64,000 nt of DNA from Thermoplasmata archaeon (lineage in GTDB: Archaea; Thermoplasmatota; Thermoplasmata; Lutacidiplasmatales; UBA184). The first letter of the stretch is position 1. Each line of letters starts with the position of its first letter. The stretch lies in the NCBI GenBank assembly GCA_021819135.1, contig JAKASE010000005.1:25882-89881 (forward strand). Direction: 5' to 3'. Positions 1 to 64,000 of this stretch are shown here, piece after piece. A program made the position numbers and the translations under genes. The notes under the pieces are model-generated. The model ran no database searches and was not told the DNA's origin. It was given only the letters and a program-made list of their open reading frames with translations.

Positions 1-578
1 TCCCAGAAGGAGCGGTCCGGGATGCCGCCGTGCGCGAGGAAGACGCCGTTCTGGGTCCGGGCGGCGAGCGGCAGCCGCTCGAGCAGCCCGACGATCGACT
101 CCCAGAGCGGGAGGACCTCGACACGGGGGTAGGCACGGCCGAGCTCCCGCAGGAGGGTCGGTGCGGGCACCGGGATCTGCCGGGTTGCCTCGTGGTTGCC
201 GCGAAGAAGGATCACGTCGTCGGGGGCGTAACTGGCCCAGGCCAAAAGATACGCGACGTTCCATACGGAACCGCTCGGCAGCGCCGCGGGGTCGGGCTCG
301 GCGCGGGTCGCCCGATGGATATAGTCCCCGAGGCCCACGAACCGCTCGGGCACCGAACGGCCCCGCGCGAACCGGAGCGCGGAAGAGACCGCGGGCCAGT
401 CACCGTGACTATCCCCTATCACCGCGACCGGGCGGTCGGAGGGGAGCTCGACGAGCGGTCGGCCGGGACGGGCATCGAACGCCGCCCGGACCTCGTCGAG
501 GACCTCCCAGAGGTCGGACGCCGGTCGACCGACGAGCGCCGTCGGGTCCGCCCTCAGGCGCTCGGATGCTCGGGCCAC
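1..578 (-). CDS. PPP-family metallophosphoesterase (Ser/Thr phosphatase/ApaH-like), truncated at window edge
   Basis: Not in the ORF track. Manual minus-strand translation from GTG at 578 gives VAVIGDSHGD, LGDYIHR, LLRGNHE and FLAHGG, the calcineurin-like motifs. Confidence 0.85.
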   Translation of the reverse strand, partial: MARASERLRADPTALVGRPASDLWEVLDEVRAAFDARPGRPLVELPSDRPVAVIGDSHGDWPAVSSALRFARGRSVPERFVGLGDYIHRATRAEPDPAALPSGSVWNVAYLLAWASYAPDDVILLRGNHEATRQIPVPAPTLLRELGRAYPRVEVLPLWESIVGLLERLPLAARTQNGVFLAHGGIPDRSFW

Positions 579-621
579 GGTGCTCTGCCCCCCCGACGTG
601 GCGCGATCGCACGCCGCGGGT

Positions 622-2463
622 CTAGAAGAGCGGGCGGTACGGCCGCTTGAACAGACGCCACTCCCCGGTGCGCGGATCGTACACCGAGTTCACGAAGCAC
701 TTCCACTGCTCGTCATCGACGTGGGGGAAGTCCGCGCGGTAGTAGTAGCCGGGCCAGCGGGTCTCCTCCCGGAAGAGCGTGTGACGGAGGACCGCTTCGG
801 CCGTCCACCACCGGTGATGGAGCTCCCAGGCCCGCTGGAGCTGGTGCAGGTCCCGGGCGCCGAGGTGATCCAGGTCCACGCGGAGCGACTCCATGTGCGC
901 GAGCCCGCGCTCGAGCAGCGGCTTGTTGGTCGAGTAGTTCGCGCTCACGCCGCCGCCGTACTCGTCCATGATCTTCTCGAGGCGGTTGAGCCCCTGGTCC
1001 GGGAAGAGGACCTCCGGGTAGACGGTCCCGGTCGTGACGTTCAGCCGCTCGGTCTGCCAGTTCCGCACCGGACGGAAGACCTCGGCCTTGAGCTCCGAGA
1101 CCCGCTCGGGGGCCACTGTGGGCGCCCCGGGGTGGTCGCGGACGAAGGCGACCGCGGACTTGCCGGCGAGGCGGCCCTCCGAGTACGATCCGCTCGAGAA
1201 CTTGTGTGCCGAGCCGCCGATGGTGTCGCCGGCACCGAAGAGCCCCTGGACGGTGGTCATCCGGTTGTACCCCCAGTGGTAGTCGTCCGCCCCGACGTCG
1301 GCGGGACCGCTCGCCCAGGCCCCGGCGCAGACCGCATGGGAGCCCATGACGTACGGTTCCGACAGGATCAGCTCGGAAGGGGTGGTCTTCGGCTCGATCC
1401 CCTGCGACGCCCAGGTGACCGCCTGGCCGATCGTCATGTTGAGGAAGTCCTCCCACCCGATCGACTCCTTCTCGGGAGTGTCGAGGACCTTCTCCGTGTG
1501 CATCAGGATCGGGCCGCGTCCCGCGAGGATCTCCTGCAGCATGAGGTGGTTCCTCAGGCACGTCGGCATCGGCTTCGCGTCGGCGTACGCCCCGACCCGC
1601 TCGCGGAGCTCGGGGAGCCGCGCGGCCTCGTAGTGCTCACCGGTGGCGTTCGTGGCCGTCGCTTTGAGGAGGAGGAACCAGGCTCCGACCGGACCGTACC
1701 CGTCCTTGAACCGGGTGACGACGAGGCGGTTCTCCATCTGGGTCATCTCCGCCCCCATCGGGATCAGGAGGGCGTAGGCGGACCCGCTCGCCCACGGCGG
1801 GTACCACGTCCGCCCCGAGCCCTCGCCCGCCGACCGGGGCCGATAGATGTGGGAGGCACCGGCCGCCGCCACGATGACCGCCTTCGCGCGGAAGAGATAG
1901 AACGAGCCGTCCCGGACGCTGAAGCCGATCGCGCCCGCGACCCGGTTCGGGTCCTTCGCGTCGGGCAGTAGGTGCGTGACCATGATCCGCTCGTAGACCT
2001 CGCTCGCGGCCTTTCGGGTCGCCTCGGCGATGATCGGCTTGTACGACTCGCCGTGGATCATGATCTGCCAGCGGCCCTCGCGCACGTACCGGCCCGTCAC
2101 GGGGTCCGTGAAGATGGGGAGCCCCCACTCCTCGAACATGTGCACGGTCGAGTCGACGTGCCGGGCGAGGTCGTAGACGAGGTCCTCCCGGGAGAGCCCC
2201 ATGAGGTCGTTGCGGACGTACCGGACGAAGTCCTCGGGCTGGTTCTCGTTCCAGCGCATCCCCATGTAGCAGTTGATGGCGCTGAGCCCCTGGGCGACGG
2301 CCCCGCTCCGCTCGATCGCGGCCTTCTCGGCGACGACGATCTTGAGATCGCGGCCCCAGTACCGGGCCTCGTAGGCGGCGCCGCAGCCGGCGAACCCGCC
2401 GCCGACGATGAGGATGTCGCAATCGATCGTATGGGTCTCGGGGTCCGGGGAAGGATCGGTCAT
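622..2463 (-). CDS. aprA: Adenylylsulfate (APS) reductase alpha subunit, copy 1
   Basis: GGGFAGCGAA FAD motif, RSGAVAQGLSAIN, GRWQIMIHGESYKP, RFKDGYGPVGAWFL, PTCLRNH, HKFSSGS, ETRWPGYYYR; 613 aa; downstream of aprB. Confidence 0.95.
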   Translation of the reverse strand: MTDPSPDPETHTIDCDILIVGGGFAGCGAAYEARYWGRDLKIVVAEKAAIERSGAVAQGLSAINCYMGMRWNENQPEDFVRYVRNDLMGLSREDLVYDLARHVDSTVHMFEEWGLPIFTDPVTGRYVREGRWQIMIHGESYKPIIAEATRKAASEVYERIMVTHLLPDAKDPNRVAGAIGFSVRDGSFYLFRAKAVIVAAAGASHIYRPRSAGEGSGRTWYPPWASGSAYALLIPMGAEMTQMENRLVVTRFKDGYGPVGAWFLLLKATATNATGEHYEAARLPELRERVGAYADAKPMPTCLRNHLMLQEILAGRGPILMHTEKVLDTPEKESIGWEDFLNMTIGQAVTWASQGIEPKTTPSELILSEPYVMGSHAVCAGAWASGPADVGADDYHWGYNRMTTVQGLFGAGDTIGGSAHKFSSGSYSEGRLAGKSAVAFVRDHPGAPTVAPERVSELKAEVFRPVRNWQTERLNVTTGTVYPEVLFPDQGLNRLEKIMDEYGGGVSANYSTNKPLLERGLAHMESLRVDLDHLGARDLHQLQRAWELHHRWWTAEAVLRHTLFREETRWPGYYYRADFPHVDDEQWKCFVNSVYDPRTGEWRLFKRPYRPLF

Positions 2464-2475
2464 CGTTCCCCCCCG

Positions 2476-2922
2476 TCAGGGCGCCGACGGCTTCCGGGCG
2501 AGCGTCGGCAGCGCCTCGACCGCGAGATAGTCCGGCTCGAACGAGAGCAGCTCGCCGGCGCGGGCCTCCGCCGGCGGTTCCGGAGCCTCCTGGGGGGCTG
2601 CGATCGATCCCCACTTGGTGGTGCGGATCGGGAAGGTGAACTCCTTGAGATCCCCGCCGCGCATCCGGATCTTCCAGGTGATGTGGGTGTCCGTCCGGGT
2701 CGGCTGCACCGAGTGGTTCATCGGAGCGAAGTCGGCGTACCCGCGGATCTCGATCGCCGCCTCGGGGCAGGCCTTCACGCAGGCACAGCACTCCCAGCAC
2801 ATCTGGGGCTCGACGTTGTACGCCCGACCCTGCGCCGGGTCGATGTGCATGATGTCGCTCGGACAGATCGTGACGCACTCCATACAGCCCTTGCACTTTC
2901 CCGTTCGGACGAATGTCGGCAT
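2476..2922 (-). CDS. aprB: APS reductase beta subunit (2x[4Fe-4S]), copy 1
   Basis: Start at ATG 2922 (MPTFV). CKGCMECVTICP and CWECCACVKACP motifs, IRGYADFAP, and the C-terminal F-x-FPIRTT tail typical of AprB. Confidence 0.93.
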   Translation of the reverse strand: MPTFVRTGKCKGCMECVTICPSDIMHIDPAQGRAYNVEPQMCWECCACVKACPEAAIEIRGYADFAPMNHSVQPTRTDTHITWKIRMRGGDLKEFTFPIRTTKWGSIAAPQEAPEPPAEARAGELLSFEPDYLAVEALPTLARKPSAP

Positions 2923-3020
2923 GAGATTTCGGTACCTCTCGAGAGCCGCTCCGCCCCCCCGCCCGAAGGCGAGGAGGCGATTCGCAACCCTCGATGGTGC
3001 CCCGTAGGGGAGGGGTGGGA

Positions 3021-3062
3021 AAATACTTTCGAACGTACTTTGGACATTTGTCCGAATTTTTA
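3021..3062. promoter_or_regulatory. AT-rich divergent promoter region (aprB1 / mrp) containing palindrome TGGACATTTGTCCG at 3041-3054
   Basis: AT-rich patch in GC-rich DNA between divergent operons. The GGACA-NN-TGTCC inverted repeat recurs at 16838 and, degenerately, at 5819. Confidence 0.65.
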
Positions 3063-3216
3063 GGCAACCGACCGATCCGGCCCCGTCCCGCCCCGGCAGA
3101 CGACCGCGAATCCGGAACCTCCCCACCTGCGTGCGATCGATCCGAAGGGCCGGGCGAGACCGTGGCGAGGACCGCCAAGGGAGGGCTTACGTATCTCGAC
3201 CCTTCCCGGAAGGGTC

Positions 3217-4125
3217 ATGCCGGAACCGGGGTCGGACGAACCCCAGCCGCTGCCGGTGGTGGGACAGCGCTCGTCCCCGCCGGTCGTTCCCGAGGCCGCC
3301 TTCTCGATCGGGCGGCTCGATCGTTCCCGGGTCGGAGCGGTCGTGGCGGTCCTGTCGGGAAAGGGAGGGGTCGGTAAGACCCTGGTCTCGGCGCTGCTCG
3401 CCACCGAGCTCCATCGGCACGGCGCGCGGGTCGGCGTCCTCGACGCCGACATCACGGGGCCTTCGATCGCGCGGGTCTTCGGGGTCCGGGTGGTCCCGCA
3501 GCTCTCGCCGGACGGGCTCCACATCGAACCGCTCGTGTCGAAGGGCGGGGTCGCGGTGATGTCGATGGCGTCGGTGACCGCGGCGACCGAGATCCCCCTC
3601 CTCTGGCGCGGTCCGATGATCAACAGCGCCATTCGGGGGCTCTTCAAGGACACGGCGTGGCCCGCGCTCGATTATCTCGTCGTCGATCTTCCCCCGGGGA
3701 CGAGCGACGCGCCGATGACCGTCTTCCAATCGCTGGATCCCGACGGCGTCGTCCTCGTGACCGCCCCGACCGAGCTCTCCGCCGAGGTCGTCGCGAAGGC
3801 GGCGTCGATGGCGAAGACGTTCTCCGCGCCGGTCCTCGGGCTCATCGAGAACATGGCGTTCTTCACCTGTCCGCACGGGGAGCGCGTCGACCTCTTCGGT
3901 CCGTCGCGGGGGCCCGAGTTCGCCTCACGGATGGGGATCCCCTTCCTCGGCAGCCTGCCGATCGTCCCGGGCGTTCCGGCGCTCGCGGACGCGGGTCGCA
4001 TCGAGGAGGTGCGATCCCCCGAGGCGGCGATCATCGCCGACCGGGTCCGGTTGCTGGTCGACCGGCTGCGGCGCGCGCGGACGCCCCCGGCCGGGACCGC
4101 CGGCGGGACCCCGCCGGGGGACTGA
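3217..4125 (+). CDS. mrp: Mrp/NBP35 (ApbC) Fe-S cluster carrier ATPase
   Basis: SGKGGVGKT Walker A, LDADITGPS, WRGPM, LDYLVVDLPPGTSD, ENMAFFTCPH. Confidence 0.92.
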   Translation: MPEPGSDEPQPLPVVGQRSSPPVVPEAAFSIGRLDRSRVGAVVAVLSGKGGVGKTLVSALLATELHRHGARVGVLDADITGPSIARVFGVRVVPQLSPDGLHIEPLVSKGGVAVMSMASVTAATEIPLLWRGPMINSAIRGLFKDTAWPALDYLVVDLPPGTSDAPMTVFQSLDPDGVVLVTAPTELSAEVVAKAASMAKTFSAPVLGLIENMAFFTCPHGERVDLFGPSRGPEFASRMGIPFLGSLPIVPGVPALADAGRIEEVRSPEAAIIADRVRLLVDRLRRARTPPAGTAGGTPPGD

Positions 4126-4129
4126 CGCC

Positions 4130-4375
4130 GTGACCGACGCGCCCCGGGGCCGGCAGGAGGTCGCGGTGACCATCCTCCGCGCCGTCGGCGATCCGTTCGA
4201 GGCCGAGTCGATGGAGGCCGGGCCCGCGGTGTCCGAACCCTCGCATGTCGCGCTCCTCAATCGGCTCTTCTACGACAGCACGGTCGACCTCGGCGGGCTC
4301 GTCCGCATCGGAAGCCGGACGTACGTGTGCACCCGGGCCGGTTGGCGGATCGTGCCCCCGGGTCGGGAGTCCTGA
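4130..4375 (+). CDS. Hypothetical protein (81 aa) in mrp-dsrEFH operon
   Basis: GTG 4 nt after the mrp stop; its TGA overlaps the dsrE ATG (TGATG). Confidence 0.65.
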   Translation: MTDAPRGRQEVAVTILRAVGDPFEAESMEAGPAVSEPSHVALLNRLFYDSTVDLGGLVRIGSRTYVCTRAGWRIVPPGRES

Positions 4376-4731
4376 TGGGGCACCTCGGCGTCCTCGTCTT
4401 CTCCTCTCCGCTGCAACGGCGCTCGGCGACGATGGCGGCGGAAACGATCGAGGCGGCGGTACGCCTAGGTCACTCGGTGTCGGCGTTCTTCCTGGCGGAT
4501 GGGGTCTACTGCACGAGCCGCGCCCACCTCGCGGCCCCGGAGGAGACCGTCGTCCACCGCCTCGCGCGGCTGCCCTCGTCGGTCGCGCTCGTCAACTGCG
4601 GTACGTGCGCCCGCTTCCGCGGGCTGGACGACACGACGGTCCTTCCGAACGCCCGGAACGGCAGCCTCGAGGACCTGGTCGACTCCCTCGGCGGGACGGA
4701 CCGCTTCCTCACCTTCGGGAGCGGACCGTGA
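4375..4731 (+). CDS. dsrE: DsrE/TusD-like sulfurtransferase
   Basis: GHSVSAFFLADGV, NCGTCARFRG active-site region, GSLEDLVD...DRFLTF. Confidence 0.85.
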   Translation: MGHLGVLVFSSPLQRRSATMAAETIEAAVRLGHSVSAFFLADGVYCTSRAHLAAPEETVVHRLARLPSSVALVNCGTCARFRGLDDTTVLPNARNGSLEDLVDSLGGTDRFLTFGSGP

Positions 4732-5096
4732 ACGGGTCCGAGGAGGGGGTCCTCCTCTGGATCCGGCACGCCCCACACTCCACGGTCCATCTCGGCGAAG
4801 CGATCCGGCTCGCGACGATGGGCACCGCGCTCGGGGTCCCGTTCCGCCTCCTGTTCCTGGGGGACGGGGTGCGGGCCCTCCTGCGGGGCACCGAGGCGTA
4901 TCGGCTCGGACCCCCCATCGACAAGCTCCTCACGGACGTCGTGACGGCCGAGAGCCCCGCGCTGGTCCATCGCCGGTCGCTCGAGGCGCGGGGGCTGTCG
5001 GCGGACGACCTCGCGCCCCGGGTCCCGGTGGAGCTCGTGGACGATGGGGGGGCGGCCGAGTGGCTGGAGCGGTCCCACCGGGTGGTGCCGTTCTGA
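4728..5096 (+). CDS. dsrF: DsrF/TusC-like subunit
   Basis: GTGA overlap with dsrE; RHAPH..EAIR, LLFLGDGV, SLEARGL, HRVVPF C-terminus. Confidence 0.82.
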   Translation: MNGSEEGVLLWIRHAPHSTVHLGEAIRLATMGTALGVPFRLLFLGDGVRALLRGTEAYRLGPPIDKLLTDVVTAESPALVHRRSLEARGLSADDLAPRVPVELVDDGGAAEWLERSHRVVPF

Positions 5097-5422
5097 CGCC
5101 CGCGCCCTCGACGGAGCGCCGCTGGCTCCTCCTGCGAGAGTCTCCGCTCGGTCCCGACGAGGCGGAGATCGTGGCTCGTCTCGCCGATCGGCTCGTTCGG
5201 CGCGGGATCGCCCTCGTGCCCGTCCTCCTCGGAACGGCGACGTACGAGGCCGAACCGGCGGGAGAGGCGGCGACGCCCTCGGCCCCGGCCGCTTGGGTCC
5301 TCGAGGACGACGTGAAGGGGCGCGGCCTCCGACCACCGGAGGACCGGCCGTTCCGGTCCCTATCCTACGACGAGCTCGTGGAGGCGGTCATGTCGGCCGA
5401 GCGGGTGATCTCGCTCGCATGA
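5093..5422 (+). CDS. dsrH: DsrH/TusB-like subunit
   Basis: WVLEDDVKGRGL...SLSYDELVEAV..ERVISL; third gene after dsrE and dsrF. Start is either CTG 5093 (CTGA overlap, GGTGGTG upstream) or GTG 5060. Confidence 0.75.
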   Translation: MTPAPSTERRWLLLRESPLGPDEAEIVARLADRLVRRGIALVPVLLGTATYEAEPAGEAATPSAPAAWVLEDDVKGRGLRPPEDRPFRSLSYDELVEAVMSAERVISLA

Positions 5423-5817
5423 GCGAGAGTCCCTCCGTCCCCTTCGTGCCCCTCCCGATGCGGGAGGTCCGGCGGGAGGGCGCCGGGGACTCCCCATCCC
5501 CTCCGCCGACCGTGCGCGTGGTCTACGTCCGCTACCGGGACCCGACCCCCCTCGAGTTCCCCGATCGCCCGGAGCGTCTCCCCGGCCCGGTCTTCCATGC
5601 GGCGGGGATCCTCCTCCGGGAGGACGAGGAGTTCCTCGCCCTCGGGGAGGTCGCGTGGGCGGAGGAGAACTCCCCCCTCGCCTCTCGGTACGGCGCCGAC
5701 CTGTTCCCGGCGTACCGGAACGTCCTCACGATCACCAAGGCCGCGATCCTCGAGCGCCGGGAGGTCGCGTTCCCCGGCGACGGGGCCGGGCGGAAGGTTG
5801 GTACTGAATCCCGATAA
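5419..5817 (+). CDS. Hypothetical protein (132 aa) coupled to dsrH
   Basis: ATGA overlap with the dsrH stop; globular beta-rich core (VVYVRYRDP, AAGILLREDEEFLALG, TITKAAIL). Confidence 0.7.
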   Translation: MSESPSVPFVPLPMREVRREGAGDSPSPPPTVRVVYVRYRDPTPLEFPDRPERLPGPVFHAAGILLREDEEFLALGEVAWAEENSPLASRYGADLFPAYRNVLTITKAAILERREVAFPGDGAGRKVGTESR

Positions 5818-5842
5818 ATGGACAAACGTAAAGTCAAAATAG
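5814..5842 (+). promoter_or_regulatory. AT-rich promoter of tusA-dsrE2-sqr operon with degenerate motif TGGACAAACGTAAA (5819-5832)
   Basis: AT-rich stretch about 35-60 nt upstream of tusA; left half-site and spacer resemble the 3041 and 16838 palindromes. Confidence 0.5.
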
Positions 5843-5876
5843 CGAACCCCGCATGGGCGTGCTAGGGTTTGACACC

Positions 5877-6113
5877 ATGTCCGGAGCTACGGTTCAGGCG
5901 CACTTGGATGCGCGGGGTCTGTTCTGCCCCATGCCGATCTTGAAGGCGAGCCAGATGCTCGAGTCCCTCAAGTCGGGCGAGAGCCTCGAGGTGCTCGCGG
6001 ACGATCCCGCCGCCCCCTCCGACTTCGTCGCGTTCGCGAAGAGGACGGGCAATCCGCTCACCGAGCAGAGCGAGGACGCAGGGACCTACCGATTCGTGCT
6101 GAAGCATAAGTGA
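5877..6113 (+). CDS. tusA: TusA sulfur carrier, copy 1
   Basis: LDARGLFCPMP motif, LEVLADDP. Start ATG 5877 (alternative 5853). Confidence 0.92.
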   Translation: MSGATVQAHLDARGLFCPMPILKASQMLESLKSGESLEVLADDPAAPSDFVAFAKRTGNPLTEQSEDAGTYRFVLKHK

Positions 6114-6137
6114 GGAAATAGGAGGAAAACAGGGACC

Positions 6138-6593
6138 ATGACGGCGACCTCGGCGAAGACGCATGCGAACGAGACGATCGAATCCGCGAAGCGGGAAGGG
6201 AAGAAGTCCCTGGTCCTCGTGGTGTCCAAGGGAGGGGCGGATATGGCCTACCCGTCCCTGATCCTCGCGACGACCGCGCGGGCCCTGGGGATGGAGGCCC
6301 ACATGTACTTCACGTTCTGGGGAATGCAGCTCCTGACCTCCGAGGGGCGGAAGAAGTCGATGGACGTCTTCCCGCCCGAGATGCAGAAGGCGATCGCGGC
6401 GAAGTTCCCCACGGTCGAGCAGTTCATGCAGCAGGCGAAGCAGGCCGGCGTCAAGATCCACGCCTGCTCGCCGACGATGGACATGTTCGGGCTCACGAAG
6501 GCGAGCTTGGTGAACGAGGTGGACGACGTGATCGGCGCGAGCACGTATCTCGAGCTCGCGTCCCGGCCGGACGCCCTCACCCTCTTCATCTGA
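6138..6593 (+). CDS. DsrE2/DsrE3-type sulfurtransferase
   Basis: AYPSLILATTA, YFTFWG, GVKIHACSPTMDMFG, C-terminal TLFI; GGAGG RBS. Confidence 0.88.
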   Translation: MTATSAKTHANETIESAKREGKKSLVLVVSKGGADMAYPSLILATTARALGMEAHMYFTFWGMQLLTSEGRKKSMDVFPPEMQKAIAAKFPTVEQFMQQAKQAGVKIHACSPTMDMFGLTKASLVNEVDDVIGASTYLELASRPDALTLFI

Positions 6594-6617
6594 GACGGCC
6601 GGGGCGGGGGGTCGCTC

Positions 6618-7055
6618 GTGACGCCTGAGGAGCCGGCTCCCTCCGAACAGATGGCGGTCGTCCTCACGGAGAACGCCGACGACAAGCTCCTCCCGTTCGC
6701 CACGCTCGTGAGCGGGGCGGTCGCGATGGGTCTCCAGGTCGATGTCTTCGTGAGCTATTGGGGTCTCGTGGCGTTCCGCAAGGACGGGGCGACGACACCG
6801 GCGAGCGTGAGTCCGGGACATGGCGCGGAAGGCGCCCGTCTCGAGGCGGCGCTCCGCAAGCCCAAGGCGCCGTCCTGGCGGACGATCCTCGAGATGGCGA
6901 AGTCGCTCGGCGAGCTCCATATCTGGGCCTGCTCCCAGTCGATGGACGTGCTGGGCCTGAAGAAGGAGGACCTGGACCCGATGGTCGATGGCGTGACCGG
7001 GGTCGGAACGTTCGTCGACCGGACCCGCACGGCGAACGTGAGCTATTTCATATGA
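6618..7055 (+). CDS. DsrE2/DsrE3-type sulfurtransferase, second paralogue
   Basis: SGAVAMG, FVSYWGL, IWACSQSMDVLG, GVGTF, SYFI terminus. Confidence 0.87.
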   Translation: MTPEEPAPSEQMAVVLTENADDKLLPFATLVSGAVAMGLQVDVFVSYWGLVAFRKDGATTPASVSPGHGAEGARLEAALRKPKAPSWRTILEMAKSLGELHIWACSQSMDVLGLKKEDLDPMVDGVTGVGTFVDRTRTANVSYFI

Positions 7056-7315
7056 GCGCGGCCGAGGGAACCGAGAAGGGCGGGGCGGCCCCGCGCATGA
7101 TCGTCGACGCTCGGGGGAGCTGGTGTCCCGGCCCCCTCATGGAGCTCGTGCGGGTGATCAAGGAGGAGCCGGTCGGCACCGAGTTCGAGCTCCTCTCGAG
7201 CGACGAGGGCTCGCGGAAGGACGTGCCGAGCTGGCTGCAGAAGGCGGGCCATGCCCTGCTCGAGGTCCAGAACGAGTCCGGCTACGACCGGTACGTGATC
7301 CGGAAGACGCACTAG
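7052..7315 (+). CDS. tusA: TusA sulfur carrier, copy 2
   Basis: ATGA overlap; VDARGSWCPGPL motif, SSDEGSRKDVPSW. Confidence 0.9.
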   Translation: MSAAEGTEKGGAAPRMIVDARGSWCPGPLMELVRVIKEEPVGTEFELLSSDEGSRKDVPSWLQKAGHALLEVQNESGYDRYVIRKTH

Positions 7316-7365
7316 AGACCCAGGGATACGCAACGCATCGAAACGAAGGAACGGAGGAAACCGCG

Positions 7366-8511
7366 GTGAAGCGAGTGGTGGTGCTGGGAGGAGGGATCGG
7401 CGGAACGACGGTGGCGAACCGGATTCGCAAGGCGCTCGAGGGCGAGGTCGCGAGCGGGCAGGTCCAGGTCCAGCTCGTGGATCGGGAGGGGGTCCACGCC
7501 TACCAGCCGGGCTACCTCATGGTCGTCTTCGAGAAGATGCGCCCGGAGGAGACCCGCCGGGACGAGAGCTTGCTCCTCCACAAGTCGATCCAGCTCGTCA
7601 AGGGCGAGGTCGAGAAGGTCGACGGGGCCGCCAACAAGATCGTGCTCAAGGGCGGCAAGGACCTTCCCTACGACATCCTGGTCATCGCGAGCGGTTCGGT
7701 GATCCACCCGGAGCTCACGCCCGGGTTCGTCGAGGGGGCGCACAGCTTCTACGACCTCGAGAACGCGCAGAAGCTCCGGGGCGCCCTGCACGGATTCACC
7801 GGCGGCAAGATCGTGATCTCGGTCGCCGGGATGCCCTACAAGTGCCCGGTCGCCCCGCTCGAGGTGACGTTCATGCTCGACGACTACCTCCGCAACCGCG
7901 GGATCCGCGACAAGTGCGAGATCCACTACACCTACCCGATCCCGAAGGTCTTCGGGATCGACACGGTCGCCCAGCCGATGCAGCGCCTGATGGGGGAGCG
8001 CGGGATCACCGTGCACATCCCGTTCAACGTCGACAAGATCGACCCGGCGGCGAAGAGCATGAAGTCGGTCGAGGGGGACACCCTCCCCTACGACCTCCTG
8101 ATCGCGATCCCGCCCCACCGCGGCGCCGACTTCGTGGGCGCCTCGGGGCTCGGCGACAAGGGGAACTGGATCCCGACCGACCGCTACAGCCTGAAGGCGG
8201 ACGGCCGCGAGAACATCTTCGTGCTCGGGGACGCCACCAACATCCCGATCTCGAAGGCGGGAAGCACGGCGGACTACGAGGCCGAGGTCGTGACGCAGAA
8301 CGTCGCGTCGATGGTCCGGGGAGAGGCCCCCACCGCGCGGTACGAGGGCCGCGTCTACTGCTGGATCATGACCGGGCTCGCGCAGGCGACGTACATCAAG
8401 TTCGACTATCTCCATCCGCCGCACCCACCGACCCCGTCGTTCGCGCACTACTGGAACAAGGTGATCTACAACCGCACCTACTGGGACCTCACGGCGCGGG
8501 CGCTGTTCTGA
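7366..8511 (+). CDS. sqr: Sulfide:quinone oxidoreductase-like flavoprotein (type III-like)
   Basis: GTG after GGAGG. VVLGGGIGG, YQPG, KCPVAP and VYCW cysteine pair, GDAT..KAGSTA; followed by a DUF1641 gene. Confidence 0.85.
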   Translation: MKRVVVLGGGIGGTTVANRIRKALEGEVASGQVQVQLVDREGVHAYQPGYLMVVFEKMRPEETRRDESLLLHKSIQLVKGEVEKVDGAANKIVLKGGKDLPYDILVIASGSVIHPELTPGFVEGAHSFYDLENAQKLRGALHGFTGGKIVISVAGMPYKCPVAPLEVTFMLDDYLRNRGIRDKCEIHYTYPIPKVFGIDTVAQPMQRLMGERGITVHIPFNVDKIDPAAKSMKSVEGDTLPYDLLIAIPPHRGADFVGASGLGDKGNWIPTDRYSLKADGRENIFVLGDATNIPISKAGSTADYEAEVVTQNVASMVRGEAPTARYEGRVYCWIMTGLAQATYIKFDYLHPPHPPTPSFAHYWNKVIYNRTYWDLTARALF

Positions 8512-8522
8512 AGGAGGCGACG

Positions 8523-9221
8523 ATGGCCAGCACTCCCGCCCCATCCGCCACGCCCCCCACGGCTCCGGGGGGACCGACTTCGCCCGACTCCACTCAGGCC
8601 CTGGTCGCGTTCGGCGAGCGTCTCGCCCGCTGGCAGGCCGACGGGACCCTCGACCGCGCGTTCTCGCTCTTCGAGGGCGCCGTCGGGATCAGCGACGCCA
8701 TCACCGACCGGATGCTGAGCTCGGCCGGCTCGACCCTCGTGGGCGCGCTCTCGCTCCTCGACTGGGTCGCGCAGGACGAGAAACGCCGGGACGCGCTGCT
8801 GTTCCTGATCGATCGGGTCGCCGAATGGAAGGAGACCGGCGCGCTCGACACGCTCGTCACCCTCGCCGAGGGCCTGGTCGGCGTCGCCCAGGCGACCACC
8901 GACCACATGGTCGCCCATGCCGGCGGCTCGGCGGTCGGGTGGGTCCAGTTCATCGAGTCGCTGCCCCCGAAGGAGCAGATGGAGCCGCTCGTCCAGGCGG
9001 CCGTCAAGGCGGCGCCGACGCTCGCGCTCCTCTCGGACTCCACGACGGTCCTCGCCGACCCCCGGGCCCGCGAGGAAGCGGTCCGCGCGGTCCCCGACGT
9101 CTCGGGGGTCTTCGCGATCGGGCGCGCCCTCCGCGACCCCGAGACGCAGCGCGGGCTGAAGGTGCTCCTCGTGCTCCTGAAGCAGCTCGGTCGGTCCACC
9201 GCCGGGACCGCGCCCCGCTAG
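8523..9221 (+). CDS. DUF1641-domain protein (SQR partner) with internal 65-aa repeat
   Basis: C-terminal GRALRDPETQRGLKVLL..LKQLG; position directly after sqr; AGGAGG RBS. Confidence 0.8.
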   Translation: MASTPAPSATPPTAPGGPTSPDSTQALVAFGERLARWQADGTLDRAFSLFEGAVGISDAITDRMLSSAGSTLVGALSLLDWVAQDEKRRDALLFLIDRVAEWKETGALDTLVTLAEGLVGVAQATTDHMVAHAGGSAVGWVQFIESLPPKEQMEPLVQAAVKAAPTLALLSDSTTVLADPRAREEAVRAVPDVSGVFAIGRALRDPETQRGLKVLLVLLKQLGRSTAGTAPR

Positions 9222-9242
9222 GCCGACCGGGGTCCCCGGCGC

Positions 9243-10367
9243 CTAGCTCGACGCCGGGACGAGGGCCGCCGCCGCGAGGATCGTCTCGACGAGGTCGTCA
9301 GGCGTCGCTCCCACGAGCGTGACGCCGCAGCCCCGGTACCAGTCCCAGACGGTCCGCCCGATGTCGACCCGCACCAGCGGGACGCCGGCGAGCGCCGACT
9401 CGAGCTGCTCGAGGCAGCCCTCGAACGGCTGGGTGAAGAAGTCCCCCGAGACCTGCAGCTCGAGGAGCCGCCCGTGCCGGTGGAGGAGCGTGACGCGCAC
9501 GAGCTTGCCCGCCTTGCGGTCCGCCCGCGCGACCACCGTGTCGTTCGCGATCTTCACCGCCCGGCCGTCCTCGGCGGACGTGCCGATCGCGGGGTGCGCC
9601 CGGTCCCGGCGGAAGGTCCACGCGTCGTCCGACCGGGTCCGGACGAGACGGTCGAGCGCGGCCGACTCCTCCTCCGTGAGCGGCCCGGGCTCGAGCGGCA
9701 CCCCGAGGGCCCGCGCGTACTCCTCCCGGAGGATCGCCACGACCCGGTCGCGGTCCGGGAACGCGCCGGTGACCGCCTTGACACTCGTGAGCCAGTCCGA
9801 CATCCCGGTCGCGAGCTTCCCCCGGAACTTCTCGTCCGGCACGTTGAGCACGCGGCTCATCGCCGCGATATCGAGATCGAGCAGGATGTCCCCGGCGAGG
9901 ACCCAGCTCTCCTCGAGCGTGGTCGCCCCGTTCGCGCTGACCTTGCGCCCGCCGGCCGCGAGGTCGTTCACCCCGGACGGCTCCGCGGTGACGCCGAGCC
10001 GGGCGAGGGCGGCCCGCACGGGCGCAAGGTAGTGCGCGTAGAACCCGGCGACCGTTCCCTCGGTGCCCGGAGCGCCGTGGGGGACGACCACCATGTAGTC
10101 CTGCTCCCACGGGCCGTCCAGGATCGCCCCGCCCCCCACCACCCGCCGGACCACGGGGATCCCGCTCGTGCGGCAGTAGTCGAGGTCGACCTCCCGCTCC
10201 GCTTCCTGGTGGAACCCGACGTTCGCGAACGGGGCCTTCGGGTACAGGGCGAGGACCGTCGGCGGGGACCGTCCGGCCCCCACCGGGCCCGCGAGCGCGA
10301 CGAACGTGTTGACCATCGTCGCGCCGTCGACCGCCCCGAGGTCGAGCCAGCGCCACGCGTCGGGCAT
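9243..10367 (-). CDS. lplA: Lipoate-protein ligase, sHdr-associated sLpl(AB)-type (catalytic plus C-terminal accessory domain)
   Basis: VGFHQ, VVRRVVGGGAIL, VNDL..GRKVSANG, VPDEKFRGK, C-terminal KAGKLVRV..VSGDFF; last gene of the shdr operon. Confidence 0.9.
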   Translation of the reverse strand: MPDAWRWLDLGAVDGATMVNTFVALAGPVGAGRSPPTVLALYPKAPFANVGFHQEAEREVDLDYCRTSGIPVVRRVVGGGAILDGPWEQDYMVVVPHGAPGTEGTVAGFYAHYLAPVRAALARLGVTAEPSGVNDLAAGGRKVSANGATTLEESWVLAGDILLDLDIAAMSRVLNVPDEKFRGKLATGMSDWLTSVKAVTGAFPDRDRVVAILREEYARALGVPLEPGPLTEEESAALDRLVRTRSDDAWTFRRDRAHPAIGTSAEDGRAVKIANDTVVARADRKAGKLVRVTLLHRHGRLLELQVSGDFFTQPFEGCLEQLESALAGVPLVRVDIGRTVWDWYRGCGVTLVGATPDDLVETILAAAALVPASS

Positions 10368-10387
10368 CGCGCCCCTCCGCACCGGGC

Positions 10388-10795
10388 CTAGAACGAGACG
10401 ACCGAGTCCGCCTCGAGGGCGAGGTCGGCCATCGTCGCGGACCCGACCAGCTTCACGCCGTCGATCAGGTCACCGGGCGCGATCTCGCAGAGGTCGCGGC
10501 AGCTCTCGGCGCAGGCGAGGAACTTGACGCCGTTCTCGAGCGCCATGTCGAGGAACATCTTGAGGTTCCCGCCCTTCTTGAGGGGGACCTTCTCGGCCGC
10601 CCCCTTTCGCAGCAGCTCGGGGGCGTGCATCAGGAAGTACATCGTCGTGTCGATCTCCATCGCGGCCATCAGGGCGGCGGTGTAGAACGGCGCGTAGGTC
10701 TTGTCCGGGTCCTCCGGCCCGGTCGTCATGATCATCAGGATCTTCTTGCCCGCGTTGTCGGGCGGGCTCGCCTCGGGGGTCGTCGCGTCGCTCAC
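10388..10795 (-). CDS. dsrE: DsrE-family (DsrE3-like) sulfurtransferase in shdr operon
   Basis: TTGPEDP..YAPF..A, GVKFLAC, VGSATM; lies between lbpA and the ligase. Confidence 0.85.
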   Translation of the reverse strand: MSDATTPEASPPDNAGKKILMIMTTGPEDPDKTYAPFYTAALMAAMEIDTTMYFLMHAPELLRKGAAEKVPLKKGGNLKMFLDMALENGVKFLACAESCRDLCEIAPGDLIDGVKLVGSATMADLALEADSVVSF

Positions 10796-10808
10796 GGCCC
10801 GTCACCCC

Positions 10809-11258
10809 TCAGGTCTGGCATCGCAGGCACCGGATATTGTCCTTCTCGAGGATCTCCTTGAACCGGGCGAGCGCCGACTCCCCCGAGAGGAGCGTCGCGA
10901 GCTCGGCCGGGGCGGCCGGGGTCATCCGGACGATCCAGCCCTTGCCGTACGGGTCCGTGTTGAGGAGGGAGGGGTCCTTCTCGACCTCGGGGTTCGACTC
11001 GGTCACGGTCCCCGCCACCGGGGCCATGACCGGACCGGCCCACTTGCCGCTCTCGACCGTCGCGATCGGCTTGCCGCGCTCCCGGACCGTGCCGGCCGCC
11101 TTCACGCGGATATGCAGGACCTTGCCCGCCCGCGTCTGCGCCGGGTCGGTGAGGCCGATCCGGATCTGGTCGCCCTCCACCTTGACCCACGTCATCTGGG
11201 TGCGTTCGACGAAATACGACCGATCCTCGGGGAACTCGCATCCGTTCAATATCGCCAT
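10809..11258 (-). CDS. lbpA: Lipoate-binding protein LbpA (GcvH-like)
   Basis: ATVESGKW lipoyl-Lys motif, N-DPYG-GW, and the N-terminal (NGC) and C-terminal (IRC) cysteines that distinguish LbpA from GcvH. Confidence 0.92.
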   Translation of the reverse strand: MAILNGCEFPEDRSYFVERTQMTWVKVEGDQIRIGLTDPAQTRAGKVLHIRVKAAGTVRERGKPIATVESGKWAGPVMAPVAGTVTESNPEVEKDPSLLNTDPYGKGWIVRMTPAAPAELATLLSGESALARFKEILEKDNIRCLRCQT

Positions 11259-11266
11259 GGACCGCC

Positions 11267-12205
11267 TCAGGAGTACCCTCGCGACCTCAGGAACAGGTCC
11301 GGTCGGGAAAAGTTGTCGGAGAGCCGGGCCTCGCGGAGCGAGGAGCCGAACGCGAGGCTCATCAGCTGGGTGAAGTAGGCGACGGGCCGGATCACGTCGT
11401 CGCCGTACTCGGCCCGGATCCGGTCGAGGTGGTTCTCGATGTTGATCTGGCCGAGGGGACAGATCGTCGCGACGACGTCCGCGCCGGCGCGCTTCGCCTC
11501 GTGGAGGACCGAGGCGCTGAACGCGACGGAGACCTCGAGATCGCTGAGCGCGTGGCCCCCGCCGCAGCAGATCGTCTTCGCCGAGTAGTCGGTGACGACC
11601 TTCGCCCCGCAGGCGATGAGGAGCTCGTCGAGGAAGTGGGGATGCTCCGGGTCGTCCGTCCCGGGGGTCTTCCCCACGCCCGTGTAGCGCTTCGGGCGGG
11701 TGTAGAGGCACCCGTAGTACGGGGCGACCGTGAGGCCCTCGAGCGGGCGCCGTACGGCCGCCCGGACCCGGTCGGGCCCGGCCCGCCGGTAGATGAACTC
11801 GAGGACGTGCTGGACCGAGGCGTTCCCGTCGTACTCGGGGGAACCGCCCCGGGCGAGCGTCGAATTGATCCGGCCCCGGGTCGCCTCGTCCTGAACGGCG
11901 TCATTCGCGCGCGTCAGCGAGTAGACGCACCCGCTGCAGGCGGCGACGACCTCGTTCCGCCCCATCGAGCGGGCGAGCGCGAGGTTCCGCGCCGGGAGCG
12001 CGACCGACACGTCCTGGCTCAGGTTCTTCACCTCGGTCGCGCCGCAGCAGTTGTAGTCGACGATCCGATCGAGAGAGAGCCCGAGGCTCTTTAGGACCTG
12101 GCGGCTCGAGATCTCGTAGGCCTTCCCGAGGCCGTCGAGCGAGCAGCCCGGGTAGTAGGCCGGCACCGGGTCGCTCGGACCCCGGGACGGGACCGCCCCG
12201 CTCAT
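11267..12205 (-). CDS. shdrB2: Sulfur-oxidizing heterodisulfide reductase-like subunit B2
   Basis: YYPGC, YNCCGA, YYGC..RP and CCGGG CCG domains; ATGA overlap with C2. Confidence 0.92.
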   Translation of the reverse strand: MSGAVPSRGPSDPVPAYYPGCSLDGLGKAYEISSRQVLKSLGLSLDRIVDYNCCGATEVKNLSQDVSVALPARNLALARSMGRNEVVAACSGCVYSLTRANDAVQDEATRGRINSTLARGGSPEYDGNASVQHVLEFIYRRAGPDRVRAAVRRPLEGLTVAPYYGCLYTRPKRYTGVGKTPGTDDPEHPHFLDELLIACGAKVVTDYSAKTICCGGGHALSDLEVSVAFSASVLHEAKRAGADVVATICPLGQINIENHLDRIRAEYGDDVIRPVAYFTQLMSLAFGSSLREARLSDNFSRPDLFLRSRGYS

Positions 12206-12927
12206 CGGGGCCCTCCCGCCGGGGGACCTCGGGACCTCGGGGCGTGGGCCCGGTCGTCCTCGGCGAGCTGCGCCTCGAGGACGGACCGCATCCGAGACCA
12301 GCCGCGCGTGCGGTGCGCGAGGGGCCCGGTGTGCAAACGTCCGCTCTTGAGGAGCGTCCAGGCCATCCGCAGCAGCTCGCGCGTGGGGGTCTTGCGGCCC
12401 TCGAGCCGCTCGTACTCGCGGAACAGCTCCGCCTCGTCGAGCACGCCCCGGCGCAGAAGGTTCTTGGTGTACGCTCGGTCGAACCGGTCCGCCGGGCTCT
12501 CCGGCGCGGCCCCGGTCGCCGTGAGGTAGCTCCCGATGCGGTGGACGACCTCCTCGACCTTGACGCCCTTGGGGCAGCGCTCGACGCACTTGTTGCAGGA
12601 GACGCACCGCCAGATCGTCGTGGCGTACTTCCGCAGCTCCTCCTCGTATCCGATCTGGGCGAGGTAGATGAAATACCGAGGATTGAAGTCGGTGAGGCCG
12701 TAGTCGGTGTGCATGCAGCAGCCGGCGGTGCAGGTGCCGCACTGCCAGCAGCGGGAGATCGTCTCCCCCTGCGGCTCGCCCTTCACCCAGTCGAGGATCC
12801 GCGCGTCGAGGTCGCTCGAGACCCGCGACTTGAGGAACGTGTTCCAGTCGCCCGAGACGTCGATCCCGTCGACCTCGAGCGTCTCGGTCCGCTCCACCTC
12901 GACCAGCGACTTCTCAACGATCGGCAT
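12202..12927 (-). CDS. shdrC2: sHdr subunit C2 (ferredoxin-like)
   Basis: MPIVEKSL..VDGIDVSGDWNTF N-terminus, CWQCGTCTAGC, CVSCNKCVERCP. Confidence 0.92.
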   Translation of the reverse strand: MPIVEKSLVEVERTETLEVDGIDVSGDWNTFLKSRVSSDLDARILDWVKGEPQGETISRCWQCGTCTAGCCMHTDYGLTDFNPRYFIYLAQIGYEEELRKYATTIWRCVSCNKCVERCPKGVKVEEVVHRIGSYLTATGAAPESPADRFDRAYTKNLLRRGVLDEAELFREYERLEGRKTPTRELLRMAWTLLKSGRLHTGPLAHRTRGWSRMRSVLEAQLAEDDRAHAPRSRGPPAGGPR

Positions 12928-13630
12928 CGGATAGGCGCCTCCGGACACCGAGGACGATCGTGGCGAGGGGGAACGCTCCGGGAAGGAGCCGTTCGATCCC
13001 GCCCCCTTGAAAGCTGCGGTCGACCGCTTCCGCGAGCCGGCCCGCATAGGTGAGCGCGAGGAGGACATCGACCGCAGCGAACGTCGTGGAGGGGAACCCG
13101 AGCGCGTCGAGCTCGAGGCGGACCTCGGCGAGTCGCGCCTGGGTCCCGGCGTAGGTCTCGGGGGCCGCTCCGCCGAACTCACCGAGGATCCCGGTGCGGC
13201 GCCCCGGGTTCCAGACCCATCGGGCGAGGTGCGCGAGCCGGTCCGGCGCCGCTCCGTGGAGGAGCTCGCTCGCGAGATCGAGCCGCGCCTCGAGCGGCCC
13301 GCCCCCGAGGCGTTCGGCGACCCGGGGAAGGTCCTCCGGACCGAATCGGCCCGCTCGCGCGTCCCGCACGATCGTACGGACCGTCTCCGACCCCGTCGAT
13401 CGCTCGATCTCCGGCCGGTACGGCCGGGTCGAGACGACCCCGGCGAGGACCGACGAGAACGCCGCGGAAAAGCGGTCCTCCGGGACCGTCTCGAGCGCGG
13501 CCACGGCCCGGAACTTCTCGCCGACGGCGGACTCGAGCCGGTTCACGGTCTCGGCCCCGCAGGGGAGCACCCGCTCCCGGAACGCCCGGGCCACGAGCGA
13601 CGGGTCGGCGCCGAGGCTCGACCCGGCCAT
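12914..13630 (-). CDS. shdrH: sHdr-associated conserved protein H (hyp)
   Basis: Position between hdrA and hdrC2; DLASELLH..P, RWVW...TG, DVLLA..Y motifs. Confidence 0.82.
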   Translation of the reverse strand: MAGSSLGADPSLVARAFRERVLPCGAETVNRLESAVGEKFRAVAALETVPEDRFSAAFSSVLAGVVSTRPYRPEIERSTGSETVRTIVRDARAGRFGPEDLPRVAERLGGGPLEARLDLASELLHGAAPDRLAHLARWVWNPGRRTGILGEFGGAAPETYAGTQARLAEVRLELDALGFPSTTFAAVDVLLALTYAGRLAEAVDRSFQGGGIERLLPGAFPLATIVLGVRRRLSDADR

Positions 13631-13637
13631 CCTCCCC

Positions 13638-14675
13638 TCAGTCCCGAGCATACTGGTAGGCCCGGAGCGCCGCTCCCATCCCCTCCGTGACCGCATCCGG
13701 TATCGCCTTCGGCCCGGTCGCGGCCCCGGCGAGGAAGAGCCCGGGGATCCCCGAATCGACCGGGTTGAGGTCCGACTCCCGGGGTGTGAGGAACCCCTCG
13801 GGTCCGACCGGGAGTCCGAAGAGGGAGGCGACGTCGCGGGTTCCGGCGCTCGGCTCCATGCCGCTCGCGAGGATGATCATGTCGAACGGCACCTCGGTCG
13901 GCCGGCTCAGGATCGTGTCCTCGCCGGTCGCGAGGAGGCGCGAGCCTCCCTCGGCGAGCGTCACCTGGCCGATGCGGCCCCGGATGAACTTCACGCCGTG
14001 GTCCTGCATCGACTTCCAGTAGAGGTCCTCCCAGAGGCCGTAGGTTCGGATGTCCATGTAGTAGACGTAGGCGTCGATCTCGGGGTGCTTCTGCCGGACC
14101 TCGACCGCCTGCTTGATGCTCACGACGCAGCCCATCCGGCAGCACCAGGGGTTCCCCACCTGGACATCGCGCGAGCCCACGCAGAGGATCCACGCGATCC
14201 GCTTCGGCGGCTGGCCGTCCGACGGGCGGACGATCCGGTCCTCGTGGAGCATCTTCTCGACCTCCTTGAAGTCGAGGACGTCCGGGTACCGGCCGTAGCC
14301 GTACTCGAACTTGCGACGGGAATCGAAGTGGTCGAAGCCGGTCGCGAGGATGACCGCGGAGACCTCCCGGGTCTCGACCGTGTCGGCGTTCTTGAGGCCG
14401 ACCCGGTAGCCCTTCGCCGAGCGCTCGGCCGAGACGAGGGTCGTGCCGAGGCGACGCTCGATCGACGCGCTCCCTTCGACCCGACGGAGGAGCGGGCCCA
14501 TCACGTCCTCGGCCGGGTGGAGATCCGGCGCGAGCAGGGAGTACTGCCAGCGGACCGGATTGCCTCCCAGGTAGCTCTCGCGCTCGACCAGAAGGGTCGG
14601 AGCGCCGATCGCCGCGAGCTCGCCGGCGGCGCTCAGGCCGGCCGGTCCGCCCCCCAGCACGAGGATCGGGTTCAC
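13638..14675 (-). CDS. shdrA: sHdr subunit A (short FAD/[4Fe-4S] flavoprotein)
   Basis: GGGPAG, ATGFDHFD, CVGSRD..WCCRMGC..SIKQA, YMDIRTYG, GPKAIPD; 345 aa short form. Confidence 0.94.
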   Translation of the reverse strand: MNPILVLGGGPAGLSAAGELAAIGAPTLLVERESYLGGNPVRWQYSLLAPDLHPAEDVMGPLLRRVEGSASIERRLGTTLVSAERSAKGYRVGLKNADTVETREVSAVILATGFDHFDSRRKFEYGYGRYPDVLDFKEVEKMLHEDRIVRPSDGQPPKRIAWILCVGSRDVQVGNPWCCRMGCVVSIKQAVEVRQKHPEIDAYVYYMDIRTYGLWEDLYWKSMQDHGVKFIRGRIGQVTLAEGGSRLLATGEDTILSRPTEVPFDMIILASGMEPSAGTRDVASLFGLPVGPEGFLTPRESDLNPVDSGIPGLFLAGAATGPKAIPDAVTEGMGAALRAYQYARD

Positions 14676-15976
14676 TCGCGAGGCCCCCTACGAACGTCCG
14701 GGCCCGCCCCGGCGACGGGGGCGCCCGGGGCCTCGTCCGGAAGGACCTGGCCCTTGTTGACCGCGAAGAACGTCTCGATCTCGCCGTGGGCGGGATGGAG
14801 GAGCTCGGGCGCCGCGCCGCTCTGGAGGGCGCGCAGGTACTCCTGGAACTCCGCCTTCGCGCTCTTCCAGTCGATCCCCATCTTCTCGAGCAGGCCCTCG
14901 GCGGAGGCGCTGTGCCAGTGGACCTGGGCGATCTTGTACGGATGGGCGCCGAGGGCGAGCGCCGCGAACTGCACGTCGGAAAGGACGGGCAAGAGGTAGC
15001 TGAGGCCGTGGGCCTTGCCGATCCACTGGCTCTTGTCGAGCGTCGTGACGCAGCCGGTGTCGCTCGTGATCGCAACGTCGGCGTGCGCCTCCTCGACCAT
15101 CGGACGGATCTTCCGTAGGTTCGCGAACGAGCGGCTGAACTCCCGCTCGCTCAGGATGTGCCGGAAGCCGAAGCCGCAGCAGTCGTACCATGTCGAGTAG
15201 TCGGCGACCGTCGCCCCGAGCGACATCAGGATCCCGGACGGGACGGCCGGGCGCTGGCCGGCGTAGACCCGGTCGTCGTACACCGCGTCCTCGGGGACCA
15301 TCTTGTAGTAGTGGCACGGTTCGTGGACCGTCGCGACGATCCCGGTCACGCTCCGGGACTGCCGGGCGACGATCTCGGGGGTCATCGCGTGGACCCACTC
15401 CGAGTAGTGCACGATCTCCTCGGGAAGGACGAGGTCCCGGCCCATCTTCCGCAGGACCTCACGGACCTTGGTGCGGACGGCAGCGTTCTCGACCAGGAGC
15501 TTTCGCATCTCCTTGTAGTCGCCGTAGCTGGTCCCGCAGTGGATGAGGGGGAAATGGTCGGTCTCGTACGCCCGGTGGAAGTTCCGGGCCGCCACCGCCG
15601 CGAGCGCGGTCGGGTTCGACGTCGCCGTCCCGTGGTAGTTCCACGCCGTGCAGGACGTCTGGTGGGGTTCGTTGAGGTAGGTGCGGCCCGTCTCGTTCAT
15701 GAGCCAGAGGAGGGAGGACGGGTACCCCGGGATGTTCCCGCACTGGCCGCAGGACTTGTGGTGCCAGAGGCGGTCGGTCGGGATCCGCTTCGTCCAGCCG
15801 AACAGGGTCTTCGCCTCCACAGGGCGGTTCTCCGGGCGGATCCGGTGGACGATGAGCTCGCCCTTGTCCTCGAGGCGGTGCATCTCCTCGCGGACATCGA
15901 CGACCTTCTTGCCCGTCCCCTTCTGGTGGACGTTCCGTTCTTCCACGACCTTCCGGATCTCGCTCGCGCTCAGCAT
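14672..15976 (-). CDS. shdrB1: sHdr subunit B1
   Basis: KTLFGWTKRIP..LWHHKSCGQCGNIPGYP, QTSCTAWNY, WYDCCGFGFRH, DTGCVTTLDKSQ. Confidence 0.94.
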   Translation of the reverse strand: MLSASEIRKVVEERNVHQKGTGKKVVDVREEMHRLEDKGELIVHRIRPENRPVEAKTLFGWTKRIPTDRLWHHKSCGQCGNIPGYPSSLLWLMNETGRTYLNEPHQTSCTAWNYHGTATSNPTALAAVAARNFHRAYETDHFPLIHCGTSYGDYKEMRKLLVENAAVRTKVREVLRKMGRDLVLPEEIVHYSEWVHAMTPEIVARQSRSVTGIVATVHEPCHYYKMVPEDAVYDDRVYAGQRPAVPSGILMSLGATVADYSTWYDCCGFGFRHILSEREFSRSFANLRKIRPMVEEAHADVAITSDTGCVTTLDKSQWIGKAHGLSYLLPVLSDVQFAALALGAHPYKIAQVHWHSASAEGLLEKMGIDWKSAKAEFQEYLRALQSGAAPELLHPAHGEIETFFAVNKGQVLPDEAPGAPVAGAGPDVRRGPRE

Positions 15977-15993
15977 CGTCCCTCCGTTCCTCC

Positions 15994-16830
15994 CTACCCC
16001 GAGAACGTCGCCACCGTTCCCTTCATGCCGGCGAGCTCCGTCGCGAAGCGCTCCCGCGCCTCGGAGAACTCCTCCCGCCGCTCCTCGATGATGTCGATCA
16101 GCATTTCCGTGAGATCGGGGTCGAGCCCCCGGAGCATGTCGAGGACCCCGGTCTCCTCGTAGATGCGGAACAGCTCGAGCGAGGTCTGCACCGAGACCTC
16201 CCAGGAGGAGCGGGTCGTCTGGAGGACGTCGGAGGGGATCGCCTTGCGCATGATGTCGGCGCTGACGTTCCAGACCTTGTCGGAGCCGGTCGCGAACGGC
16301 CCCCAATCGCGGAAGAAGTCCGGCTGGATCATGTCGGAGGAGACCTGCGTTCCCACGGTCATGAGGAGGGTGAGCGACCGGCCGAACGGGGCGAGGGTCT
16401 TCCGGGTCGCCTCGACCCCGTGACGGACCGAAAGCTCGCGCATCACGCTGATGATCCCGGCGATGTCGTTGCCGAACCGGCAGCGCATGTTGCACGTGTA
16501 GCACTGGCAGCAGGACCAGATCTTCTCCTGAAGGGCGTCCCAGAGGGTGGTCGCGTCCCCGGTGAGGGCGATCTGGAGCATCTCGCGGGGCGAAAAGTCG
16601 TAGAACCGCGCCGCGGGGCATCCGGTCGTGCACTCCCCGCAGTTGATGCAGCCGAGCACGAACTCATGGTGCCGGGGGTCGGCTCGGAACTCCCCGAAGA
16701 TCTGCCCCGCGAGCGTCCGCTCTGCTTCCGAGAGCTTCCGCCGCCCGGTGAGCTCGAACGCGGGGGGAGCGGCGGCCTCCTCCTCGGCCAGCGAGAGCGC
16801 GCGTCGGGGAAGGTAGGCCACGATGCTCAT
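15994..16830 (-). CDS. shdrC1: sHdr subunit C1
   Basis: GCINCGECTTGCP, FYDFSPRE, IWSCCQCYTCNMRC, PDFFRDWGP. Confidence 0.93.
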   Translation of the reverse strand: MSIVAYLPRRALSLAEEEAAAPPAFELTGRRKLSEAERTLAGQIFGEFRADPRHHEFVLGCINCGECTTGCPAARFYDFSPREMLQIALTGDATTLWDALQEKIWSCCQCYTCNMRCRFGNDIAGIISVMRELSVRHGVEATRKTLAPFGRSLTLLMTVGTQVSSDMIQPDFFRDWGPFATGSDKVWNVSADIMRKAIPSDVLQTTRSSWEVSVQTSLELFRIYEETGVLDMLRGLDPDLTEMLIDIIEERREEFSEARERFATELAGMKGTVATFSG

Positions 16831-16837
16831 GATGCGG

Positions 16838-16876
16838 TGGACAATCGTCCAGAAGAGGGACCCGTGATAAGGGTTT
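16838..16876 (-). promoter_or_regulatory. shdr operon promoter: TATA/BRE-like AAACCCTTATCA (16876-16865) and palindrome TGGACAATCGTCCA (16838-16851)
   Basis: The TGGAC-N4-GTCCA palindrome has perfect 5-bp arms and lies between the TATA-like box and the ATG at 16830, over the expected transcription start. Confidence 0.7.
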
Positions 16877-16941
16877 GCACGGGTCGAAGATCGGACCGCA
16901 GCGGGATCGGTGCCAGTCGGCCCGGACGGGGGGAATGGGTT

Positions 16942-16967
16942 CGGCCCCCCGCCGGGGCGGGGGGTCG
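16942..16967. terminator. GC-rich hairpin downstream of aprA2 (possible terminator or RNA stability element)
   Basis: CCCCCCGC-CGGG-GCGGGGGG stem-loop 25 nt after the aprA2 stop; no clear U-tract. Confidence 0.3.
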
Positions 16968-16992
16968 GCCGGAAGCGCGCTGACCGATCGTT

Positions 16993-18840
16993 CTACGCCG
17001 GCGCGACCGGTACGGTCGGCTTCGCCATGGGCAGGTACTTCACCTTCTCCATGGTCCAGATCCCCGAGACCGGGTCCCGCCGAGAGACGAGGAAGAGCTT
17101 CCAGTTCTTGTCGTCGACCTTCGGGAAGTCGGAGCGGTAGTAGTAGCCGGGCCAGCGCGTCTCCTCCCGGGCCAGCGTGTGGCGGACGACCGCCTCGGCG
17201 GTCCAGACCCGGTGGACGAGCTCCCACGCCCGCGTGAGCTGGTGCAGGTCCTCGGCCCCGAGGTACTCGAGGTCCTCGCGCAGCATCGTCAGGAGCTCGA
17301 GGCCGCGGTTCAATAGGTCCGCGTTGGTCATGTAGTAGGACGTCCAGCCGCCCGCGTACTCGTCCATGATCTTCTCGAGGCGCTTCAGACCCTGGGACGG
17401 GTAGAGGTAGTACGGCGAGACGGTCCCCTGCGTGATGTAGTTGCGGCCGACCTTGTAGTTCTCGAGGGGCTGGAAGATCTGCTCCCCGTACTTGTCGACG
17501 GTCGCGGTGTCGAAGGCGGGGACGTGCAGTTCGTGGTCACGGACGAACCGCACCGCGCTCTTGCCCGCGATACGGCCCTCGGCGAACGAACCCGAGGAGA
17601 ACTTGTGGGCGGCGCCGCCCGCCGCGTCGCCCGCGGCGAAGAGTCCGGTCACCGTCGTCATGTGGTTGTAGCCCCACTGGTACTCCTTCGGCGCGACGTC
17701 CTCGGGGCCGCTCACCCAGGCGCCCGCGTTGACCGCGTGCGAGCCCATGATGTACGGCTCCGTCGGCATGATCTCGTAGCCGCGGGTCGCGGGGTCGTGG
17801 TTCTGGGACGCCCAGAGCCCCGCCTGGCTGATGGTCATGTCGAGGAAGTCCTCCCAGCCGGCCTCGACCTTCTCCGGGGTGTCGAGGACCTTGTCCGTGT
17901 GCATGATGATCGGTCCGCGGCCCTCCTTCAGCTCCTCGATCATGAGGTGGTTCCGCAGGCACGTCGGCATCGGCTTCGCGTCGGCGTAGTCGCCCACGAG
18001 GGGCCGGAGCTTCTCGCGGTTGTTCTCGTAACGCTCGCCGAGACGGTTGGTCGCGTAGGCCTTCAGGTAGAGGAACCACGCCCCGACCGGGCCGTAGCCG
18101 TCCTTGAACCGGGTCGGGATGAGCCGGACCTCCATCTGGGTCATCTTGGCGCCGGCCTGGATCTCGAGCCCGTAGGCGGACCCCGAGCTCCAGGGCGAGT
18201 ACCAGGTACGGCCCCAGCCCTCTCCGACGGACCGGGGTCGGAAGATGTGCGTCCCCCCGCCCGCGGCGAGCACGACCGCCTTCGCCTTGAAGACGAGGAG
18301 CGAGCCGTCCCGCCCGTCGAACCCGATCGCGCCGGCGACCCGGTTCGGGTCGTTCTTGTCCATGAGGAGGTGGGTGATGACCGCGCGGTTCACGACCTCG
18401 CTCGCGGCCTTCCGTCCCGCCTCGGCGACGATCGGCTTGTAGCTCTCGCCGTGGATGAGGATCTGCCAGCGGCCCTCCCGGACGTACTTGCCCGTCTTCT
18501 CGTCCTTGATGATCGGCAGGCCCCACTCCTCCATGAGCCGGACGGAGGGGTCCACGTGGCGGCCGACATCGTAGTTGATGTCCTCTCGGACGAGGCCCAT
18601 CAGGTCGCCCTTCGCGTAGTTCACGAAGTCCTCGACCTTGTTCTCGCCCTCCTCGTAGCCGAGGTAGGTGTTGATCGCCGACAGTCCCTGGGCGACCGCA
18701 CCGCTGCGGTCGATGTGGGCCTTCTCGGCGATGACGATCTTGAGGTCCTTCCCCCAGAAGCGGGCCTCGTAGGCGGCCCCGCACCCCGCCATCCCACCGC
18801 CGACGATCAGGATGTCGGAGTCGACGTGCTTGACGTTCAT
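16993..18840 (-). CDS. aprA: APS reductase alpha subunit, copy 2
   Basis: GGGMAGCGAA, RSGAVAQGLSAINTY, GRWQILIHGESYKP, RFKDGYGPVGAWFL, HKFSSGS, ETRWPGYYYR; 615 aa. Confidence 0.95.
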   Translation of the reverse strand: MNVKHVDSDILIVGGGMAGCGAAYEARFWGKDLKIVIAEKAHIDRSGAVAQGLSAINTYLGYEEGENKVEDFVNYAKGDLMGLVREDINYDVGRHVDPSVRLMEEWGLPIIKDEKTGKYVREGRWQILIHGESYKPIVAEAGRKAASEVVNRAVITHLLMDKNDPNRVAGAIGFDGRDGSLLVFKAKAVVLAAGGGTHIFRPRSVGEGWGRTWYSPWSSGSAYGLEIQAGAKMTQMEVRLIPTRFKDGYGPVGAWFLYLKAYATNRLGERYENNREKLRPLVGDYADAKPMPTCLRNHLMIEELKEGRGPIIMHTDKVLDTPEKVEAGWEDFLDMTISQAGLWASQNHDPATRGYEIMPTEPYIMGSHAVNAGAWVSGPEDVAPKEYQWGYNHMTTVTGLFAAGDAAGGAAHKFSSGSFAEGRIAGKSAVRFVRDHELHVPAFDTATVDKYGEQIFQPLENYKVGRNYITQGTVSPYYLYPSQGLKRLEKIMDEYAGGWTSYYMTNADLLNRGLELLTMLREDLEYLGAEDLHQLTRAWELVHRVWTAEAVVRHTLAREETRWPGYYYRSDFPKVDDKNWKLFLVSRRDPVSGIWTMEKVKYLPMAKPTVPVAPA

Positions 18841-19268
18841 CGGTGGCCTCCCTTCACGGTCCCGAAGTGGGGCCCCTCATGCGCCAGGAGCTCGTTGTTC
18901 AGGGTCGGGTCCTTCAGGGTCGGGCCGGTCGGGACCTTGATCGAGTCCCACGGGGTGGTGCGGATCGCGAAGTCGAACTTCTTGACCGTCTTCTGGTCCC
19001 GATACTTGATCTCCCAGGCGATGCGGTTGGTCTTCTCGTCCCGCAGGACGGTGACCTCCGAGAGCATCGGGGAAATGTCCGCGTAAGGACGGACGCTGAT
19101 CGCGTGCTCGGGGCAGGTCTTCACGCAGGAGAAGCATTCCCAGCACATGTCCGGCTCGAGGTTGTAGGAGAAGTTCGTCTCCTTGTTGACGAACATGATG
19201 TCGCTCGGGCAGATCTCCATGCACTTTCCGTTGTTCTTGCACAGCTTCGGGTTCACGTAGGTTGGCAT
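18837..19268 (-). CDS. aprB: APS reductase beta subunit, copy 2 (first cluster motif CKNNGKC)
   Basis: MPTYVNP start with GGAGGAG RBS, CWECFSCVKTCP, FAIRTT tail; ATGA overlap with aprA2. Confidence 0.92.
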   Translation of the reverse strand: MPTYVNPKLCKNNGKCMEICPSDIMFVNKETNFSYNLEPDMCWECFSCVKTCPEHAISVRPYADISPMLSEVTVLRDEKTNRIAWEIKYRDQKTVKKFDFAIRTTPWDSIKVPTGPTLKDPTLNNELLAHEGPHFGTVKGGHR

Positions 19269-19445
19269 TCGTTCACTCCTCCCGGTGACCGGGAGACCCG
19301 CGGCGAGAGACGCGGGCTCGACCATCCTCCGCCATCATCGGCGCCTCGACCGCGATACCGCCGGGGGCGGCGTCGGTCCAGTGCCGTCGTGCGACGAGGG
19401 TCGACACGGTCGCGTCCTTTCCGCGGGCCGAACCACCGAGTGGCC

Positions 19446-19470
19446 CGTATAAGCAAGGTTTGTGAAACCA
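19446..19470 (-). promoter_or_regulatory. Putative aprBA2 promoter (CTTATA box with GGTTT-N3-AAACC inverted repeat upstream)
   Basis: AT-rich patch; the minus strand reads TGGTTTCACAAACCTTGCTTATAC, implying a leader of about 150 nt. Confidence 0.4.
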
Positions 19471-19525
19471 CTTCCACGGAGGCGGAGCGGCGGCGCCGTC
19501 CCCGGTGCGGGGGCTCGGAATCCGT

Positions 19526-20140
19526 TCAGGCCATGACCGGCCGCGAGAGGCCAGCCGACGCGGTGGGCGCCAGGGCCGCGACCGGGTGGTTCGGCCGCTC
19601 CTTGTGCACCCGGGCGATCGGTATCGGCCGCACCTCCGCGATGCCGGGGATCCGGCGGAGGGAACGGAGGAGGGCCGCGGTCTGGGCGGAAGAGCGGGTG
19701 GAGGCGAGCGCCATCAGCTCCGACGACCCGGCGAGCTGAAACAGGTAGCAAACGCTCGGAACGTCCGCAATCCGTGCGGCGATCCGGTCGAGGCCGTGGC
19801 CGTTCGGGGACGCCGGGACCACGTAGACGACCGTGCACTGGGGAGAGCGCCCGATCGCCGCAAGGCGCTGCACGCTCACGAGCGGTACGAAGCCCTGGAG
19901 CACCCCGAGCCGCTCGAGCCCGCGCACCCGGCTGCTGACCGTCGTCACGCTCGCGCCGACCCGCCGGGCGATCTCGCGGAGGGAGGCCCGGCCGTTGGCC
20001 TGGAGTTCCGAGAGCACCGCCACGTCCAGTCGGTCGAGCGGAGCGGCCGCCGCCGGGTGTCGTCCCCGAGAGACGATCGGTGCCCGACGGCCCTCGGCGG
20101 GGCGGCTGCGCGGGCGGGGCGGGCGAGCCCGAGTCGTCAC
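19526..20140 (-). CDS. Lrp/AsnC-family transcriptional regulator
   Basis: LDRLDVAVLSELQANGRASLREIARRVG..TVSSRVRGLE HTH plus a RAM-like C-terminal domain; GTG 20140 overlaps the upstream TGA. Confidence 0.88.
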   Translation of the reverse strand: MTTRARPPRPRSRPAEGRRAPIVSRGRHPAAAAPLDRLDVAVLSELQANGRASLREIARRVGASVTTVSSRVRGLERLGVLQGFVPLVSVQRLAAIGRSPQCTVVYVVPASPNGHGLDRIAARIADVPSVCYLFQLAGSSELMALASTRSSAQTAALLRSLRRIPGIAEVRPIPIARVHKERPNHPVAALAPTASAGLSRPVMA

Positions 20141-20454
20141 CGGCTCCCTTCCTCCGATCGGTGCTCGCCTTCGTCTTCGACCGCGGCCGCGTAGCCCCTT
20201 CCTTCCCGGTACTCGTGGAACGGGGGCGGAACACCGGTCCGGGCCTCGTGCAAGACCTGCGCCTGGTGGCCGCAGTGTCGGCATGCGAACAGGGCCACCA
20301 TCTCCGAGTCGGCGACCCGACGATACCCCACCTCGCCGCACCTCGGGCAGCGTTCGTCCTCCCGGGACCCGTACTCCAGGACCTTCGCGTTCATGCGGCG
20401 GTCGAACTCCTTGGGATCGATCGGGGTCGGGTCTTGGGATTGATCGGCCGCCAT
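20137..20454 (-). CDS. Small zinc-ribbon protein
   Basis: CPRCG...CRHCG; translationally coupled to the Lrp gene. Confidence 0.7.
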   Translation of the reverse strand: MAADQSQDPTPIDPKEFDRRMNAKVLEYGSREDERCPRCGEVGYRRVADSEMVALFACRHCGHQAQVLHEARTGVPPPFHEYREGRGYAAAVEDEGEHRSEEGSR

Positions 20455-20571
20455 CGCTCGGGGCGGTCCATGCTCCCGGGAGAGATATGAGGTCTCCGAC
20501 CAGGAGGTGCCGGGACGCCGGGACGATAGGGGGACGGTAGGTCGCGGAGGGGGATCCACCCGGGCCTCGGG

Positions 20572-23001
20572 CTAGTCCGGTCGCATCCCCAGGGTCTCCC
20601 CGAGCGCGCGGAACTCCCGGTTCCTCTCGTCGGCCCCCGCCGTTTCCCCTTCCCCGACCGGACCGGGGACCCGGTCCGACCCGTGCGCGAGCTCGTAGTA
20701 GCGGTTCTGCAGGGCGGCGAGATCGACCGGCACGGCGTGGGCCCGGGCGAGCTCGGTGAGCTGGCGGAGCGAGCGGATCGTCGCGATGTCGGTCGGTCCG
20801 TCCCCCATCGTCGCGATCAGCCCTTCGGCGGCCCGGGACCAGGCGTACCCGATCGTCGCGGAATCGACCGAGAGGTTCATGCGGGAGAGCTCGCGCAGAC
20901 GGACCGCCACCTCGGCGACCTCGGGAGGACGGCGTTCCAGCGCCCGACGGACCTGCTCGTTCAGGTAGAACTCCGCCGCCGCCCGCAGCGCCGTAGGCGC
21001 GGAAGCCCCGGAGTCGGCGAGGTTCCTCAGGATCGGCGCGGTGGACTCGTAGATGCGGCGGAAGGACGCCTCGACGCCGTCCCGCACGGAATCGAACAGG
21101 AGGCCGACGATCTTCCGTTGCTCGTCCCGGAAGAGCAGGCGGAGCGTGTAGGTCGCCTCGCCGAAGTTCGCGTCGACCCGGCGGACCGTCTCGGGGATGT
21201 CCCCGCGCTCGAACGCCGCCAGGAGCTCCTCCGAGGTCGTCCGGAACGCCTCCTCGCTCTGGAACGGGCGCACGCCGCCGAAGAGATTGTGCCCGCCGAT
21301 GTAGAGGGCCCCGTACGTGAACCGGGCGGTCTCGAGCGTCACCTCCGAGCGGACATCGACCTTGCCGACCGCGAGCCGCGCGGGGCCGGCGGTCGAGATC
21401 CGGCGGCCGCCCTGGCGGACGGTGTAGCAGTAGATCCGCGCGGTGTCGAGGTACTCCTCGAAGAGCGAGCTCAGCGCGAAGTGCGCGCAGACGTTCCGAA
21501 GGCCGATGCGGCCCGGGCGGACCCGCTGTTCGTAGACCGCACGGCCGTCCCCCATCTCGTCGAGGTTGCTGCGGGCCCGGGCGAGCCGGTCGACGAACGC
21601 CGGCTCGAACGGCTCCCCGAACAGCTCCTCGCCAAGGTGGATCGCGCGGGCCGCGTACCTCAGCCCCTGGACCGTCTCGACCCCGGAGAGCTCGTCGAAG
21701 AACCAGGCGCAGCTCGTGAACATCTGCTCGAGCTGGCGGTCGAGCTCGAGGAGCGAGAGGGCGCGCGTCGTCTCCGGCGGCGAGAGCGCTCGCGTCGCCC
21801 GGCGGGCGACGAACTCCTCCCGTCGCGTGTCCGTGTGGTCGCGGAAGAGCTCGACATAGTCGAGGCGGGCGGCGCGCGGGTCCCGGTAGAGGTCAGCGGC
21901 GGCGCCGTCGAGCCTCGGGCGGAGCTCGTCCCGAAGGGCGGAAAGCGCGTCGCGGAGGGGCCCCCGCCATTCCTGGTTCCACTCCGGATGGAGGCCGGAG
22001 TTGCACCCGCACGCCCCGCGCCATCGCTCGACCCCGTGCGCACAGCTCCACGAGGACGGGGAGTGGATCTCGGCCTCGAAGGTGGGGGGATACCGGTCCA
22101 GGAACTCGGCGTAGTTCGTGAGCGAGAGGTCCGTCCGTTGGGAGAGCTTCTCGAGGGCGAAGGCGAGCGCCATGTCGCCGTGCCGATGATGGTGACCGTA
22201 CGTTTCGCCGTCGGTCGCAACGTGCGAGAGCTGGGGCTCGTCCGGCCGGGCCGGATCGAACGATTCCGAGAGGCGGGAGGCGAGCTCGCTCCCGCTGTGG
22301 AGGAGCCCGTGGAAGGCGATGTCGGAGGAGATCGACCCGTTGTAGAAGAACGCGGCCATCGCGCGCCCGTTCGGGAGGTGCACCTCGTACGGCCGCGTCG
22401 AGGGGATCTCGCCGGGAGGCGGGCCGATCCAATCGGTCGCCCCCCGCGCGCGGTACCGGGTCGCCTGGAACGGGGAGAGGACCGTGAACCGGATCCCCGC
22501 GTCGGCCGCGATCTCGAGGGTCTCGAGATCGACCGCGGTCTCGGGGAACCACATCCCCTCCGGGGCGCGGCCGAACCGGGCCCGGAAGTCGCGGATCCCC
22601 CAGAGGATCTCGGTCTCCTTCTCCCGAGCCGTCGCGAGCGGCAGGATGACGTGGTGGTAGGGTTGGGCGATCGCCGACCCGTGGCCGCCGAACCGGTCGC
22701 GGCTCTCCCCGTCGGCGTCCCGGATCGCGGCGTAGACGTCCGGGGCGTGACGTTCGAGCCACGTCAGGAGCGTGGGGCCGACGTTGAAGCTGATCCGCGC
22801 GTAATTGTTGACGATGCGCACGATCCGCCCGGAGTCGTCGAGCACGCGGGCCCAGGCGTTCGGACGATAGCACTCCTCCGTGATCCGCTCGTTCCAGTCG
22901 TGGAACGGGGCGGCATCGTCCTCGGTCTCGACCTCCTCGAGCCACGGGTTCTCTCGGGGGGGCTGGTAGAAGTGGCCATGGATGGCGACGTACCGGTCCA
23001 T
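20572..23001 (-). CDS. GH57-family glycoside hydrolase with DUF3536 domain
   Basis: IHGHFYQPPRENPW, SFNVGPTL, GMWFPETAVD, ATDGETYGHH, SWSCAHGVERW, MFTSCAWFF. Confidence 0.92.
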   Translation of the reverse strand: MDRYVAIHGHFYQPPRENPWLEEVETEDDAAPFHDWNERITEECYRPNAWARVLDDSGRIVRIVNNYARISFNVGPTLLTWLERHAPDVYAAIRDADGESRDRFGGHGSAIAQPYHHVILPLATAREKETEILWGIRDFRARFGRAPEGMWFPETAVDLETLEIAADAGIRFTVLSPFQATRYRARGATDWIGPPPGEIPSTRPYEVHLPNGRAMAAFFYNGSISSDIAFHGLLHSGSELASRLSESFDPARPDEPQLSHVATDGETYGHHHRHGDMALAFALEKLSQRTDLSLTNYAEFLDRYPPTFEAEIHSPSSWSCAHGVERWRGACGCNSGLHPEWNQEWRGPLRDALSALRDELRPRLDGAAADLYRDPRAARLDYVELFRDHTDTRREEFVARRATRALSPPETTRALSLLELDRQLEQMFTSCAWFFDELSGVETVQGLRYAARAIHLGEELFGEPFEPAFVDRLARARSNLDEMGDGRAVYEQRVRPGRIGLRNVCAHFALSSLFEEYLDTARIYCYTVRQGGRRISTAGPARLAVGKVDVRSEVTLETARFTYGALYIGGHNLFGGVRPFQSEEAFRTTSEELLAAFERGDIPETVRRVDANFGEATYTLRLLFRDEQRKIVGLLFDSVRDGVEASFRRIYESTAPILRNLADSGASAPTALRAAAEFYLNEQVRRALERRPPEVAEVAVRLRELSRMNLSVDSATIGYAWSRAAEGLIATMGDGPTDIATIRSLRQLTELARAHAVPVDLAALQNRYYELAHGSDRVPGPVGEGETAGADERNREFRALGETLGMRPD

Positions 23002-23005
23002 CGGG

Positions 23006-24874
23006 TCAGCCGGACGTACGGCGCGTATACAATAGGAACGACCAGGGCCGTAGCGGGATCGGCCGGGGACGGCCCGGCGCGATCGCCCCGGGCGAACCTC
23101 CGCCCGGTCCCCCCCAGGACCGGGCCGAGGAATCGATCCGGAGCACGAGCGGCTCCGGAACCGGGGGTGGGAGGAACTTCCCCGGCGTCTTCCCGACGCG
23201 GAATACCGCGAACGAGGGGGTCGTGAATCGTGCGCCGCGGTGGATCCACAGCGTCATCGGGTCGTCGGGGTCTCCTCCGACCTCGGCCGGGCGGAGCCGC
23301 TCGGTCGGCACGTACCGGTGCCGGAGCCGCACGAGCGCCCGGTAGAGCTCGAAGAGCGCCCGAGCCCGTCCTCCCCGGGGGATCGACGCCCGTAGGATCG
23401 ACCGGGAGAACGTCGCGGGATCCTGCGGATCCGGCACGGCCCTCCCGCCGGTCCCCGCCGCGAACTCCTCGCGCCGGCCCGCACGGACCGCCCGGACGAC
23501 ACGGCGGTCGCCGTGGCTCGTGAAGTACAGGAACGGGCGGGTCTCGCCGTACTCCTCGCCCATGAACAGCATCGGGACGTACGGCGAGAGCAGGAGAAGG
23601 CCGGCGGCGAGCTTCCGGGCCTCGAACGGGACGAGGCGAGCGAGCCGCTCCCCGAGGGGCCGGTTCCCGACCTGGTCGTGGTTCTGGTCGTAGACCACGA
23701 ACGACGCGGCCGAAAGGGAACCGACCGGTCGTCCATGCCGGCGGCCGCGGTACTTCGAGTACCGTCCGGCGAGCGCGAAGGCGTCGGTGAGCACCCGGCG
23801 GACGTCCGCGGTCCCTTCGAAGTCCTCGAAGTAGCGCTGCCGCTCACCGGTGAGCGCGACGTGGAGCGCATGGTGGAAGTCGTCGTTCCACATCGCGTCG
23901 AACCCCCATCCGCCGTGGCCGACCGGCCGTACGACGCGTGGGTCGTTGAGCGCGCTCTCGGCGATGGTGTATCGTGGGAACGTCCCCTCCCGGCCCACCG
24001 CCCGGACCGTGCCGGTGAGTTCCGAGAGGAACGGCCGCGCCGTCGGGTCGACGATGGCGTGGACCGCGTCGACCCGAAGGCCATCCAGGCGGCCGGTCCG
24101 GAGGAGCCATGCCGCGCTCTCGAGGAAGAACCGTCGGACCTCATCGCTCCCCGCACCGTCCAGGTTCACCGCCGGGCCCCACGGTGTGTGGTTGCGGTCC
24201 GAGAAGTACGGTCCGAACTCCCCGAGGTTGTTTCCCTCAGGCCCGACGTGATTGTACACGACGTCGAGGAGGAGCGCGAACCCGGAGGCGTGACAGGCCT
24301 CCGCGAGCCGCCGCAGACCCTCGATCCCTCCGTAGGTGTTCTGGACCGCGAACGGGAAGACCCCGTCATACCCCCAGTTCCGCCCGCCGGGGAACTGGGC
24401 GACCGGCATGAGCTCGAGAGCGTTCACCCCGAGGCGGGCAAGATACGGAAGGTGTCGCGCGACCCCATCGAAGGTGCCGGGCCGGCCGAACGTCCCGACG
24501 TGGAGCTCGTAGAGGATCTGGCGATCGGGAGCGATCCCCCTCCACGCGCGGTCCTTCCCGCCCGGCTCCGGGGGCCGCACGAGCTCGGAGAGCCCGTGGA
24601 CCCCCTCCGGTTGCGAGCGTGACGCCGGGTCCGGTAGGACCGACCCGCCTTCGAGGCGGTAGCCGTACCGCGTACCGGGGTCCAGTCCCTCCACTTCGAT
24701 CCCCCAGTACCCGTCGCCCAGCGGCTCCGGCACCTGGGCGGGGATTCGCTGCCTGGCCCCCGAACCGGGCGGTCGAAGAACGAGCTGTACCGACTTCGCG
24801 TAGGGGGCCCAGAGAAGGAACCGGGCCGATCCGTCCGGACCGAACGTCGCCCCGAGAGGGTCGTGGCGGTCCGT
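23006..24874 (-). CDS. treZ: Malto-oligosyltrehalose trehalohydrolase (GH13), apparent ACG start
   Basis: PDPASRSQPEGVHG, YELHVGTF, NWGYDG, LRVDAVHAI, WNDDFHH, QNHDQVGNR. The N-terminal LGATF..RFLLWAP lies upstream of the first GTG (24733). Confidence 0.9.
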   Translation of the reverse strand, partial: TDRHDPLGATFGPDGSARFLLWAPYAKSVQLVLRPPGSGARQRIPAQVPEPLGDGYWGIEVEGLDPGTRYGYRLEGGSVLPDPASRSQPEGVHGLSELVRPPEPGGKDRAWRGIAPDRQILYELHVGTFGRPGTFDGVARHLPYLARLGVNALELMPVAQFPGGRNWGYDGVFPFAVQNTYGGIEGLRRLAEACHASGFALLLDVVYNHVGPEGNNLGEFGPYFSDRNHTPWGPAVNLDGAGSDEVRRFFLESAAWLLRTGRLDGLRVDAVHAIVDPTARPFLSELTGTVRAVGREGTFPRYTIAESALNDPRVVRPVGHGGWGFDAMWNDDFHHALHVALTGERQRYFEDFEGTADVRRVLTDAFALAGRYSKYRGRRHGRPVGSLSAASFVVYDQNHDQVGNRPLGERLARLVPFEARKLAAGLLLLSPYVPMLFMGEEYGETRPFLYFTSHGDRRVVRAVRAGRREEFAAGTGGRAVPDPQDPATFSRSILRASIPRGGRARALFELYRALVRLRHRYVPTERLRPAEVGGDPDDPMTLWIHRGARFTTPSFAVFRVGKTPGKFLPPPVPEPLVLRIDSSARSWGGPGGGSPGAIAPGRPRPIPLRPWSFLLYTRRTSG

Positions 24875-24880
24875 GACCGA

Positions 24881-26833
<1,953 letters not shown>

Positions 26834-28717
26834 CGATCATACCTGCGGCGTCGGAGAGCGTCGATGGCACAAAGCAGTTCGCGTGCCCGAGGATCTCGGC
26901 GGAGCGCGGGGAGCGTGCGGCTCCACCGCCGGGAGAACATCGTGGGGCCCGAGCGGCCCGGGGTGTTCTGCGGGCGGGTCTCGCCCCAGAGGTCCTCGAG
27001 GTTCACGAGGAAGATGCGGGCCGGGCTCCGGGCGAGGCGGAGCGTCGCGTGCCGGAACGCCGACATCGCGTCGGGGGTCCCACCGGCGGAGCGCGCCGTG
27101 CGGGGCGTGTGGAACCCGTCGTTCGTACCGGGAGCCCGCGAGCGCCAGAAGTCGGCGAAGGGAACGTGGTCGTGGGTGTTCAGCGAGGCGACACTATCGA
27201 AGGGGATCCGACGACGCGGGCCGGAGCCCGCCCACTCGAGCTGGGCCACGAAGAGCCGGAGAAAGCCGTTCCGCCGCAGCGAGGAGCGCAGACCGGGGGG
27301 CACCGTGCCGAGGTCCTCGCCCACGATCGAGGCGCCCGCCCGGAAGGCCTCCGCGCGAAGGATCGCGTAGAGGTCGCGGGCGGGGGAGCGGACGTACACC
27401 CCCTGCCCCGGGACCCGGCCGGTCGGGATCCAGAACAACCGATGCAGACCGAGGGCGTGGTCGATGCGGAGGAGCCGCGCCACCGAAAGGTGGTGCGCCA
27501 GGGTCTCCGACCAGGGCCGGAACCCTTCTGCACGGAGCGCTCCCGGGCGCCAGGGTTGGAATCCCCAGTCCTGGCCCCCAGGAACCCCGGGGTCGGGCGG
27601 CGAGCCGAGCGTTACCGATGAGGCGAAGAGCGACGGGTCCTCGGCCGCATCGTAGCCGAGGGGGTGGACCCCGAGGGGTAGGTCGAGGTAGAGCTCCACG
27701 CCTCGACGGCGAAGGCGGCGGGCGACCCCGGCGACCTGCTCGCCCGTCAGCCACTGGACGAAGAGATGGTAGCGCTCGCCCCATCGGGGGTCCGGTTCGA
27801 AGGAGGCCCGGTACCGGGCGTACCCATCCACTCCGTCCGTGCGCCGGACGAACCGGCGGAACGCCTCCCGCCGGGACCGGGGGGCCCGGTCGAAGTCGCG
27901 CAGCATCCGCTCGAGCACCGAACGCTTCAGGCGGGCCACGGCCCGGAAGTCCACGTACGTCCGTCGCTCGAGCGCCGCCACCCGCCGGCCGAACGAGGGG
28001 GAGCGGACCCATCGCCGGGCGCGAGCGGACCGGCGGAACTCCGGGGTCCGCCGGGGATCGAGGTACAGCTCGTTCCAGAAGCGGCGGCTCACCGGACGGT
28101 ACGGGCTCGGGTCGAAGGGACGGTCGAGGAACGCCGGAAGCAAGGGGAGCGTGGAGAGCACCGTGGCGCCTCGGGACCCCGCCCACCGTCCGACGCGCTC
28201 GAGCGCGGTGAGATCCCCGCAGCCCCAGGTCCCGACATCCCGGATCGCGTAGACGGGAGCGAACACGCCCCATCCGGCCCGCGGCGGCGCGAGACGGACC
28301 GGGGCGACGACAATCTTCCCGAGGTCCGTGCGGGACCGCCGACGCAGCCGTACTTCGTGGGCTCCCGCCGGCAGGTCACCCGGCAGCTCGATGCGCTCGC
28401 CCCGCCCGACGCGAAGACGCCTCCACGCATGCTGCCCTTCGGGACGAAGCCGAGCCTCGAACACCGGCGGACTCCCCGCCCGAGCGACCCGGACCCGGGC
28501 CGGGACGCCGAGAGGGACCGTCCAGACCCCAACGTACCGGGACCGGGAGGTCGAAGTGGGTCCCTCGAGCTCGCGTTCGGTCCCCGCCTGTTCGTCGGGC
28601 CCGGCCACGGCGCGGAGGATCTCGGCGAGCGTGCGCGGGTCGGCTCTCCGTTCGCGACCCATGAGGTCGCGGTAGACGGTGTGGACCCCGGCCCGCCAGG
28701 CGCGCGCGAGGAGCCGC

Positions 28718-31700
28718 TCAGGCCGGGCCTTTCGCATCTCCCGGTCGCTCCGCATCGAGCAGGCGGGAGAGGCCGCGCAGCGGGATGTCGACCCAGCTCG
28801 GTCGGTTGTTGAGCTCGTAGCCGACCTCGTAGACCGCCTTCTCCACGACGAACGCGCCAAGGAGGAGCCGGCGCTCTTCGGGATCCTTCGGCACGATCCC
28901 CTCGGTCCCCGAGGCCTCCCAGTACCCGTGCAGGAACGAGGACGAGACCCAGGTGACCCACTGGTCGGCGAGCGGCAGGAGCGAGCCGCGCGTGAGGTGG
29001 CCGGTCTCGGCGTTCACGGGGATCGCGCGCAGCGACACGCTGGCCGCGTAGTCGAACGACCGGAGCATCCCGGCGACGTCGCGGAGCGGGGAACGCTTCA
29101 GGCGCCGCTCGCTCAGCGGGCGCAGCGGTTCTCCCTCGAGGTCGATGAGAACGAAGTCCTTCCCGGTCCAGAGGACCTGGCCGAGATGGAAGTCCCCGTG
29201 GACCCGGATCCGCTGCGCGGAGAACCGACGGCCGAGGAGCCGGCGGAAGCGGTCGTCCACCTCGTTCTCCCGGGCGAGCACCGAGTCGGCGAGCGAGCGG
29301 ACTCTCTCGGGCAGGCCCGCGCGCGCGCTCCGCAGGAGCTCGAACGACTGCTGGCGGAGCGTCTGCATCCGCTGCAGGATCGACCGGACGTAGTTGCGGT
29401 CGAACGGCTCGGGCGCGAACCGGCTGTCGTTCGTCTCCCGAGCGAGCCGCCGGTGGAAATCGGCGGTCTTCGCCCCGAGCCGGCGGGCGAGCTCGAGGTA
29501 CGACCCGACCAGCTCGCTGGCCCGGGGCGGGACCTCCCCCCCGGCGAGGTCGAGCGGGAGCGGCGGGACCGCGGGGGCGTTCTTCGTGTCGGCGACGAGG
29601 CCGGCGCGGGCCCGGTCGAAGTAGCCCTGGAGATGGTCGAGGGTCAGGCCCCACGCGTCCCCCTCGTTCGGGATGAGGCGGTGGAGCGACGCGAGGGTCG
29701 CGGTCTCGCCGATCGCCCCCCGGAGGTCCAGGTGACCGGCGAGCGGGGCGACCGGGGCGTCCGGCTGGCGGGCGAAGAACTCCCCGAGCTCGACCTCGGG
29801 GTTCGCGCCGGGCTCGAGGAGGCGGAACAGCTTCAGGATGTACCGGTCCCCGATCCGCGAGGAGCTGTTCGATTGTTCGTTCGGCGAAGCTGTCACCGGG
29901 AGCGCGGAGGTGGGGCTCGTCTCCTCGCTCTCGTATGCGTCGGTCCGCACGGCGGCGATCTCGGCGCCGCCGTTCACGGACCGGCGCCGGTTCCGGGCGA
30001 TCCGCGCGACGACCTGGTGGACGAACACCGGGTCCTGGGCCACGTCGTGGAGGAGGCGCTCGACGCCTCCGGAGCTTCCATGGAACGTCGCGAGGACCTG
30101 GCCGGGCGGGGCGGCCCCGAGGGAGGTCGGGGGCCCGGCATCGGCGAAGGCGAGGGGCACGAGGTACGTCTGGGGCTCCGCCTCGGAGAAGTGGACCTCG
30201 ATGAGCGCGAGCCGGATCTCCTCGGGATCGCCGCCGAACGGCAGGATGCGGGAGACCGTCGCCGACTCAATGGTTAGCCCCTTGCCCCGGAACCACCGCT
30301 GGGCGCGCAGGTAGCGGGGCAGGTGATCGGCGAGCCGCTCGCGGACATCGACGCTCTCGAGGCTCTCCCACGTCCCGCGCTCGGGGAGCGCGAGCGGCTC
30401 CACGGCCGCCGCCTCGATGGCGGGATGGGGCGCGGTCGGGACCTCGAGACGGAACCACAGGAACCCGAACGGCGCGAGCGTGAGCCGGTACGGCGCGTCG
30501 GTCACCGGCGGGAATGCGGTCCGCCCGAAGAGCTCGACCGGCGTCGTCCCCTTGTAGGCGGCGAGGTCGAGGTCCACCCCCTGGGCGAGATGGGAGAGGT
30601 TCGCGACCACCAGCACCTGCTCGCCCTCGTAGGCGCGGAGGAACGCGAGGACCCGGGCGTTCGTCGGGTAGAGGAACGTGATCGTCCCCCGGCCGAACAC
30701 CCGGGTCTCCCGGCGGAGGGCGATGAGCCGCTTCATGTGCCACAGGAGCGAGCTCGGGTTCGCCTCCTGGACCTCGACGTTCACCCGCTCGTAGTGGAAC
30801 TCGGGGTCGATGATCACCGGCAGGTACAGGCGCTGGGGGTTCGCTCGCGAGAAGCCCGCGTTGCGGTCGGGGCTCCACTGCATCGGCGTCCGGACGCCGT
30901 TGCGGTCCCCGAGGTAGACGTTGTCACCCATCCCGATCTCGTCGCCGTAGTAGAGGACCGGGGTGCCGGGAAGCGCGAACAGGAGCCCATTCATCAGCTC
31001 GATCAGCCGTCGGTCGTTCCCGAGGAGCGGCGCGAGGCGCCGGCGGATGCCGAGGTTCAGGCGCATCCGCGGGTCGTGCGCGTAGACCCGGTACATGTAG
31101 TCGCGTTCCTCGTCGGAGACCATCTCGAGCGTGAGCTCGTCGTGGTTGCGCAGGAAGAGCAGCCACTGGCAGTCGGCGGGGATCTCGGGCGTCTGGTGCA
31201 GGACGTCGATGATCGGGAACCGGCTCCCCATCCGCGTCGCCATGAACAGGCGCGGCATCAGCGGGAAATGGAAGGCGGTGTGGCATTCATCGCCCCGCCC
31301 GCTCCCGAAGTAGGCCGCGGCGTCTTCGGGCCACTGGTTCGCCTCCGCGAGGAGCATCCGTCCCGGGAAACGCTCGTCGACGTGGGTGCGCAGCGACCTC
31401 AGGAACTGATGGGTCTCGGGCAGGTTCTCGCAGTTGGTCCCTTCCCGCTTGAACAGGTAGGGGGCGGCGTCGAGCCGCAGCCCGTCGACGCCCATCTCGA
31501 GCCAAGAGTCGATCGTGCGGAGGATCGCCCGGTGGACCGCCGGGTTGTCGTAGTTCAGGTCCGGCTGCGAGCTATAGAACCGGTGGAAGTAGTAGGCCTT
31601 CGCGACCGGGTCCCACGCCCAGTTCGAGCGCTCGAAGTCCTGGAAGATGATGCGTGCGCCGGTGAACTTGTCCGGCGTATCGCTCCAAAGGTAGAACTCC

Positions 31701-32140
31701 CGGTCCACCGACCCTGGCGCCGACCGGCGGGCCCGCTGGAACCACCAGTGCCGGTCGGACGTGTGGTTCAGGACGAGCTCGATGATCACGCGGAGGCCGC
31801 GCGCGTGGGCCTCGCGCAGGAAGTTCTTGAACTCGCGCAGGGTCCCGTACGACGGGTGGACGTCGCCGTAGTCGGAGATGTCGTAGCCGTCGTCGACGAG
31901 CGGCGAGGGATAGAACGGGAGGAGCCAGAGGGCGGTCACCCCGAGGTCGCGCAGGTAGTCGAGCTTGCTCGTGAGCCCCGGGAAGTCCCCGGTACCGTCC
32001 GAGGTGCTGTCGCAGAACGACCGGACGTGGAGCTCGTAGATGACGGCGTCCTTGTACCACGTCGGGTCGACCCCGACCTCGGCGGTCGTCGCCTCGGAGG
32101 CCGGGGTGGCCGCGGCGGGCGACGGCCCGGGTTCCGCCAT
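28718..32140 (-). CDS. treS: Trehalose synthase fused to maltokinase (TreS-Mak/Pep2)
   Basis: WYKDAVIYE, LRLDA, FLRNHDELTLEMV, then a kinase domain with EQSNSS, RVHGDFHLGQVL, DLEGEP and RDVAGMLRSF; 1140 aa. Confidence 0.95.
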   Translation of the reverse strand: MAEPGPSPAAATPASEATTAEVGVDPTWYKDAVIYELHVRSFCDSTSDGTGDFPGLTSKLDYLRDLGVTALWLLPFYPSPLVDDGYDISDYGDVHPSYGTLREFKNFLREAHARGLRVIIELVLNHTSDRHWWFQRARRSAPGSVDREFYLWSDTPDKFTGARIIFQDFERSNWAWDPVAKAYYFHRFYSSQPDLNYDNPAVHRAILRTIDSWLEMGVDGLRLDAAPYLFKREGTNCENLPETHQFLRSLRTHVDERFPGRMLLAEANQWPEDAAAYFGSGRGDECHTAFHFPLMPRLFMATRMGSRFPIIDVLHQTPEIPADCQWLLFLRNHDELTLEMVSDEERDYMYRVYAHDPRMRLNLGIRRRLAPLLGNDRRLIELMNGLLFALPGTPVLYYGDEIGMGDNVYLGDRNGVRTPMQWSPDRNAGFSRANPQRLYLPVIIDPEFHYERVNVEVQEANPSSLLWHMKRLIALRRETRVFGRGTITFLYPTNARVLAFLRAYEGEQVLVVANLSHLAQGVDLDLAAYKGTTPVELFGRTAFPPVTDAPYRLTLAPFGFLWFRLEVPTAPHPAIEAAAVEPLALPERGTWESLESVDVRERLADHLPRYLRAQRWFRGKGLTIESATVSRILPFGGDPEEIRLALIEVHFSEAEPQTYLVPLAFADAGPPTSLGAAPPGQVLATFHGSSGGVERLLHDVAQDPVFVHQVVARIARNRRRSVNGGAEIAAVRTDAYESEETSPTSALPVTASPNEQSNSSSRIGDRYILKLFRLLEPGANPEVELGEFFARQPDAPVAPLAGHLDLRGAIGETATLASLHRLIPNEGDAWGLTLDHLQGYFDRARAGLVADTKNAPAVPPLPLDLAGGEVPPRASELVGSYLELARRLGAKTADFHRRLARETNDSRFAPEPFDRNYVRSILQRMQTLRQQSFELLRSARAGLPERVRSLADSVLARENEVDDRFRRLLGRRFSAQRIRVHGDFHLGQVLWTGKDFVLIDLEGEPLRPLSERRLKRSPLRDVAGMLRSFDYAASVSLRAIPVNAETGHLTRGSLLPLADQWVTWVSSSFLHGYWEASGTEGIVPKDPEERRLLLGAFVVEKAVYEVGYELNNRPSWVDIPLRGLSRLLDAERPGDAKGPA

Positions 32141-32143
32141 AGT

Positions 32144-34114
32144 TCAGTCCCTCCTCCGAACGACCCGGAACACGTGGGCCACCGAGACCGCCGGATCGAG
32201 CCGAACGAAGCTGTGCGACCCCGTCCACCGGTAGCGGGGTCCGTTCCATAGGTCCTCGACCTCGAACGTCGCCCCGGGCTCAAGGCCGAGCGAGGAGAGG
32301 TCGAGGTCGGTCCATCCGCCCTGCGCGGTCCCCGGGTCGAGGTTCACCACCACGAGGACGACGTTCGAGGCATCGTCGGTCCGCCGGCTGAACGCGAGGA
32401 GCCGGTCGTTGTCCACCGGATGGAAGGAGAGATGCCGGCCGACCTCGAGCGCGGGATTCTCCCGCCGGATCCGGTTGACCTTTCGGATCTCCGGCGCGAG
32501 GGTCCCGGGCGCGTCGAGGGTCCAGTGGCGCACCGCGTACTTCTCCGAGTCCCGGTACTCCTCCTTGCCGGGCTCGCGCGGCACGTGCTCGAGGAGCTCG
32601 TACGGAGGGCCGTAGATCCCATAGTGAGAGGAGAGCGTCGCGGCGAGCACGAGACGCTGGACGAAGACCGGTCGCGCTCCGGTGTGGAACGCCTCGGTGA
32701 GGATGTCGGGGGTGTTCGGCCAGAGATGGGGACGCAGGATCTCCTGCGCGACCCCCTGGGAAAGCTCCCGAAAGTACTCGGTTAGCTCGCCGCCGGTGTT
32801 CCGCCAGGCGAAGTACGTGTACGAGTGAGTGAACCCGACCTTCGCGAGGCGCATCATCAGCTTCGGCCGGGTGAACGCCTCCGCGAGGAAGAGGACATCG
32901 GGATGGGCCCGACGGACCTCGGTGATCAGCCACCGCCAGAACTCGAACGGCTTCGTGTGCGGGTTGTCGACCCGGAACCACCGGACCCCGTGTCCGACCC
33001 AGAAGTCCACGACGCCCTTGAGGGCGGACCAGAGGCCGCGCCAGTCCCGGGTGTCGAAGTCGATCGGATAGATGTCCTCGTACCGTTTGGGCGGGTTCTC
33101 CGCCGTTCGGATCGTGCCGTCGGGGAGGTGCCGGAACCATTCGGGGTGCTCGGTGACCCACGGGTGGTCGGGCGAGCACTGAAAGGCGAGGTCGAGGGCG
33201 ACCTCGAGACCGAGTCGGCGGGCCTCGGCGATGAGCGCGGTGAACTCCTCGAGCGTGCCGAGGGCCGGATCGATCGCCGTATGGCCCCCTTCGGGGCTCC
33301 CGATCGCCCACGGGCTCCCGGGGTCACCGCGGGAGGCGCTCGGCCGGTCGTTCGGGCCTCGGCGGCCCGTCCGGCCGATCGGGTGGATCGGCGGCAGATA
33401 CACCACGTCGAAGCCGAGGTCCGCGACGTAGGGGAGGCGCACCGCGAGGTCCGCGAAGCGCCCGGCGCGTCGGGGGTCGGGGCTCGTCGACCGGGGGAAG
33501 AGCTCGTACCATGCGCTGTGGCCCGCCCGGGGCGGGTCGACCGTTACGGCTAGCTCTGCCGGGTACCGCGTCACCGCCGCCCGGTCGGGGTTCCGCGCGA
33601 GGATCTCGGCGGTCTCGCGCTCGCGGGCGCACGCGACCGCCTCCGCGACGGACCGGGAGGCGAGGGTCCCGAGCCGACGGGCCTGCTCGCGTATGCGCTC
33701 GCCGTCGGGCCCCGAGATCCGTTTCGCCGCCTCCTCGAGGATCGCCGCTCCCTCGCGAAGGTCCACGGCCGCGACCGACCGGTGCTCCACGCGTCGCTCG
33801 AGCGTCGTCGACCAGGTCAGGAACGGGTCGACCCATCCCTCGATGGTGTAGTCGACCGTGCCGGGGGCCTCGACGCGGAAGGAGCCATGCCAGCGGTCGT
33901 TCCCCATCGGGGTCATGGGGCTCCCACGCCAGTCCGCCGTTCGCCCCGTCCGCCACCGGACGGCGGCCCGCACCCCCGCGGTTCCCTCGGCGTAGATGTC
34001 CGCGTAGACGTCGACCGAGTCGCCCGGAACGCGGCGGATCGGCATGGCCCCGCCGTCGACCTCGGGCCAGACGTCCTCGATCACCACCCGGGGAGGTCGG
34101 TCGGTCGGGAGCAC
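32144..34114 (-). CDS. glgE: Alpha-1,4-glucan:maltose-1-phosphate maltosyltransferase
   Basis: WYELFPRS, YLPPIHPIG, GSPWAIG, AENPPKRYEDIYP, FRVDNPHTKP, FLAEAFT, PNTPDIL. Confidence 0.96.
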   Translation of the reverse strand: MLPTDRPPRVVIEDVWPEVDGGAMPIRRVPGDSVDVYADIYAEGTAGVRAAVRWRTGRTADWRGSPMTPMGNDRWHGSFRVEAPGTVDYTIEGWVDPFLTWSTTLERRVEHRSVAAVDLREGAAILEEAAKRISGPDGERIREQARRLGTLASRSVAEAVACARERETAEILARNPDRAAVTRYPAELAVTVDPPRAGHSAWYELFPRSTSPDPRRAGRFADLAVRLPYVADLGFDVVYLPPIHPIGRTGRRGPNDRPSASRGDPGSPWAIGSPEGGHTAIDPALGTLEEFTALIAEARRLGLEVALDLAFQCSPDHPWVTEHPEWFRHLPDGTIRTAENPPKRYEDIYPIDFDTRDWRGLWSALKGVVDFWVGHGVRWFRVDNPHTKPFEFWRWLITEVRRAHPDVLFLAEAFTRPKLMMRLAKVGFTHSYTYFAWRNTGGELTEYFRELSQGVAQEILRPHLWPNTPDILTEAFHTGARPVFVQRLVLAATLSSHYGIYGPPYELLEHVPREPGKEEYRDSEKYAVRHWTLDAPGTLAPEIRKVNRIRRENPALEVGRHLSFHPVDNDRLLAFSRRTDDASNVVLVVVNLDPGTAQGGWTDLDLSSLGLEPGATFEVEDLWNGPRYRWTGSHSFVRLDPAVSVAHVFRVVRRRD

Positions 34115-34282
34115 TAGTATCCCTGTCCCCCGCCCGGTGCGGAACCGACTCGGGAGATCGGACCGTTCACGTTCGTGGGGGAAGCGAGCGACGGCCGGGA
34201 AAAAAGGGCTTCCCTCGGAGGGGAACGCGGTACCCGCGTACGGATGGCGAAGTCTCCCGGCGGCCCGCCGGGGGGCACCGGA

Positions 34283-35311
34283 TCAGCGGTGCGCGGAGGG
34301 CATCCCGTGCCTCCGGGCGAACTCGGCCGCGCCGATGAGCGACGCATCCTCCCCGAAGCGCGCGAGGGCGACCTCGGCCCCGGCGGCCGGGGGTTGGCAG
34401 CGCGCGCGGATGGCCGACTCGACCACGGGGACGAACTCGGGCATGCCGGCGACGAGGCCGCCGCCCAGGATCAGACGGGAGGGGTTGAACGCGTTGACGA
34501 TGCTGACCGCCCCATCGGCGAGGAACCGCTCCGTCTCGCGCACCAGACGGCCGGCGAGGGCGTCGCCCGCCCGATAGCTCGCGAAGAGCGTGTGCGCCGT
34601 GATCATCTCGGGCGAACCGGCTCGCTCGACCAGCGCCCGGCCCCCGGTCGGGTCCGCGCGCACGGCCTCCTGCGTCCGCTCGGCGATCGCCCAACCGCCG
34701 ACGTACGCCTCGAAGCACCCCCAGTTGGGACAGTGGCACTTCCGGCCCCCGACCACGATCGTCGTGTGGCCGACCTCGCCGAGGGCGTGGCTCCCGCCCT
34801 CGAGCAGACGGTCGTCGACGACCGCCGAGCCCCCGACCCCCGTCCCGAGCACGAGGCAGAACAGGTTGCCGGTCCCGCGCCCCGCGCCGAGCCGCCACTC
34901 CGCGAGCGTGGCGGCCCGGGCGTCGTTGAGCACGTGCACCGTTCCGTCGAGCTCCTCCGCCACGCGCCGCGCGAGGGGAACGTCCCGCCAGCCCAGGTTC
35001 GGGGCATGCACGACCGTACCGGTCCGCGGGTCGACCTGCGCGGCGACCGAAACGCCGATCGCGGCCGGCGGGCCGTCGCTCTCGTCCAGGCAGGCACGGG
35101 CGCTGCGCACGAGCGAGCGGATCACTCCGCCGGGTCCATCGTTCGCATGGAGGTGCCGGCCGCTGTGATGCACTACCGTCCCGTCGCGCGCGACGAGGCC
35201 GCTCACGACCTTCGTCGCCCCGAGGTCGATGCCGAGCACGAGGTCCCCCGGCCGCCGGGACGCCCGGTCGCTACTCTTCGGGGATCTCCCCCCGGTGCTC
35301 CGCTTCGGCAT
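34283..35311 (-). CDS. glk: ROK-family sugar kinase (glucokinase)
   Basis: GIDLGATK, APNLGW, NDARAA, LGTGVGG, GEVGH, CHC...GCFE. Confidence 0.9.
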   Translation of the reverse strand: MPKRSTGGRSPKSSDRASRRPGDLVLGIDLGATKVVSGLVARDGTVVHHSGRHLHANDGPGGVIRSLVRSARACLDESDGPPAAIGVSVAAQVDPRTGTVVHAPNLGWRDVPLARRVAEELDGTVHVLNDARAATLAEWRLGAGRGTGNLFCLVLGTGVGGSAVVDDRLLEGGSHALGEVGHTTIVVGGRKCHCPNWGCFEAYVGGWAIAERTQEAVRADPTGGRALVERAGSPEMITAHTLFASYRAGDALAGRLVRETERFLADGAVSIVNAFNPSRLILGGGLVAGMPEFVPVVESAIRARCQPPAAGAEVALARFGEDASLIGAAEFARRHGMPSAHR

Positions 35312-37136
35312 ACTTGTGGACGACGTCGACGAACGTCGAGTGCGACCACGTGAGGGGCGTGGCGCTCTTGGGGTCTCCGCTCCCCCCGTCGATCTGCTCG
35401 GGGAGGAGCCGGGTGTGCGTGGCGTGGGAGGCGACCCACTCGATCAGTTCCCGACACCGGTTGCGGTCCCCGAGGTGCAGCCGGGCCTCGGCGAGCCAGA
35501 GCGTGGAGACGATCCAGGGATTCTCCCGGCCGTAGTACTCGTCACCCTCGTAGCGGGCGAGGCCACCGACCCCGGTGGACCAGAGGCGGGCCTCGATCGC
35601 GTCGACCGTGGCCTTCGCCCTCGGATCGGACCACGGGAGGAAACCGAGCTTGAGCGCGAGAAGGGTCGACGCGTCGAGGCGCTCGTCCCTCGGGGAGAGC
35701 GACCGGACGAAGCGGCCCATCCCCTCGTCCCAGAAGTGCCGGACGGCCGCGGCGCCGATCTCGAGCGACGCGGTCCGGTACAGGTTCGCGTCCTTCCCGA
35801 TCTCCGTCGCGATGCGCGCGGCCCGCTCGAGCGCGTGCGTCACGGCCGCGGTCGAGTAGAGGTGGATGCCGAGCCGCTCCTCCCAGAGGTCGTAGCTCGG
35901 GGCCGGCAGCCCGGTGGCGGGGTCCCGGAACTCGGTGAGGAACGTCGCGGCCGACTTCACCATCGACCAGAGATCGAGCAGGGTGTCCGGGTCGGCGCCC
36001 CGTTTGAAGTGGTGCCACGCGGCGGCGATCACGGTCGCGGTCTGGTCGATCTGCAGGTGAGGGGGCGGATGCCACGTGCTGCCGATCGCCCCGTCCGGGA
36101 AGTGCCGGTGGAAGAACGACCCGTCCGGGTTCTGGCAGCTCTTCGCGAAATCGAGGAACCGAGCCGCGTTCTCGTAGAGGCCGGCCTCGTCCATCGCCTT
36201 CGAGATGTACCCTCCGTCGCGCCACCAGCAGTAGTTGTACGTGTCCCCGGACGCCGCGAGCGCCCGGGTATCCGGGGAGGCGATCACCGCCCCGTTCGAG
36301 CCCGTGGCGTGGCGCATGAGGAGCACGCTCATCCGGTAGACCTCGCGGCCGAGGGGGCTCAGGCCGGGAGGAGGGTGGGGGAGCCGGCGCTGGACCCACG
36401 TCGCCCAGAACGCCTCCGCCTCGCGCACGAACCGGGGGAACCCGCCCTCCCGGACGTAGTCCCGGATCTGGTGCACCCCGGGAAGGCTGCGGCCGGCGGC
36501 GAGCAGGAGCGTCACGTCGGTCCCCGCCTCCCCGTCCGGCTCGAGGTCCCACTCCATCACGCTGTCGGCCGCGCCGTGGGCGATCAGGCCGCCCTCGAGC
36601 CGCCCGTCCTCGGCGTCGACGTAGCTGCCGCGCAGTCCCCGCAAGCTGTGCTCCCCGCAGACCGCGCGCGTGAACGACGGGGAGGAGAAGAACTCGAAGA
36701 AGAAGCCGCGCTTGTAGTGGACGAGGCTCTCGCTCTCCACGTCCACGAACGCGGTGTCCTGGTACATCGACTCCGCGATCTGGAACGAGTGGTAGGCGAA
36801 GAGGCGCAGCGGCCGCGGCGGATCGGCCCGGATGTGGAACGTGCGCGCGACCAGGTCGTGGTTCGGATGCACCTGGTCCCGGACCGTGAGCGTGATCCCG
36901 TGCCCGGTCCAGACCGACTCGGGCAGGTGGCCCGGACCGTACGGCGCCTGGGTGAGGCCGAAGCCGTTCCCGCGCCGTAGCCAGGTGAACGTCCCGGCGC
37001 GTACGTCGAAGAGGCCGAGGCGCGCCTCCCGCAGCTGCTGGAACTGGCCCGGGTACGGGTAGAACAGTTCGTTCCAGTCGCCGTTCTCGTTGACCGTGAG
37101 CAGCAGTCGCCCATTGCCCGAGAGCTCCGTGATCAT
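35271..37136 (-). CDS. GH15 glycoside hydrolase (archaeal glucoamylase-like)
   Basis: GNGRLL, YNYCWWRDG, QIDQT, SYDLWEER, RYEGDEYY, LLPEQ, PLTWSH. Confidence 0.9.
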   Translation of the reverse strand: MITELSGNGRLLLTVNENGDWNELFYPYPGQFQQLREARLGLFDVRAGTFTWLRRGNGFGLTQAPYGPGHLPESVWTGHGITLTVRDQVHPNHDLVARTFHIRADPPRPLRLFAYHSFQIAESMYQDTAFVDVESESLVHYKRGFFFEFFSSPSFTRAVCGEHSLRGLRGSYVDAEDGRLEGGLIAHGAADSVMEWDLEPDGEAGTDVTLLLAAGRSLPGVHQIRDYVREGGFPRFVREAEAFWATWVQRRLPHPPPGLSPLGREVYRMSVLLMRHATGSNGAVIASPDTRALAASGDTYNYCWWRDGGYISKAMDEAGLYENAARFLDFAKSCQNPDGSFFHRHFPDGAIGSTWHPPPHLQIDQTATVIAAAWHHFKRGADPDTLLDLWSMVKSAATFLTEFRDPATGLPAPSYDLWEERLGIHLYSTAAVTHALERAARIATEIGKDANLYRTASLEIGAAAVRHFWDEGMGRFVRSLSPRDERLDASTLLALKLGFLPWSDPRAKATVDAIEARLWSTGVGGLARYEGDEYYGRENPWIVSTLWLAEARLHLGDRNRCRELIEWVASHATHTRLLPEQIDGGSGDPKSATPLTWSHSTFVDVVHKYAEAEHRGEIPEE

Positions 37137-37314
37137 CGGTCGCGGAGCCCCCGATCTCGCCGGTGCGTCGATGCGGTCCCCATTCGGGTCGAGTTCGGGG
37201 AGCGAACGGGGTTTAACTCGGTTTTCGTTCGACTGGCGGGCCGACGGAGGCTCCGTCCGGCAGGGTTTTGCGGCTTTCGAAATGCATGACTACCTCCTCG
37301 CGCTTCCGACGGCG

Positions 37315-37962
37315 ATGACGACGGTCCGAGACCTCGATCGCCGGGTCGCCGAGCGCCACCTGTTGACGCACCCGTTCTATGTCGCATGGTCGGCCGGGAC
37401 CCTCCCCCGGGAGACCCTCCGTGCCTACGCCGGCCAGTACGACCATTTCGAGTCGAACTTCCCCCGCTTCGTGGCCGCCGCCTACGCGAGGCTCCCACGG
37501 CCGCAGGACCGGCGGGTCCTGCTCGAGAACCTGATGGACGAGGAGGGCCGGTCGCCGACCCATCCGGAGCTCTGGGCGGACTTCGCCCGGGCGATCGGCG
37601 CGCCCCGGGGACCGGTCCCGCCGCTCCCCGCGACCTCCCGGCTGATCCGCACCTACGAGCGGGAGACCGTGCGCGGGACGGCCGCCTCCGCTCTCGGGGC
37701 GCTGTACGCCTACGAGAGCCAGTTCCCGGCGGTGGCCCGGGAGAAGTCCCGCGGGCTCCGGGCGAACTACGGGATCCGCTCGCGCGAGGCCCATGAGTTC
37801 TTCCGGGTCCATTCGTTCGCGGACGTCGCCCACGCGTCGGCGGAGCGCCGACTTCTGTCGGGGCTCCTCCGCGGGTCCCCCGCCTCCGGGGCCGAGGCCG
37901 AGCGTGGGCTTCGCGCTTCGATCGGTGCGTGGTGGGGGTTCCTCGACGCCTTCACGCCCTGA
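37315..37962 (+). CDS. CADD-family heme-oxygenase-like dimetal enzyme (TenA/PqqC superfamily)
   Basis: HPFYVAW, ENLMDEE, HPELW, YAYESQ, AREKSRGL, FFRVH..ADVAH. Start 37315 (alternative 37282). Confidence 0.85.
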   Translation: MTTVRDLDRRVAERHLLTHPFYVAWSAGTLPRETLRAYAGQYDHFESNFPRFVAAAYARLPRPQDRRVLLENLMDEEGRSPTHPELWADFARAIGAPRGPVPPLPATSRLIRTYERETVRGTAASALGALYAYESQFPAVAREKSRGLRANYGIRSREAHEFFRVHSFADVAHASAERRLLSGLLRGSPASGAEAERGLRASIGAWWGFLDAFTP

Positions 37963-38028
37963 ACCCCGACCGCCCGGGTCTCCCGGGAGATCCGGCGGGT
38001 TCCGCCCAGCGGCACCCGGCCGGATCCG

Positions 38029-39222
38029 TTACTTGAGGATCGGGACGCCGAGGCGGTCGAGGGCGCGCCGACGAAGGTCGGTCATCGCGTTCATGTAGTT
38101 CGCGTAGGCGTCGTACGGGTTGTCGTAGCTCGAGAAGTACCGGTGGACCCCGAGGTCCGCCCCGTGGCCGCTCACGAACATGTAGTAGAAATGGTCGGAG
38201 GTGAGGAGCTTCCGCCAGTCCTCGAGGATGCGGGGGTCGGCGCTCTGTCGGGCGAGGACACCGACCTTCTTCGCGGCCTCGAAGGCGGACTTCTGGAGGT
38301 CGTTCCCGAGCCACGCCCCGAGGTCCCGCGCCTCGTCGGCCCAGCTCATGATCTCAGGCACCGAGAGCGGACCGGCCGGGGGCGTCCCGATCGCCTCGTC
38401 CACGGTCGCCCACGCGAGACGGGGGTACCGGCGGACCTCCTCCGGGAGCCGGCTCAGGAAGTCGAGGATGCCGGATTCCGCCGGGTGATGTTCGCCGAAC
38501 GTCTCGAAGTCCATGAAGAGGCCGAGGGTCTCGCCGGGCGTCTCCGAGAGCCACCGCGCGTACTTCTCGGCGGTGAGCGGGTACTCCGACCAGTTCTTCG
38601 AGGAGAACCGGAACCCGATATCGTCGCTGAGGGGATAGTGGCGCAGGAGCAGGATCACGGTCCGCGCCGGCGCGGCGGAGTACGGGAAGGTCGGGCTCTG
38701 GCGCCGCAGCACCCCTTCCCACCCTTCCGCAAGCATCCCCTGGAACCGCTCGGCCTCGGCGAACCGGGCGATGTCGTCCGAGTAGGCGAGCTCGGTCATC
38801 CTCAGGGCGATGGTCTCCGCCCCGAACTCGCGCGCGAGCACGGCGCGGTGCATCGCGACCTCCTCGGCGAGCTCGGGCGGGGGGAGGAGGAAGGCGAGGG
38901 AGTGGTAGTACGTCTCCGCGAGGAACGCGACCCGGCCGGTGCGGCGGAGCGACCGCAACCGATCGAGGACATCGGGCGCGGCGAGCTTCGCCTGCTCGAG
39001 GAAGGTGCCGGTGACCGACAGGCTGAGCCGGAACTCCGGATGCTGCTGCAGGGCGCGGAGGAGCCGGTCGAGCGCCGGCCGGTAGCACCGCTCGGCGATC
39101 CCCCGAAAGATGCCGAGGTTCCGGTCGACGTCGAAGTACGAACGACCGCTCCCGAGGTCGAGGAAGCGGAACCGGCCGAGACGCCAGGGTTGGTGCAGAT
39201 GGAAGTAGAGGACGATCTTCAG
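38029..39222 (-). CDS. GH57 alpha-amylase-like protein, apparent CTG start
   Basis: YFHLHQPWRL, CYRPA, SVTGTFLEQ, ETYYHSL, TELAYSD, SDDIGFRFS, MDFETFGEH, SWAD, TSDHFYYM. Confidence 0.9.
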   Translation of the reverse strand: MKIVLYFHLHQPWRLGRFRFLDLGSGRSYFDVDRNLGIFRGIAERCYRPALDRLLRALQQHPEFRLSLSVTGTFLEQAKLAAPDVLDRLRSLRRTGRVAFLAETYYHSLAFLLPPPELAEEVAMHRAVLAREFGAETIALRMTELAYSDDIARFAEAERFQGMLAEGWEGVLRRQSPTFPYSAAPARTVILLLRHYPLSDDIGFRFSSKNWSEYPLTAEKYARWLSETPGETLGLFMDFETFGEHHPAESGILDFLSRLPEEVRRYPRLAWATVDEAIGTPPAGPLSVPEIMSWADEARDLGAWLGNDLQKSAFEAAKKVGVLARQSADPRILEDWRKLLTSDHFYYMFVSGHGADLGVHRYFSSYDNPYDAYANYMNAMTDLRRRALDRLGVPILK

Positions 39223-40742
39223 GGCCGGTCCCTCCGCGCGTCCCTCGCCTCCGCGTAGACGGCGACCGTCTCTCGCGCCCGTTCCGGCCAGCCCTCGCGC
39301 AGCGCCTCCCACCGGCCCTGCGCCCCCATCGCGGCCCGGAGCGTCGGGTACTCGAGGATCTCGGCGATGCGGCTCGCGAACTCCTCGACGTCCCAGAAGT
39401 CCACACGGAACGTCGACGAGCTGATCTCGGCGACGCCGCTCGTCTTCGAGACCACCGTCGGGACGCCGGCCGCCATCGCCTCGAGCGCGGCGATGCCGAA
39501 CGGTTCGACGACCGAGGGGAGCACGAACACGGACGCCCCCGCGAGGAGGATCTCCCGCTCCTCGTCCGAGACCTTGCCGAGGAACATCACCCGGTCCCCG
39601 ACCCCGAGCCGCGCCGCGAGCTCGACGAGGCGCGGGAACTCCGGGCCTTCCCCCGCGACGACGAAGAGCGCATCCGGCACGTGCTCGGCGATCCGGGCGG
39701 CCGCCCGGACGAACGTGTCGACCCCCTTCATGGCGGCGAGGCGACCGACGTAGAGGACGACGCGCTTCGTCGGATCGATCTCTTCGAGGCGTTCGGTCGG
39801 GCGCACGGCATTGTAGATCACGCGCACCTTCGCGGGATCGGCGTCGTACCGCTCGATGAGCTGAGCGCGGAGGTGTCGGCTCACCGCGATGACCCGGGTC
39901 GCCGCCCGAATGCCGAGCTCTTCCCGCTCGAGGATCGGTTCCCACGGGTGGCCGACCGAACGGTCGTACTCGGTCGAGTGGACGGTCATGACCAGGGGAC
40001 GGCCCAGGCGTTCGGCGAGCGCCTTCGCCCCCTCGGTCCCGAACCAGTCGTGCACGTGGATGACGTCGACCGCCCCAAGGTCCTCGCGTGCCGCGATCCA
40101 CCCGTTGTAGGTCTCGGTCGAGCTCTGGAACGTCACCGGCCGGCGGGGACGGGACGGGGACGAGAAGGCAGAACTCTCCGGAGGACCGACCTCCGGCTGT
40201 TCGTCGTACGCGCCCGGGTACTCCAGAGGCACGCCCGGCTCCACCGGTGAGGGGGACGCGGGCGATGGTTCCTCCTCGGAGGGAGCCGCGGAGCTCGGCT
40301 CCGGTCGACGCTCCGACGGGAACCGGAAGGTCACTCCCTCGACCGGAGTGAACGGTCCGGAGAACGGCGTCAGGAACGTGATCCGGTGCCCGAGCCGGGT
40401 GAGCTCTCGGGAGAGCTCGAAGCAGTGCACTCCGAGTCCGCCGGTGTGGTGCGGCGGCCACTCCCACCCTACCATCACGATGTGGAGCGGATGCGGGCTG
40501 CGTTCGACCGGGGGCGACTCTTCCCTCCGCGGCGGAGCCACCCGTCGGACCCGTGACGACTCCCGCACGTCGAGCCGGGCGAGCGGTTCGCCCGCGTTCC
40601 GTGGCTCACGACGCACACGGGGAGGTCCCCGACCGCGTCCGCCGAGTCGCCCCCGAGCGGTCGGTCGGGGGCGGTGGGCCCGGGGGGCGCGACGACGTCC
40701 TTTCCGGGCCGGGACGGCTCGCTTCGCCGTGCGGGGAGCCAC
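39219..40742 (-). CDS. GT4 glycosyltransferase, archaeal glycogen-synthase-like
   Basis: GWEWPP..TGGLG, IHVHDW, TVHSTEYDR, VGRL..KG, EPFGIAALEAMA. Start uncertain because of a basic low-complexity N-terminus. Confidence 0.88.
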   Translation of the reverse strand: MAPRTAKRAVPARKGRRRAPRAHRPRPTARGRLGGRGRGPPRVRREPRNAGEPLARLDVRESSRVRRVAPPRREESPPVERSPHPLHIVMVGWEWPPHHTGGLGVHCFELSRELTRLGHRITFLTPFSGPFTPVEGVTFRFPSERRPEPSSAAPSEEEPSPASPSPVEPGVPLEYPGAYDEQPEVGPPESSAFSSPSRPRRPVTFQSSTETYNGWIAAREDLGAVDVIHVHDWFGTEGAKALAERLGRPLVMTVHSTEYDRSVGHPWEPILEREELGIRAATRVIAVSRHLRAQLIERYDADPAKVRVIYNAVRPTERLEEIDPTKRVVLYVGRLAAMKGVDTFVRAAARIAEHVPDALFVVAGEGPEFPRLVELAARLGVGDRVMFLGKVSDEEREILLAGASVFVLPSVVEPFGIAALEAMAAGVPTVVSKTSGVAEISSSTFRVDFWDVEEFASRIAEILEYPTLRAAMGAQGRWEALREGWPERARETVAVYAEARDARRDRP

Positions 40743-40805
40743 GCGGACCGGATGGTTCCGAAGACATGAAACCGCGCCCGTCGGGGGCGTCCGGACGGGG
40801 CCGGT

Positions 40806-41546
40806 TCAGAAGCCGGCGAGCAGTTCCTCGATCGCCTTTCGCGGATCTGGCGCCAGCGCGACCGCGCTCGAGACGAGGACGCCCGAGCTCCCGAGCTCGA
40901 GGGCCCGCCGGACATCGTGGCGGTCGTGGACCCCGGCACCGCACAACACGCGCGCCGCCGGCGCGACCGCCCGGACGGCGCGGACCGCGCCTTCGACGAC
41001 CTCGGGGCGGGCGGTCGACACGGCCCGGTCCCCTCCGATCAGCTCCGGCGGTTCGATGGCGAGATATGGCGGGCGGGAGCGGGCGAGCCGGCCGGACGCG
41101 GCGACGTCCCGGGCGCAGACGACCGCGATGAGGCCGGCGGCCGTCAGGCGGGTGACCGCCTCCCCCACCTGCCTCGCGGTCAAGGGGTGCTCGGAATGGC
41201 TGACAAGGCTTCCCCACCCGCCCGAGGCCCGGACCGCCTCGACCGGAACGAACCCGGTGCGCGGGCCGGCGTCGACCGGGTCGACGTGCTGCGCGAGGAC
41301 GGGGATGGCGACCTCGGCCGCCACCCGGGCGAGATCCGGGGTCGACGGAGCGACCGCGACCGGGACGCCCGCGGAGTGGCCGAGCTCCTCCAGGACCCGG
41401 GCGATGCGGGGGGCCGCCGGCCCGAGCTGGGCGGGATAGACCTTGAGGTTCAGGAGGAAGAGCGGTGCGCCGAGGGTCCCGGGTTCAGTGGATGGCGGTC
41501 GAGCGGGCTCGCTTCGGACGAGAGCAAATGGCGTACTCGTCGCCAT
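40806..41546 (-). CDS. tpiA: Triosephosphate isomerase, archaeal type
   Basis: LNLKVY, AQHVDP, HSEH, AIEPPELIG, LCGAG, GVLVSS. Start uncertain. Confidence 0.92.
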   Translation of the reverse strand: MATSTPFALVRSEPARPPSTEPGTLGAPLFLLNLKVYPAQLGPAAPRIARVLEELGHSAGVPVAVAPSTPDLARVAAEVAIPVLAQHVDPVDAGPRTGFVPVEAVRASGGWGSLVSHSEHPLTARQVGEAVTRLTAAGLIAVVCARDVAASGRLARSRPPYLAIEPPELIGGDRAVSTARPEVVEGAVRAVRAVAPAARVLCGAGVHDRHDVRRALELGSSGVLVSSAVALAPDPRKAIEELLAGF

Positions 41547-41694
41547 CGAAGAAGACCTCCCGGTCGGGATGCTTGCGCTGGAGTTCGGAGATGCGGGTGA
41601 GAACATCCTCGAGGGTGGTGGACTCGTCATTCGGATCGATCCTGAGGTGCACCGTCTTCTCGTGGCGCTCGGTCGCGTGAACCGTGCCAGGCAT
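41485..41694 (-). CDS. Small hypothetical protein (69 aa)
   Basis: TTATAA box about 35 nt upstream; protein-like sequence (HPDREVFFDGDEYAICSRP); upstream of tpiA. Confidence 0.7.
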   Translation of the reverse strand: MPGTVHATERHEKTVHLRIDPNDESTTLEDVLTRISELQRKHPDREVFFDGDEYAICSRPKRARSTAIH

Positions 41695-41939
41695 GACGTA
41701 CCGGGAAGCCCGGAACGACTGGGGGGCTTATAATCGTTGAAGGGGCCGCTCGGAACCCACGTTGGCCGCGCTCCGAGCCCAAAGCGCAGGGTGTGATGCG
41801 CGGACCGGGCCCTCGGTCCGGGCGGAAGGGGACGGTTCCCGAGCCGGTCGCACCGGCTCCGAGACAGGTTGTCTCATGCTAAGCCGTAACAAGTATATCC
41901 CGGGTCCGCGTGCGCGCCGACACGGGGTGTTCTACACTC

Positions 41940-44057
41940 ATGGCGGAAGCCCGGGAGAATGCCGAGGCAAAAGAAGACGAGATGCGCCTGACGGAGGCGG
42001 AGATCGCGGTCCATTGGAAGGAAGAGGAGTACTATCACCCCACTCCCAAGTTCATCGGACAGGCGAACCTCACGGACCCGGCCGTCAGCGAGCGTTTCTC
42101 GGAGAAGAACTTCCCCGAGTGCTTCCGCGAGTACGCGGACATGCTCACGTGGGACAAGTACTGGACGACGACGCTCGACACGAGCAACGCCCCGTTCTGG
42201 AAGTGGTTCGTCGGAGGCAAGCTGAACGTCTGCTACAATTGCGTGGACCGGAATCTCGGAAAGTACGCCAACAAGGCCGCGATCCTCTGGGCCTCGGAGG
42301 ACGAGAACGAGCCGATCGTCGCGCTGACCTACCAGGAGCTCTACGTCCAGGTCAATGAGATGGCCGCCGTCCTCCGGGACTTCTGCGGCCTCAAGACCGG
42401 GGACCGCGTGACGGTCCACATGCCGATGGTCCCGCAGCTCCCGGTCACGATGCTCGCATGCGCCCGGCTGGGGATCATCCACTCGGTCGTCTTCGGCGGG
42501 TTCAGCGGCGAGGCGTGCGGGACCCGGATCGAGGATTCGAAGAGCCACATCCTCATCACGATGGACGGCTACTACCGCAGCGGCAAGCTCCTCGACCACA
42601 AGGCCGCCGCGGACATCGCCGTCAAGAAGGCGGAGTCGGAGGGCCACAAGGTCGAGAAGGTCCTCATCTGGCGGCGCTTCCGGGACAAGAGCGCGACCTC
42701 GACCCCGCTCGTCGAGGGCCGGGACTACATCGTCGACGACCTTCTGAAGAAGTACCGCGGCGTGATCGTCCCGCCGGTGTCGATGCCGGCCGAGGCGCCG
42801 CTCTTCTTGATGTACACGAGCGGCTCGACGGGGAAGCCGAAGGGGTGCCAGCACTCGACGGGGGGCTACCTTGCCTACGTGACCGGCACGTCGAAGTACA
42901 TCCAGGACATCCACACGACCGACATCTACTGGTGCATGGCCGACATCGGCTGGATCACCGGGCACTCCTACATCGTGTACGGTCCCCTCGCCCTCGCGGC
43001 GACCTCCGTCATGTATGAGGGCGTACCGACGTTCCCGGACGCGGGTCGGGTCTGGCGCATCGCCGAGCGGCTCGGAGTGAACATCTTCCACACGTCGCCG
43101 ACGTCGATCCGGATGCTGCGGAAGCTGGGACCGGACGAGCCGAAGAAGTACCACTACGACTTCAAGTCGATGACCACCGTCGGCGAGCCGATCGAGCCCG
43201 AGGCGTGGCTCTGGTACTACCACGTGGTCGGCCGGGGAAAGGCCGCGATCACCGATACGTGGTGGCAGACCGAGAACGGCGGGTTCCTCTGCTCGACGAA
43301 GCCGGCGATGGATGCGATGAAGCCGGGGAGCACGGGCCCCCCGGTCCCCGGGATCTTCCCCGTGGTCTACGACGAGAACGGGAAGGAGCTCCCGCCCGGC
43401 GCGGGAAAGGCGGGGAACATCTGCATCCGCAATCCCTGGCCCGGGCTCTTCCAGACGATCTGGGGCGACCCCGACCGGTTCGTCAAGCAGTACTACGTGA
43501 AGTACAACAAGGACCCGAAGTCGAAGGACTGGCGCGACTGGCCGTACTTCGCCGGCGACGGGGCGACCTGGGCGAAGGACGGGTACGTCCGGATCCTCGG
43601 CCGCGTGGACGATGTCATCAACGTGGCGGGGCACCGGCTCGGGACGAAGGAGCTCGAGTCGGCCTGTCTCACGGTCCCCGAGATCGCGGAGGCCGCGGTC
43701 GTTCCGATCGTCGACCCCGAGCGCGGACGGGTTCCCGAGGTCTACGTCGCGCTCAAGCCCGGGATCAAGGCGAGCGACGAGATCGCCCAGCGCGTCACGC
43801 TCGCGATCGAGACGACGATCGGGAAGATCGCCCGGCCGAGGGCCGTGCGGATCGTTCCGGACATGCCGAAGACCCGGTCCGGCAAGATCATGCGCCGGGT
43901 CCTCGCGTCGATCTCGAACCGGATGGACTACGGGGACATCACGACCCTGTCGAACCCCGAGGTCGTCGAGCAGATCCGGGTCCAGGTCCAGGGAGCCGGG
44001 CCGGTGAAGACGGAGAAGGGCCCCGAGGACATCCGACGGTTCGGCGAGACGACGTAA
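41940..44057 (+). CDS. acs: Acetyl-CoA synthetase (AMP-forming)
   Basis: YTSGSTGKPKG, ADIGWITGHSY, DTWWQTE, GRVDDVINVAGHRLG, PKTRSGKIMRR; TATA-like AAGTATAT at 41891. Confidence 0.96.
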   Translation: MAEARENAEAKEDEMRLTEAEIAVHWKEEEYYHPTPKFIGQANLTDPAVSERFSEKNFPECFREYADMLTWDKYWTTTLDTSNAPFWKWFVGGKLNVCYNCVDRNLGKYANKAAILWASEDENEPIVALTYQELYVQVNEMAAVLRDFCGLKTGDRVTVHMPMVPQLPVTMLACARLGIIHSVVFGGFSGEACGTRIEDSKSHILITMDGYYRSGKLLDHKAAADIAVKKAESEGHKVEKVLIWRRFRDKSATSTPLVEGRDYIVDDLLKKYRGVIVPPVSMPAEAPLFLMYTSGSTGKPKGCQHSTGGYLAYVTGTSKYIQDIHTTDIYWCMADIGWITGHSYIVYGPLALAATSVMYEGVPTFPDAGRVWRIAERLGVNIFHTSPTSIRMLRKLGPDEPKKYHYDFKSMTTVGEPIEPEAWLWYYHVVGRGKAAITDTWWQTENGGFLCSTKPAMDAMKPGSTGPPVPGIFPVVYDENGKELPPGAGKAGNICIRNPWPGLFQTIWGDPDRFVKQYYVKYNKDPKSKDWRDWPYFAGDGATWAKDGYVRILGRVDDVINVAGHRLGTKELESACLTVPEIAEAAVVPIVDPERGRVPEVYVALKPGIKASDEIAQRVTLAIETTIGKIARPRAVRIVPDMPKTRSGKIMRRVLASISNRMDYGDITTLSNPEVVEQIRVQVQGAGPVKTEKGPEDIRRFGETT

Positions 44058-44190
44058 TAGCCACGAACCCGTTCTTCGCGCGGGACCGGCCGCGAACGGC
44101 CGGCCCCGCCCTATTCCCGGACCCCGCGGAGGGCTCCTGCTTTCGGGCGACCGCGAAACGAGAAGTCGTCCCGGCCGTTCGGGTCTCCCG

Positions 44191-45168
44191 ATGACGGTCG
44201 TTCGCATCCCGACGGAGCCGGCGGAGCGCGGCGCTTCCGTGCGGGCGATCCTCGCCGAGTACGCCCGGGTCCTCTCGAGCGAGCCCGCGCGGTGGGTCCC
44301 CGAGCTGACCGGCGGCGAGCTCCCCCAGATCGACCGCCGGGGGATGCGCGGGGCGGTCTGGTCGGCCGGGGCGGAGGAGGCGGCGGGGCTCGCGCTCTGG
44401 GACCTCGTGCCGGGCGTCGGCCGCCGGGTCTGGCTCTACCTCCGGGAGGGCCACCGGACGGCCGACTCCCTCCGCTCGGTCCTGGACGAGCTCGACGAGC
44501 GCAGCGACCGGGACGGCCCGATCGCGAGCGTCCTCGACTTCCTGCCGGGGGTTCCCTCCGCGGTGGAGGAGGAGGTCCTCTCGGTCCGCGGGTTCTTCCC
44601 GACCGAGCGGGTCGTCCTGCGCCTCCGTTCCGACACCCCGGTCCCGGAGGACGTCCGGATGAGCCGACCGGACCTGCGGCCGCTCACCCTCGACGACCGG
44701 GAGAGCCTGGTCGGACTGATGCGGGAGGCGTACGACCCGTACTCGCGGGAGCCGGTCCCCGCCCTCTTCTACCGCGACCCCCGGCAGGACGCGGCCGACG
44801 CGGTCGAGGAGCTGTTCTCCGGGGGCCGGGGGGAGTGGCTCCCCTGGGCGTCGTTCGCGGTCGATGCGGGGAGGACGCTCTGCGGCGTATCGATCGTGAC
44901 GCAACTCGAGCACCCGATCCTGAGCGAGGTGATGGTCGCTCCCTCGATGCGGCGGATCGGGCTCGGGACCGGGCTCGCGCTCGAGTCGGTCCACGCCGTC
45001 CGCGAGCACGGCTCGACCGAGATCGACGCTGTCGTATCGAGCCAGGACCTGCGCTCGCTCCGCCTGTTCCGCCGCCTCGGGTTCGAGGCCGCGGGTCTCC
45101 GTGCGGTCGGCTTCTGGGTGAACCGGGTGGCGATCGGAGCGGTACCTCCTCCGTCCCCGCCGCCGTAG
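44191..45168 (+). CDS. GNAT-family acetyltransferase (tandem GNAT-like)
   Basis: C-terminal VMVAPSMRRIGLG acetyl-CoA motif and LFRRLGF. Confidence 0.78.
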   Translation: MTVVRIPTEPAERGASVRAILAEYARVLSSEPARWVPELTGGELPQIDRRGMRGAVWSAGAEEAAGLALWDLVPGVGRRVWLYLREGHRTADSLRSVLDELDERSDRDGPIASVLDFLPGVPSAVEEEVLSVRGFFPTERVVLRLRSDTPVPEDVRMSRPDLRPLTLDDRESLVGLMREAYDPYSREPVPALFYRDPRQDAADAVEELFSGGRGEWLPWASFAVDAGRTLCGVSIVTQLEHPILSEVMVAPSMRRIGLGTGLALESVHAVREHGSTEIDAVVSSQDLRSLRLFRRLGFEAAGLRAVGFWVNRVAIGAVPPPSPPP

Positions 45169-45199
45169 GGGCCGCGCGCGTCCGCGTGGGCCCGGTGCC

Positions 45200-45361
45200 T
45201 TACGGAGTTCCGGCGAGCCGCGGGTCGTCGAGCTCGAAGCGCTCCGCGCAATCCTCGCAGTCGACGTAGCAGTGGACGTCCCCGCTCACGGGCTCGGTGA
45301 GACGGCCCCCGCAGAGCGGGCAGGCGCGGGGGATGACCGATCCGGCCCCGGGATCCGTCAC
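45200..45361 (-). CDS. Small zinc-ribbon protein (53 aa)
   Basis: CPLCGG...CEDC; GTG overlaps the stop of the upstream membrane gene. Confidence 0.6.
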   Translation of the reverse strand: MTDPGAGSVIPRACPLCGGRLTEPVSGDVHCYVDCEDCAERFELDDPRLAGTP

Positions 45362-46086
45362 GGGGCCGTGATCGAGGGGACGAGCCGGGAGGCGAACGTC
45401 GGGATCCGCAGGAGGTGGACCGATACCACGACCGCCCAGAGGAGCACCGGGGCCACGATCAGCCGTTCGATGCCCCCGGGGCCCCACGCCGACCAGAACC
45501 CTCCCCAGGTGTACGCCTGGGCCACGAAGAGGCCGAGGGCGGCGAGGCCGACGAGCCCGGAGAGGGCGGTGTACCCCCGGTAGCCGTCCCACCGGGTGTC
45601 GCGGACCATCACCCAGGCGAGGACGAGGAGGGCGACGTTCGCGGCGACGAACGCGAGGAGCGCCGAGAACGAGTGGATCGTGAGGTTCACGTCCTCGGGC
45701 GAAAGACCCACGCCCGCGGATCCGATCGCCGACAGGATCAGCAGGCCGAGCCCGATCCGGCGCGAAGAGCGCGCCGGGAAGGCGGTCGGGATCAGGAGGA
45801 CCCCCAGGGCCAGGAGGATCCCGAGCAGGATGATCGAACCGTCGAAGACGGTGTGGAGCGGCGAGCAGACGAACCGTCCGGCGTGCGTGGCGCACTGGAC
45901 CGCGCCGTAGTCGCTGATGTAGTTCTGGGTCAGGCTGTACGTGGGGTTGCCCGAACGAAGGTCCCACGCGATCTGGACGACGAACTGCGCCGCGACGAAC
46001 TGGACCACGCCGACGATCCAGAGGATCGCCGCGTGGTGCACCGACCGGTGAACGAGCGGACCGTAACGTTCCTCGGGCGGGGTCAT
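45358..46086 (-). CDS. DUF998-like membrane protein
   Basis: YSLTQNYISDYG, SPLH..F, several TM helices, GGIERL. Confidence 0.82.
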   Translation of the reverse strand: MTPPEERYGPLVHRSVHHAAILWIVGVVQFVAAQFVVQIAWDLRSGNPTYSLTQNYISDYGAVQCATHAGRFVCSPLHTVFDGSIILLGILLALGVLLIPTAFPARSSRRIGLGLLILSAIGSAGVGLSPEDVNLTIHSFSALLAFVAANVALLVLAWVMVRDTRWDGYRGYTALSGLVGLAALGLFVAQAYTWGGFWSAWGPGGIERLIVAPVLLWAVVVSVHLLRIPTFASRLVPSITAP

Positions 46087-46135
46087 GAGGGCGATGCGCG
46101 CGGGGGCGGGACGGGAGGCGGACCGGGTCCGCTAC

Positions 46136-46279
46136 CTATTCCTCGCGGGCGTTGCGCTCGTAGGAGGCGTCGCTCGTGAGCTTGAGGCGCGCCCCATCGC
46201 GGTCGCAGGTCGGTTTCGCGCTGGGCGGCACATCGATCACGTAACCTCCGCCACACTTCGGGCACTCGTAGTACGGCAT
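46136..46279 (-). CDS. CPxCG-type zinc-finger micro-protein (47 aa)
   Basis: Manual translation MPYYECPKCGGGYVIDVPPSAKPTCDRDG...; TTTTAAG box about 30 nt upstream; below the ORF-track cutoff. Confidence 0.65.
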   Translation of the reverse strand: MPYYECPKCGGGYVIDVPPSAKPTCDRDGARLKLTSDASYERNAREE

Positions 46280-46344
46280 GGGAACCTATCAGGGGAGCCA
46301 ACCGACCCCCTTAAAAGGTTAGGGCGGTCCGAACCCGCACGCCC

Positions 46345-47292
46345 GTGGCGCCGCGATACCGTCGCCGGACCGTTCCGGGAGCGGGGGATCCCCGGCGGCG
46401 TTCCCGGCCCCCGGCCCCGGCGGAGGGCCGTCCCGCGCGGGAACGGTTCCTCGCCGCGGACCGGTACCGGGCAGAGCGGGAGTGGCTCCGCTTCGAGGGA
46501 ACCGCCCAGCGGGACCTCTGGCGGACGCTCCGGGAGCGGTTCCTTGCCCGTCACGCCGTGGACGCGCCCTGGGTGGTGGACCTCGGTTCGGGCCCAGGAC
46601 GGTTCCTCCCGTGGATCGGGGGCCCGCGATCCGAGCGGGTCGCTGTCGACCTCTCTCGGGAGATGCTTCTCGCGTTCCGTCCCTCACCGGAGGGCTCCGC
46701 CTTGGACCCGGCACGTACGCACCGGATCCTCGCCGACGCGGCGCGACCCCCCCTCCCTCCCTCGGCGTTCGGAGCGGTCGCCCTCCTCGGCAATACCCTC
46801 GGTTTCGCCGGGCCCGCGAGCGACCGGCTGTGGCAGGCAGCGACCGCCCTCGTCGCCCCCGGCGGCCGGTTGCTGGTCGAGATCGCGCCGGGTCCGGGGG
46901 AGCGCTCTCGGTACCTCGCCCGGCTTCCGGCCTCGAGCGTGGGGCGGCTCCTTGAGGCCCCCCTGCGCGCCGTCCTTCCCCGGGTCGATCGGGAGGGGTT
47001 TGCGACCGAGCCGGTCCGTCGGAAGGAGGAGGGAGAGTTCCGACGCATACCGGCGGCGGAGGTGATCGGACGCTGCGAGCGGGCGGGGTGGGTGGTCCGC
47101 GAGACGGTCGCGGTGGCCCCGGCGCTCGGCGCGGACCCCGACCGGATCGAGCGGGCGCAGACCCACCCCCGGGCCTGGGCGCACCTCCTCGAGCTCGAGG
47201 AGGAGATCGGGCGCCGGCCCGCGCGATGGGAACGGGCGGCCGCGGTCCTCGTCGCCGCGGAGCGACCCCCTTCAATCATAGCAATTAAGTAA
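46345..47292 (+). CDS. Class I SAM-dependent methyltransferase
   Basis: VVDLGSGPGRF, AVDLSREML, LADA, PGGRLLVE. Confidence 0.85.
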   Translation: MAPRYRRRTVPGAGDPRRRSRPPAPAEGRPARERFLAADRYRAEREWLRFEGTAQRDLWRTLRERFLARHAVDAPWVVDLGSGPGRFLPWIGGPRSERVAVDLSREMLLAFRPSPEGSALDPARTHRILADAARPPLPPSAFGAVALLGNTLGFAGPASDRLWQAATALVAPGGRLLVEIAPGPGERSRYLARLPASSVGRLLEAPLRAVLPRVDREGFATEPVRRKEEGEFRRIPAAEVIGRCERAGWVVRETVAVAPALGADPDRIERAQTHPRAWAHLLELEEEIGRRPARWERAAAVLVAAERPPSIIAIK

Positions 47293-47323
47293 CGGCCCAA
47301 CGCCATTCCTACACAGAAGTTCC

Positions 47324-50149
47324 ATGCCGAAGGCCCCGGCGGCCACCACTCCGCCTGTGGCCTCCCGCAGCGTGACCGTTCCAACCGATACGATGAGACC
47401 GACCTCCAAAGGGAAAGCGAAGACGGGGGCCCCCGCCGCGCCGGCCAAAGCGGCGCCGGGTAGCCGCAAGGTGACGGTCCCGGGACCGGAGGACCTGAAG
47501 CACGCCCAGGAGGACGCCCTCCTCCAGCTCAAGATCGGGCGGTCGGCCCACCTCTACACGGTGCTCGTGTCGGGGGCGCTCGCGATCGACGGGATCCTGC
47601 TCTTGTTCTTCTACCCGAACCTCCCGAACCTGGGCCCCCACCAGTCGGGCACGCTCGCGCTCGAGCATTCGTTCTTCCTCCTCCTCCCGCTCGTCGCCGG
47701 CCTCCTGGTCGCCGGAGTCGGTCTCGCGACCAAATGGGAGGCGTTCCAGCTGTGGCCCTGGGAGCCGCATTTCTCGACGACCGTGGCCGCGGTCGCCGGC
47801 AACGTCCTGCTCGCGATCGTCTACGCCCTCCGTGTCGTCGCGGTGGGGCCGTTCGCGCAGCTCAACCTGTTCCCGTGGTTCTACGCGGTCGAGCTCCTCG
47901 GGATCTCCGTCGCGGTCATCGGGTTCACCCTGACCTGGACGGGCTGGTCGAGCCGGCAGTGGATGAGCGCGATCGCCGCCCTCCTTCCGATCGCGACCGC
48001 GGGGCTCGTCTACCTGCCTCCGCCGACCACGAGCGGGGTGTCGGAAGCGTTCGCGGTCAGCCTGTTCCTGTCCGCCATCTTCTACCAGACCTCGGGCTCG
48101 TTCCTGCACCTCATCTCTTCCGGGACCCGCGTGCACGAGCGCGAGCTGATCACCTCCGGCCAGAGCAAGATGTTCCGCTACGCCGACGAGATCCGGCAGC
48201 GCGAGGACGCGGTCCGCTTCCGAGAGGCGGCGACCGGCAAGCGGGAGGTGGAGATCGAGAACTCGATCCTGTCGATCCAGCGCCAGAACGATAGCCTCAA
48301 GGAGGCGCGGGGCCAGCTCGACGCCCTCGAGGAGGACTATCGCAAGCGCTCCGACTCGGTCTCGGAGAAGGAGCGGTCGTGGGCCGGGCAACTCGCCGAG
48401 ATGGACTCGAAGGCCCGCCTGGTCGAGGACAAGACCAAGGCCCTCGAGCTCCGGGAGCAGGAGATCGGCCGGCTGCTGCCGCAGATCTCCACCCGGGAGC
48501 AGCGGCTCGTCGAGCGGGAGGGCGAGCAGACGAAGCGCGACGTCGGTCTCACCCAGCGGGAGCAGGAGCTCGCCCGCCGGGACGCCGGCCTCAAGGAGAC
48601 CGAGGGTCGGCTCGAGGGCCGTCGCAAGGAGCTCGAGCAGAAGACCCAGGACCTTCTCCGGCGGGAGGGGGAGGTCATCGCGCAGGGGGCGGCCGTGGGG
48701 GCCGCCGCGGGAGCCGCCGTCGGGAACGCGAAGTCGGCCGGTCAGGACCTCGCGTTCCGCGAGGCGAAGCTCGAACAGTTCAAGGCGGTCCTGGACGAGC
48801 AGAACGCCCAGCTCGGCAAGAAGGCCCGGGACCTGATCGATCGCGCCAAGACGGTCGAGGAGGGTCTCAAGCGCGCGGCCGACAAGGAGGCCGGCCTCGC
48901 CGCGCGCGAGGCCACGGTCCGGCAGCGGGAGATCGAGATCGTCGACCTCACCAAGGACGCCACCGATCGCCGGGCCCGCTACGAGGCGGCCTCGCGCGAC
49001 TACGAGTCCCGGCTCGAGGAGTACGGGCGGAAATCGGCGGCCGTCGCCCAGAAGGGGACCGAGGCCGACCAGCGCCTGCGCTCGGTCACGGAGCGGGAAG
49101 GCGCCCTCGGGGCCCGTGAGGAACGCCTCAAAGCGACCTCCCAGGGGCTCGAACGCCGGGAGCGCGACCTCGCCGCCCGGGAAGTGGCGCTGCGGGATGC
49201 CGAGGCGGAGGTGAGCCTTCGGCGCCAGGCGGCGGGCCGGGGCGAGCTCTCGTTCGTCGGCCCCGCCGCGGCCGAGGGGGCCGGGCCGGCGGCCGCGACC
49301 TCCCGGCGGGAGCGCCTGGTCGTGCCCGCCGCCGGACGCGGCGCGGTGCGCGACGTGAGCGGTTCGCTGATCGATCCGGCCAGCGAGACCGATGCGGAGA
49401 CGCTGACCCAGCACGCGACCCGACGGCACGGCGACCGGCTTCCGACCGGCACGCCGCGGCTCGATGACCTCCTCCTCGGAGGCATCCCGCCGAAGGGCCA
49501 CGTCGTCGTCCTCGGCGACGCCTTCGTCGGGAAGGAGGTCGTCCTCTACACGTTCATCGCCGAGGGCCTGAAGCGGGGCGAGCCCGCGGTCCTCGTCACC
49601 GCGGCCCGTTCCCCGGCCGAGGTCTCCCAGAGCCTCGGCGTCGTCCTCCCCCAGTTCCGGGAGTACGAGCAGATGGGGATGGTGCACTGGATCGACGCGT
49701 CGGGCTCGGGGGCGACCCCCGATGCCCATCACATCGTGCTCAAGAGCTCGGACGACCGGGCGGGGATCCTGTCGAACCTGGTCCAGACGGCGACGCGCCT
49801 CGACGGCGGCAAGTCGACCGCGTTCCGGGTCGGCTTCTTCGGCCTCGCCGCGGTCTTAGCCCATGGCGAGGAGCGGGCGAGCTTCTCCTTCCTCCAGAAC
49901 GTCGTGGGGATCCTGAAGCCGAGGAACGCCCTCGCGGCGTATTCCCTCGAGGCGGGAGCGCTGTCGGAGGCGCAGGTCGAGACGCTGCTCTCCCGGATGG
50001 ACGGGGCGATCCTCTTCCGCCAAGACCGGGACCGGCTGCTGCTCTCGGTCCAGGGATTCGGGGACGTCGAGACCCGGGACTGGGTCGAGTGCCGGGTGAC
50101 GCCCCGCGCGCTGATCGTCGGCTCGTTCGCCCTCGAACGGATCCGCTGA
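47324..50149 (+). CDS. Membrane-anchored coiled-coil protein with C-terminal RAD55/KaiC-like domain
   Basis: Multi-TM N-terminal region, long E/R/K heptad region, then LPTGTPRLDDLLLGGIP..GDAFVGKE..GLKRGEP..MDGAI. Confidence 0.8.
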   Translation: MPKAPAATTPPVASRSVTVPTDTMRPTSKGKAKTGAPAAPAKAAPGSRKVTVPGPEDLKHAQEDALLQLKIGRSAHLYTVLVSGALAIDGILLLFFYPNLPNLGPHQSGTLALEHSFFLLLPLVAGLLVAGVGLATKWEAFQLWPWEPHFSTTVAAVAGNVLLAIVYALRVVAVGPFAQLNLFPWFYAVELLGISVAVIGFTLTWTGWSSRQWMSAIAALLPIATAGLVYLPPPTTSGVSEAFAVSLFLSAIFYQTSGSFLHLISSGTRVHERELITSGQSKMFRYADEIRQREDAVRFREAATGKREVEIENSILSIQRQNDSLKEARGQLDALEEDYRKRSDSVSEKERSWAGQLAEMDSKARLVEDKTKALELREQEIGRLLPQISTREQRLVEREGEQTKRDVGLTQREQELARRDAGLKETEGRLEGRRKELEQKTQDLLRREGEVIAQGAAVGAAAGAAVGNAKSAGQDLAFREAKLEQFKAVLDEQNAQLGKKARDLIDRAKTVEEGLKRAADKEAGLAAREATVRQREIEIVDLTKDATDRRARYEAASRDYESRLEEYGRKSAAVAQKGTEADQRLRSVTEREGALGAREERLKATSQGLERRERDLAAREVALRDAEAEVSLRRQAAGRGELSFVGPAAAEGAGPAAATSRRERLVVPAAGRGAVRDVSGSLIDPASETDAETLTQHATRRHGDRLPTGTPRLDDLLLGGIPPKGHVVVLGDAFVGKEVVLYTFIAEGLKRGEPAVLVTAARSPAEVSQSLGVVLPQFREYEQMGMVHWIDASGSGATPDAHHIVLKSSDDRAGILSNLVQTATRLDGGKSTAFRVGFFGLAAVLAHGEERASFSFLQNVVGILKPRNALAAYSLEAGALSEAQVETLLSRMDGAILFRQDRDRLLLSVQGFGDVETRDWVECRVTPRALIVGSFALERIR

Positions 50150-50168
50150 GCGAGCTCCGATCCCCGGC

Positions 50169-51158
50169 TCAGCCGGTGTCGCCCTCGTACTCCGCCCGGT
50201 CCACGACGTGCGCGGGCGGTTCGCCGCGGAAGAACCGGGAGACGTTCTCGAGCGCGCGGTCGAGCACGTACGGCTCGATGTCGGGGCCGAGCCCGGCGGA
50301 GTGCGGGGTCCCCACGAAGTTGGGAAGCTCGGCGAACGGGAAGCGGCTCCCGACCGTCCCGCGCGCGAAGTCCTCGTCCCACCAGACGTCGAGCGCGGCG
50401 CGGAACCCGGGATGCGTCTTGAGGTGCCGATAGAGGGCCTCCTCGTCGACGGTCGCGGCGCGCCCGATATTGACGAAGATCGCCTCGGGCCGCATCGCGT
50501 TGAGGACCGCGGCGTCGATCGTCCCCCGGGTCGCCCGCGTGAGCGGTCGGGCATCGAAGACCACGTCCGCCCGGGCGACCGCTTCCCGCAGGCCGGCGGC
50601 CGGAACGGTCTCGTCGACCCCGTCGGCCGGCCGACCGTCGCGGGTGAGCCCGATGCACCGCATGCCGAACCCCCGGAGCCGCTCGGCGATCGCCCGGCCG
50701 ATCGCCCCGTAGCCGAGGATCAGTGCCGTGCGGCGGAAGAGGAGCCGCTGCTCGGGGGCCGGGCGCAGACGGCCCTCGCGGACCTGAGCATGGGCGAGGA
50801 CGAGCGACCGGGCCGCCGCGAGCGCGAGCGCGACCGCGTGTTCCGCGACGAAGGGGGCATACGCGCCCACGTTCCCCGCGATGCGCACCGACGGGGGGAA
50901 CCAGTCGAACGGGAACCCGTCCACGCCCGTGTAGATCCGCTGGACGAAGGCAAGGTGCGGCGTCTCCTCCGCACGGAACGTCCCTAGCTCCCGGGGCAGC
51001 GCGCCGACGAGCATCGCCTCGACCGAACGCCAGCGCTGGTGGTCCGAGCCTTCAGCGTAGGTCCACGGGACCGGGCCGAGCCTCTCCGAGATCGCCCGGG
51101 TCGTGGTGTCGGCCGGTCGCAGGGTCACGAGGAGCCGGGGATCCGGGACCGGGGCCAT
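50169..51158 (-). CDS. D-isomer-specific 2-hydroxyacid dehydrogenase family protein
   Basis: VAEHA, ILGYGAIG, PLTRATRG, VNIGRA, ALDVW, TPHSAG. Confidence 0.9.
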   Translation of the reverse strand: MAPVPDPRLLVTLRPADTTTRAISERLGPVPWTYAEGSDHQRWRSVEAMLVGALPRELGTFRAEETPHLAFVQRIYTGVDGFPFDWFPPSVRIAGNVGAYAPFVAEHAVALALAAARSLVLAHAQVREGRLRPAPEQRLLFRRTALILGYGAIGRAIAERLRGFGMRCIGLTRDGRPADGVDETVPAAGLREAVARADVVFDARPLTRATRGTIDAAVLNAMRPEAIFVNIGRAATVDEEALYRHLKTHPGFRAALDVWWDEDFARGTVGSRFPFAELPNFVGTPHSAGLGPDIEPYVLDRALENVSRFFRGEPPAHVVDRAEYEGDTG

Positions 51159-51311
51159 CGGACGGGCGGAGCGGTGCGGGCCCTTTTAGCTGCGCGCGTG
51201 GGCCGCCGCCCAGAACGGTCCTCGGGACTCACGGCGGGCGGCGGACCGTATAGGGGCCGCCCCACGCGTCCGGAGAAGACCCTATAGGGCGGTGCGGAGG
51301 GGTACGATGGG

Positions 51312-52085
51312 ATGGCCGCTGTCACCCTCGACCTCTGGCACACGCTCATCTTCCTCCCCCCGGAGGAAGAGGAACGGTACATGGCGACCCAGGTGCAGGT
51401 CGCCACCGAGGTCCTCGAGAGCTCCGCTGTAGGTCCAGGGGCGACCGAGCGGTCGACCGAGGAGCTGCGCCGGGCGTTCGCAGCCGAGTACACCCGGGCG
51501 GTGAAGGAGGCCGGCCAGGGTCGCACGGTGACCCCGGCCGAACAGGTCCGGCGGGCCGGCCTCGCCACCGGTCGGCTCGTTGATCCGAACCGGTACCTCG
51601 AACGACTTGGCGCGGTCGTGGGGGACCTCGGGTTCCAGCGCGCCCCCGGCGCCCTCGAGTTCCTTGAGGGGCTGCGGGAGGACGGATACCGGCTCGGAGT
51701 GATCTCGAACACCGTCGGCGAGCCGGGGGCGTTCCTGCGCCCCGCGCTGCGCGCGATGGGCGTCGAGCGCCTCGTCAACGCGATCGTCTTCAGCGACGAG
51801 CATCCCTGGACCAAGCCCGCGCCCGAGATCTTCCGCGAAACGCTGCACCAGCTGTCGGCGACCCCCGACGAGGCGGTCCACGTCGGGGACGGCTGGTCGG
51901 ACATCGAGGGGGCGCGTCGGGCCGGCCTGCGGGCCGGGATCCTGTTCACCGGTCTCCAGAACTACGGGGCATGGTACAAGTCGCTCTTCCTGCCCGACGG
52001 CTGGGACCGACCCGCGACGGACCACGTGGCGTCCCGGCTCGACGAGGTCCGGGAGATGGTCCACACGATCCTGCCCATGCGGTAG
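51312..52085 (+). CDS. HAD-superfamily hydrolase
   Basis: DLWHTL, VISN, KPAPEIF, HVGD..SDIEGA. Confidence 0.9.
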   Translation: MAAVTLDLWHTLIFLPPEEEERYMATQVQVATEVLESSAVGPGATERSTEELRRAFAAEYTRAVKEAGQGRTVTPAEQVRRAGLATGRLVDPNRYLERLGAVVGDLGFQRAPGALEFLEGLREDGYRLGVISNTVGEPGAFLRPALRAMGVERLVNAIVFSDEHPWTKPAPEIFRETLHQLSATPDEAVHVGDGWSDIEGARRAGLRAGILFTGLQNYGAWYKSLFLPDGWDRPATDHVASRLDEVREMVHTILPMR

Positions 52086-52118
52086 GCCCGATGCGCGGGC
52101 CCGGGGGACCCGGTCGAT

Positions 52119-52394
52119 CTATTCCTCGCCCATATGGCGAGGCTTCGGGATGACCTTCGGCTGGTCGGCCTCGGTCGGCATCCCGGTCTTGCCGGGCACG
52201 ATGTCGCAGTCCTGCCAGTTGATGCCCACCGTCACCTTCGGGAAGGCGACCTTCAGCGTGTAGTTCGCGATCTTCCCGACCACGAGCCCCTGCGCGCCGA
52301 TGACCAGGTTCGGGTTCATGGTCGAGAGGTCGTGGGTCAGCACGACCCGGGTCTGCCCAAAGACGATCTTCGCCAGGGTCTCGCGGTCTTCCAT
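52119..52394 (-). CDS. Hypothetical protein (91 aa, small beta-barrel-like)
   Basis: Clean codon usage; TTAAG box about 28 nt upstream. Confidence 0.7.
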   Translation of the reverse strand: MEDRETLAKIVFGQTRVVLTHDLSTMNPNLVIGAQGLVVGKIANYTLKVAFPKVTVGINWQDCDIVPGKTGMPTEADQPKVIPKPRHMGEE

Positions 52395-52537
52395 CGCGGG
52401 TTCCGTCGATAGGCGTCCGCTCTTAACGGCTCGGTGTCCGGCGGGCTCCGGGCGGCGCGCCCCCCTGACGATGGCGGGGGACCCGGAGGTGTAACGAAAG
52501 AAAGCCGTCGAAAACGGGATTTATCTACTAGGACCCC

Positions 52538-53248
52538 ATGCGCGAGCTTAACATGCCAGCGTCTGGTGAGACGATGGAAACAGCGACCGGGATGAGAGAA
52601 GCCCCCCCGAAGGTGGAGGAGAAACCGGAGTGGTGGGCCAGTCCAGCCGTCGTGGGCCTGATGGGATTCGGCACGACCACGATGATCGCGGGGCTGAGCA
52701 ATCTGCCGTATCCCTATGTCATGGGATTCTGGCAAAACTGGGTCGTCTTTGGGATGGCCCTGTTCTTCGGTGGGCTCGCCCAGCTCATCGCGGGGCTGAT
52801 CGCTCTGCGGAAAGGGAACATGTTCGCGGGATCCGCGTTCGTGGGATACGGAGCGTTCTGGCTGGCGTTCACGTACATGCTCACACAGTTCCTACCGATA
52901 AGTGGCTCCGCCGGCTACTTCGGCGGCCCGACCGGAGCGTTCTGGGGGGTCGCGGGCTTCGCGTTCATCTGGATGATGTTCACGTTCACCTTCCTGATCA
53001 ACGCGCCCAAGCACGGATGGGGGATCTTCATGGTCTTCCTGTTCCTGTTCATCGCGTTCCTGCTGCTGGTCGTTAAGTTCGCCAGCATCGCGATGGGCCA
53101 GACGACGTTCATCGTCGACGCGACCCACTCTGGGTCGGCCAACTGGGCGGTCGGTGGAGAGATCATCTTCACGGGCTTCATTGCCTGGTACGTCGCGACC
53201 GCGGACCTGACCAACTGGAACTACGGGCGGAAGGTCCTACCGTCCTAG
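52538..53248 (+). CDS. satP: Acetate uptake transporter, SatP/YaaH/GPR1-FUN34 family
   Basis: ASPAVVGLMGFGTTT, FFGGLAQLIAG, GYGAFW, six TM helices. Start uncertain (52538-52592). Confidence 0.9.
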   Translation: MRELNMPASGETMETATGMREAPPKVEEKPEWWASPAVVGLMGFGTTTMIAGLSNLPYPYVMGFWQNWVVFGMALFFGGLAQLIAGLIALRKGNMFAGSAFVGYGAFWLAFTYMLTQFLPISGSAGYFGGPTGAFWGVAGFAFIWMMFTFTFLINAPKHGWGIFMVFLFLFIAFLLLVVKFASIAMGQTTFIVDATHSGSANWAVGGEIIFTGFIAWYVATADLTNWNYGRKVLPS

Positions 53249-53365
53249 GTCGGGACGGTTCCTTCGGAGCCAACCCCTTCCTTCTTCCTATCCCTCTTCC
53301 GGCGCAGGGAACGCCGGCGGGCGCTCCCACGCGATCCGGCGAGATGCGGAGGCGCGCGGGACCCG

Positions 53366-54061
53366 CTATTCCTCGGGCTCACGACGGCGGCGTCGCCGAT
53401 CGCGGTCCCGGGGGGCCTCGTCGCTGTCGTACCGCCGGAACGACCGGCCCCGCGGCGCGTAGGAACGGCCCCCCTTCGACCGGCCCGAGGGCGGCCCGAA
53501 ACGGCGGCCCCGGGATCCCCGGTCGTCGCGGCCGAACCCGCCCTCCCGCCGTCCCCCTTCGGTCCGGGGCGGCAGGGTGAACCGGTTGCCGCAGGCCTCG
53601 CACTCCCCCACCAGGAGACCTTCCTCGTTGGTGGTGAACCGTAGCGGCGCCCCGCACTGGCGGCAGGGGCGGCTCCGGGGACCCATCGGGCCTCCCCCCG
53701 GAGGGGCGAACGAACGTTCCCGGCGGGCCGGACGCTCCTCCCTCGGGGCGGCCGAGCGAGCCACGTAGATCTCCGTCGTGTCGCAGCTGTCGCACCGCGC
53801 CTCCAGGGAACCATCGTCCCGTACCCGGAATAGGAGGGGCGACCCGCAGTCCGCGCACTCCGGGGTCCCTTCGGGAACGGGGCCCGTTTCGCCGGGCCCT
53901 TCCGCCCCCGCGGTCACGGGGACCGGACCCGGAGGCGAGATCGCCGAGCCCACGACCAGCGTGAACTCGTGCCCGCATCCGGAACACTGGCCGGTACGGA
54001 GCCGGACCTCGCGCTCGGCGAACTCCATCGGATTACCACAGTCGGGACAGGAGGACGACAT
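53366..54061 (-). CDS. Triple zinc-ribbon protein with R/G-rich tail
   Basis: Six CxxC pairs (CPDC/CSGC, CADC/CDSC, CRQC/CEAC) and a basic disordered C-terminus. Confidence 0.8.
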   Translation of the reverse strand: MSSSCPDCGNPMEFAEREVRLRTGQCSGCGHEFTLVVGSAISPPGPVPVTAGAEGPGETGPVPEGTPECADCGSPLLFRVRDDGSLEARCDSCDTTEIYVARSAAPREERPARRERSFAPPGGGPMGPRSRPCRQCGAPLRFTTNEEGLLVGECEACGNRFTLPPRTEGGRREGGFGRDDRGSRGRRFGPPSGRSKGGRSYAPRGRSFRRYDSDEAPRDRDRRRRRREPEE

Positions 54062-54196
54062 ACCTACCGAGGAGAGAGTCGGCCCACGCTCATTAGGTGG
54101 ACGGGCCCGTGCTACCCCGTCCCCCGGCGCCCCGGGATACCCCGCGTCGGCTGGGCGAGCGAGCCCCGGAACGGCGGTTCACCGGGTGCGGCGACG

Positions 54197-54907
54197 TCAC
54201 GAGGGAGCGCGCACCGGTCGGTCGCGCCGCAATCGGACCTCGAGGGCTCCGCGCACGATCAGGAGCGCGATCACGAACAGGGGTAGGAGGATGAGGTCGC
54301 TGCCGGGCCAGGCGAACCCGACCGCCTCCCCGAACCAGAACGCCGCGAAGGCGAACAGGAGGGAGGTCGCGCCGAGCTTGAGCCACGGCACCTTGATCCG
54401 ACGGATCCGCTCGTGCACGACCGCCGTCGCGGTCACGAGCACGGCCCCCGCGACCACCGCCCCGACGAGGGCGGAGGACCCGTAGCCGGCGGCGGCGAGC
54501 GCGAGGAGCACGATCACGGCCTCGGTCGCCTCGACGGCGCCGACCGAGAACCCCCCGGCGAACTGGAGCGCGGCCCGGTTCTTGGGCGGGGCCGACCCAG
54601 AGCTTCCCGGCGGCGTCCGGGCCCTCCGATAGGTCTTGAGGGTACTTCGGAAGAGGAAGGCGCCGAAGCCGAGCAGTACGATCGCCGAGGCCCAGAGAAG
54701 GTCAACGTGCGGGAAGGCGAGGAGGAGCGCGCCGAACCCGAGGCCGATGAGCCCGACCGTCGCCGTACCGCTGACCGCTCCCGCCGCGCCATGCGCGATC
54801 GTCGAGTGATCGGCGCTCAGCGCGAAGACGAGGGCGACGACCTCGGTCATCTCGAGCATCGTGATCAGGAACGCGATCAGCAAGGCCGGTCCGTACAGAT
54901 CGAACAT
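54197..54907 (-). CDS. COG4280-like membrane protein (ExxE motifs; possible cation transporter)
   Basis: Two halves, each with ExxE in a TM helix (LEMTEVV, VEATEAV); about 7 TM helices. Confidence 0.75.
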   Translation of the reverse strand: MFDLYGPALLIAFLITMLEMTEVVALVFALSADHSTIAHGAAGAVSGTATVGLIGLGFGALLLAFPHVDLLWASAIVLLGFGAFLFRSTLKTYRRARTPPGSSGSAPPKNRAALQFAGGFSVGAVEATEAVIVLLALAAAGYGSSALVGAVVAGAVLVTATAVVHERIRRIKVPWLKLGATSLLFAFAAFWFGEAVGFAWPGSDLILLPLFVIALLIVRGALEVRLRRDRPVRAPS

Positions 54908-54983
54908 GCCGTACCTCAGGTCCCCGACATCGGCCCCGAAGCTCCCCCCGAAGGCCGACGGGTCCGCCAGGGGACAGAGAACA

Positions 54984-55634
54984 TCAAGGCTCGCCCCCTC
55001 GGGGAGCGTATGCGAAGGAGACCACCTGCGAGCGGTTCACCGGGAGTCGCCCCCGGACCGCTCCGATCAGGTCGTGCACGGCCGTCTTCGAGAATCGACC
55101 CCAGAGGTCGATCGAGAGGGTGTGCGTCCGCTCGCGGTGGACGCGGCGCACGACCGCGTCCGCCCGGAGGCGCACCGGGCCCGAAAGCCGGATCGCGAAC
55201 GCTCGGGCATCGGCGAGCCGTCGCCATTCGTCGCTGGCGAGCGCCTTCAGTAGGTGGCCCACGGGCTCGTCGCGCCGGTCGTGGCTCGGCTCGGGCAGGG
55301 GGAGCCAGCCGCCGGGCGTCGCCTCCCAGTGGTCGACCCGGCGGAACCCCTGGGCCGAGAACGCGTGAAGGAGCTCCGCGGTGAGCCGGAGCAGGTCGCT
55401 CACCTCGACCACCTCCCGTTCCCTGAGGAGCGCCTCGATTTCCCGGAAGACGGGGATTTCCGGCTGCCGGACGATCTCGTGCGAGAGGTCGATCTCCACG
55501 CGGACATGCGAGAACGCGGGAGCGGCGCGGCGGGCACGGACCCCGGCCACGGCCGTGGGCCACTCCAGGATCGAGGTCGGACCGGTGAGGTCGGGGGCGG
55601 AGCTCGCGATCGGTGCGGTACGCGGAGGAGACAC
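54984..55634 (-). CDS. Hypothetical protein (216 aa)
   Basis: Frame with normal residue composition; fills an intergenic gap. Confidence 0.6.
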   Translation of the reverse strand: MSPPRTAPIASSAPDLTGPTSILEWPTAVAGVRARRAAPAFSHVRVEIDLSHEIVRQPEIPVFREIEALLREREVVEVSDLLRLTAELLHAFSAQGFRRVDHWEATPGGWLPLPEPSHDRRDEPVGHLLKALASDEWRRLADARAFAIRLSGPVRLRADAVVRRVHRERTHTLSIDLWGRFSKTAVHDLIGAVRGRLPVNRSQVVSFAYAPRGGEP

Positions 55635-55850
55635 GACCTCCGGGAGCGCCGGACCGTCAAATCGATTGGCGACTCCTCCCGGCTCAACGACCGGCGCCCG
55701 CCCTCCCGCAAGCCGATGGCCGCGAGGTTGGTTAGGTTCTCAGCCACGACCCTCGTTCCTGGACGTTCTCGCGGTCAGGTTGAGCCTCAACGGTGGATCA
55801 TCCAGTCCCGTGACGGCGGTCCTTTTCCGAAGCGGAGGCCTTTCCTTCGT

Positions 55851-56423
55851 GTGACGGTCCGGGTGCGGCCCGCACGACCCTCCGACCTCGAGGGGATCGT
55901 CGAGGTGTACAATGCCTACGTGACGGCCACGCCGGCCACGTTCGAGACGACCGCGGTGAGCCCCGAGGGCCGGCGGCCGTGGCTCGAGGACCATCGGCGC
56001 GGGGGGCGTCACCGCATCTTCGTGGCGGAGTCGGGGCCGGGTCTCCTGGTCGGGTGGGCCACGACGAGCCCCTTCCGCCCCCGGGCCGCGTACGACACGA
56101 CCGTGGAGTCGTCCGTGTACTGCCGGCCGGGCTGGACCGGTCGGGGGATCGGATCCCGGCTCTACGACCGGCTCTTCGACGCGATCCGGGAGGAGGACGT
56201 CGAGCGCGTCGTCGCCGGCATCACGCTGCCAAACCCGGGGTCGGTCGCCCTCCACCGCCGGTTCGGGTTCCGCGAGGTCGGCGTCTTCTCGCGAGTCGGT
56301 CGCAAGCTCGGCCGGTACTGGGACGTCGCGTGGTTCGAGCGCCCGTGCCGGCTGGATGGACAGACGCGGGGAGAGCCGGCGGCCCGCGCTACCGGGCCGG
56401 TCGCTCGAGCGCCGCGGCGCTGA
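55851..56423 (+). CDS. GNAT N-acetyltransferase, phosphinothricin/YncA type
   Basis: YN.YV..TPATFE, FRPRAAYDTTVESSVY, GRGIG, NPGSVALH..FGF, K.GRYWDV. Confidence 0.9.
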   Translation: MTVRVRPARPSDLEGIVEVYNAYVTATPATFETTAVSPEGRRPWLEDHRRGGRHRIFVAESGPGLLVGWATTSPFRPRAAYDTTVESSVYCRPGWTGRGIGSRLYDRLFDAIREEDVERVVAGITLPNPGSVALHRRFGFREVGVFSRVGRKLGRYWDVAWFERPCRLDGQTRGEPAARATGPVARAPRR

Positions 56424-57552
56424 CGAGTTTCGCCGCGACGTTCACGAGGCTGATCGTCTCGTCCGCCCCCGCCTTTTGGAGCTTCGGCAGGGTCTTCGTG
56501 TGCTTCGCGACGGCGACGATGCGGAGCCCGGGCGCCATGCCCCGGGCGGTGAGGACCGTCAGGAGGTTCTCGGCATCCGACTCGAGCGCGACGACGAGCG
56601 CCCGCGCCCGTCCGATGCCCACCGTCCGCAGGACCTCTTCGGAGGACGGTTCTCCGAGATGGGTCCGGTATCCCTCCGAGCGCATCGCCTCGATCGCCGA
56701 GGCGTCGACCGAGAGGACGAGGGTGCGGACCCCGAGCTCGCGCAGTGCATCCGCGGTCGCCCGGGCCTCTCCGCCCGTCCCGCAGACGATGACGTGGTCC
56801 GAGAGCTCCTCCATCTGGGCCCGTTCGACGCGCGCGGAGATCGACCGCAGGCGGCGCTCGAGGAACGGCAGGAAAAGCACGACGACCGCGGTTAAGAACG
56901 TTCCGACCCCGAAGAGGATCAGGAGCACGGTGAACCAGTAGCCGGCCTCCCCGTTCGGCGAGTAGACCGAGCCGTTGGTCGAGATCGTGGCGACCGTGAA
57001 GTAGAGCGACTGGGTCCAGTTCTGGATCGGAGGCGTGAAGTCGTCGGCGAGGAGCCGGGAGCCGACCATCCCGAACAGGAGCGTGAGCAGCGCGGCCAGG
57101 AGGACGAAGAGCTCGGTCGACTCCGGACCGGTAGCGGTCCCCCGGTAGAATCCGGTGCGGTACGGGTAGAGGAACGAGACGTAGACGGTCGACGCGATCG
57201 CCGCCAGGATCGAGAAGGCGTTCGGACTGAGGGCGGCGATGAAGAGAGTGAGCCCGGGGGCGACGAGGGAGGCGATCCACGCCGCCGGGGTGCGGTCGCG
57301 CACCCGGAGCGCGAGGGCGAGCAAGAGGAGGCCCGCGATCGCGTCGAACGGGGGGTCGTACCCCGAGAGGAAGTCGCGGTAGACGTCGGGCTCTACGTAG
57401 ACGGCCGAGGCCAGCGCGAGGAGGAGGACGAGCGCACCGACCCCGCCGGTGAGCATCGCGAGCGCCGGCGCCCGGTAGACGATCGGGGGCCGCCTCCGGG
57501 CGGGGTCCGTCGAGCGCGCCGACCGGCCCACCCCCAACGCACCCGCCGTCAT
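56389..57552 (-). CDS. Kch/MthK-like ion channel (TM region + pore + RCK/TrkA-N) with atypical filter
   Basis: SLYFTVATIST pore helix, HVIVCG.G, D..NLLTVLTAR, KLQKAGAD. Confidence 0.85.
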   Translation of the reverse strand: MTAGALGVGRSARSTDPARRRPPIVYRAPALAMLTGGVGALVLLLALASAVYVEPDVYRDFLSGYDPPFDAIAGLLLLALALRVRDRTPAAWIASLVAPGLTLFIAALSPNAFSILAAIASTVYVSFLYPYRTGFYRGTATGPESTELFVLLAALLTLLFGMVGSRLLADDFTPPIQNWTQSLYFTVATISTNGSVYSPNGEAGYWFTVLLILFGVGTFLTAVVVLFLPFLERRLRSISARVERAQMEELSDHVIVCGTGGEARATADALRELGVRTLVLSVDASAIEAMRSEGYRTHLGEPSSEEVLRTVGIGRARALVVALESDAENLLTVLTARGMAPGLRIVAVAKHTKTLPKLQKAGADETISLVNVAAKLVSAAALERPAR

Positions 57553-57666
57553 TGTCGTGGTTCGCCGCTAGACATCCGGTCACAAAGCCCGTTCGGGCGA
57601 ACCGCGTCCGATCGGCCGACCGAAGGAACTCCAGGGCGCACGGGCGTGGGAAGGGCCCGGGCTCGC

Positions 57667-59382
57667 TCAGTCCTCGCGCGCCGCTTCGACGTAGTGGGGG
57701 TAGGTGGGGACCCACTGCGTCTTGACCACCCGCTCGCGGAGCTCCTCCGAGGTCGTCATCGGGGCGTGTCCGGTCCGCTGGGCCTCGAGCCCGACCGCGA
57801 CCGCGATCTCGACCGCCACGCGCCTCAGGTCGGAGACCGGCGGGAGCAGTGGGCCGGTCGGGTCCCGGATCGCCGGGGAGTGCTCGGCGAGCGTCCGCGC
57901 GGCGGCCCGGATCATCGAGTCGGTCACGCGACGGGCCTTGCTCGCGACGGTGCCGAGCCCGAGCGCCGGGAAGATGTACACGTTGTTGCACTGCGCGATC
58001 GGGTGGGTCTCCCCCTCGTACCGGACGGGCGGGAACGGCGAACCGGTCGCGATCACCGCCTTCCCGCCGGTCCAGGCGAGGAGGTCCTTCGGGACCGCCT
58101 CGGACTTCGAGGTCGGATTGGAGAGCGGGAAGATGACCGGCCGCTCGACCTGGGAGGCCATCTCCCGGACGAGGGGCTCGTCGAACGCCCCGGCGACGGT
58201 CGAGAGGCCGATCAAGAACGTCGGGTGGACGGCCTTCACGACCTCCGCGAGGCTCACGCGGTTCGGGTCGACGTGGGCAAAGGCGGCGACCTCCTCCCAG
58301 GGATGGGCGTACGGGCGCTGCTCGTCCTTGAGGTCCTCCCGGTTCGAGTGCACGAGCCCGCCCCGGTTCACGAGCCAGAAGCGGTCGCGCGCGACCTCCT
58401 CGGAGAGCGACCCCTCTACCATCGCCTCGCGGAGGATGTCGGCGACCCCCACGGCGGCGGCGCCCGCGCCGAAGACCACGACGCGCTGGCTCTCGACGGG
58501 GACGTGTGTGACGTGGGACGCGGCGAGCGCGGCCGCGAGCACGATCGCCCCGGTCCCCTGGATATCGTCGTTGAACGTCAGCAGTTTGTCCCGATAGGTG
58601 TCCAGGATCGGCCGCGCGTGGGCGGCGCCGAAGTCCTCCCACTGGAGCAGGGTCCCCGGGAGCTCCTGCCGCACCGCGAGGACGAACCGCGAAATGAAGT
58701 CGTCATACGCCGGTCCGGTGATCCGCTCGTGGCGCCAGCCCAGGTACTCCGGGTCGTGGAGCGCGTCGACGTTGTTCGTCCCGACATCGAGCACGATCGG
58801 AAGGGTGCGCTGCGGATGGATGCCGCCGATGAGCGTGTAGAGCGAGAGCTTGCCGATCGGGATCCCGAGGCCCCCGACGCCCTGGTCCCCGATCCCGAGG
58901 ATCCGCTCCCCGTCGGTCACGACGATGACGTCGACCTCGGGGTTCGGTCGGTGCTGGAGCAGGCGTCGGATCGAGTCGCGGAGCGGATAGGGGATGAACA
59001 TCCCCCGGGGCCGTCGGTAGATGTGGCTGAACTCGGTGCACCCCTGGGCGACCACCGGGGTGTACACCACCGGCATCATCTCCTCCATGTGGTCGAGCAG
59101 GAGACGGTAGAACAGGACCTCGTTCGTGTCCTGCAGCGCCCTCAGGTAGATGTGCCGCTCGAGATCGTCGGTCTTGCGGCGGAACGCGTCGTACGCCCGG
59201 GTTGCCTGCTGTTCGAGCGTCTCGATCTGCGGCGGGAGGAGCCCGTGAAGGCCGAGGGCCGTGCGCTCCTCCTCGGTGAACGCCGTCCCCTTGTTGAGGA
59301 GCGGCTGCGCGAGGAGCTCCATCCCTCGGGCCCGAGGGAGTGGATGTGGGGTCTCCATGGCGGTACCCACGCTCCGAGCCAT
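57667..59382 (-). CDS. maeA: NAD-dependent malic enzyme (SfcA/MaeA type)
   Basis: NKGTAF, VTDGERILGIGDQG, QWEDF, FNDDIQGTG, GAGAA, LSNPT, QCNNVYIFP. Start 59358-59394. Confidence 0.95.
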   Translation of the reverse strand: MARSVGTAMETPHPLPRARGMELLAQPLLNKGTAFTEEERTALGLHGLLPPQIETLEQQATRAYDAFRRKTDDLERHIYLRALQDTNEVLFYRLLLDHMEEMMPVVYTPVVAQGCTEFSHIYRRPRGMFIPYPLRDSIRRLLQHRPNPEVDVIVVTDGERILGIGDQGVGGLGIPIGKLSLYTLIGGIHPQRTLPIVLDVGTNNVDALHDPEYLGWRHERITGPAYDDFISRFVLAVRQELPGTLLQWEDFGAAHARPILDTYRDKLLTFNDDIQGTGAIVLAAALAASHVTHVPVESQRVVVFGAGAAAVGVADILREAMVEGSLSEEVARDRFWLVNRGGLVHSNREDLKDEQRPYAHPWEEVAAFAHVDPNRVSLAEVVKAVHPTFLIGLSTVAGAFDEPLVREMASQVERPVIFPLSNPTSKSEAVPKDLLAWTGGKAVIATGSPFPPVRYEGETHPIAQCNNVYIFPALGLGTVASKARRVTDSMIRAAARTLAEHSPAIRDPTGPLLPPVSDLRRVAVEIAVAVGLEAQRTGHAPMTTSEELRERVVKTQWVPTYPHYVEAARED

Positions 59383-59489
59383 CGTCTGCGACATCGGCGG
59401 CCTGCCATAAACCGCCCCCCGGGAGGGAAGTATCCGCGGTGAAGGCGGCTTGACGCGCGGGCCGCCGGTCCCGGGAGGCGCCGGACCGG

Positions 59490-60248
59490 CTACGCAGACC
59501 TCGACCGACCCCCGCCCGGGGCCGGCGGTCCGAGGGGGGTCTCGCGGAGCGGCATCCGCTCAGCGGGCCGCTCGGCGGTCGCGAACAGCTCGAGGTACGG
59601 GATCAGCGTGGCCACGATGCGGTTCTCCGCCTTCCTTAGGTGCTCCTCGTAGGTCGTCCGGCCGATGCCCATCGACGCGGCGATCTCCTCGGTCGTCGTC
59701 TGCCGGGGGGAGCTGTAGTACCCCCGCCGGTAGGCCGAGAGCAGCGCCTCGGACTGCTTGGTCGTGAGGTCCCCGAAGATCACGTTCGTCCAGACGCTGG
59801 TCGGTAGCACACTGATCGAGAGCTCCCGCTTCTTGACGAGCTCCGCCGAGCCCCGGGCGCGAAGGTCCTGGTAGAGGTCTCGGGTCCGGGCCGCGTCGAA
59901 GCTGATCACGCGGAAGTGGGCCCAACCGTCCCGGTAGACGACCGGAGGTGCGTCCCAGCACTGGTGCTCCGAGATCAGGTTCCAGACGCTGTGGGGGTAC
60001 CGATCGCACGTGCACTCGAGCAGAAAGATCCGGGCGGCCCGGGCGTCGACCCACTCCCGGACGACGCGGCCGGCCTTCCGGATCGAGCGCGTGACGGTCT
60101 CGAGCACCTCGGGGTCCCGAGTCGGCACTTGAAGGAGTTCCCGGTTCCAGAGACACCACATCGAGATCGGTACCCCCGGCACCCGGCGGGACATCTCGAT
60201 GAACGGGTAGTCGTACGTCGCCCGCAGCGCGACTTCCCACAGGCCCAT
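59490..60248 (-). CDS. HTH_10 (bacterio-opsin activator-type) transcriptional regulator
   Basis: LTTKQ.EAL..AY..GYY..PR..T.EEIA..MGI...TY.EHLRKAE. Confidence 0.9.
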   Translation of the reverse strand: MGLWEVALRATYDYPFIEMSRRVPGVPISMWCLWNRELLQVPTRDPEVLETVTRSIRKAGRVVREWVDARAARIFLLECTCDRYPHSVWNLISEHQCWDAPPVVYRDGWAHFRVISFDAARTRDLYQDLRARGSAELVKKRELSISVLPTSVWTNVIFGDLTTKQSEALLSAYRRGYYSSPRQTTTEEIAASMGIGRTTYEEHLRKAENRIVATLIPYLELFATAERPAERMPLRETPLGPPAPGGGRSRSA

Positions 60249-60359
60249 GCGCGGGGTACCGAGGGGTGGGGTATACGGGTTCTCCCGTCGTACGACGGCC
60301 GCCGATGGCGGCCATTCGGGCTTGGCGCAGGACGGCCTGCTCGAACGGAGGAGACGACC

Positions 60360-60584
60360 ATGATGAACTGTCCAGAAGCGTGGGGCCCGAGGGGGAGACG
60401 TGCGTGCCGATACCCGGAGCTCGAAGCGTATCGCGCGCTCGAATACCCCCAAGAGTCCGCCGAATGGTGGCGGTCTCAGATCCTCGGGTCCCTCGACGGG
60501 CCGGCAACCCGGGCCCGACCCGCGGCGATACGCCTCTGGTCCGACCTGCAGCGGCTCGTTCCGGGGCGCCGAAGGACGGCCTAG
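60360..60584 (+). CDS. Small hypothetical protein (74 aa), LEYP.ES..W motif
   Basis: GGAGGAG RBS; shares a motif with 61059-61304. Confidence 0.65.
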   Translation: MMNCPEAWGPRGRRACRYPELEAYRALEYPQESAEWWRSQILGSLDGPATRARPAAIRLWSDLQRLVPGRRRTA

Positions 60585-60661
60585 CGGGGGGGCAGGAGGG
60601 CTTTCCGCTCGGCGACGTCGTGGCCAGGTATTTATGGAGCCATCGCCCTTTCTCGCTTCGA

Positions 60662-60814
60662 ATGTGCGATATCTCCGAGGAGGAGTACGCGGAGTACCTG
60701 CGATGGGTCGAAGCGGCCGTCGCGGAGCCGGCGGTACCCCGGCCCAGAGTGCGCCGCGCACCGGCCGGCACGCTCTCGGTCCCGGTGATCGACCCTGCGC
60801 TCGCTTCGGCGTAG
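60662..60814 (+). CDS. Small hypothetical protein (50 aa)
   Basis: TATTTATG box about 26 nt upstream of the ATG (leaderless geometry); MCDISEEEYAEYLRWVE. Confidence 0.55.
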   Translation: MCDISEEEYAEYLRWVEAAVAEPAVPRPRVRRAPAGTLSVPVIDPALASA

Positions 60815-61020
60815 AGCGGTTGGGGTCCAGCCCCGAGCGGCTCGGCCGACGGGCCGGAGGGACACGAGAGTTTCCCTCGCCGGAGCGCCCACCTCGCCGG
60901 CGGCCCGCAGGGTCTCGGCGGGAAGTGGGAAGCCGGGCCGCCTCCTGACTCGGCACCGTGGGATCGCTTGCCGCCGGCGATGGCATGAAAGGGTCCGGGT
61001 GCGATGCTATGGTGGCGTGG

Positions 61021-61058
61021 CGATGACTATTTATTTTCATTATTAACTATGTATATTG
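61021..61058 (+). promoter_or_regulatory. Strongly AT-rich promoter
   Basis: CTATTTATTTTCATTATTAACTATGTATATTG directly upstream of ATG 61059. Confidence 0.6.
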
Positions 61059-61304
61059 ATGACGGAGTACGAATGGGAGCCAGGACGATCGCCCACGACA
61101 CCGAGACCTGGGATCGCGCACCACCTGCGACGGGCCCGCCGGGACGTCGAGGTCTACGCTTCGCTCGAGTTCCCACGCGAGAGCCTCGGCTGGGTCCTCG
61201 ACGGGGGGCGAGCCACCGAGCGGAAGGGGGTCCGTGCGCCGAGCGACGACGCCCCGGATGGGCGGCGTTCCCCTACGCGAGCCCGTCGGTCCCGCAGTGA
61301 CTGA
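61059..61304 (+). CDS. Small hypothetical protein (81 aa), LEFP.ES..W motif
   Basis: Leaderless geometry behind the AT-rich promoter; paralogous motif with 60360-60584. Confidence 0.65.
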   Translation: MTEYEWEPGRSPTTPRPGIAHHLRRARRDVEVYASLEFPRESLGWVLDGGRATERKGVRAPSDDAPDGRRSPTRARRSRSD

Positions 61305-61398
61305 ATGAGGAAGACCACTCCTTCCTCCGGGCGGGCGGACGGCGCGGTCGCCGGGTGCGATTCGCCAGACGTATACGGCCGTCCGTGTGCCGTAGGGC

Positions 61399-63270
61399 AT
61401 GGTCGGCACCTTCCGCCGGCCGACGCTCGATGATTACGGGCTGATCGGCAACCTCCATACCGCGGCTCTCGTTTCTCGGTTCGGATCGATCGATTGGGCC
61501 TGCCTGCCCCGGTTCGCCTCCCCCAGCGTCTTCGCGCGCATCCTGGACCCCGAACGGGGAGGGTTCCAGTTGGTGCACCCGACCGTCCCCTGCCGCTCGC
61601 ACCAGGAGTACCGGCCATCGAGCTGCATCTTAGACACGACCTTCGACCTCGCCGGTGGAGGGCGACTGACGGTCTCCGACGGCATGCCGGTCGTTCCCGG
61701 GCTCAAGCCCGAGGGGGCGCCCATGATCCTTCGGGAGGTGATGGCCCACCGACGATCGGTGCCGATCGAGGTCCGGTTCGCGCCTCGGTTCGGGTACGCG
61801 GTGCGGATCCCGCGGCTGCGTCGGGTCCCCGGCGGCATCGAAGGGCTCGCGGGCGAGGAGCGCCTCCGGTGCACGCTCGCCCTCCCCTTCACGATCGAGG
61901 ATGGGTCCGCGGTGGCGCGCGGGACCCTCGCGGCGGGGGCGCGTCTCGAGATCGAGATCTACTGGGGCCGCCGCCGGCCGGTCACGACGGCATTCCCGAC
62001 CCTTCTCGACGGGACCGATCGGTTCTGGTCCTCGTGGGCGCACCACCCCGACGCGCCGTTCCACCGGTCGACCGGCCAACTTCACCGCTGGGTCGAGCGG
62101 TCCGAGCTCACGTTGAAGCTGCTTTCCCATGCCGACACCGGCGCGTTCGTCGCGGCGCCGACGACGAGCATTCCCGAGTGGCCCGGGGGAACGCGGAACT
62201 GGGACTACCGGTACGTCTGGATCCGGGACGCCGCATTCACCGGGAGCGCGATGCTCCGGCTAGGCCACGAGGCCGAGGCCCGCGCGTTCCTCCGCTGGGC
62301 GCTGCTCCGGCTCCACGACGATCCCGAGGGACGGCTTCGGGTCGTCTACGGGGCCCACGGGGAGAGCGATCTGGCCGAGCACGAGCTCCCGCACCTGCGG
62401 GGGCTCTGGGACTCGCGACCGGTGCGGATCGGGAACGGTGCGGCCCGGCAGTTCCAGCTCGACATCTACGGCGAGCTCCTGGACGCCGCGCTCCTCCTCG
62501 AGCGCGTCGACCCCTCGTTCCTCGTCGACCAAGCGGACGCCCTGGCCCGATTGGCCGACCAGGTGGTCGCGCTCTGGCGGCGCCCCGACCGGGGGATCTG
62601 GGAGATCCGGGGTCCTCCCCGGCACTACGTGCACTCCAAAGTGATGGCATGGGTGGCCCTCGACCGGGCGAACCGCCTCGCGCAAAGCGGCTCCATAGGC
62701 CGTCCCTCCCCGGCGTGGGAACCCGAGTTGGAGCGCATCCGATCCTGGATCCTCTCCGAAGGCTATGACCCCGAGCGGCGGAGCTTCCGGCAGGCGCAGG
62801 ACTCGACCGAGACCGACGCGGCGAACCTGCGGATCCCCCTGGTCGGTTTCCTGCCGGCGGACGACCCTCGGGTCGAGGGGACGGTGCGCCGGGTCCGCCG
62901 GGAGATCTCGCGCGGGCCGTTCGTGTACCGCTACCGGGCACCGGACGGGATCGCCGGGAAGGAGGGCGCGTTCCTCGCGACCTCGTTCTGGATGGTGGAA
63001 TGCCTCGCCCGGGGAGGTCGCGTCCGGGAGGCCCGGGCCGCATGGGACCGGCTCATCGAATGCGCGAACCCCCTCGGGCTCTTCTCGGAGGAGTTCGACC
63101 CGGTCCGCCATAGACGTCTCGGCAACTTCCCGCAGGCCCTCACGCACATCGCGCTTCTTCGCGCAGCCTCGGCCCTCGGGAAGCCCGCTCCCACCGCCCG
63201 GTCGGTTCCTGGATCGTCGACCCGTTCCCGCCGCTCCGGGGCCCGGATTCGCCGCCGCGCTCGACGGTGA
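61399..63270 (+). CDS. GH15 glycoside hydrolase (trehalase/glucoamylase-like, bacterial type)
   Basis: DYGLIGNLHTAALV, SIDWACLPRF, RNWDYRYVWIRD, QLDIYGE, D.GIWEIRG, EGAF, GLFSEE, GNFPQA.TH. Confidence 0.93.
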   Translation: MVGTFRRPTLDDYGLIGNLHTAALVSRFGSIDWACLPRFASPSVFARILDPERGGFQLVHPTVPCRSHQEYRPSSCILDTTFDLAGGGRLTVSDGMPVVPGLKPEGAPMILREVMAHRRSVPIEVRFAPRFGYAVRIPRLRRVPGGIEGLAGEERLRCTLALPFTIEDGSAVARGTLAAGARLEIEIYWGRRRPVTTAFPTLLDGTDRFWSSWAHHPDAPFHRSTGQLHRWVERSELTLKLLSHADTGAFVAAPTTSIPEWPGGTRNWDYRYVWIRDAAFTGSAMLRLGHEAEARAFLRWALLRLHDDPEGRLRVVYGAHGESDLAEHELPHLRGLWDSRPVRIGNGAARQFQLDIYGELLDAALLLERVDPSFLVDQADALARLADQVVALWRRPDRGIWEIRGPPRHYVHSKVMAWVALDRANRLAQSGSIGRPSPAWEPELERIRSWILSEGYDPERRSFRQAQDSTETDAANLRIPLVGFLPADDPRVEGTVRRVRREISRGPFVYRYRAPDGIAGKEGAFLATSFWMVECLARGGRVREARAAWDRLIECANPLGLFSEEFDPVRHRRLGNFPQALTHIALLRAASALGKPAPTARSVPGSSTRSRRSGARIRRRARR

Positions 63271-63377
63271 CGTTTCGGGCGTCCCTCGGTCCCGCCCGCG
63301 GTCCGGTCGTCCTCCCCCGATCCATTCCCTGTCCGATACCTCACCGATATGAGCCGGAGACCGTCCCGGCCGGCCGT

Positions 63378-63965
63378 ATGTCCGCCGCCCCGGCACCCGT
63401 TGCACGCTCGGCCCAGGTCACGATCTTACATCGCGGGTACGTCGGTCGTCGGGTCGCCTCGACCGTGTCGTACGTGGAGGACGGAGCGGCCCGCATCATC
63501 ATCGACCCCGGCATGGTCGCGCGGGACTCGGCGATCCTCGAACCGCTCGCTCGTCTACGGGTCCGGCCCGCGTCGATCACCGACGTGATCCTCTCCCACC
63601 ACCATCCCGACCACACGCTCCGGACCGCCTTGTTCCCGCTGGCTCGGGTGCACGACCATTGGGCCATCTACGAGGGGGACCGGTGGATCAGCCGACCGGC
63701 CGAGGGGTTCTCGGTCTCGCCGTCGGTCCGCCTGTGGGAGACCCCGGGCCACACCCCCCAGGACATCACGACCCTGGTCGGCACCCCGCGTGAGGTGTTC
63801 GCATTCTCGCACCTCTGGTGGAACGCGCGGGGACCGACGCCCGATCCGCTCGCCGCCGACAATCGATCGATCCGGCGGCACCGACGCCGGGTGCTCGCGG
63901 TGGCCTCGACCATCGTCCCGGGGCACGGTGCGCCGTTCCGGGCGCGACGCGATCCCTCCCGCTGA
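63378..63965 (+). CDS. MBL-fold metallo-hydrolase
   Basis: IIDPG, SHHHPDH, TPGHT.QD, IVPGHG. Confidence 0.88.
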   Translation: MSAAPAPVARSAQVTILHRGYVGRRVASTVSYVEDGAARIIIDPGMVARDSAILEPLARLRVRPASITDVILSHHHPDHTLRTALFPLARVHDHWAIYEGDRWISRPAEGFSVSPSVRLWETPGHTPQDITTLVGTPREVFAFSHLWWNARGPTPDPLAADNRSIRRHRRRVLAVASTIVPGHGAPFRARRDPSR

Positions 63966-64000
63966 ACCGGGTTCGTCCCTCCGACCGCACCCCCTGCCCA

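What the first reader, a model, noticed from the sequence alone, without database searches (positions are those of the whole stretch)
622..19268. Archaeal sulfur-oxidation island: complete sHdr-LbpA system bracketed by two APS reductases, with no Qmo, AprM or Sat
Seen: aprBA1, mrp-dsrEFH, tusA-dsrE2-dsrE2-tusA-sqr-DUF1641, ligase-dsrE-lbpA-shdrB2C2HAB1C1 and aprBA2 in one contiguous 19 kb block. Known: sHdr-LbpA oxidises protein-bound sulfane sulfur to sulfite. Dissimilatory AprAB normally needs QmoABC (or QmoAB-HdrBC) or AprM as electron partner and Sat as partner enzyme. None of these is in the window. Inference: the island encodes sulfide -> (Sqr) sulfane -> (TusA/DsrE) -> (sHdr) sulfite -> (Apr) APS. 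Because QmoA is an HdrA homologue, sHdrA/C could be the direct electron partner of AprB, giving a possibly undescribed Apr-sHdr module. aprA2 sits directly upstream of shdrC1 on the same strand, and aprBA1 shares an operator-like motif with shdrC1.
Basis: partly seen in the sequence, partly recalled or inferred. Interest (0 to 1): 0.92.

Follow-up and report, generated by a model that had tools for sequence, protein, structure and literature searches.

The report
Sulfur-oxidation gene island of an archaeon
An archaeon from mine-drainage-type habitats carries a large island of sulfur-oxidation genes, and its sulfite-oxidising enzyme lacks both known electron partners but usually sits beside a small iron-sulfur protein gene that may be a third kind of partner.

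Summary
The gene content is confirmed: two true aprBA pairs flank mrp-dsrEFH, tusA/dsrE2, sqr-DUF1641 and lplA-dsrE-lbpA-shdrB2C2HAB1C1.

"No Sat" is a window-edge artefact. On the same contig sat lies 7.7 kb left of the window, with dsrABMK, dsrC, dsrN and fixC/fixX/etfAB.

"No AprM, no QmoC" holds for the genome (91% complete) and for 15 family members searched.

A direct Apr-sHdr electron module is not supported. Of 150 family genomes, 41 have AprA but only 19 of those have sHdrB1. One genus has aprBA in 7 of 9 genomes and sHdrB1 in 0 of 9.

The two systems are linked by regulation. A palindrome-like GGAC-N4-GTC site lies before aprB1 and shdrC1 and recurs in relatives.

New lead: fixX lies directly upstream of aprB in 25 of 36 AprBA1-like loci from five genera, usually with fixC and etfAB. 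That is the position aprM holds elsewhere.

AprBA2 is a divergent paralogue that sits beside dsr genes in three relatives. Here and in G210 it lies between lrp and shdrC1.

The parts
1..578 (-). Calcineurin-like phosphoesterase, 3' part (whole gene C12:25452-26459). It is a conserved neighbour of aprA1.
   Evidence: Pfam Metallophos, 61 bits. A 335-aa ORF of similar sequence lies next to aprA in G018 (not scanned against Pfam).
622..2463 (-). aprA1, APS reductase alpha subunit of the AprBA1 type
   Evidence: TIGR02061, 925.6 bits against a cut-off of 641.75. It groups with the fixX-linked AprA of G002 and G018 with 100/100 support.
2476..2922 (-). aprB1, APS reductase beta subunit with two complete CxxCxxCxxxCP motifs
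   Evidence: TIGR02060, 160.2 bits against 135.65, and APS-reductase_C. Alignment A2.
2907..2917 (+). Operator-like site GGACGAATGTC, overlapping aprB1 codons 2-6
3043..3053 (-). Operator-like site GGACAAATGTC, 121 nt upstream of aprB1 in the aprB1/mrp intergenic region
   Evidence: The same site lies at -95 to -119 of aprB in 18 of 25 fixX-aprBA loci of relatives.
3217..4125 (+). mrp/apbC-like P-loop Fe-S carrier ATPase
   Evidence: Pfam ParA (NUBPL), 247.8 bits
4327..5422 (+). dsrE (4327-4731), dsrF (about 4722-5096) and a dsrH-like gene (about 5090-5422)
   Evidence: Pfam DsrE, 43 and 42.3 bits. DsrH is only E 0.0089, below cut-off. Reading frames were chosen from the GC3 profile.
5404..5817 (+). 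Conserved 137-aa ORF of unknown family, between dsrH and tusA
   Evidence: No Pfam hit. It sits at the same position, at 50-76% identity, in the relatives' loci that carry dsrEFH.
5853..7315 (+). tusA (5853-6113), dsrE2 (6138-6593), dsrE2-like (6618-7055) and a second tusA (7058-7315)
   Evidence: Pfam TusA, 80.8 and 66.3 bits. DrsE_2, 103.4 and 64.4 bits.
7366..8511 (+). Sulfide:quinone oxidoreductase-like flavoprotein
   Evidence: Pyr_redox_2, 62.6 bits. NF049943 (type III SQR), 357.6 bits, below its 525 cut-off.
8526..9221 (+). DUF1641 protein
   Evidence: PF07849, 38.8 bits
9243..10382 (-). Lipoate-protein ligase (LplA catalytic domain plus an LplB-like C-terminus)
   Evidence: LplA-B_cat, 99.1 bits. 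NF053749 LplB over residues 290-369.
10388..10795 (-). dsrE-family sulfur carrier of the sHdr cluster
   Evidence: Pfam DsrE, 52.4 bits
10809..11240 (-). lbpA, lipoate-binding protein of the GcvH type
   Evidence: Pfam GCV_H, 119.9 bits, in the frame set by GC3
11267..16830 (-). shdrB2 (11267 to about 12172), shdrC2 (12202 to about 12930), shdrH (12914 to about 13696), shdrA (13638-14675), shdrB1 (14672 to about 15973) and shdrC1 (15994-16830)
   Evidence: CCG domains in B1 and B2, Fer4 in C1 and C2, and the HdrA core in A at 236 bits. The same order occurs at 50-90% identity in relatives.
16840..16850 (-). Operator-like site GGACGATTGTC, 10-20 nt upstream of the shdrC1 ATG and downstream of a TTATCA box
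   Evidence: The same site, or a one-mismatch version, lies before shdrC1 in G014, G002 and G018, and a GGAC-N4-GTCC match lies 25 nt before shdrC1 in G210. None was found in G004.
16920..16958 (.). G+C-rich inverted repeat between the aprA2 stop and the shdr promoter region
   Evidence: 14-nt arms, 86% complementary
16993..18840 (-). aprA2, alpha subunit of a divergent AprBA2 type
   Evidence: TIGR02061, 911.4 bits. 66% identical to AprA1. Groups with the dsr-linked AprA of G008 with 100/100 support, on a branch of length 0.6.
18837..19268 (-). aprB2, beta subunit. Its first cluster motif reads C-x5-C-x3-CP, so the second Cys is missing.
   Evidence: TIGR02060, 139.3 bits against 135.65. Alignment A2: the same loss is seen in G008, and the other 12 rows have the full motif.
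19526..20026 (-). Lrp/AsnC-family regulator. In G002 and G014 it lies directly upstream of shdrC1.
   Evidence: HTH_AsnC-type and AsnC_trans_reg. Synteny.
20137..20559 (-). Small zinc-ribbon protein, a conserved partner of lrp
   Evidence: Weak zinc-ribbon Pfam hits, below cut-off. znr-lrp is conserved in G002, G014 and G210.

Best explanation
The block is the right-hand half of an island of at least 43 kb for dissimilatory sulfur metabolism (C12:2527-45200). The host is an aerobic archaeon whose DNA is found in mine-drainage metagenomes.

Proposed route:
- Sqr makes sulfane sulfur from sulfide.
- TusA, DsrE2 and DsrE carry it to the type-I sHdr-LbpA system, which makes sulfite. This step is inferred from the known role of the family.
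- AprBA adds AMP to sulfite to give APS.
- The Sat gene, 7.7 kb outside the window, would release sulfate and ATP.
- Two TauE sulfite exporters sit alongside.

The link between apr and shdr is metabolic and regulatory. aprBA1 and shdr carry the same GGAC-N4-GTC operator-like site. It is not a dedicated electron-transfer module.

The family lacks AprM and QmoC. In their place, fixX (the iron-sulfur subunit of an ETF:quinone oxidoreductase) sits where aprM sits in other lineages, usually with fixC and etfAB. I infer that AprB passes electrons through FixX to FixC, then to the quinone pool and a haem-copper oxidase. EtfAB could tie the system to NAD(H).

AprBA2 is a separate, divergent paralogue that belongs with dsrABMK. 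In this genome and in G210 it has been placed between the lrp regulator and shdrC1.

Shown: gene identities, synteny, phyletic patterns, the motif, and the absence of AprM and QmoC.
Inferred: direction of flux, operator function and the FixX-AprB contact.
For: Gene identities.

Genes outside the window on the same contig: sat, dsrAB, dsrM, dsrK and a dsrN-like CobB, dsrC, and fixC, fixX, etfB, etfA and tauE x2.

Aerobic respiration: one COX1 match at 478 bits.

AprM:
- 74 of 75 related aprBA loci with enough upstream DNA have an AprM-like membrane ORF ending next to aprB. The three archaeal loci L008, L009 and L025 are among them.
- The HMM built from those 74 finds nothing in the own genome.
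- In a class sample, 15 of 151 genomes match. Family f10 scores 10 of 10 and the own family 0 of 15.

fixX:
- It lies directly upstream of aprB on the same strand, at a gap of 13-226 nt, in 25 of 36 AprBA1-like loci of family relatives in five genera. It does so in 0 of 5 AprBA2 loci.
- Seven g70 loci are stand-alone etfB-etfA-fixC-fixX-aprB-aprA clusters, with fixX-aprB gaps of 13-20 nt.
- In G266, G244 and G104 sat follows aprA directly (fixX-aprB-aprA-sat); in G002 it lies about 1.1 kb further on. This mirrors aprM-aprBA-sat.
- 0 of 80 AprM-type loci have FixC or EtfB within 10 kb.

Phyletic pattern in 150 family genomes:
- AprA 41, island-type FixC 32, both 23.
- sHdrB1 21, of which 19 also have AprA.
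- In g70: AprA 7 of 9, FixC 7 of 9, sHdrB1 0 of 9.

Operator.

AprBA2:
- It forms a clade with the AprA of G008.
- It lies next to dsrKMBA in G008, G243 and G254, and between lrp and shdrC1 in G000 and G210.
- lrp is directly upstream of shdrC1 in G002 and G014.
- Both junctions are bridged by error-free contigs.
Against: - There is no biochemical or expression evidence.
- In this very genome and in G210, fixX is not adjacent to aprB1. It lies about 8 kb away, beside sat.
- Ten AprBA1-like loci (the clade with ABC-transporter-like neighbours) and all AprBA2 loci lack fixX. Apr can therefore work with something else, and the partner of AprBA2 stays open.
- Island-type FixC also occurs in 9 genomes where AprA was not found. 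Four fixX-aprBA genomes lack an intact island-type FixC at the threshold used.
- In 18 of 25 loci the operator lies between fixX and aprB, so the two may be separate transcripts.
- The relatives are kin, so counts overstate independence. I take to be the same 150 genomes because their genus make-up is identical. Rows without a match are not all listed, so this is not verified row by row.
- DsrA and DsrB score below the NCBIfam equivalog cut-offs (290 against 393, and 310 against 342). I did not determine whether they are of oxidative or reductive type, so the direction of flux is inferred only from dsrEFH, sHdr, Sqr and the oxidase.
- All MAGs are incomplete; the own genome is 91% complete.
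Confidence: 0.55

Rival explanations
1. sHdrA or sHdrC is the direct electron partner of AprB, forming a dedicated Apr-sHdr module that replaces Qmo and AprM.
For: - aprA2 lies 162 nt upstream of shdrC1 on the same strand, here and in G210.
- aprBA1 and shdr share an operator-like site.
- 19 of 21 sHdrB1-bearing family genomes also have AprA.
- sHdrA is an HdrA homologue, as QmoA is (PMC10504309, passages read).
Against: - 22 of 41 AprA-bearing family genomes lack sHdrB1. Genus g70 has aprBA in 7 of 9 genomes and sHdrB1 in 0 of 9.
- G004 and G014 have sHdr, but AprA was not found in them.
- AprBA2 orthologues sit beside dsrK, not shdr, in G008, G243 and G254.
- apr-shdr linkage also occurs where aprM is present: G037, L008, L009, L025, L035, L042 and L049.
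- The spacer carries a hairpin, a TATA-like box and an operator.
- sHdr needs an electron outlet of its own, so it is an unlikely sink for Apr. This last point is inference.
Confidence: 0.06
2. Reductive reading. Sat, AprBA2, DsrABC and DsrMK form a sulfate or sulfite reduction pathway, as proposed for related mine-drainage Nitrososphaeria MAGs. AprBA2 takes electrons through DsrMK or another donor and has nothing to do with sHdr. This can coexist with an oxidative AprBA1/sHdr route.
For: - dsrA was found in only 1 of 40 relatives (G008), and there it sits next to the AprBA2 orthologue.
- The same dsrN...aprBA2-dsrKMBA layout occurs in G243 and G254.
- Luo et al. 2024 (PMC10833072, passages read) interpret aprAB, sat and dsrAB in such MAGs as sulfate reduction and place their DsrAB in the reductive archaeal clade.
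- AprB2 has an altered cluster motif.
Against: - The same island holds dsrEFH, TusA/DsrE2, sHdr and Sqr, and the genome has a haem-copper oxidase. All of these point to oxidation.
- DsrD was not found, but that search had no positive control.
- aprBA2 has been moved next to shdr and its regulator in two species.
- I did not determine the DsrAB type.
Confidence: 0.2
3. A soluble HdrA-type complex is the Apr partner, for example a 'type II' QmoAB-HdrBC-like set. The candidate is the C40 cluster: dsrE2-tusA-mvhD-HdrA/GltD fusion (929 aa)-HdrA (572 aa)-hdrC-hdrB-like.
For: - HdrA paralogues lie on C20, C31 and C40.
- Type II QmoAB are closer to HdrA than to canonical Qmo (PMC10504309, passages read).
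- The C40 cluster sits next to tusA and dsrE2.
- Both genomes with AprBA2 plus Dsr in the 40-relative sample (G000 and G008) have it.
Against: - Orthologues at 67% identity or more occur in G003, G013 and G019, which lack AprA. They were not found in the Apr-bearing G002, G012, G017, G018 and G021. The G019 row rests on an unpublished genome.
- The cluster is never next to aprBA in any locus I fetched.
- I had no QmoA or QmoB reference models to test with.
Confidence: 0.08

Closest known systems
aprM-aprBA-sat loci of sulfur-oxidising bacteria (Thioglobus/SUP05, Pelagibacterales, Thiobacillus, Sulfuriferula) and of archaeal MAGs of a sister family
   Same: - AprA is 61-67% identical to AprA2.
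- The gene order aprB-aprA-sat is the same.
- The inferred role, oxidising sulfite to APS, is the same.
- Some of these loci also carry sHdr genes within 10 kb: 6 of 80.
   Different: - Those loci have a five-helix AprM gene ending next to aprB in 74 of 75 cases.
- This genome and 15 family members searched have none.
- fixX occupies that position in 25 of 36 family loci.
QmoABC-AprBA of sulfate reducers and Chlorobi (Ramos et al. 2012, PMC3333476, listing and abstract seen; Neukirchen et al. 2023, PMC10504309, passages read)
   Same: Same AprBA enzyme family. There are solved relatives from Archaeoglobus (1jnr, 2fja; E 4e-214) and Desulfovibrio (3gyx).
   Different: - There is no QmoC-type membrane subunit. 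The only PF02665 match is dsrM.
- No HdrA-like gene lies next to aprBA.
- The HdrA paralogues present do not co-occur with Apr.
Type I sHdr-LbpA sulfur-oxidation system (Hyphomicrobium denitrificans, Sulfolobales).
   Same: The gene order shdrC1B1AHC2B2 with lbpA, a dsrE-type carrier, tusA and a dedicated lipoate ligase.
   Different: - It is embedded in an island with two aprBA pairs, dsrEFH, dsrABCMK and an Etf/Fix set.
- It is regulated from a site shared with aprBA1.
- An Lrp-type regulator lies upstream; I recall a different regulator type in Hyphomicrobium.
EtfABCX / FixABCX electron-bifurcating ETF:quinone oxidoreductases (Thermotoga maritima, Azotobacter vinelandii; PMC10734219 and PMC13761266, listings and abstracts seen)
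   Same: All four subunit types are present:
- EtfB (PF01012).
- EtfA (FixB-family hit).
- FixC, with an ETF-QO ubiquinone-binding domain.
- FixX (Fer4_ETF_QO).
   Different: - Here fixX is fused by synteny to aprBA, and often to sat. Three literature searches found no mention of this.
- I did not test whether the ETF is of the bifurcating type.
Non-ammonia-oxidising Nitrososphaeria MAGs from acid mine drainage with dsrAB, aprAB and sat (Luo et al. 2024, PMC10833072, passages read; supplements not seen)
   Same: - Same habitat type.
- The same set of marker genes.
- dsrCEFH is noted there in one MAG.
- The closest named loci to this island are labelled 'archaeon' and 'Thaumarchaeota archaeon'.
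   Different: - That paper reads the genes as sulfate reduction.
- Its main text has 0 occurrences of 'hdr'.
- Going by the passages returned for sulfur-gene terms, it was not seen to discuss Apr partners.
- I did not establish that this genome belongs to those families.

Membership tests
Dissimilatory APS reductase AprBA | AprA scores above the TIGR02061 equivalog cut-off | tested here: met
   925.6 and 911.4 bits against 641.75
Dissimilatory APS reductase AprBA | AprB scores above the TIGR02060 cut-off and has the APS-reductase_C tail | tested here: met
   160.2 and 139.3 bits against 135.65. PF12139 at 86.3 and 59.7 bits.
Dissimilatory APS reductase AprBA | Two complete CxxCxxCxxxCP motifs in AprB | tested here: inconclusive
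   AprB1 has both. AprB2, like its G008 orthologue, lacks the second Cys of the first motif.
Dissimilatory APS reductase AprBA | Sat encoded in the genome | tested here: met
   PF01747 at 234.2 bits, at C12:16735-17418 on the same contig
AprM-dependent Apr (sulfur-oxidiser lineage) | aprM membrane gene, normally directly upstream of aprB | tested here: not met
   - tblastn best E 0.27.
- The HMM of 74 AprM finds no hit at E<=10, and its controls score 1e-74 or better.
- 0 of 15 family genomes match.
QmoABC-dependent Apr | QmoC-type subunit (Fe-S domain plus a NarI-like haem b domain) | tested here: not met
   There is one PF02665 match in the genome and it is dsrM. NF038018 qmoC gives only faint partial hits on DsrK and on an HdrD-like protein.
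QmoABC-dependent Apr | QmoA and QmoB (HdrA-like) encoded next to, or co-occurring with, aprBA | tested here: inconclusive
   - HdrA paralogues exist, but none is near aprBA.
- The C40 type does not track Apr.
- No Qmo-specific models were available.
Type I sHdr-LbpA system | Gene set and order shdrC1-B1-A-H-C2-B2 | tested here: met
   Domain hits. The order is conserved in 10 or more relatives.
Type I sHdr-LbpA system | GcvH-like LbpA, a dedicated lipoate ligase, and DsrE/TusA carriers nearby | tested here: met
   GCV_H at 119.9 bits, LplA-B_cat at 99.1 bits, plus DsrE and TusA hits
Type I sHdr-LbpA system | Lipoylated lysine on LbpA, and oxidation of sulfane sulfur to sulfite | not testable with these tools
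   Needs biochemistry
EtfABCX / FixABCX | All four subunits EtfA, EtfB, FixC (quinone-binding) and FixX (Fe-S) | tested here: met
   - PF01012 at 122 bits.
- FixB-family NF002889 at 151.8 bits, below its cut-off.
- ETFQO_UQ-bd at 35.6 bits against 27.7.
- Fer4_ETF_QO at 29.1 bits against 24.
EtfABCX / FixABCX | Bifurcating-type ETF (second FAD site, NADH binding) | not tested
   No motif or structure analysis was done
Dsr pathway | DsrAB, DsrC and DsrMK present | tested here: inconclusive
   - NIR_SIR domains are above the Pfam cut-off and DsrC scores 100.9 bits.
- DsrA, DsrB, DsrK and DsrM all score below the NCBIfam equivalog cut-offs.
- The oxidative or reductive type was not determined.

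The most novel reading that the evidence does not exclude
An EtfABCX/FixABCX-type complex, entered through FixX, is a third class of redox partner for dissimilatory APS reductase, after QmoABC and AprM. It would link the sulfite/APS couple (about -60 mV) to the quinone pool. It might also link that couple to NAD(H) and ferredoxin by flavin-based bifurcation or confurcation. In one archaeal family fixX has taken the genomic place of aprM.
Probability: 0.4. Interest if true: 0.8.

Novelty: new variant of a known kind. Interest (0 to 1): 0.62.

Why it matters
How APS reductase exchanges electrons with the rest of the cell is settled only for Qmo, and only partly. AprM has never been studied biochemically, and organisms with neither partner are unexplained.

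This archaeal family offers a clean natural case. AprM and QmoC are missing, and a four-subunit ETF/ETF-QO system is tied to aprBA by synteny across five genera. That gives a directly testable candidate partner: co-expression, quinone reduction with sulfite plus AMP, and structure.

The island also changes how these archaea should be read. Mine-drainage archaea that carry aprAB, sat and dsrAB have been taken as sulfate reducers. Here those genes sit in one island with sHdr, DsrEFH, Sqr and a shared regulatory site, in a genome with an oxygen reductase. This points to sulfur oxidation, or to a two-way sulfur metabolism, and so bears on acid generation in mine waste.

Tried and rejected
- Complex prediction with AprB1 (alignment A2, 14 rows) and FixX (alignment A3, 3 rows) returned 'no answer', score 0.00 against a mark of 0.32, and controls were not run. 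This is no evidence either way.
- The look-up of sequencing runs listed no RNA holder. It is no evidence on expression.
- Read laying used contigs only, so depth and uncovered parts say nothing. One contig in X5 joins 16883 to 19581, skipping aprBA2. Its shorter side is 25 letters and the likeness threshold was 88, so it probably comes from another organism. I treat it as a weak hint only.
- No SSU rRNA was found in the MAG. The archaeal assignment rests on L31e.
- I guessed the lineage might be Thermoplasmatota RBG-16-68-12 and searched papers for it. Nothing supported the guess and I dropped it. The phylum was not established. The nearest named loci are labelled 'archaeon' and 'Thaumarchaeota archaeon'.
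- The DsrD search found nothing, but no control genome rang either, so it is uninformative.
- Exact 9-12-mer sharing between intergenic regions gave only chance-level G+C-rich words. The real motif came from the inverted repeat reported.
- Eight literature searches found no description of an Apr-sHdr module or of an Apr-Etf/Fix linkage. Supplements were closed, so gene tables of PMC10833072 and PMC10504309 may list these genes.
- I considered that the aprA2-shdrC1 junction was an assembly chimera. I rejected this because error-free contigs of two runs bridge it and G210 has the same layout.
- I did not search for SoeABC, Sor or APS:phosphate adenylyltransferase.

Full report
**1. Observation**

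The window is C12:25882-89881 of a 2.20-Mb, 47-contig genome. The genome is rated 91.25% complete and 0.35% contaminated. G+C is about 70%, so spurious ORFs abound. I set reading frames by third-position G+C.

- AprA1 (622-2463, -) scores 925.6 bits and AprA2 (16993-18840, -) 911.4 bits on TIGR02061, cut-off 641.75.
- AprB1 scores 160.2 bits and AprB2 139.3 bits on TIGR02060, cut-off 135.65.
- Between them, Pfam and NCBIfam confirm mrp, dsrE, dsrF, a weak dsrH, tusA x2, dsrE2 x2, an Sqr-like flavoprotein and DUF1641.
- They also confirm an LplA-type ligase, dsrE, a GcvH-type lbpA and shdrB2-C2-H-A-B1-C1.
- Upstream of aprB2 lie an Lrp/AsnC regulator and a zinc-ribbon gene. There is no membrane protein there.
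- The genome is archaeal: ribosomal protein L31e is present, and only archaeal controls ring for it.

**2. Beyond the window**

The same contig carries, to the left of the window:

- sat at C12:16609-18177, 522 aa, with PUA_2 and ATP-sulfurylase domains. This is 7.7 kb from the window edge.
- fixC, fixX, two tauE, DUF1634, etfB and etfA.
- dsrA, dsrB, dsrM and dsrK at C12:2527-7164.
- dsrC, a dsrE2-like gene, sirohaem-synthesis genes and a CobB-type amidase in the role of dsrN.

"No Sat" is therefore an effect of where the window starts. The island spans at least C12:2527-45200. A haem-copper oxidase gene is present elsewhere in the genome.

**3. AprM and Qmo**

The 80 closest aprA loci in named genomes are mostly Proteobacteria, plus three archaeal MAGs.

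- In 74 of the 75 loci with at least 900 nt upstream, a multi-helix ORF of 180-340 aa ends within 150 nt of aprB. By position and N-terminal similarity this is AprM.
- An HMM of these 74 scores its members at 1e-74 to 1e-138. It finds nothing at E<=10 among 22,243 six-frame ORFs of the own genome. The best tblastn E-value is 0.27.
- An 8-row AprM alignment matched 15 of 151 genomes of the class. Family f10 scored 10 of 10, the own family f1 0 of 15, and the own genome did not match.
- The only PF02665 (NarI/QmoC-type) match in the genome is dsrM.
- HdrA paralogues exist in three places:
  - a C20 cluster with mvhD, a NiFe hydrogenase, etfAB and an HdrD-like gene;
  - a C31 HdrA/GltD fusion;
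  - a C40 cluster of dsrE2-tusA-mvhD-HdrA/GltD fusion-HdrA-hdrC-hdrB-like.
- Neukirchen et al. 2023 (PMC10504309, passages read) describe 'type II' QmoAB that resemble HdrA. I therefore cannot exclude a Qmo-like role for these paralogues.
- However, C40-type orthologues occur in Apr-negative G003, G013 and G019. They were not found in Apr-positive G002, G012, G017, G018 and G021.

**4. Is sHdr the partner?**

In 150 family genomes, 41 have AprA at E<=1e-100 and 21 have sHdrB1. Nineteen have both.

- 22 Apr-bearing genomes lack sHdrB1. All seven Apr-bearing members of genus g70 are among them (sHdrB1 in 0 of 9).
- Only two sHdr-bearing genomes (G004 and G014) lack AprA.

So sHdr almost always comes with Apr, as expected if Apr removes its product, sulfite. 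Apr does not need sHdr.

- In the 80 named loci, sHdr genes lie within 10 kb of aprA in 6 (three archaeal, three proteobacterial). All six have AprM.
- The same-strand aprA2-shdrC1 adjacency is found only here and in G210 (L141).
- In G002 and G014, znr-lrp lies directly before shdrC1. aprBA2 therefore looks inserted between lrp and shdrC1.
- The 162-nt spacer contains a G+C-rich inverted repeat, a TTATCA box and an operator-like site at the expected transcription start.
- Error-free contigs from two runs bridge both junctions.

**5. Three kinds of aprBA**

A maximum-likelihood tree of 22 AprA rows (the rows were chosen by me and the root is at the midpoint only) gives two clades.

- One clade, at 100/100 support, holds AprA1 with G002 and G018. 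It also contains a subclade (G012, G017, G021) whose loci have three convergent ABC-transporter-like genes and no sulfur genes.
- A second clade, at 100/100 support on a long branch (0.6), holds AprA2 with G008.

AprBA2 orthologues sit next to dsrKMBA and dsrN in G008, G243 and G254. dsrA was found in only 1 of 40 relatives, G008. AprB2 and its G008 orthologue lack the second Cys of the first cluster motif, while the other 12 aligned AprB keep it.

**6. fixX in the place of aprM**

I fetched 42 aprBA loci from family relatives and annotated them by tblastn with the island's proteins.

- fixX lies directly upstream of aprB on the same strand in 25 of the 36 AprBA1-like loci, at gaps of 13-226 nt. 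These loci come from five genera.
- It does so in none of the 5 AprBA2 loci where aprB was found.
- The 11 exceptions are the ten ABC-type loci and G210, which has the same rearranged layout as the own genome.
- fixC and etfAB are in the same fetched stretch in 17 of the 25.
- Seven g70 loci are compact etfB-etfA-fixC(opposite strand)-fixX-aprB-aprA clusters with fixX-aprB gaps of 13-20 nt.
- sat follows aprA directly in G266, G244 and G104, and lies about 1.1 kb downstream of it in G002.
- None of the 80 AprM-type loci has FixC or EtfB within 10 kb.
- Island-type FixC (57% identity or more, E<=1e-120) occurs in 32 of 150 family genomes, and 23 of these have AprA. Nine have it without AprA. 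Eighteen Apr-bearing genomes lack it, mostly ABC-type or AprBA2-only.

This is the strongest lead to a partner, but it is synteny and co-occurrence among kin, not proof. Three literature searches found no mention of such a link.

**7. Regulation**

GGACRAWTGTC occurs three times in the window and four times in the whole genome. I derived the pattern from these window sites, so relatives provide the independent check.

- The same site lies 95-119 nt before aprB in 18 of the 25 fixX-aprBA loci.
- It lies 10-25 nt before shdrC1 in G014, and with one mismatch in G002 and G018; in G210 a GGAC-N4-GTCC match lies 25 nt before shdrC1. It was not found in G004.
- It is absent before the AprBA2-type and ABC-type aprB genes examined.

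aprBA1 and shdr are thus probably one regulon. The adjacent Lrp-type protein is a candidate regulator; this is inference.

**8. Mechanism, with what is shown and what is inferred**

- Shown: gene identities, island structure, absence of AprM and QmoC, the phyletic and synteny patterns, and the motif.
- Inferred from family knowledge: Sqr, the TusA/DsrE relay and sHdr-LbpA make sulfite, and AprBA plus Sat convert it to sulfate with ATP gain.
- Inferred from synteny: AprB passes electrons to FixX, then FixC, then quinone and the oxidase. EtfAB may link the system to NAD(H).
- AprBA2 and Dsr may run in either direction.

Luo et al. 2024 (PMC10833072, passages read) read aprAB, sat and dsrAB in mine-drainage Nitrososphaeria as sulfate reduction. 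Their main text does not mention hdr. DNA nearly identical to this stretch is held by mine-drainage metagenome runs.

**9. Verdict**

- The pathway reading is plausible.
- "No Sat" is wrong for the genome.
- "No AprM or QmoC" is right, and extends to the 15 family genomes searched.
- The proposed Apr-sHdr electron module is unlikely.
- The more interesting and better supported reading is an ETF/ETF-QO-type partner for APS reductase. This is a new variant of a known kind of system. It needs biochemistry.

Noticed in passing
window 18837-19268 (aprB2); L106:8576-9046 (G008): AprB2-type subunits read C-x5-C-x3-CP where all 12 other aligned AprB have CxxCxxCxxxCP. One Cys ligand of one [4Fe-4S] cluster is missing. 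I recall, but did not check, that this motif binds the surface cluster through which the partner is contacted.
   Followed up: partly
window 5404-5817 (+): A 137-aa ORF with no Pfam family sits between dsrH and tusA. It is conserved at that position, at 50-76% identity, in every relative's locus that carries dsrEFH, including G037 of another family.
   Followed up: partly
G000:C19:25992-26002 (-): This is the fourth and only other genomic copy of GGACGATTGTC. It lies inside or at the start of a 221-aa ORF (25857-26522) whose N-terminus looks like a PP-loop ATPase, possibly for thiolation. It could be another member of the regulon.
   Followed up: no
G000:C12:16609-18177 (L003:3609-5177): The own Sat (522 aa) is at most 39% identical to the Sat of 40 relatives, 18 of 24 congeners having one. 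It is 82% identical to the Sat of G210. Other family members carry a different Sat (about 33% identity) directly after aprA. Sat seems to have been replaced in this sub-lineage.
   Followed up: partly
L110-L113, L147, L148, L150-L153: A third aprBA subclade (72-76% identity to AprA1) has none of the fixX, sHdr, dsr, sat, fixC or etf genes searched for in the fetched stretch. In the four loci inspected (L110-L113) three convergent genes of 274, 269 and 327 aa look like an ABC transporter. It may handle sulfite from organosulfonates.
   Followed up: no
G000:C20:19376-28439 (L006): The cluster reads HdrD-like (Fer4+CCG), etfB, etfA, hdrA (670 aa), mvhD, an unassigned 212-aa ORF, a NiFe hydrogenase large subunit and a maturation protease. 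This is an Hdr/Mvh-type hydrogenase joined to an ETF.
   Followed up: partly
G000:C40:22891-31602 (L007): The cluster reads dsrE2-like, tusA, mvhD, a 929-aa HdrA/GltD-type fusion, a 572-aa HdrA, hdrC-like, a 322-aa CCG-type protein and a 403-aa ORF. A second 927-aa fusion lies on C31. Both link sulfur-carrier genes to a soluble Hdr-like complex.
   Followed up: partly
window 20572-24733 (-): GH57/DUF3536 (809 aa) and alpha-amylase-family (575 aa) genes follow the island. The GH57 gene also flanks znr-lrp-aprBA2-shdr in G210.
   Followed up: no
window 16883 / 19581 (run X5): One contig joins these two places, skipping 2697 nt that include aprBA2. This is the layout that lrp-shdrC1 has in G002 and G014. 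Its short side is 25 letters and the likeness threshold was 88, so it probably comes from a co-occurring relative.
   Followed up: no
L109, L119, L121-L134 (relatives): Many relatives carry a second lbpA-lplA pair (33-49% identity to the sHdr-linked pair) beside DUF1641. It was not seen at that position in the own window.
   Followed up: no
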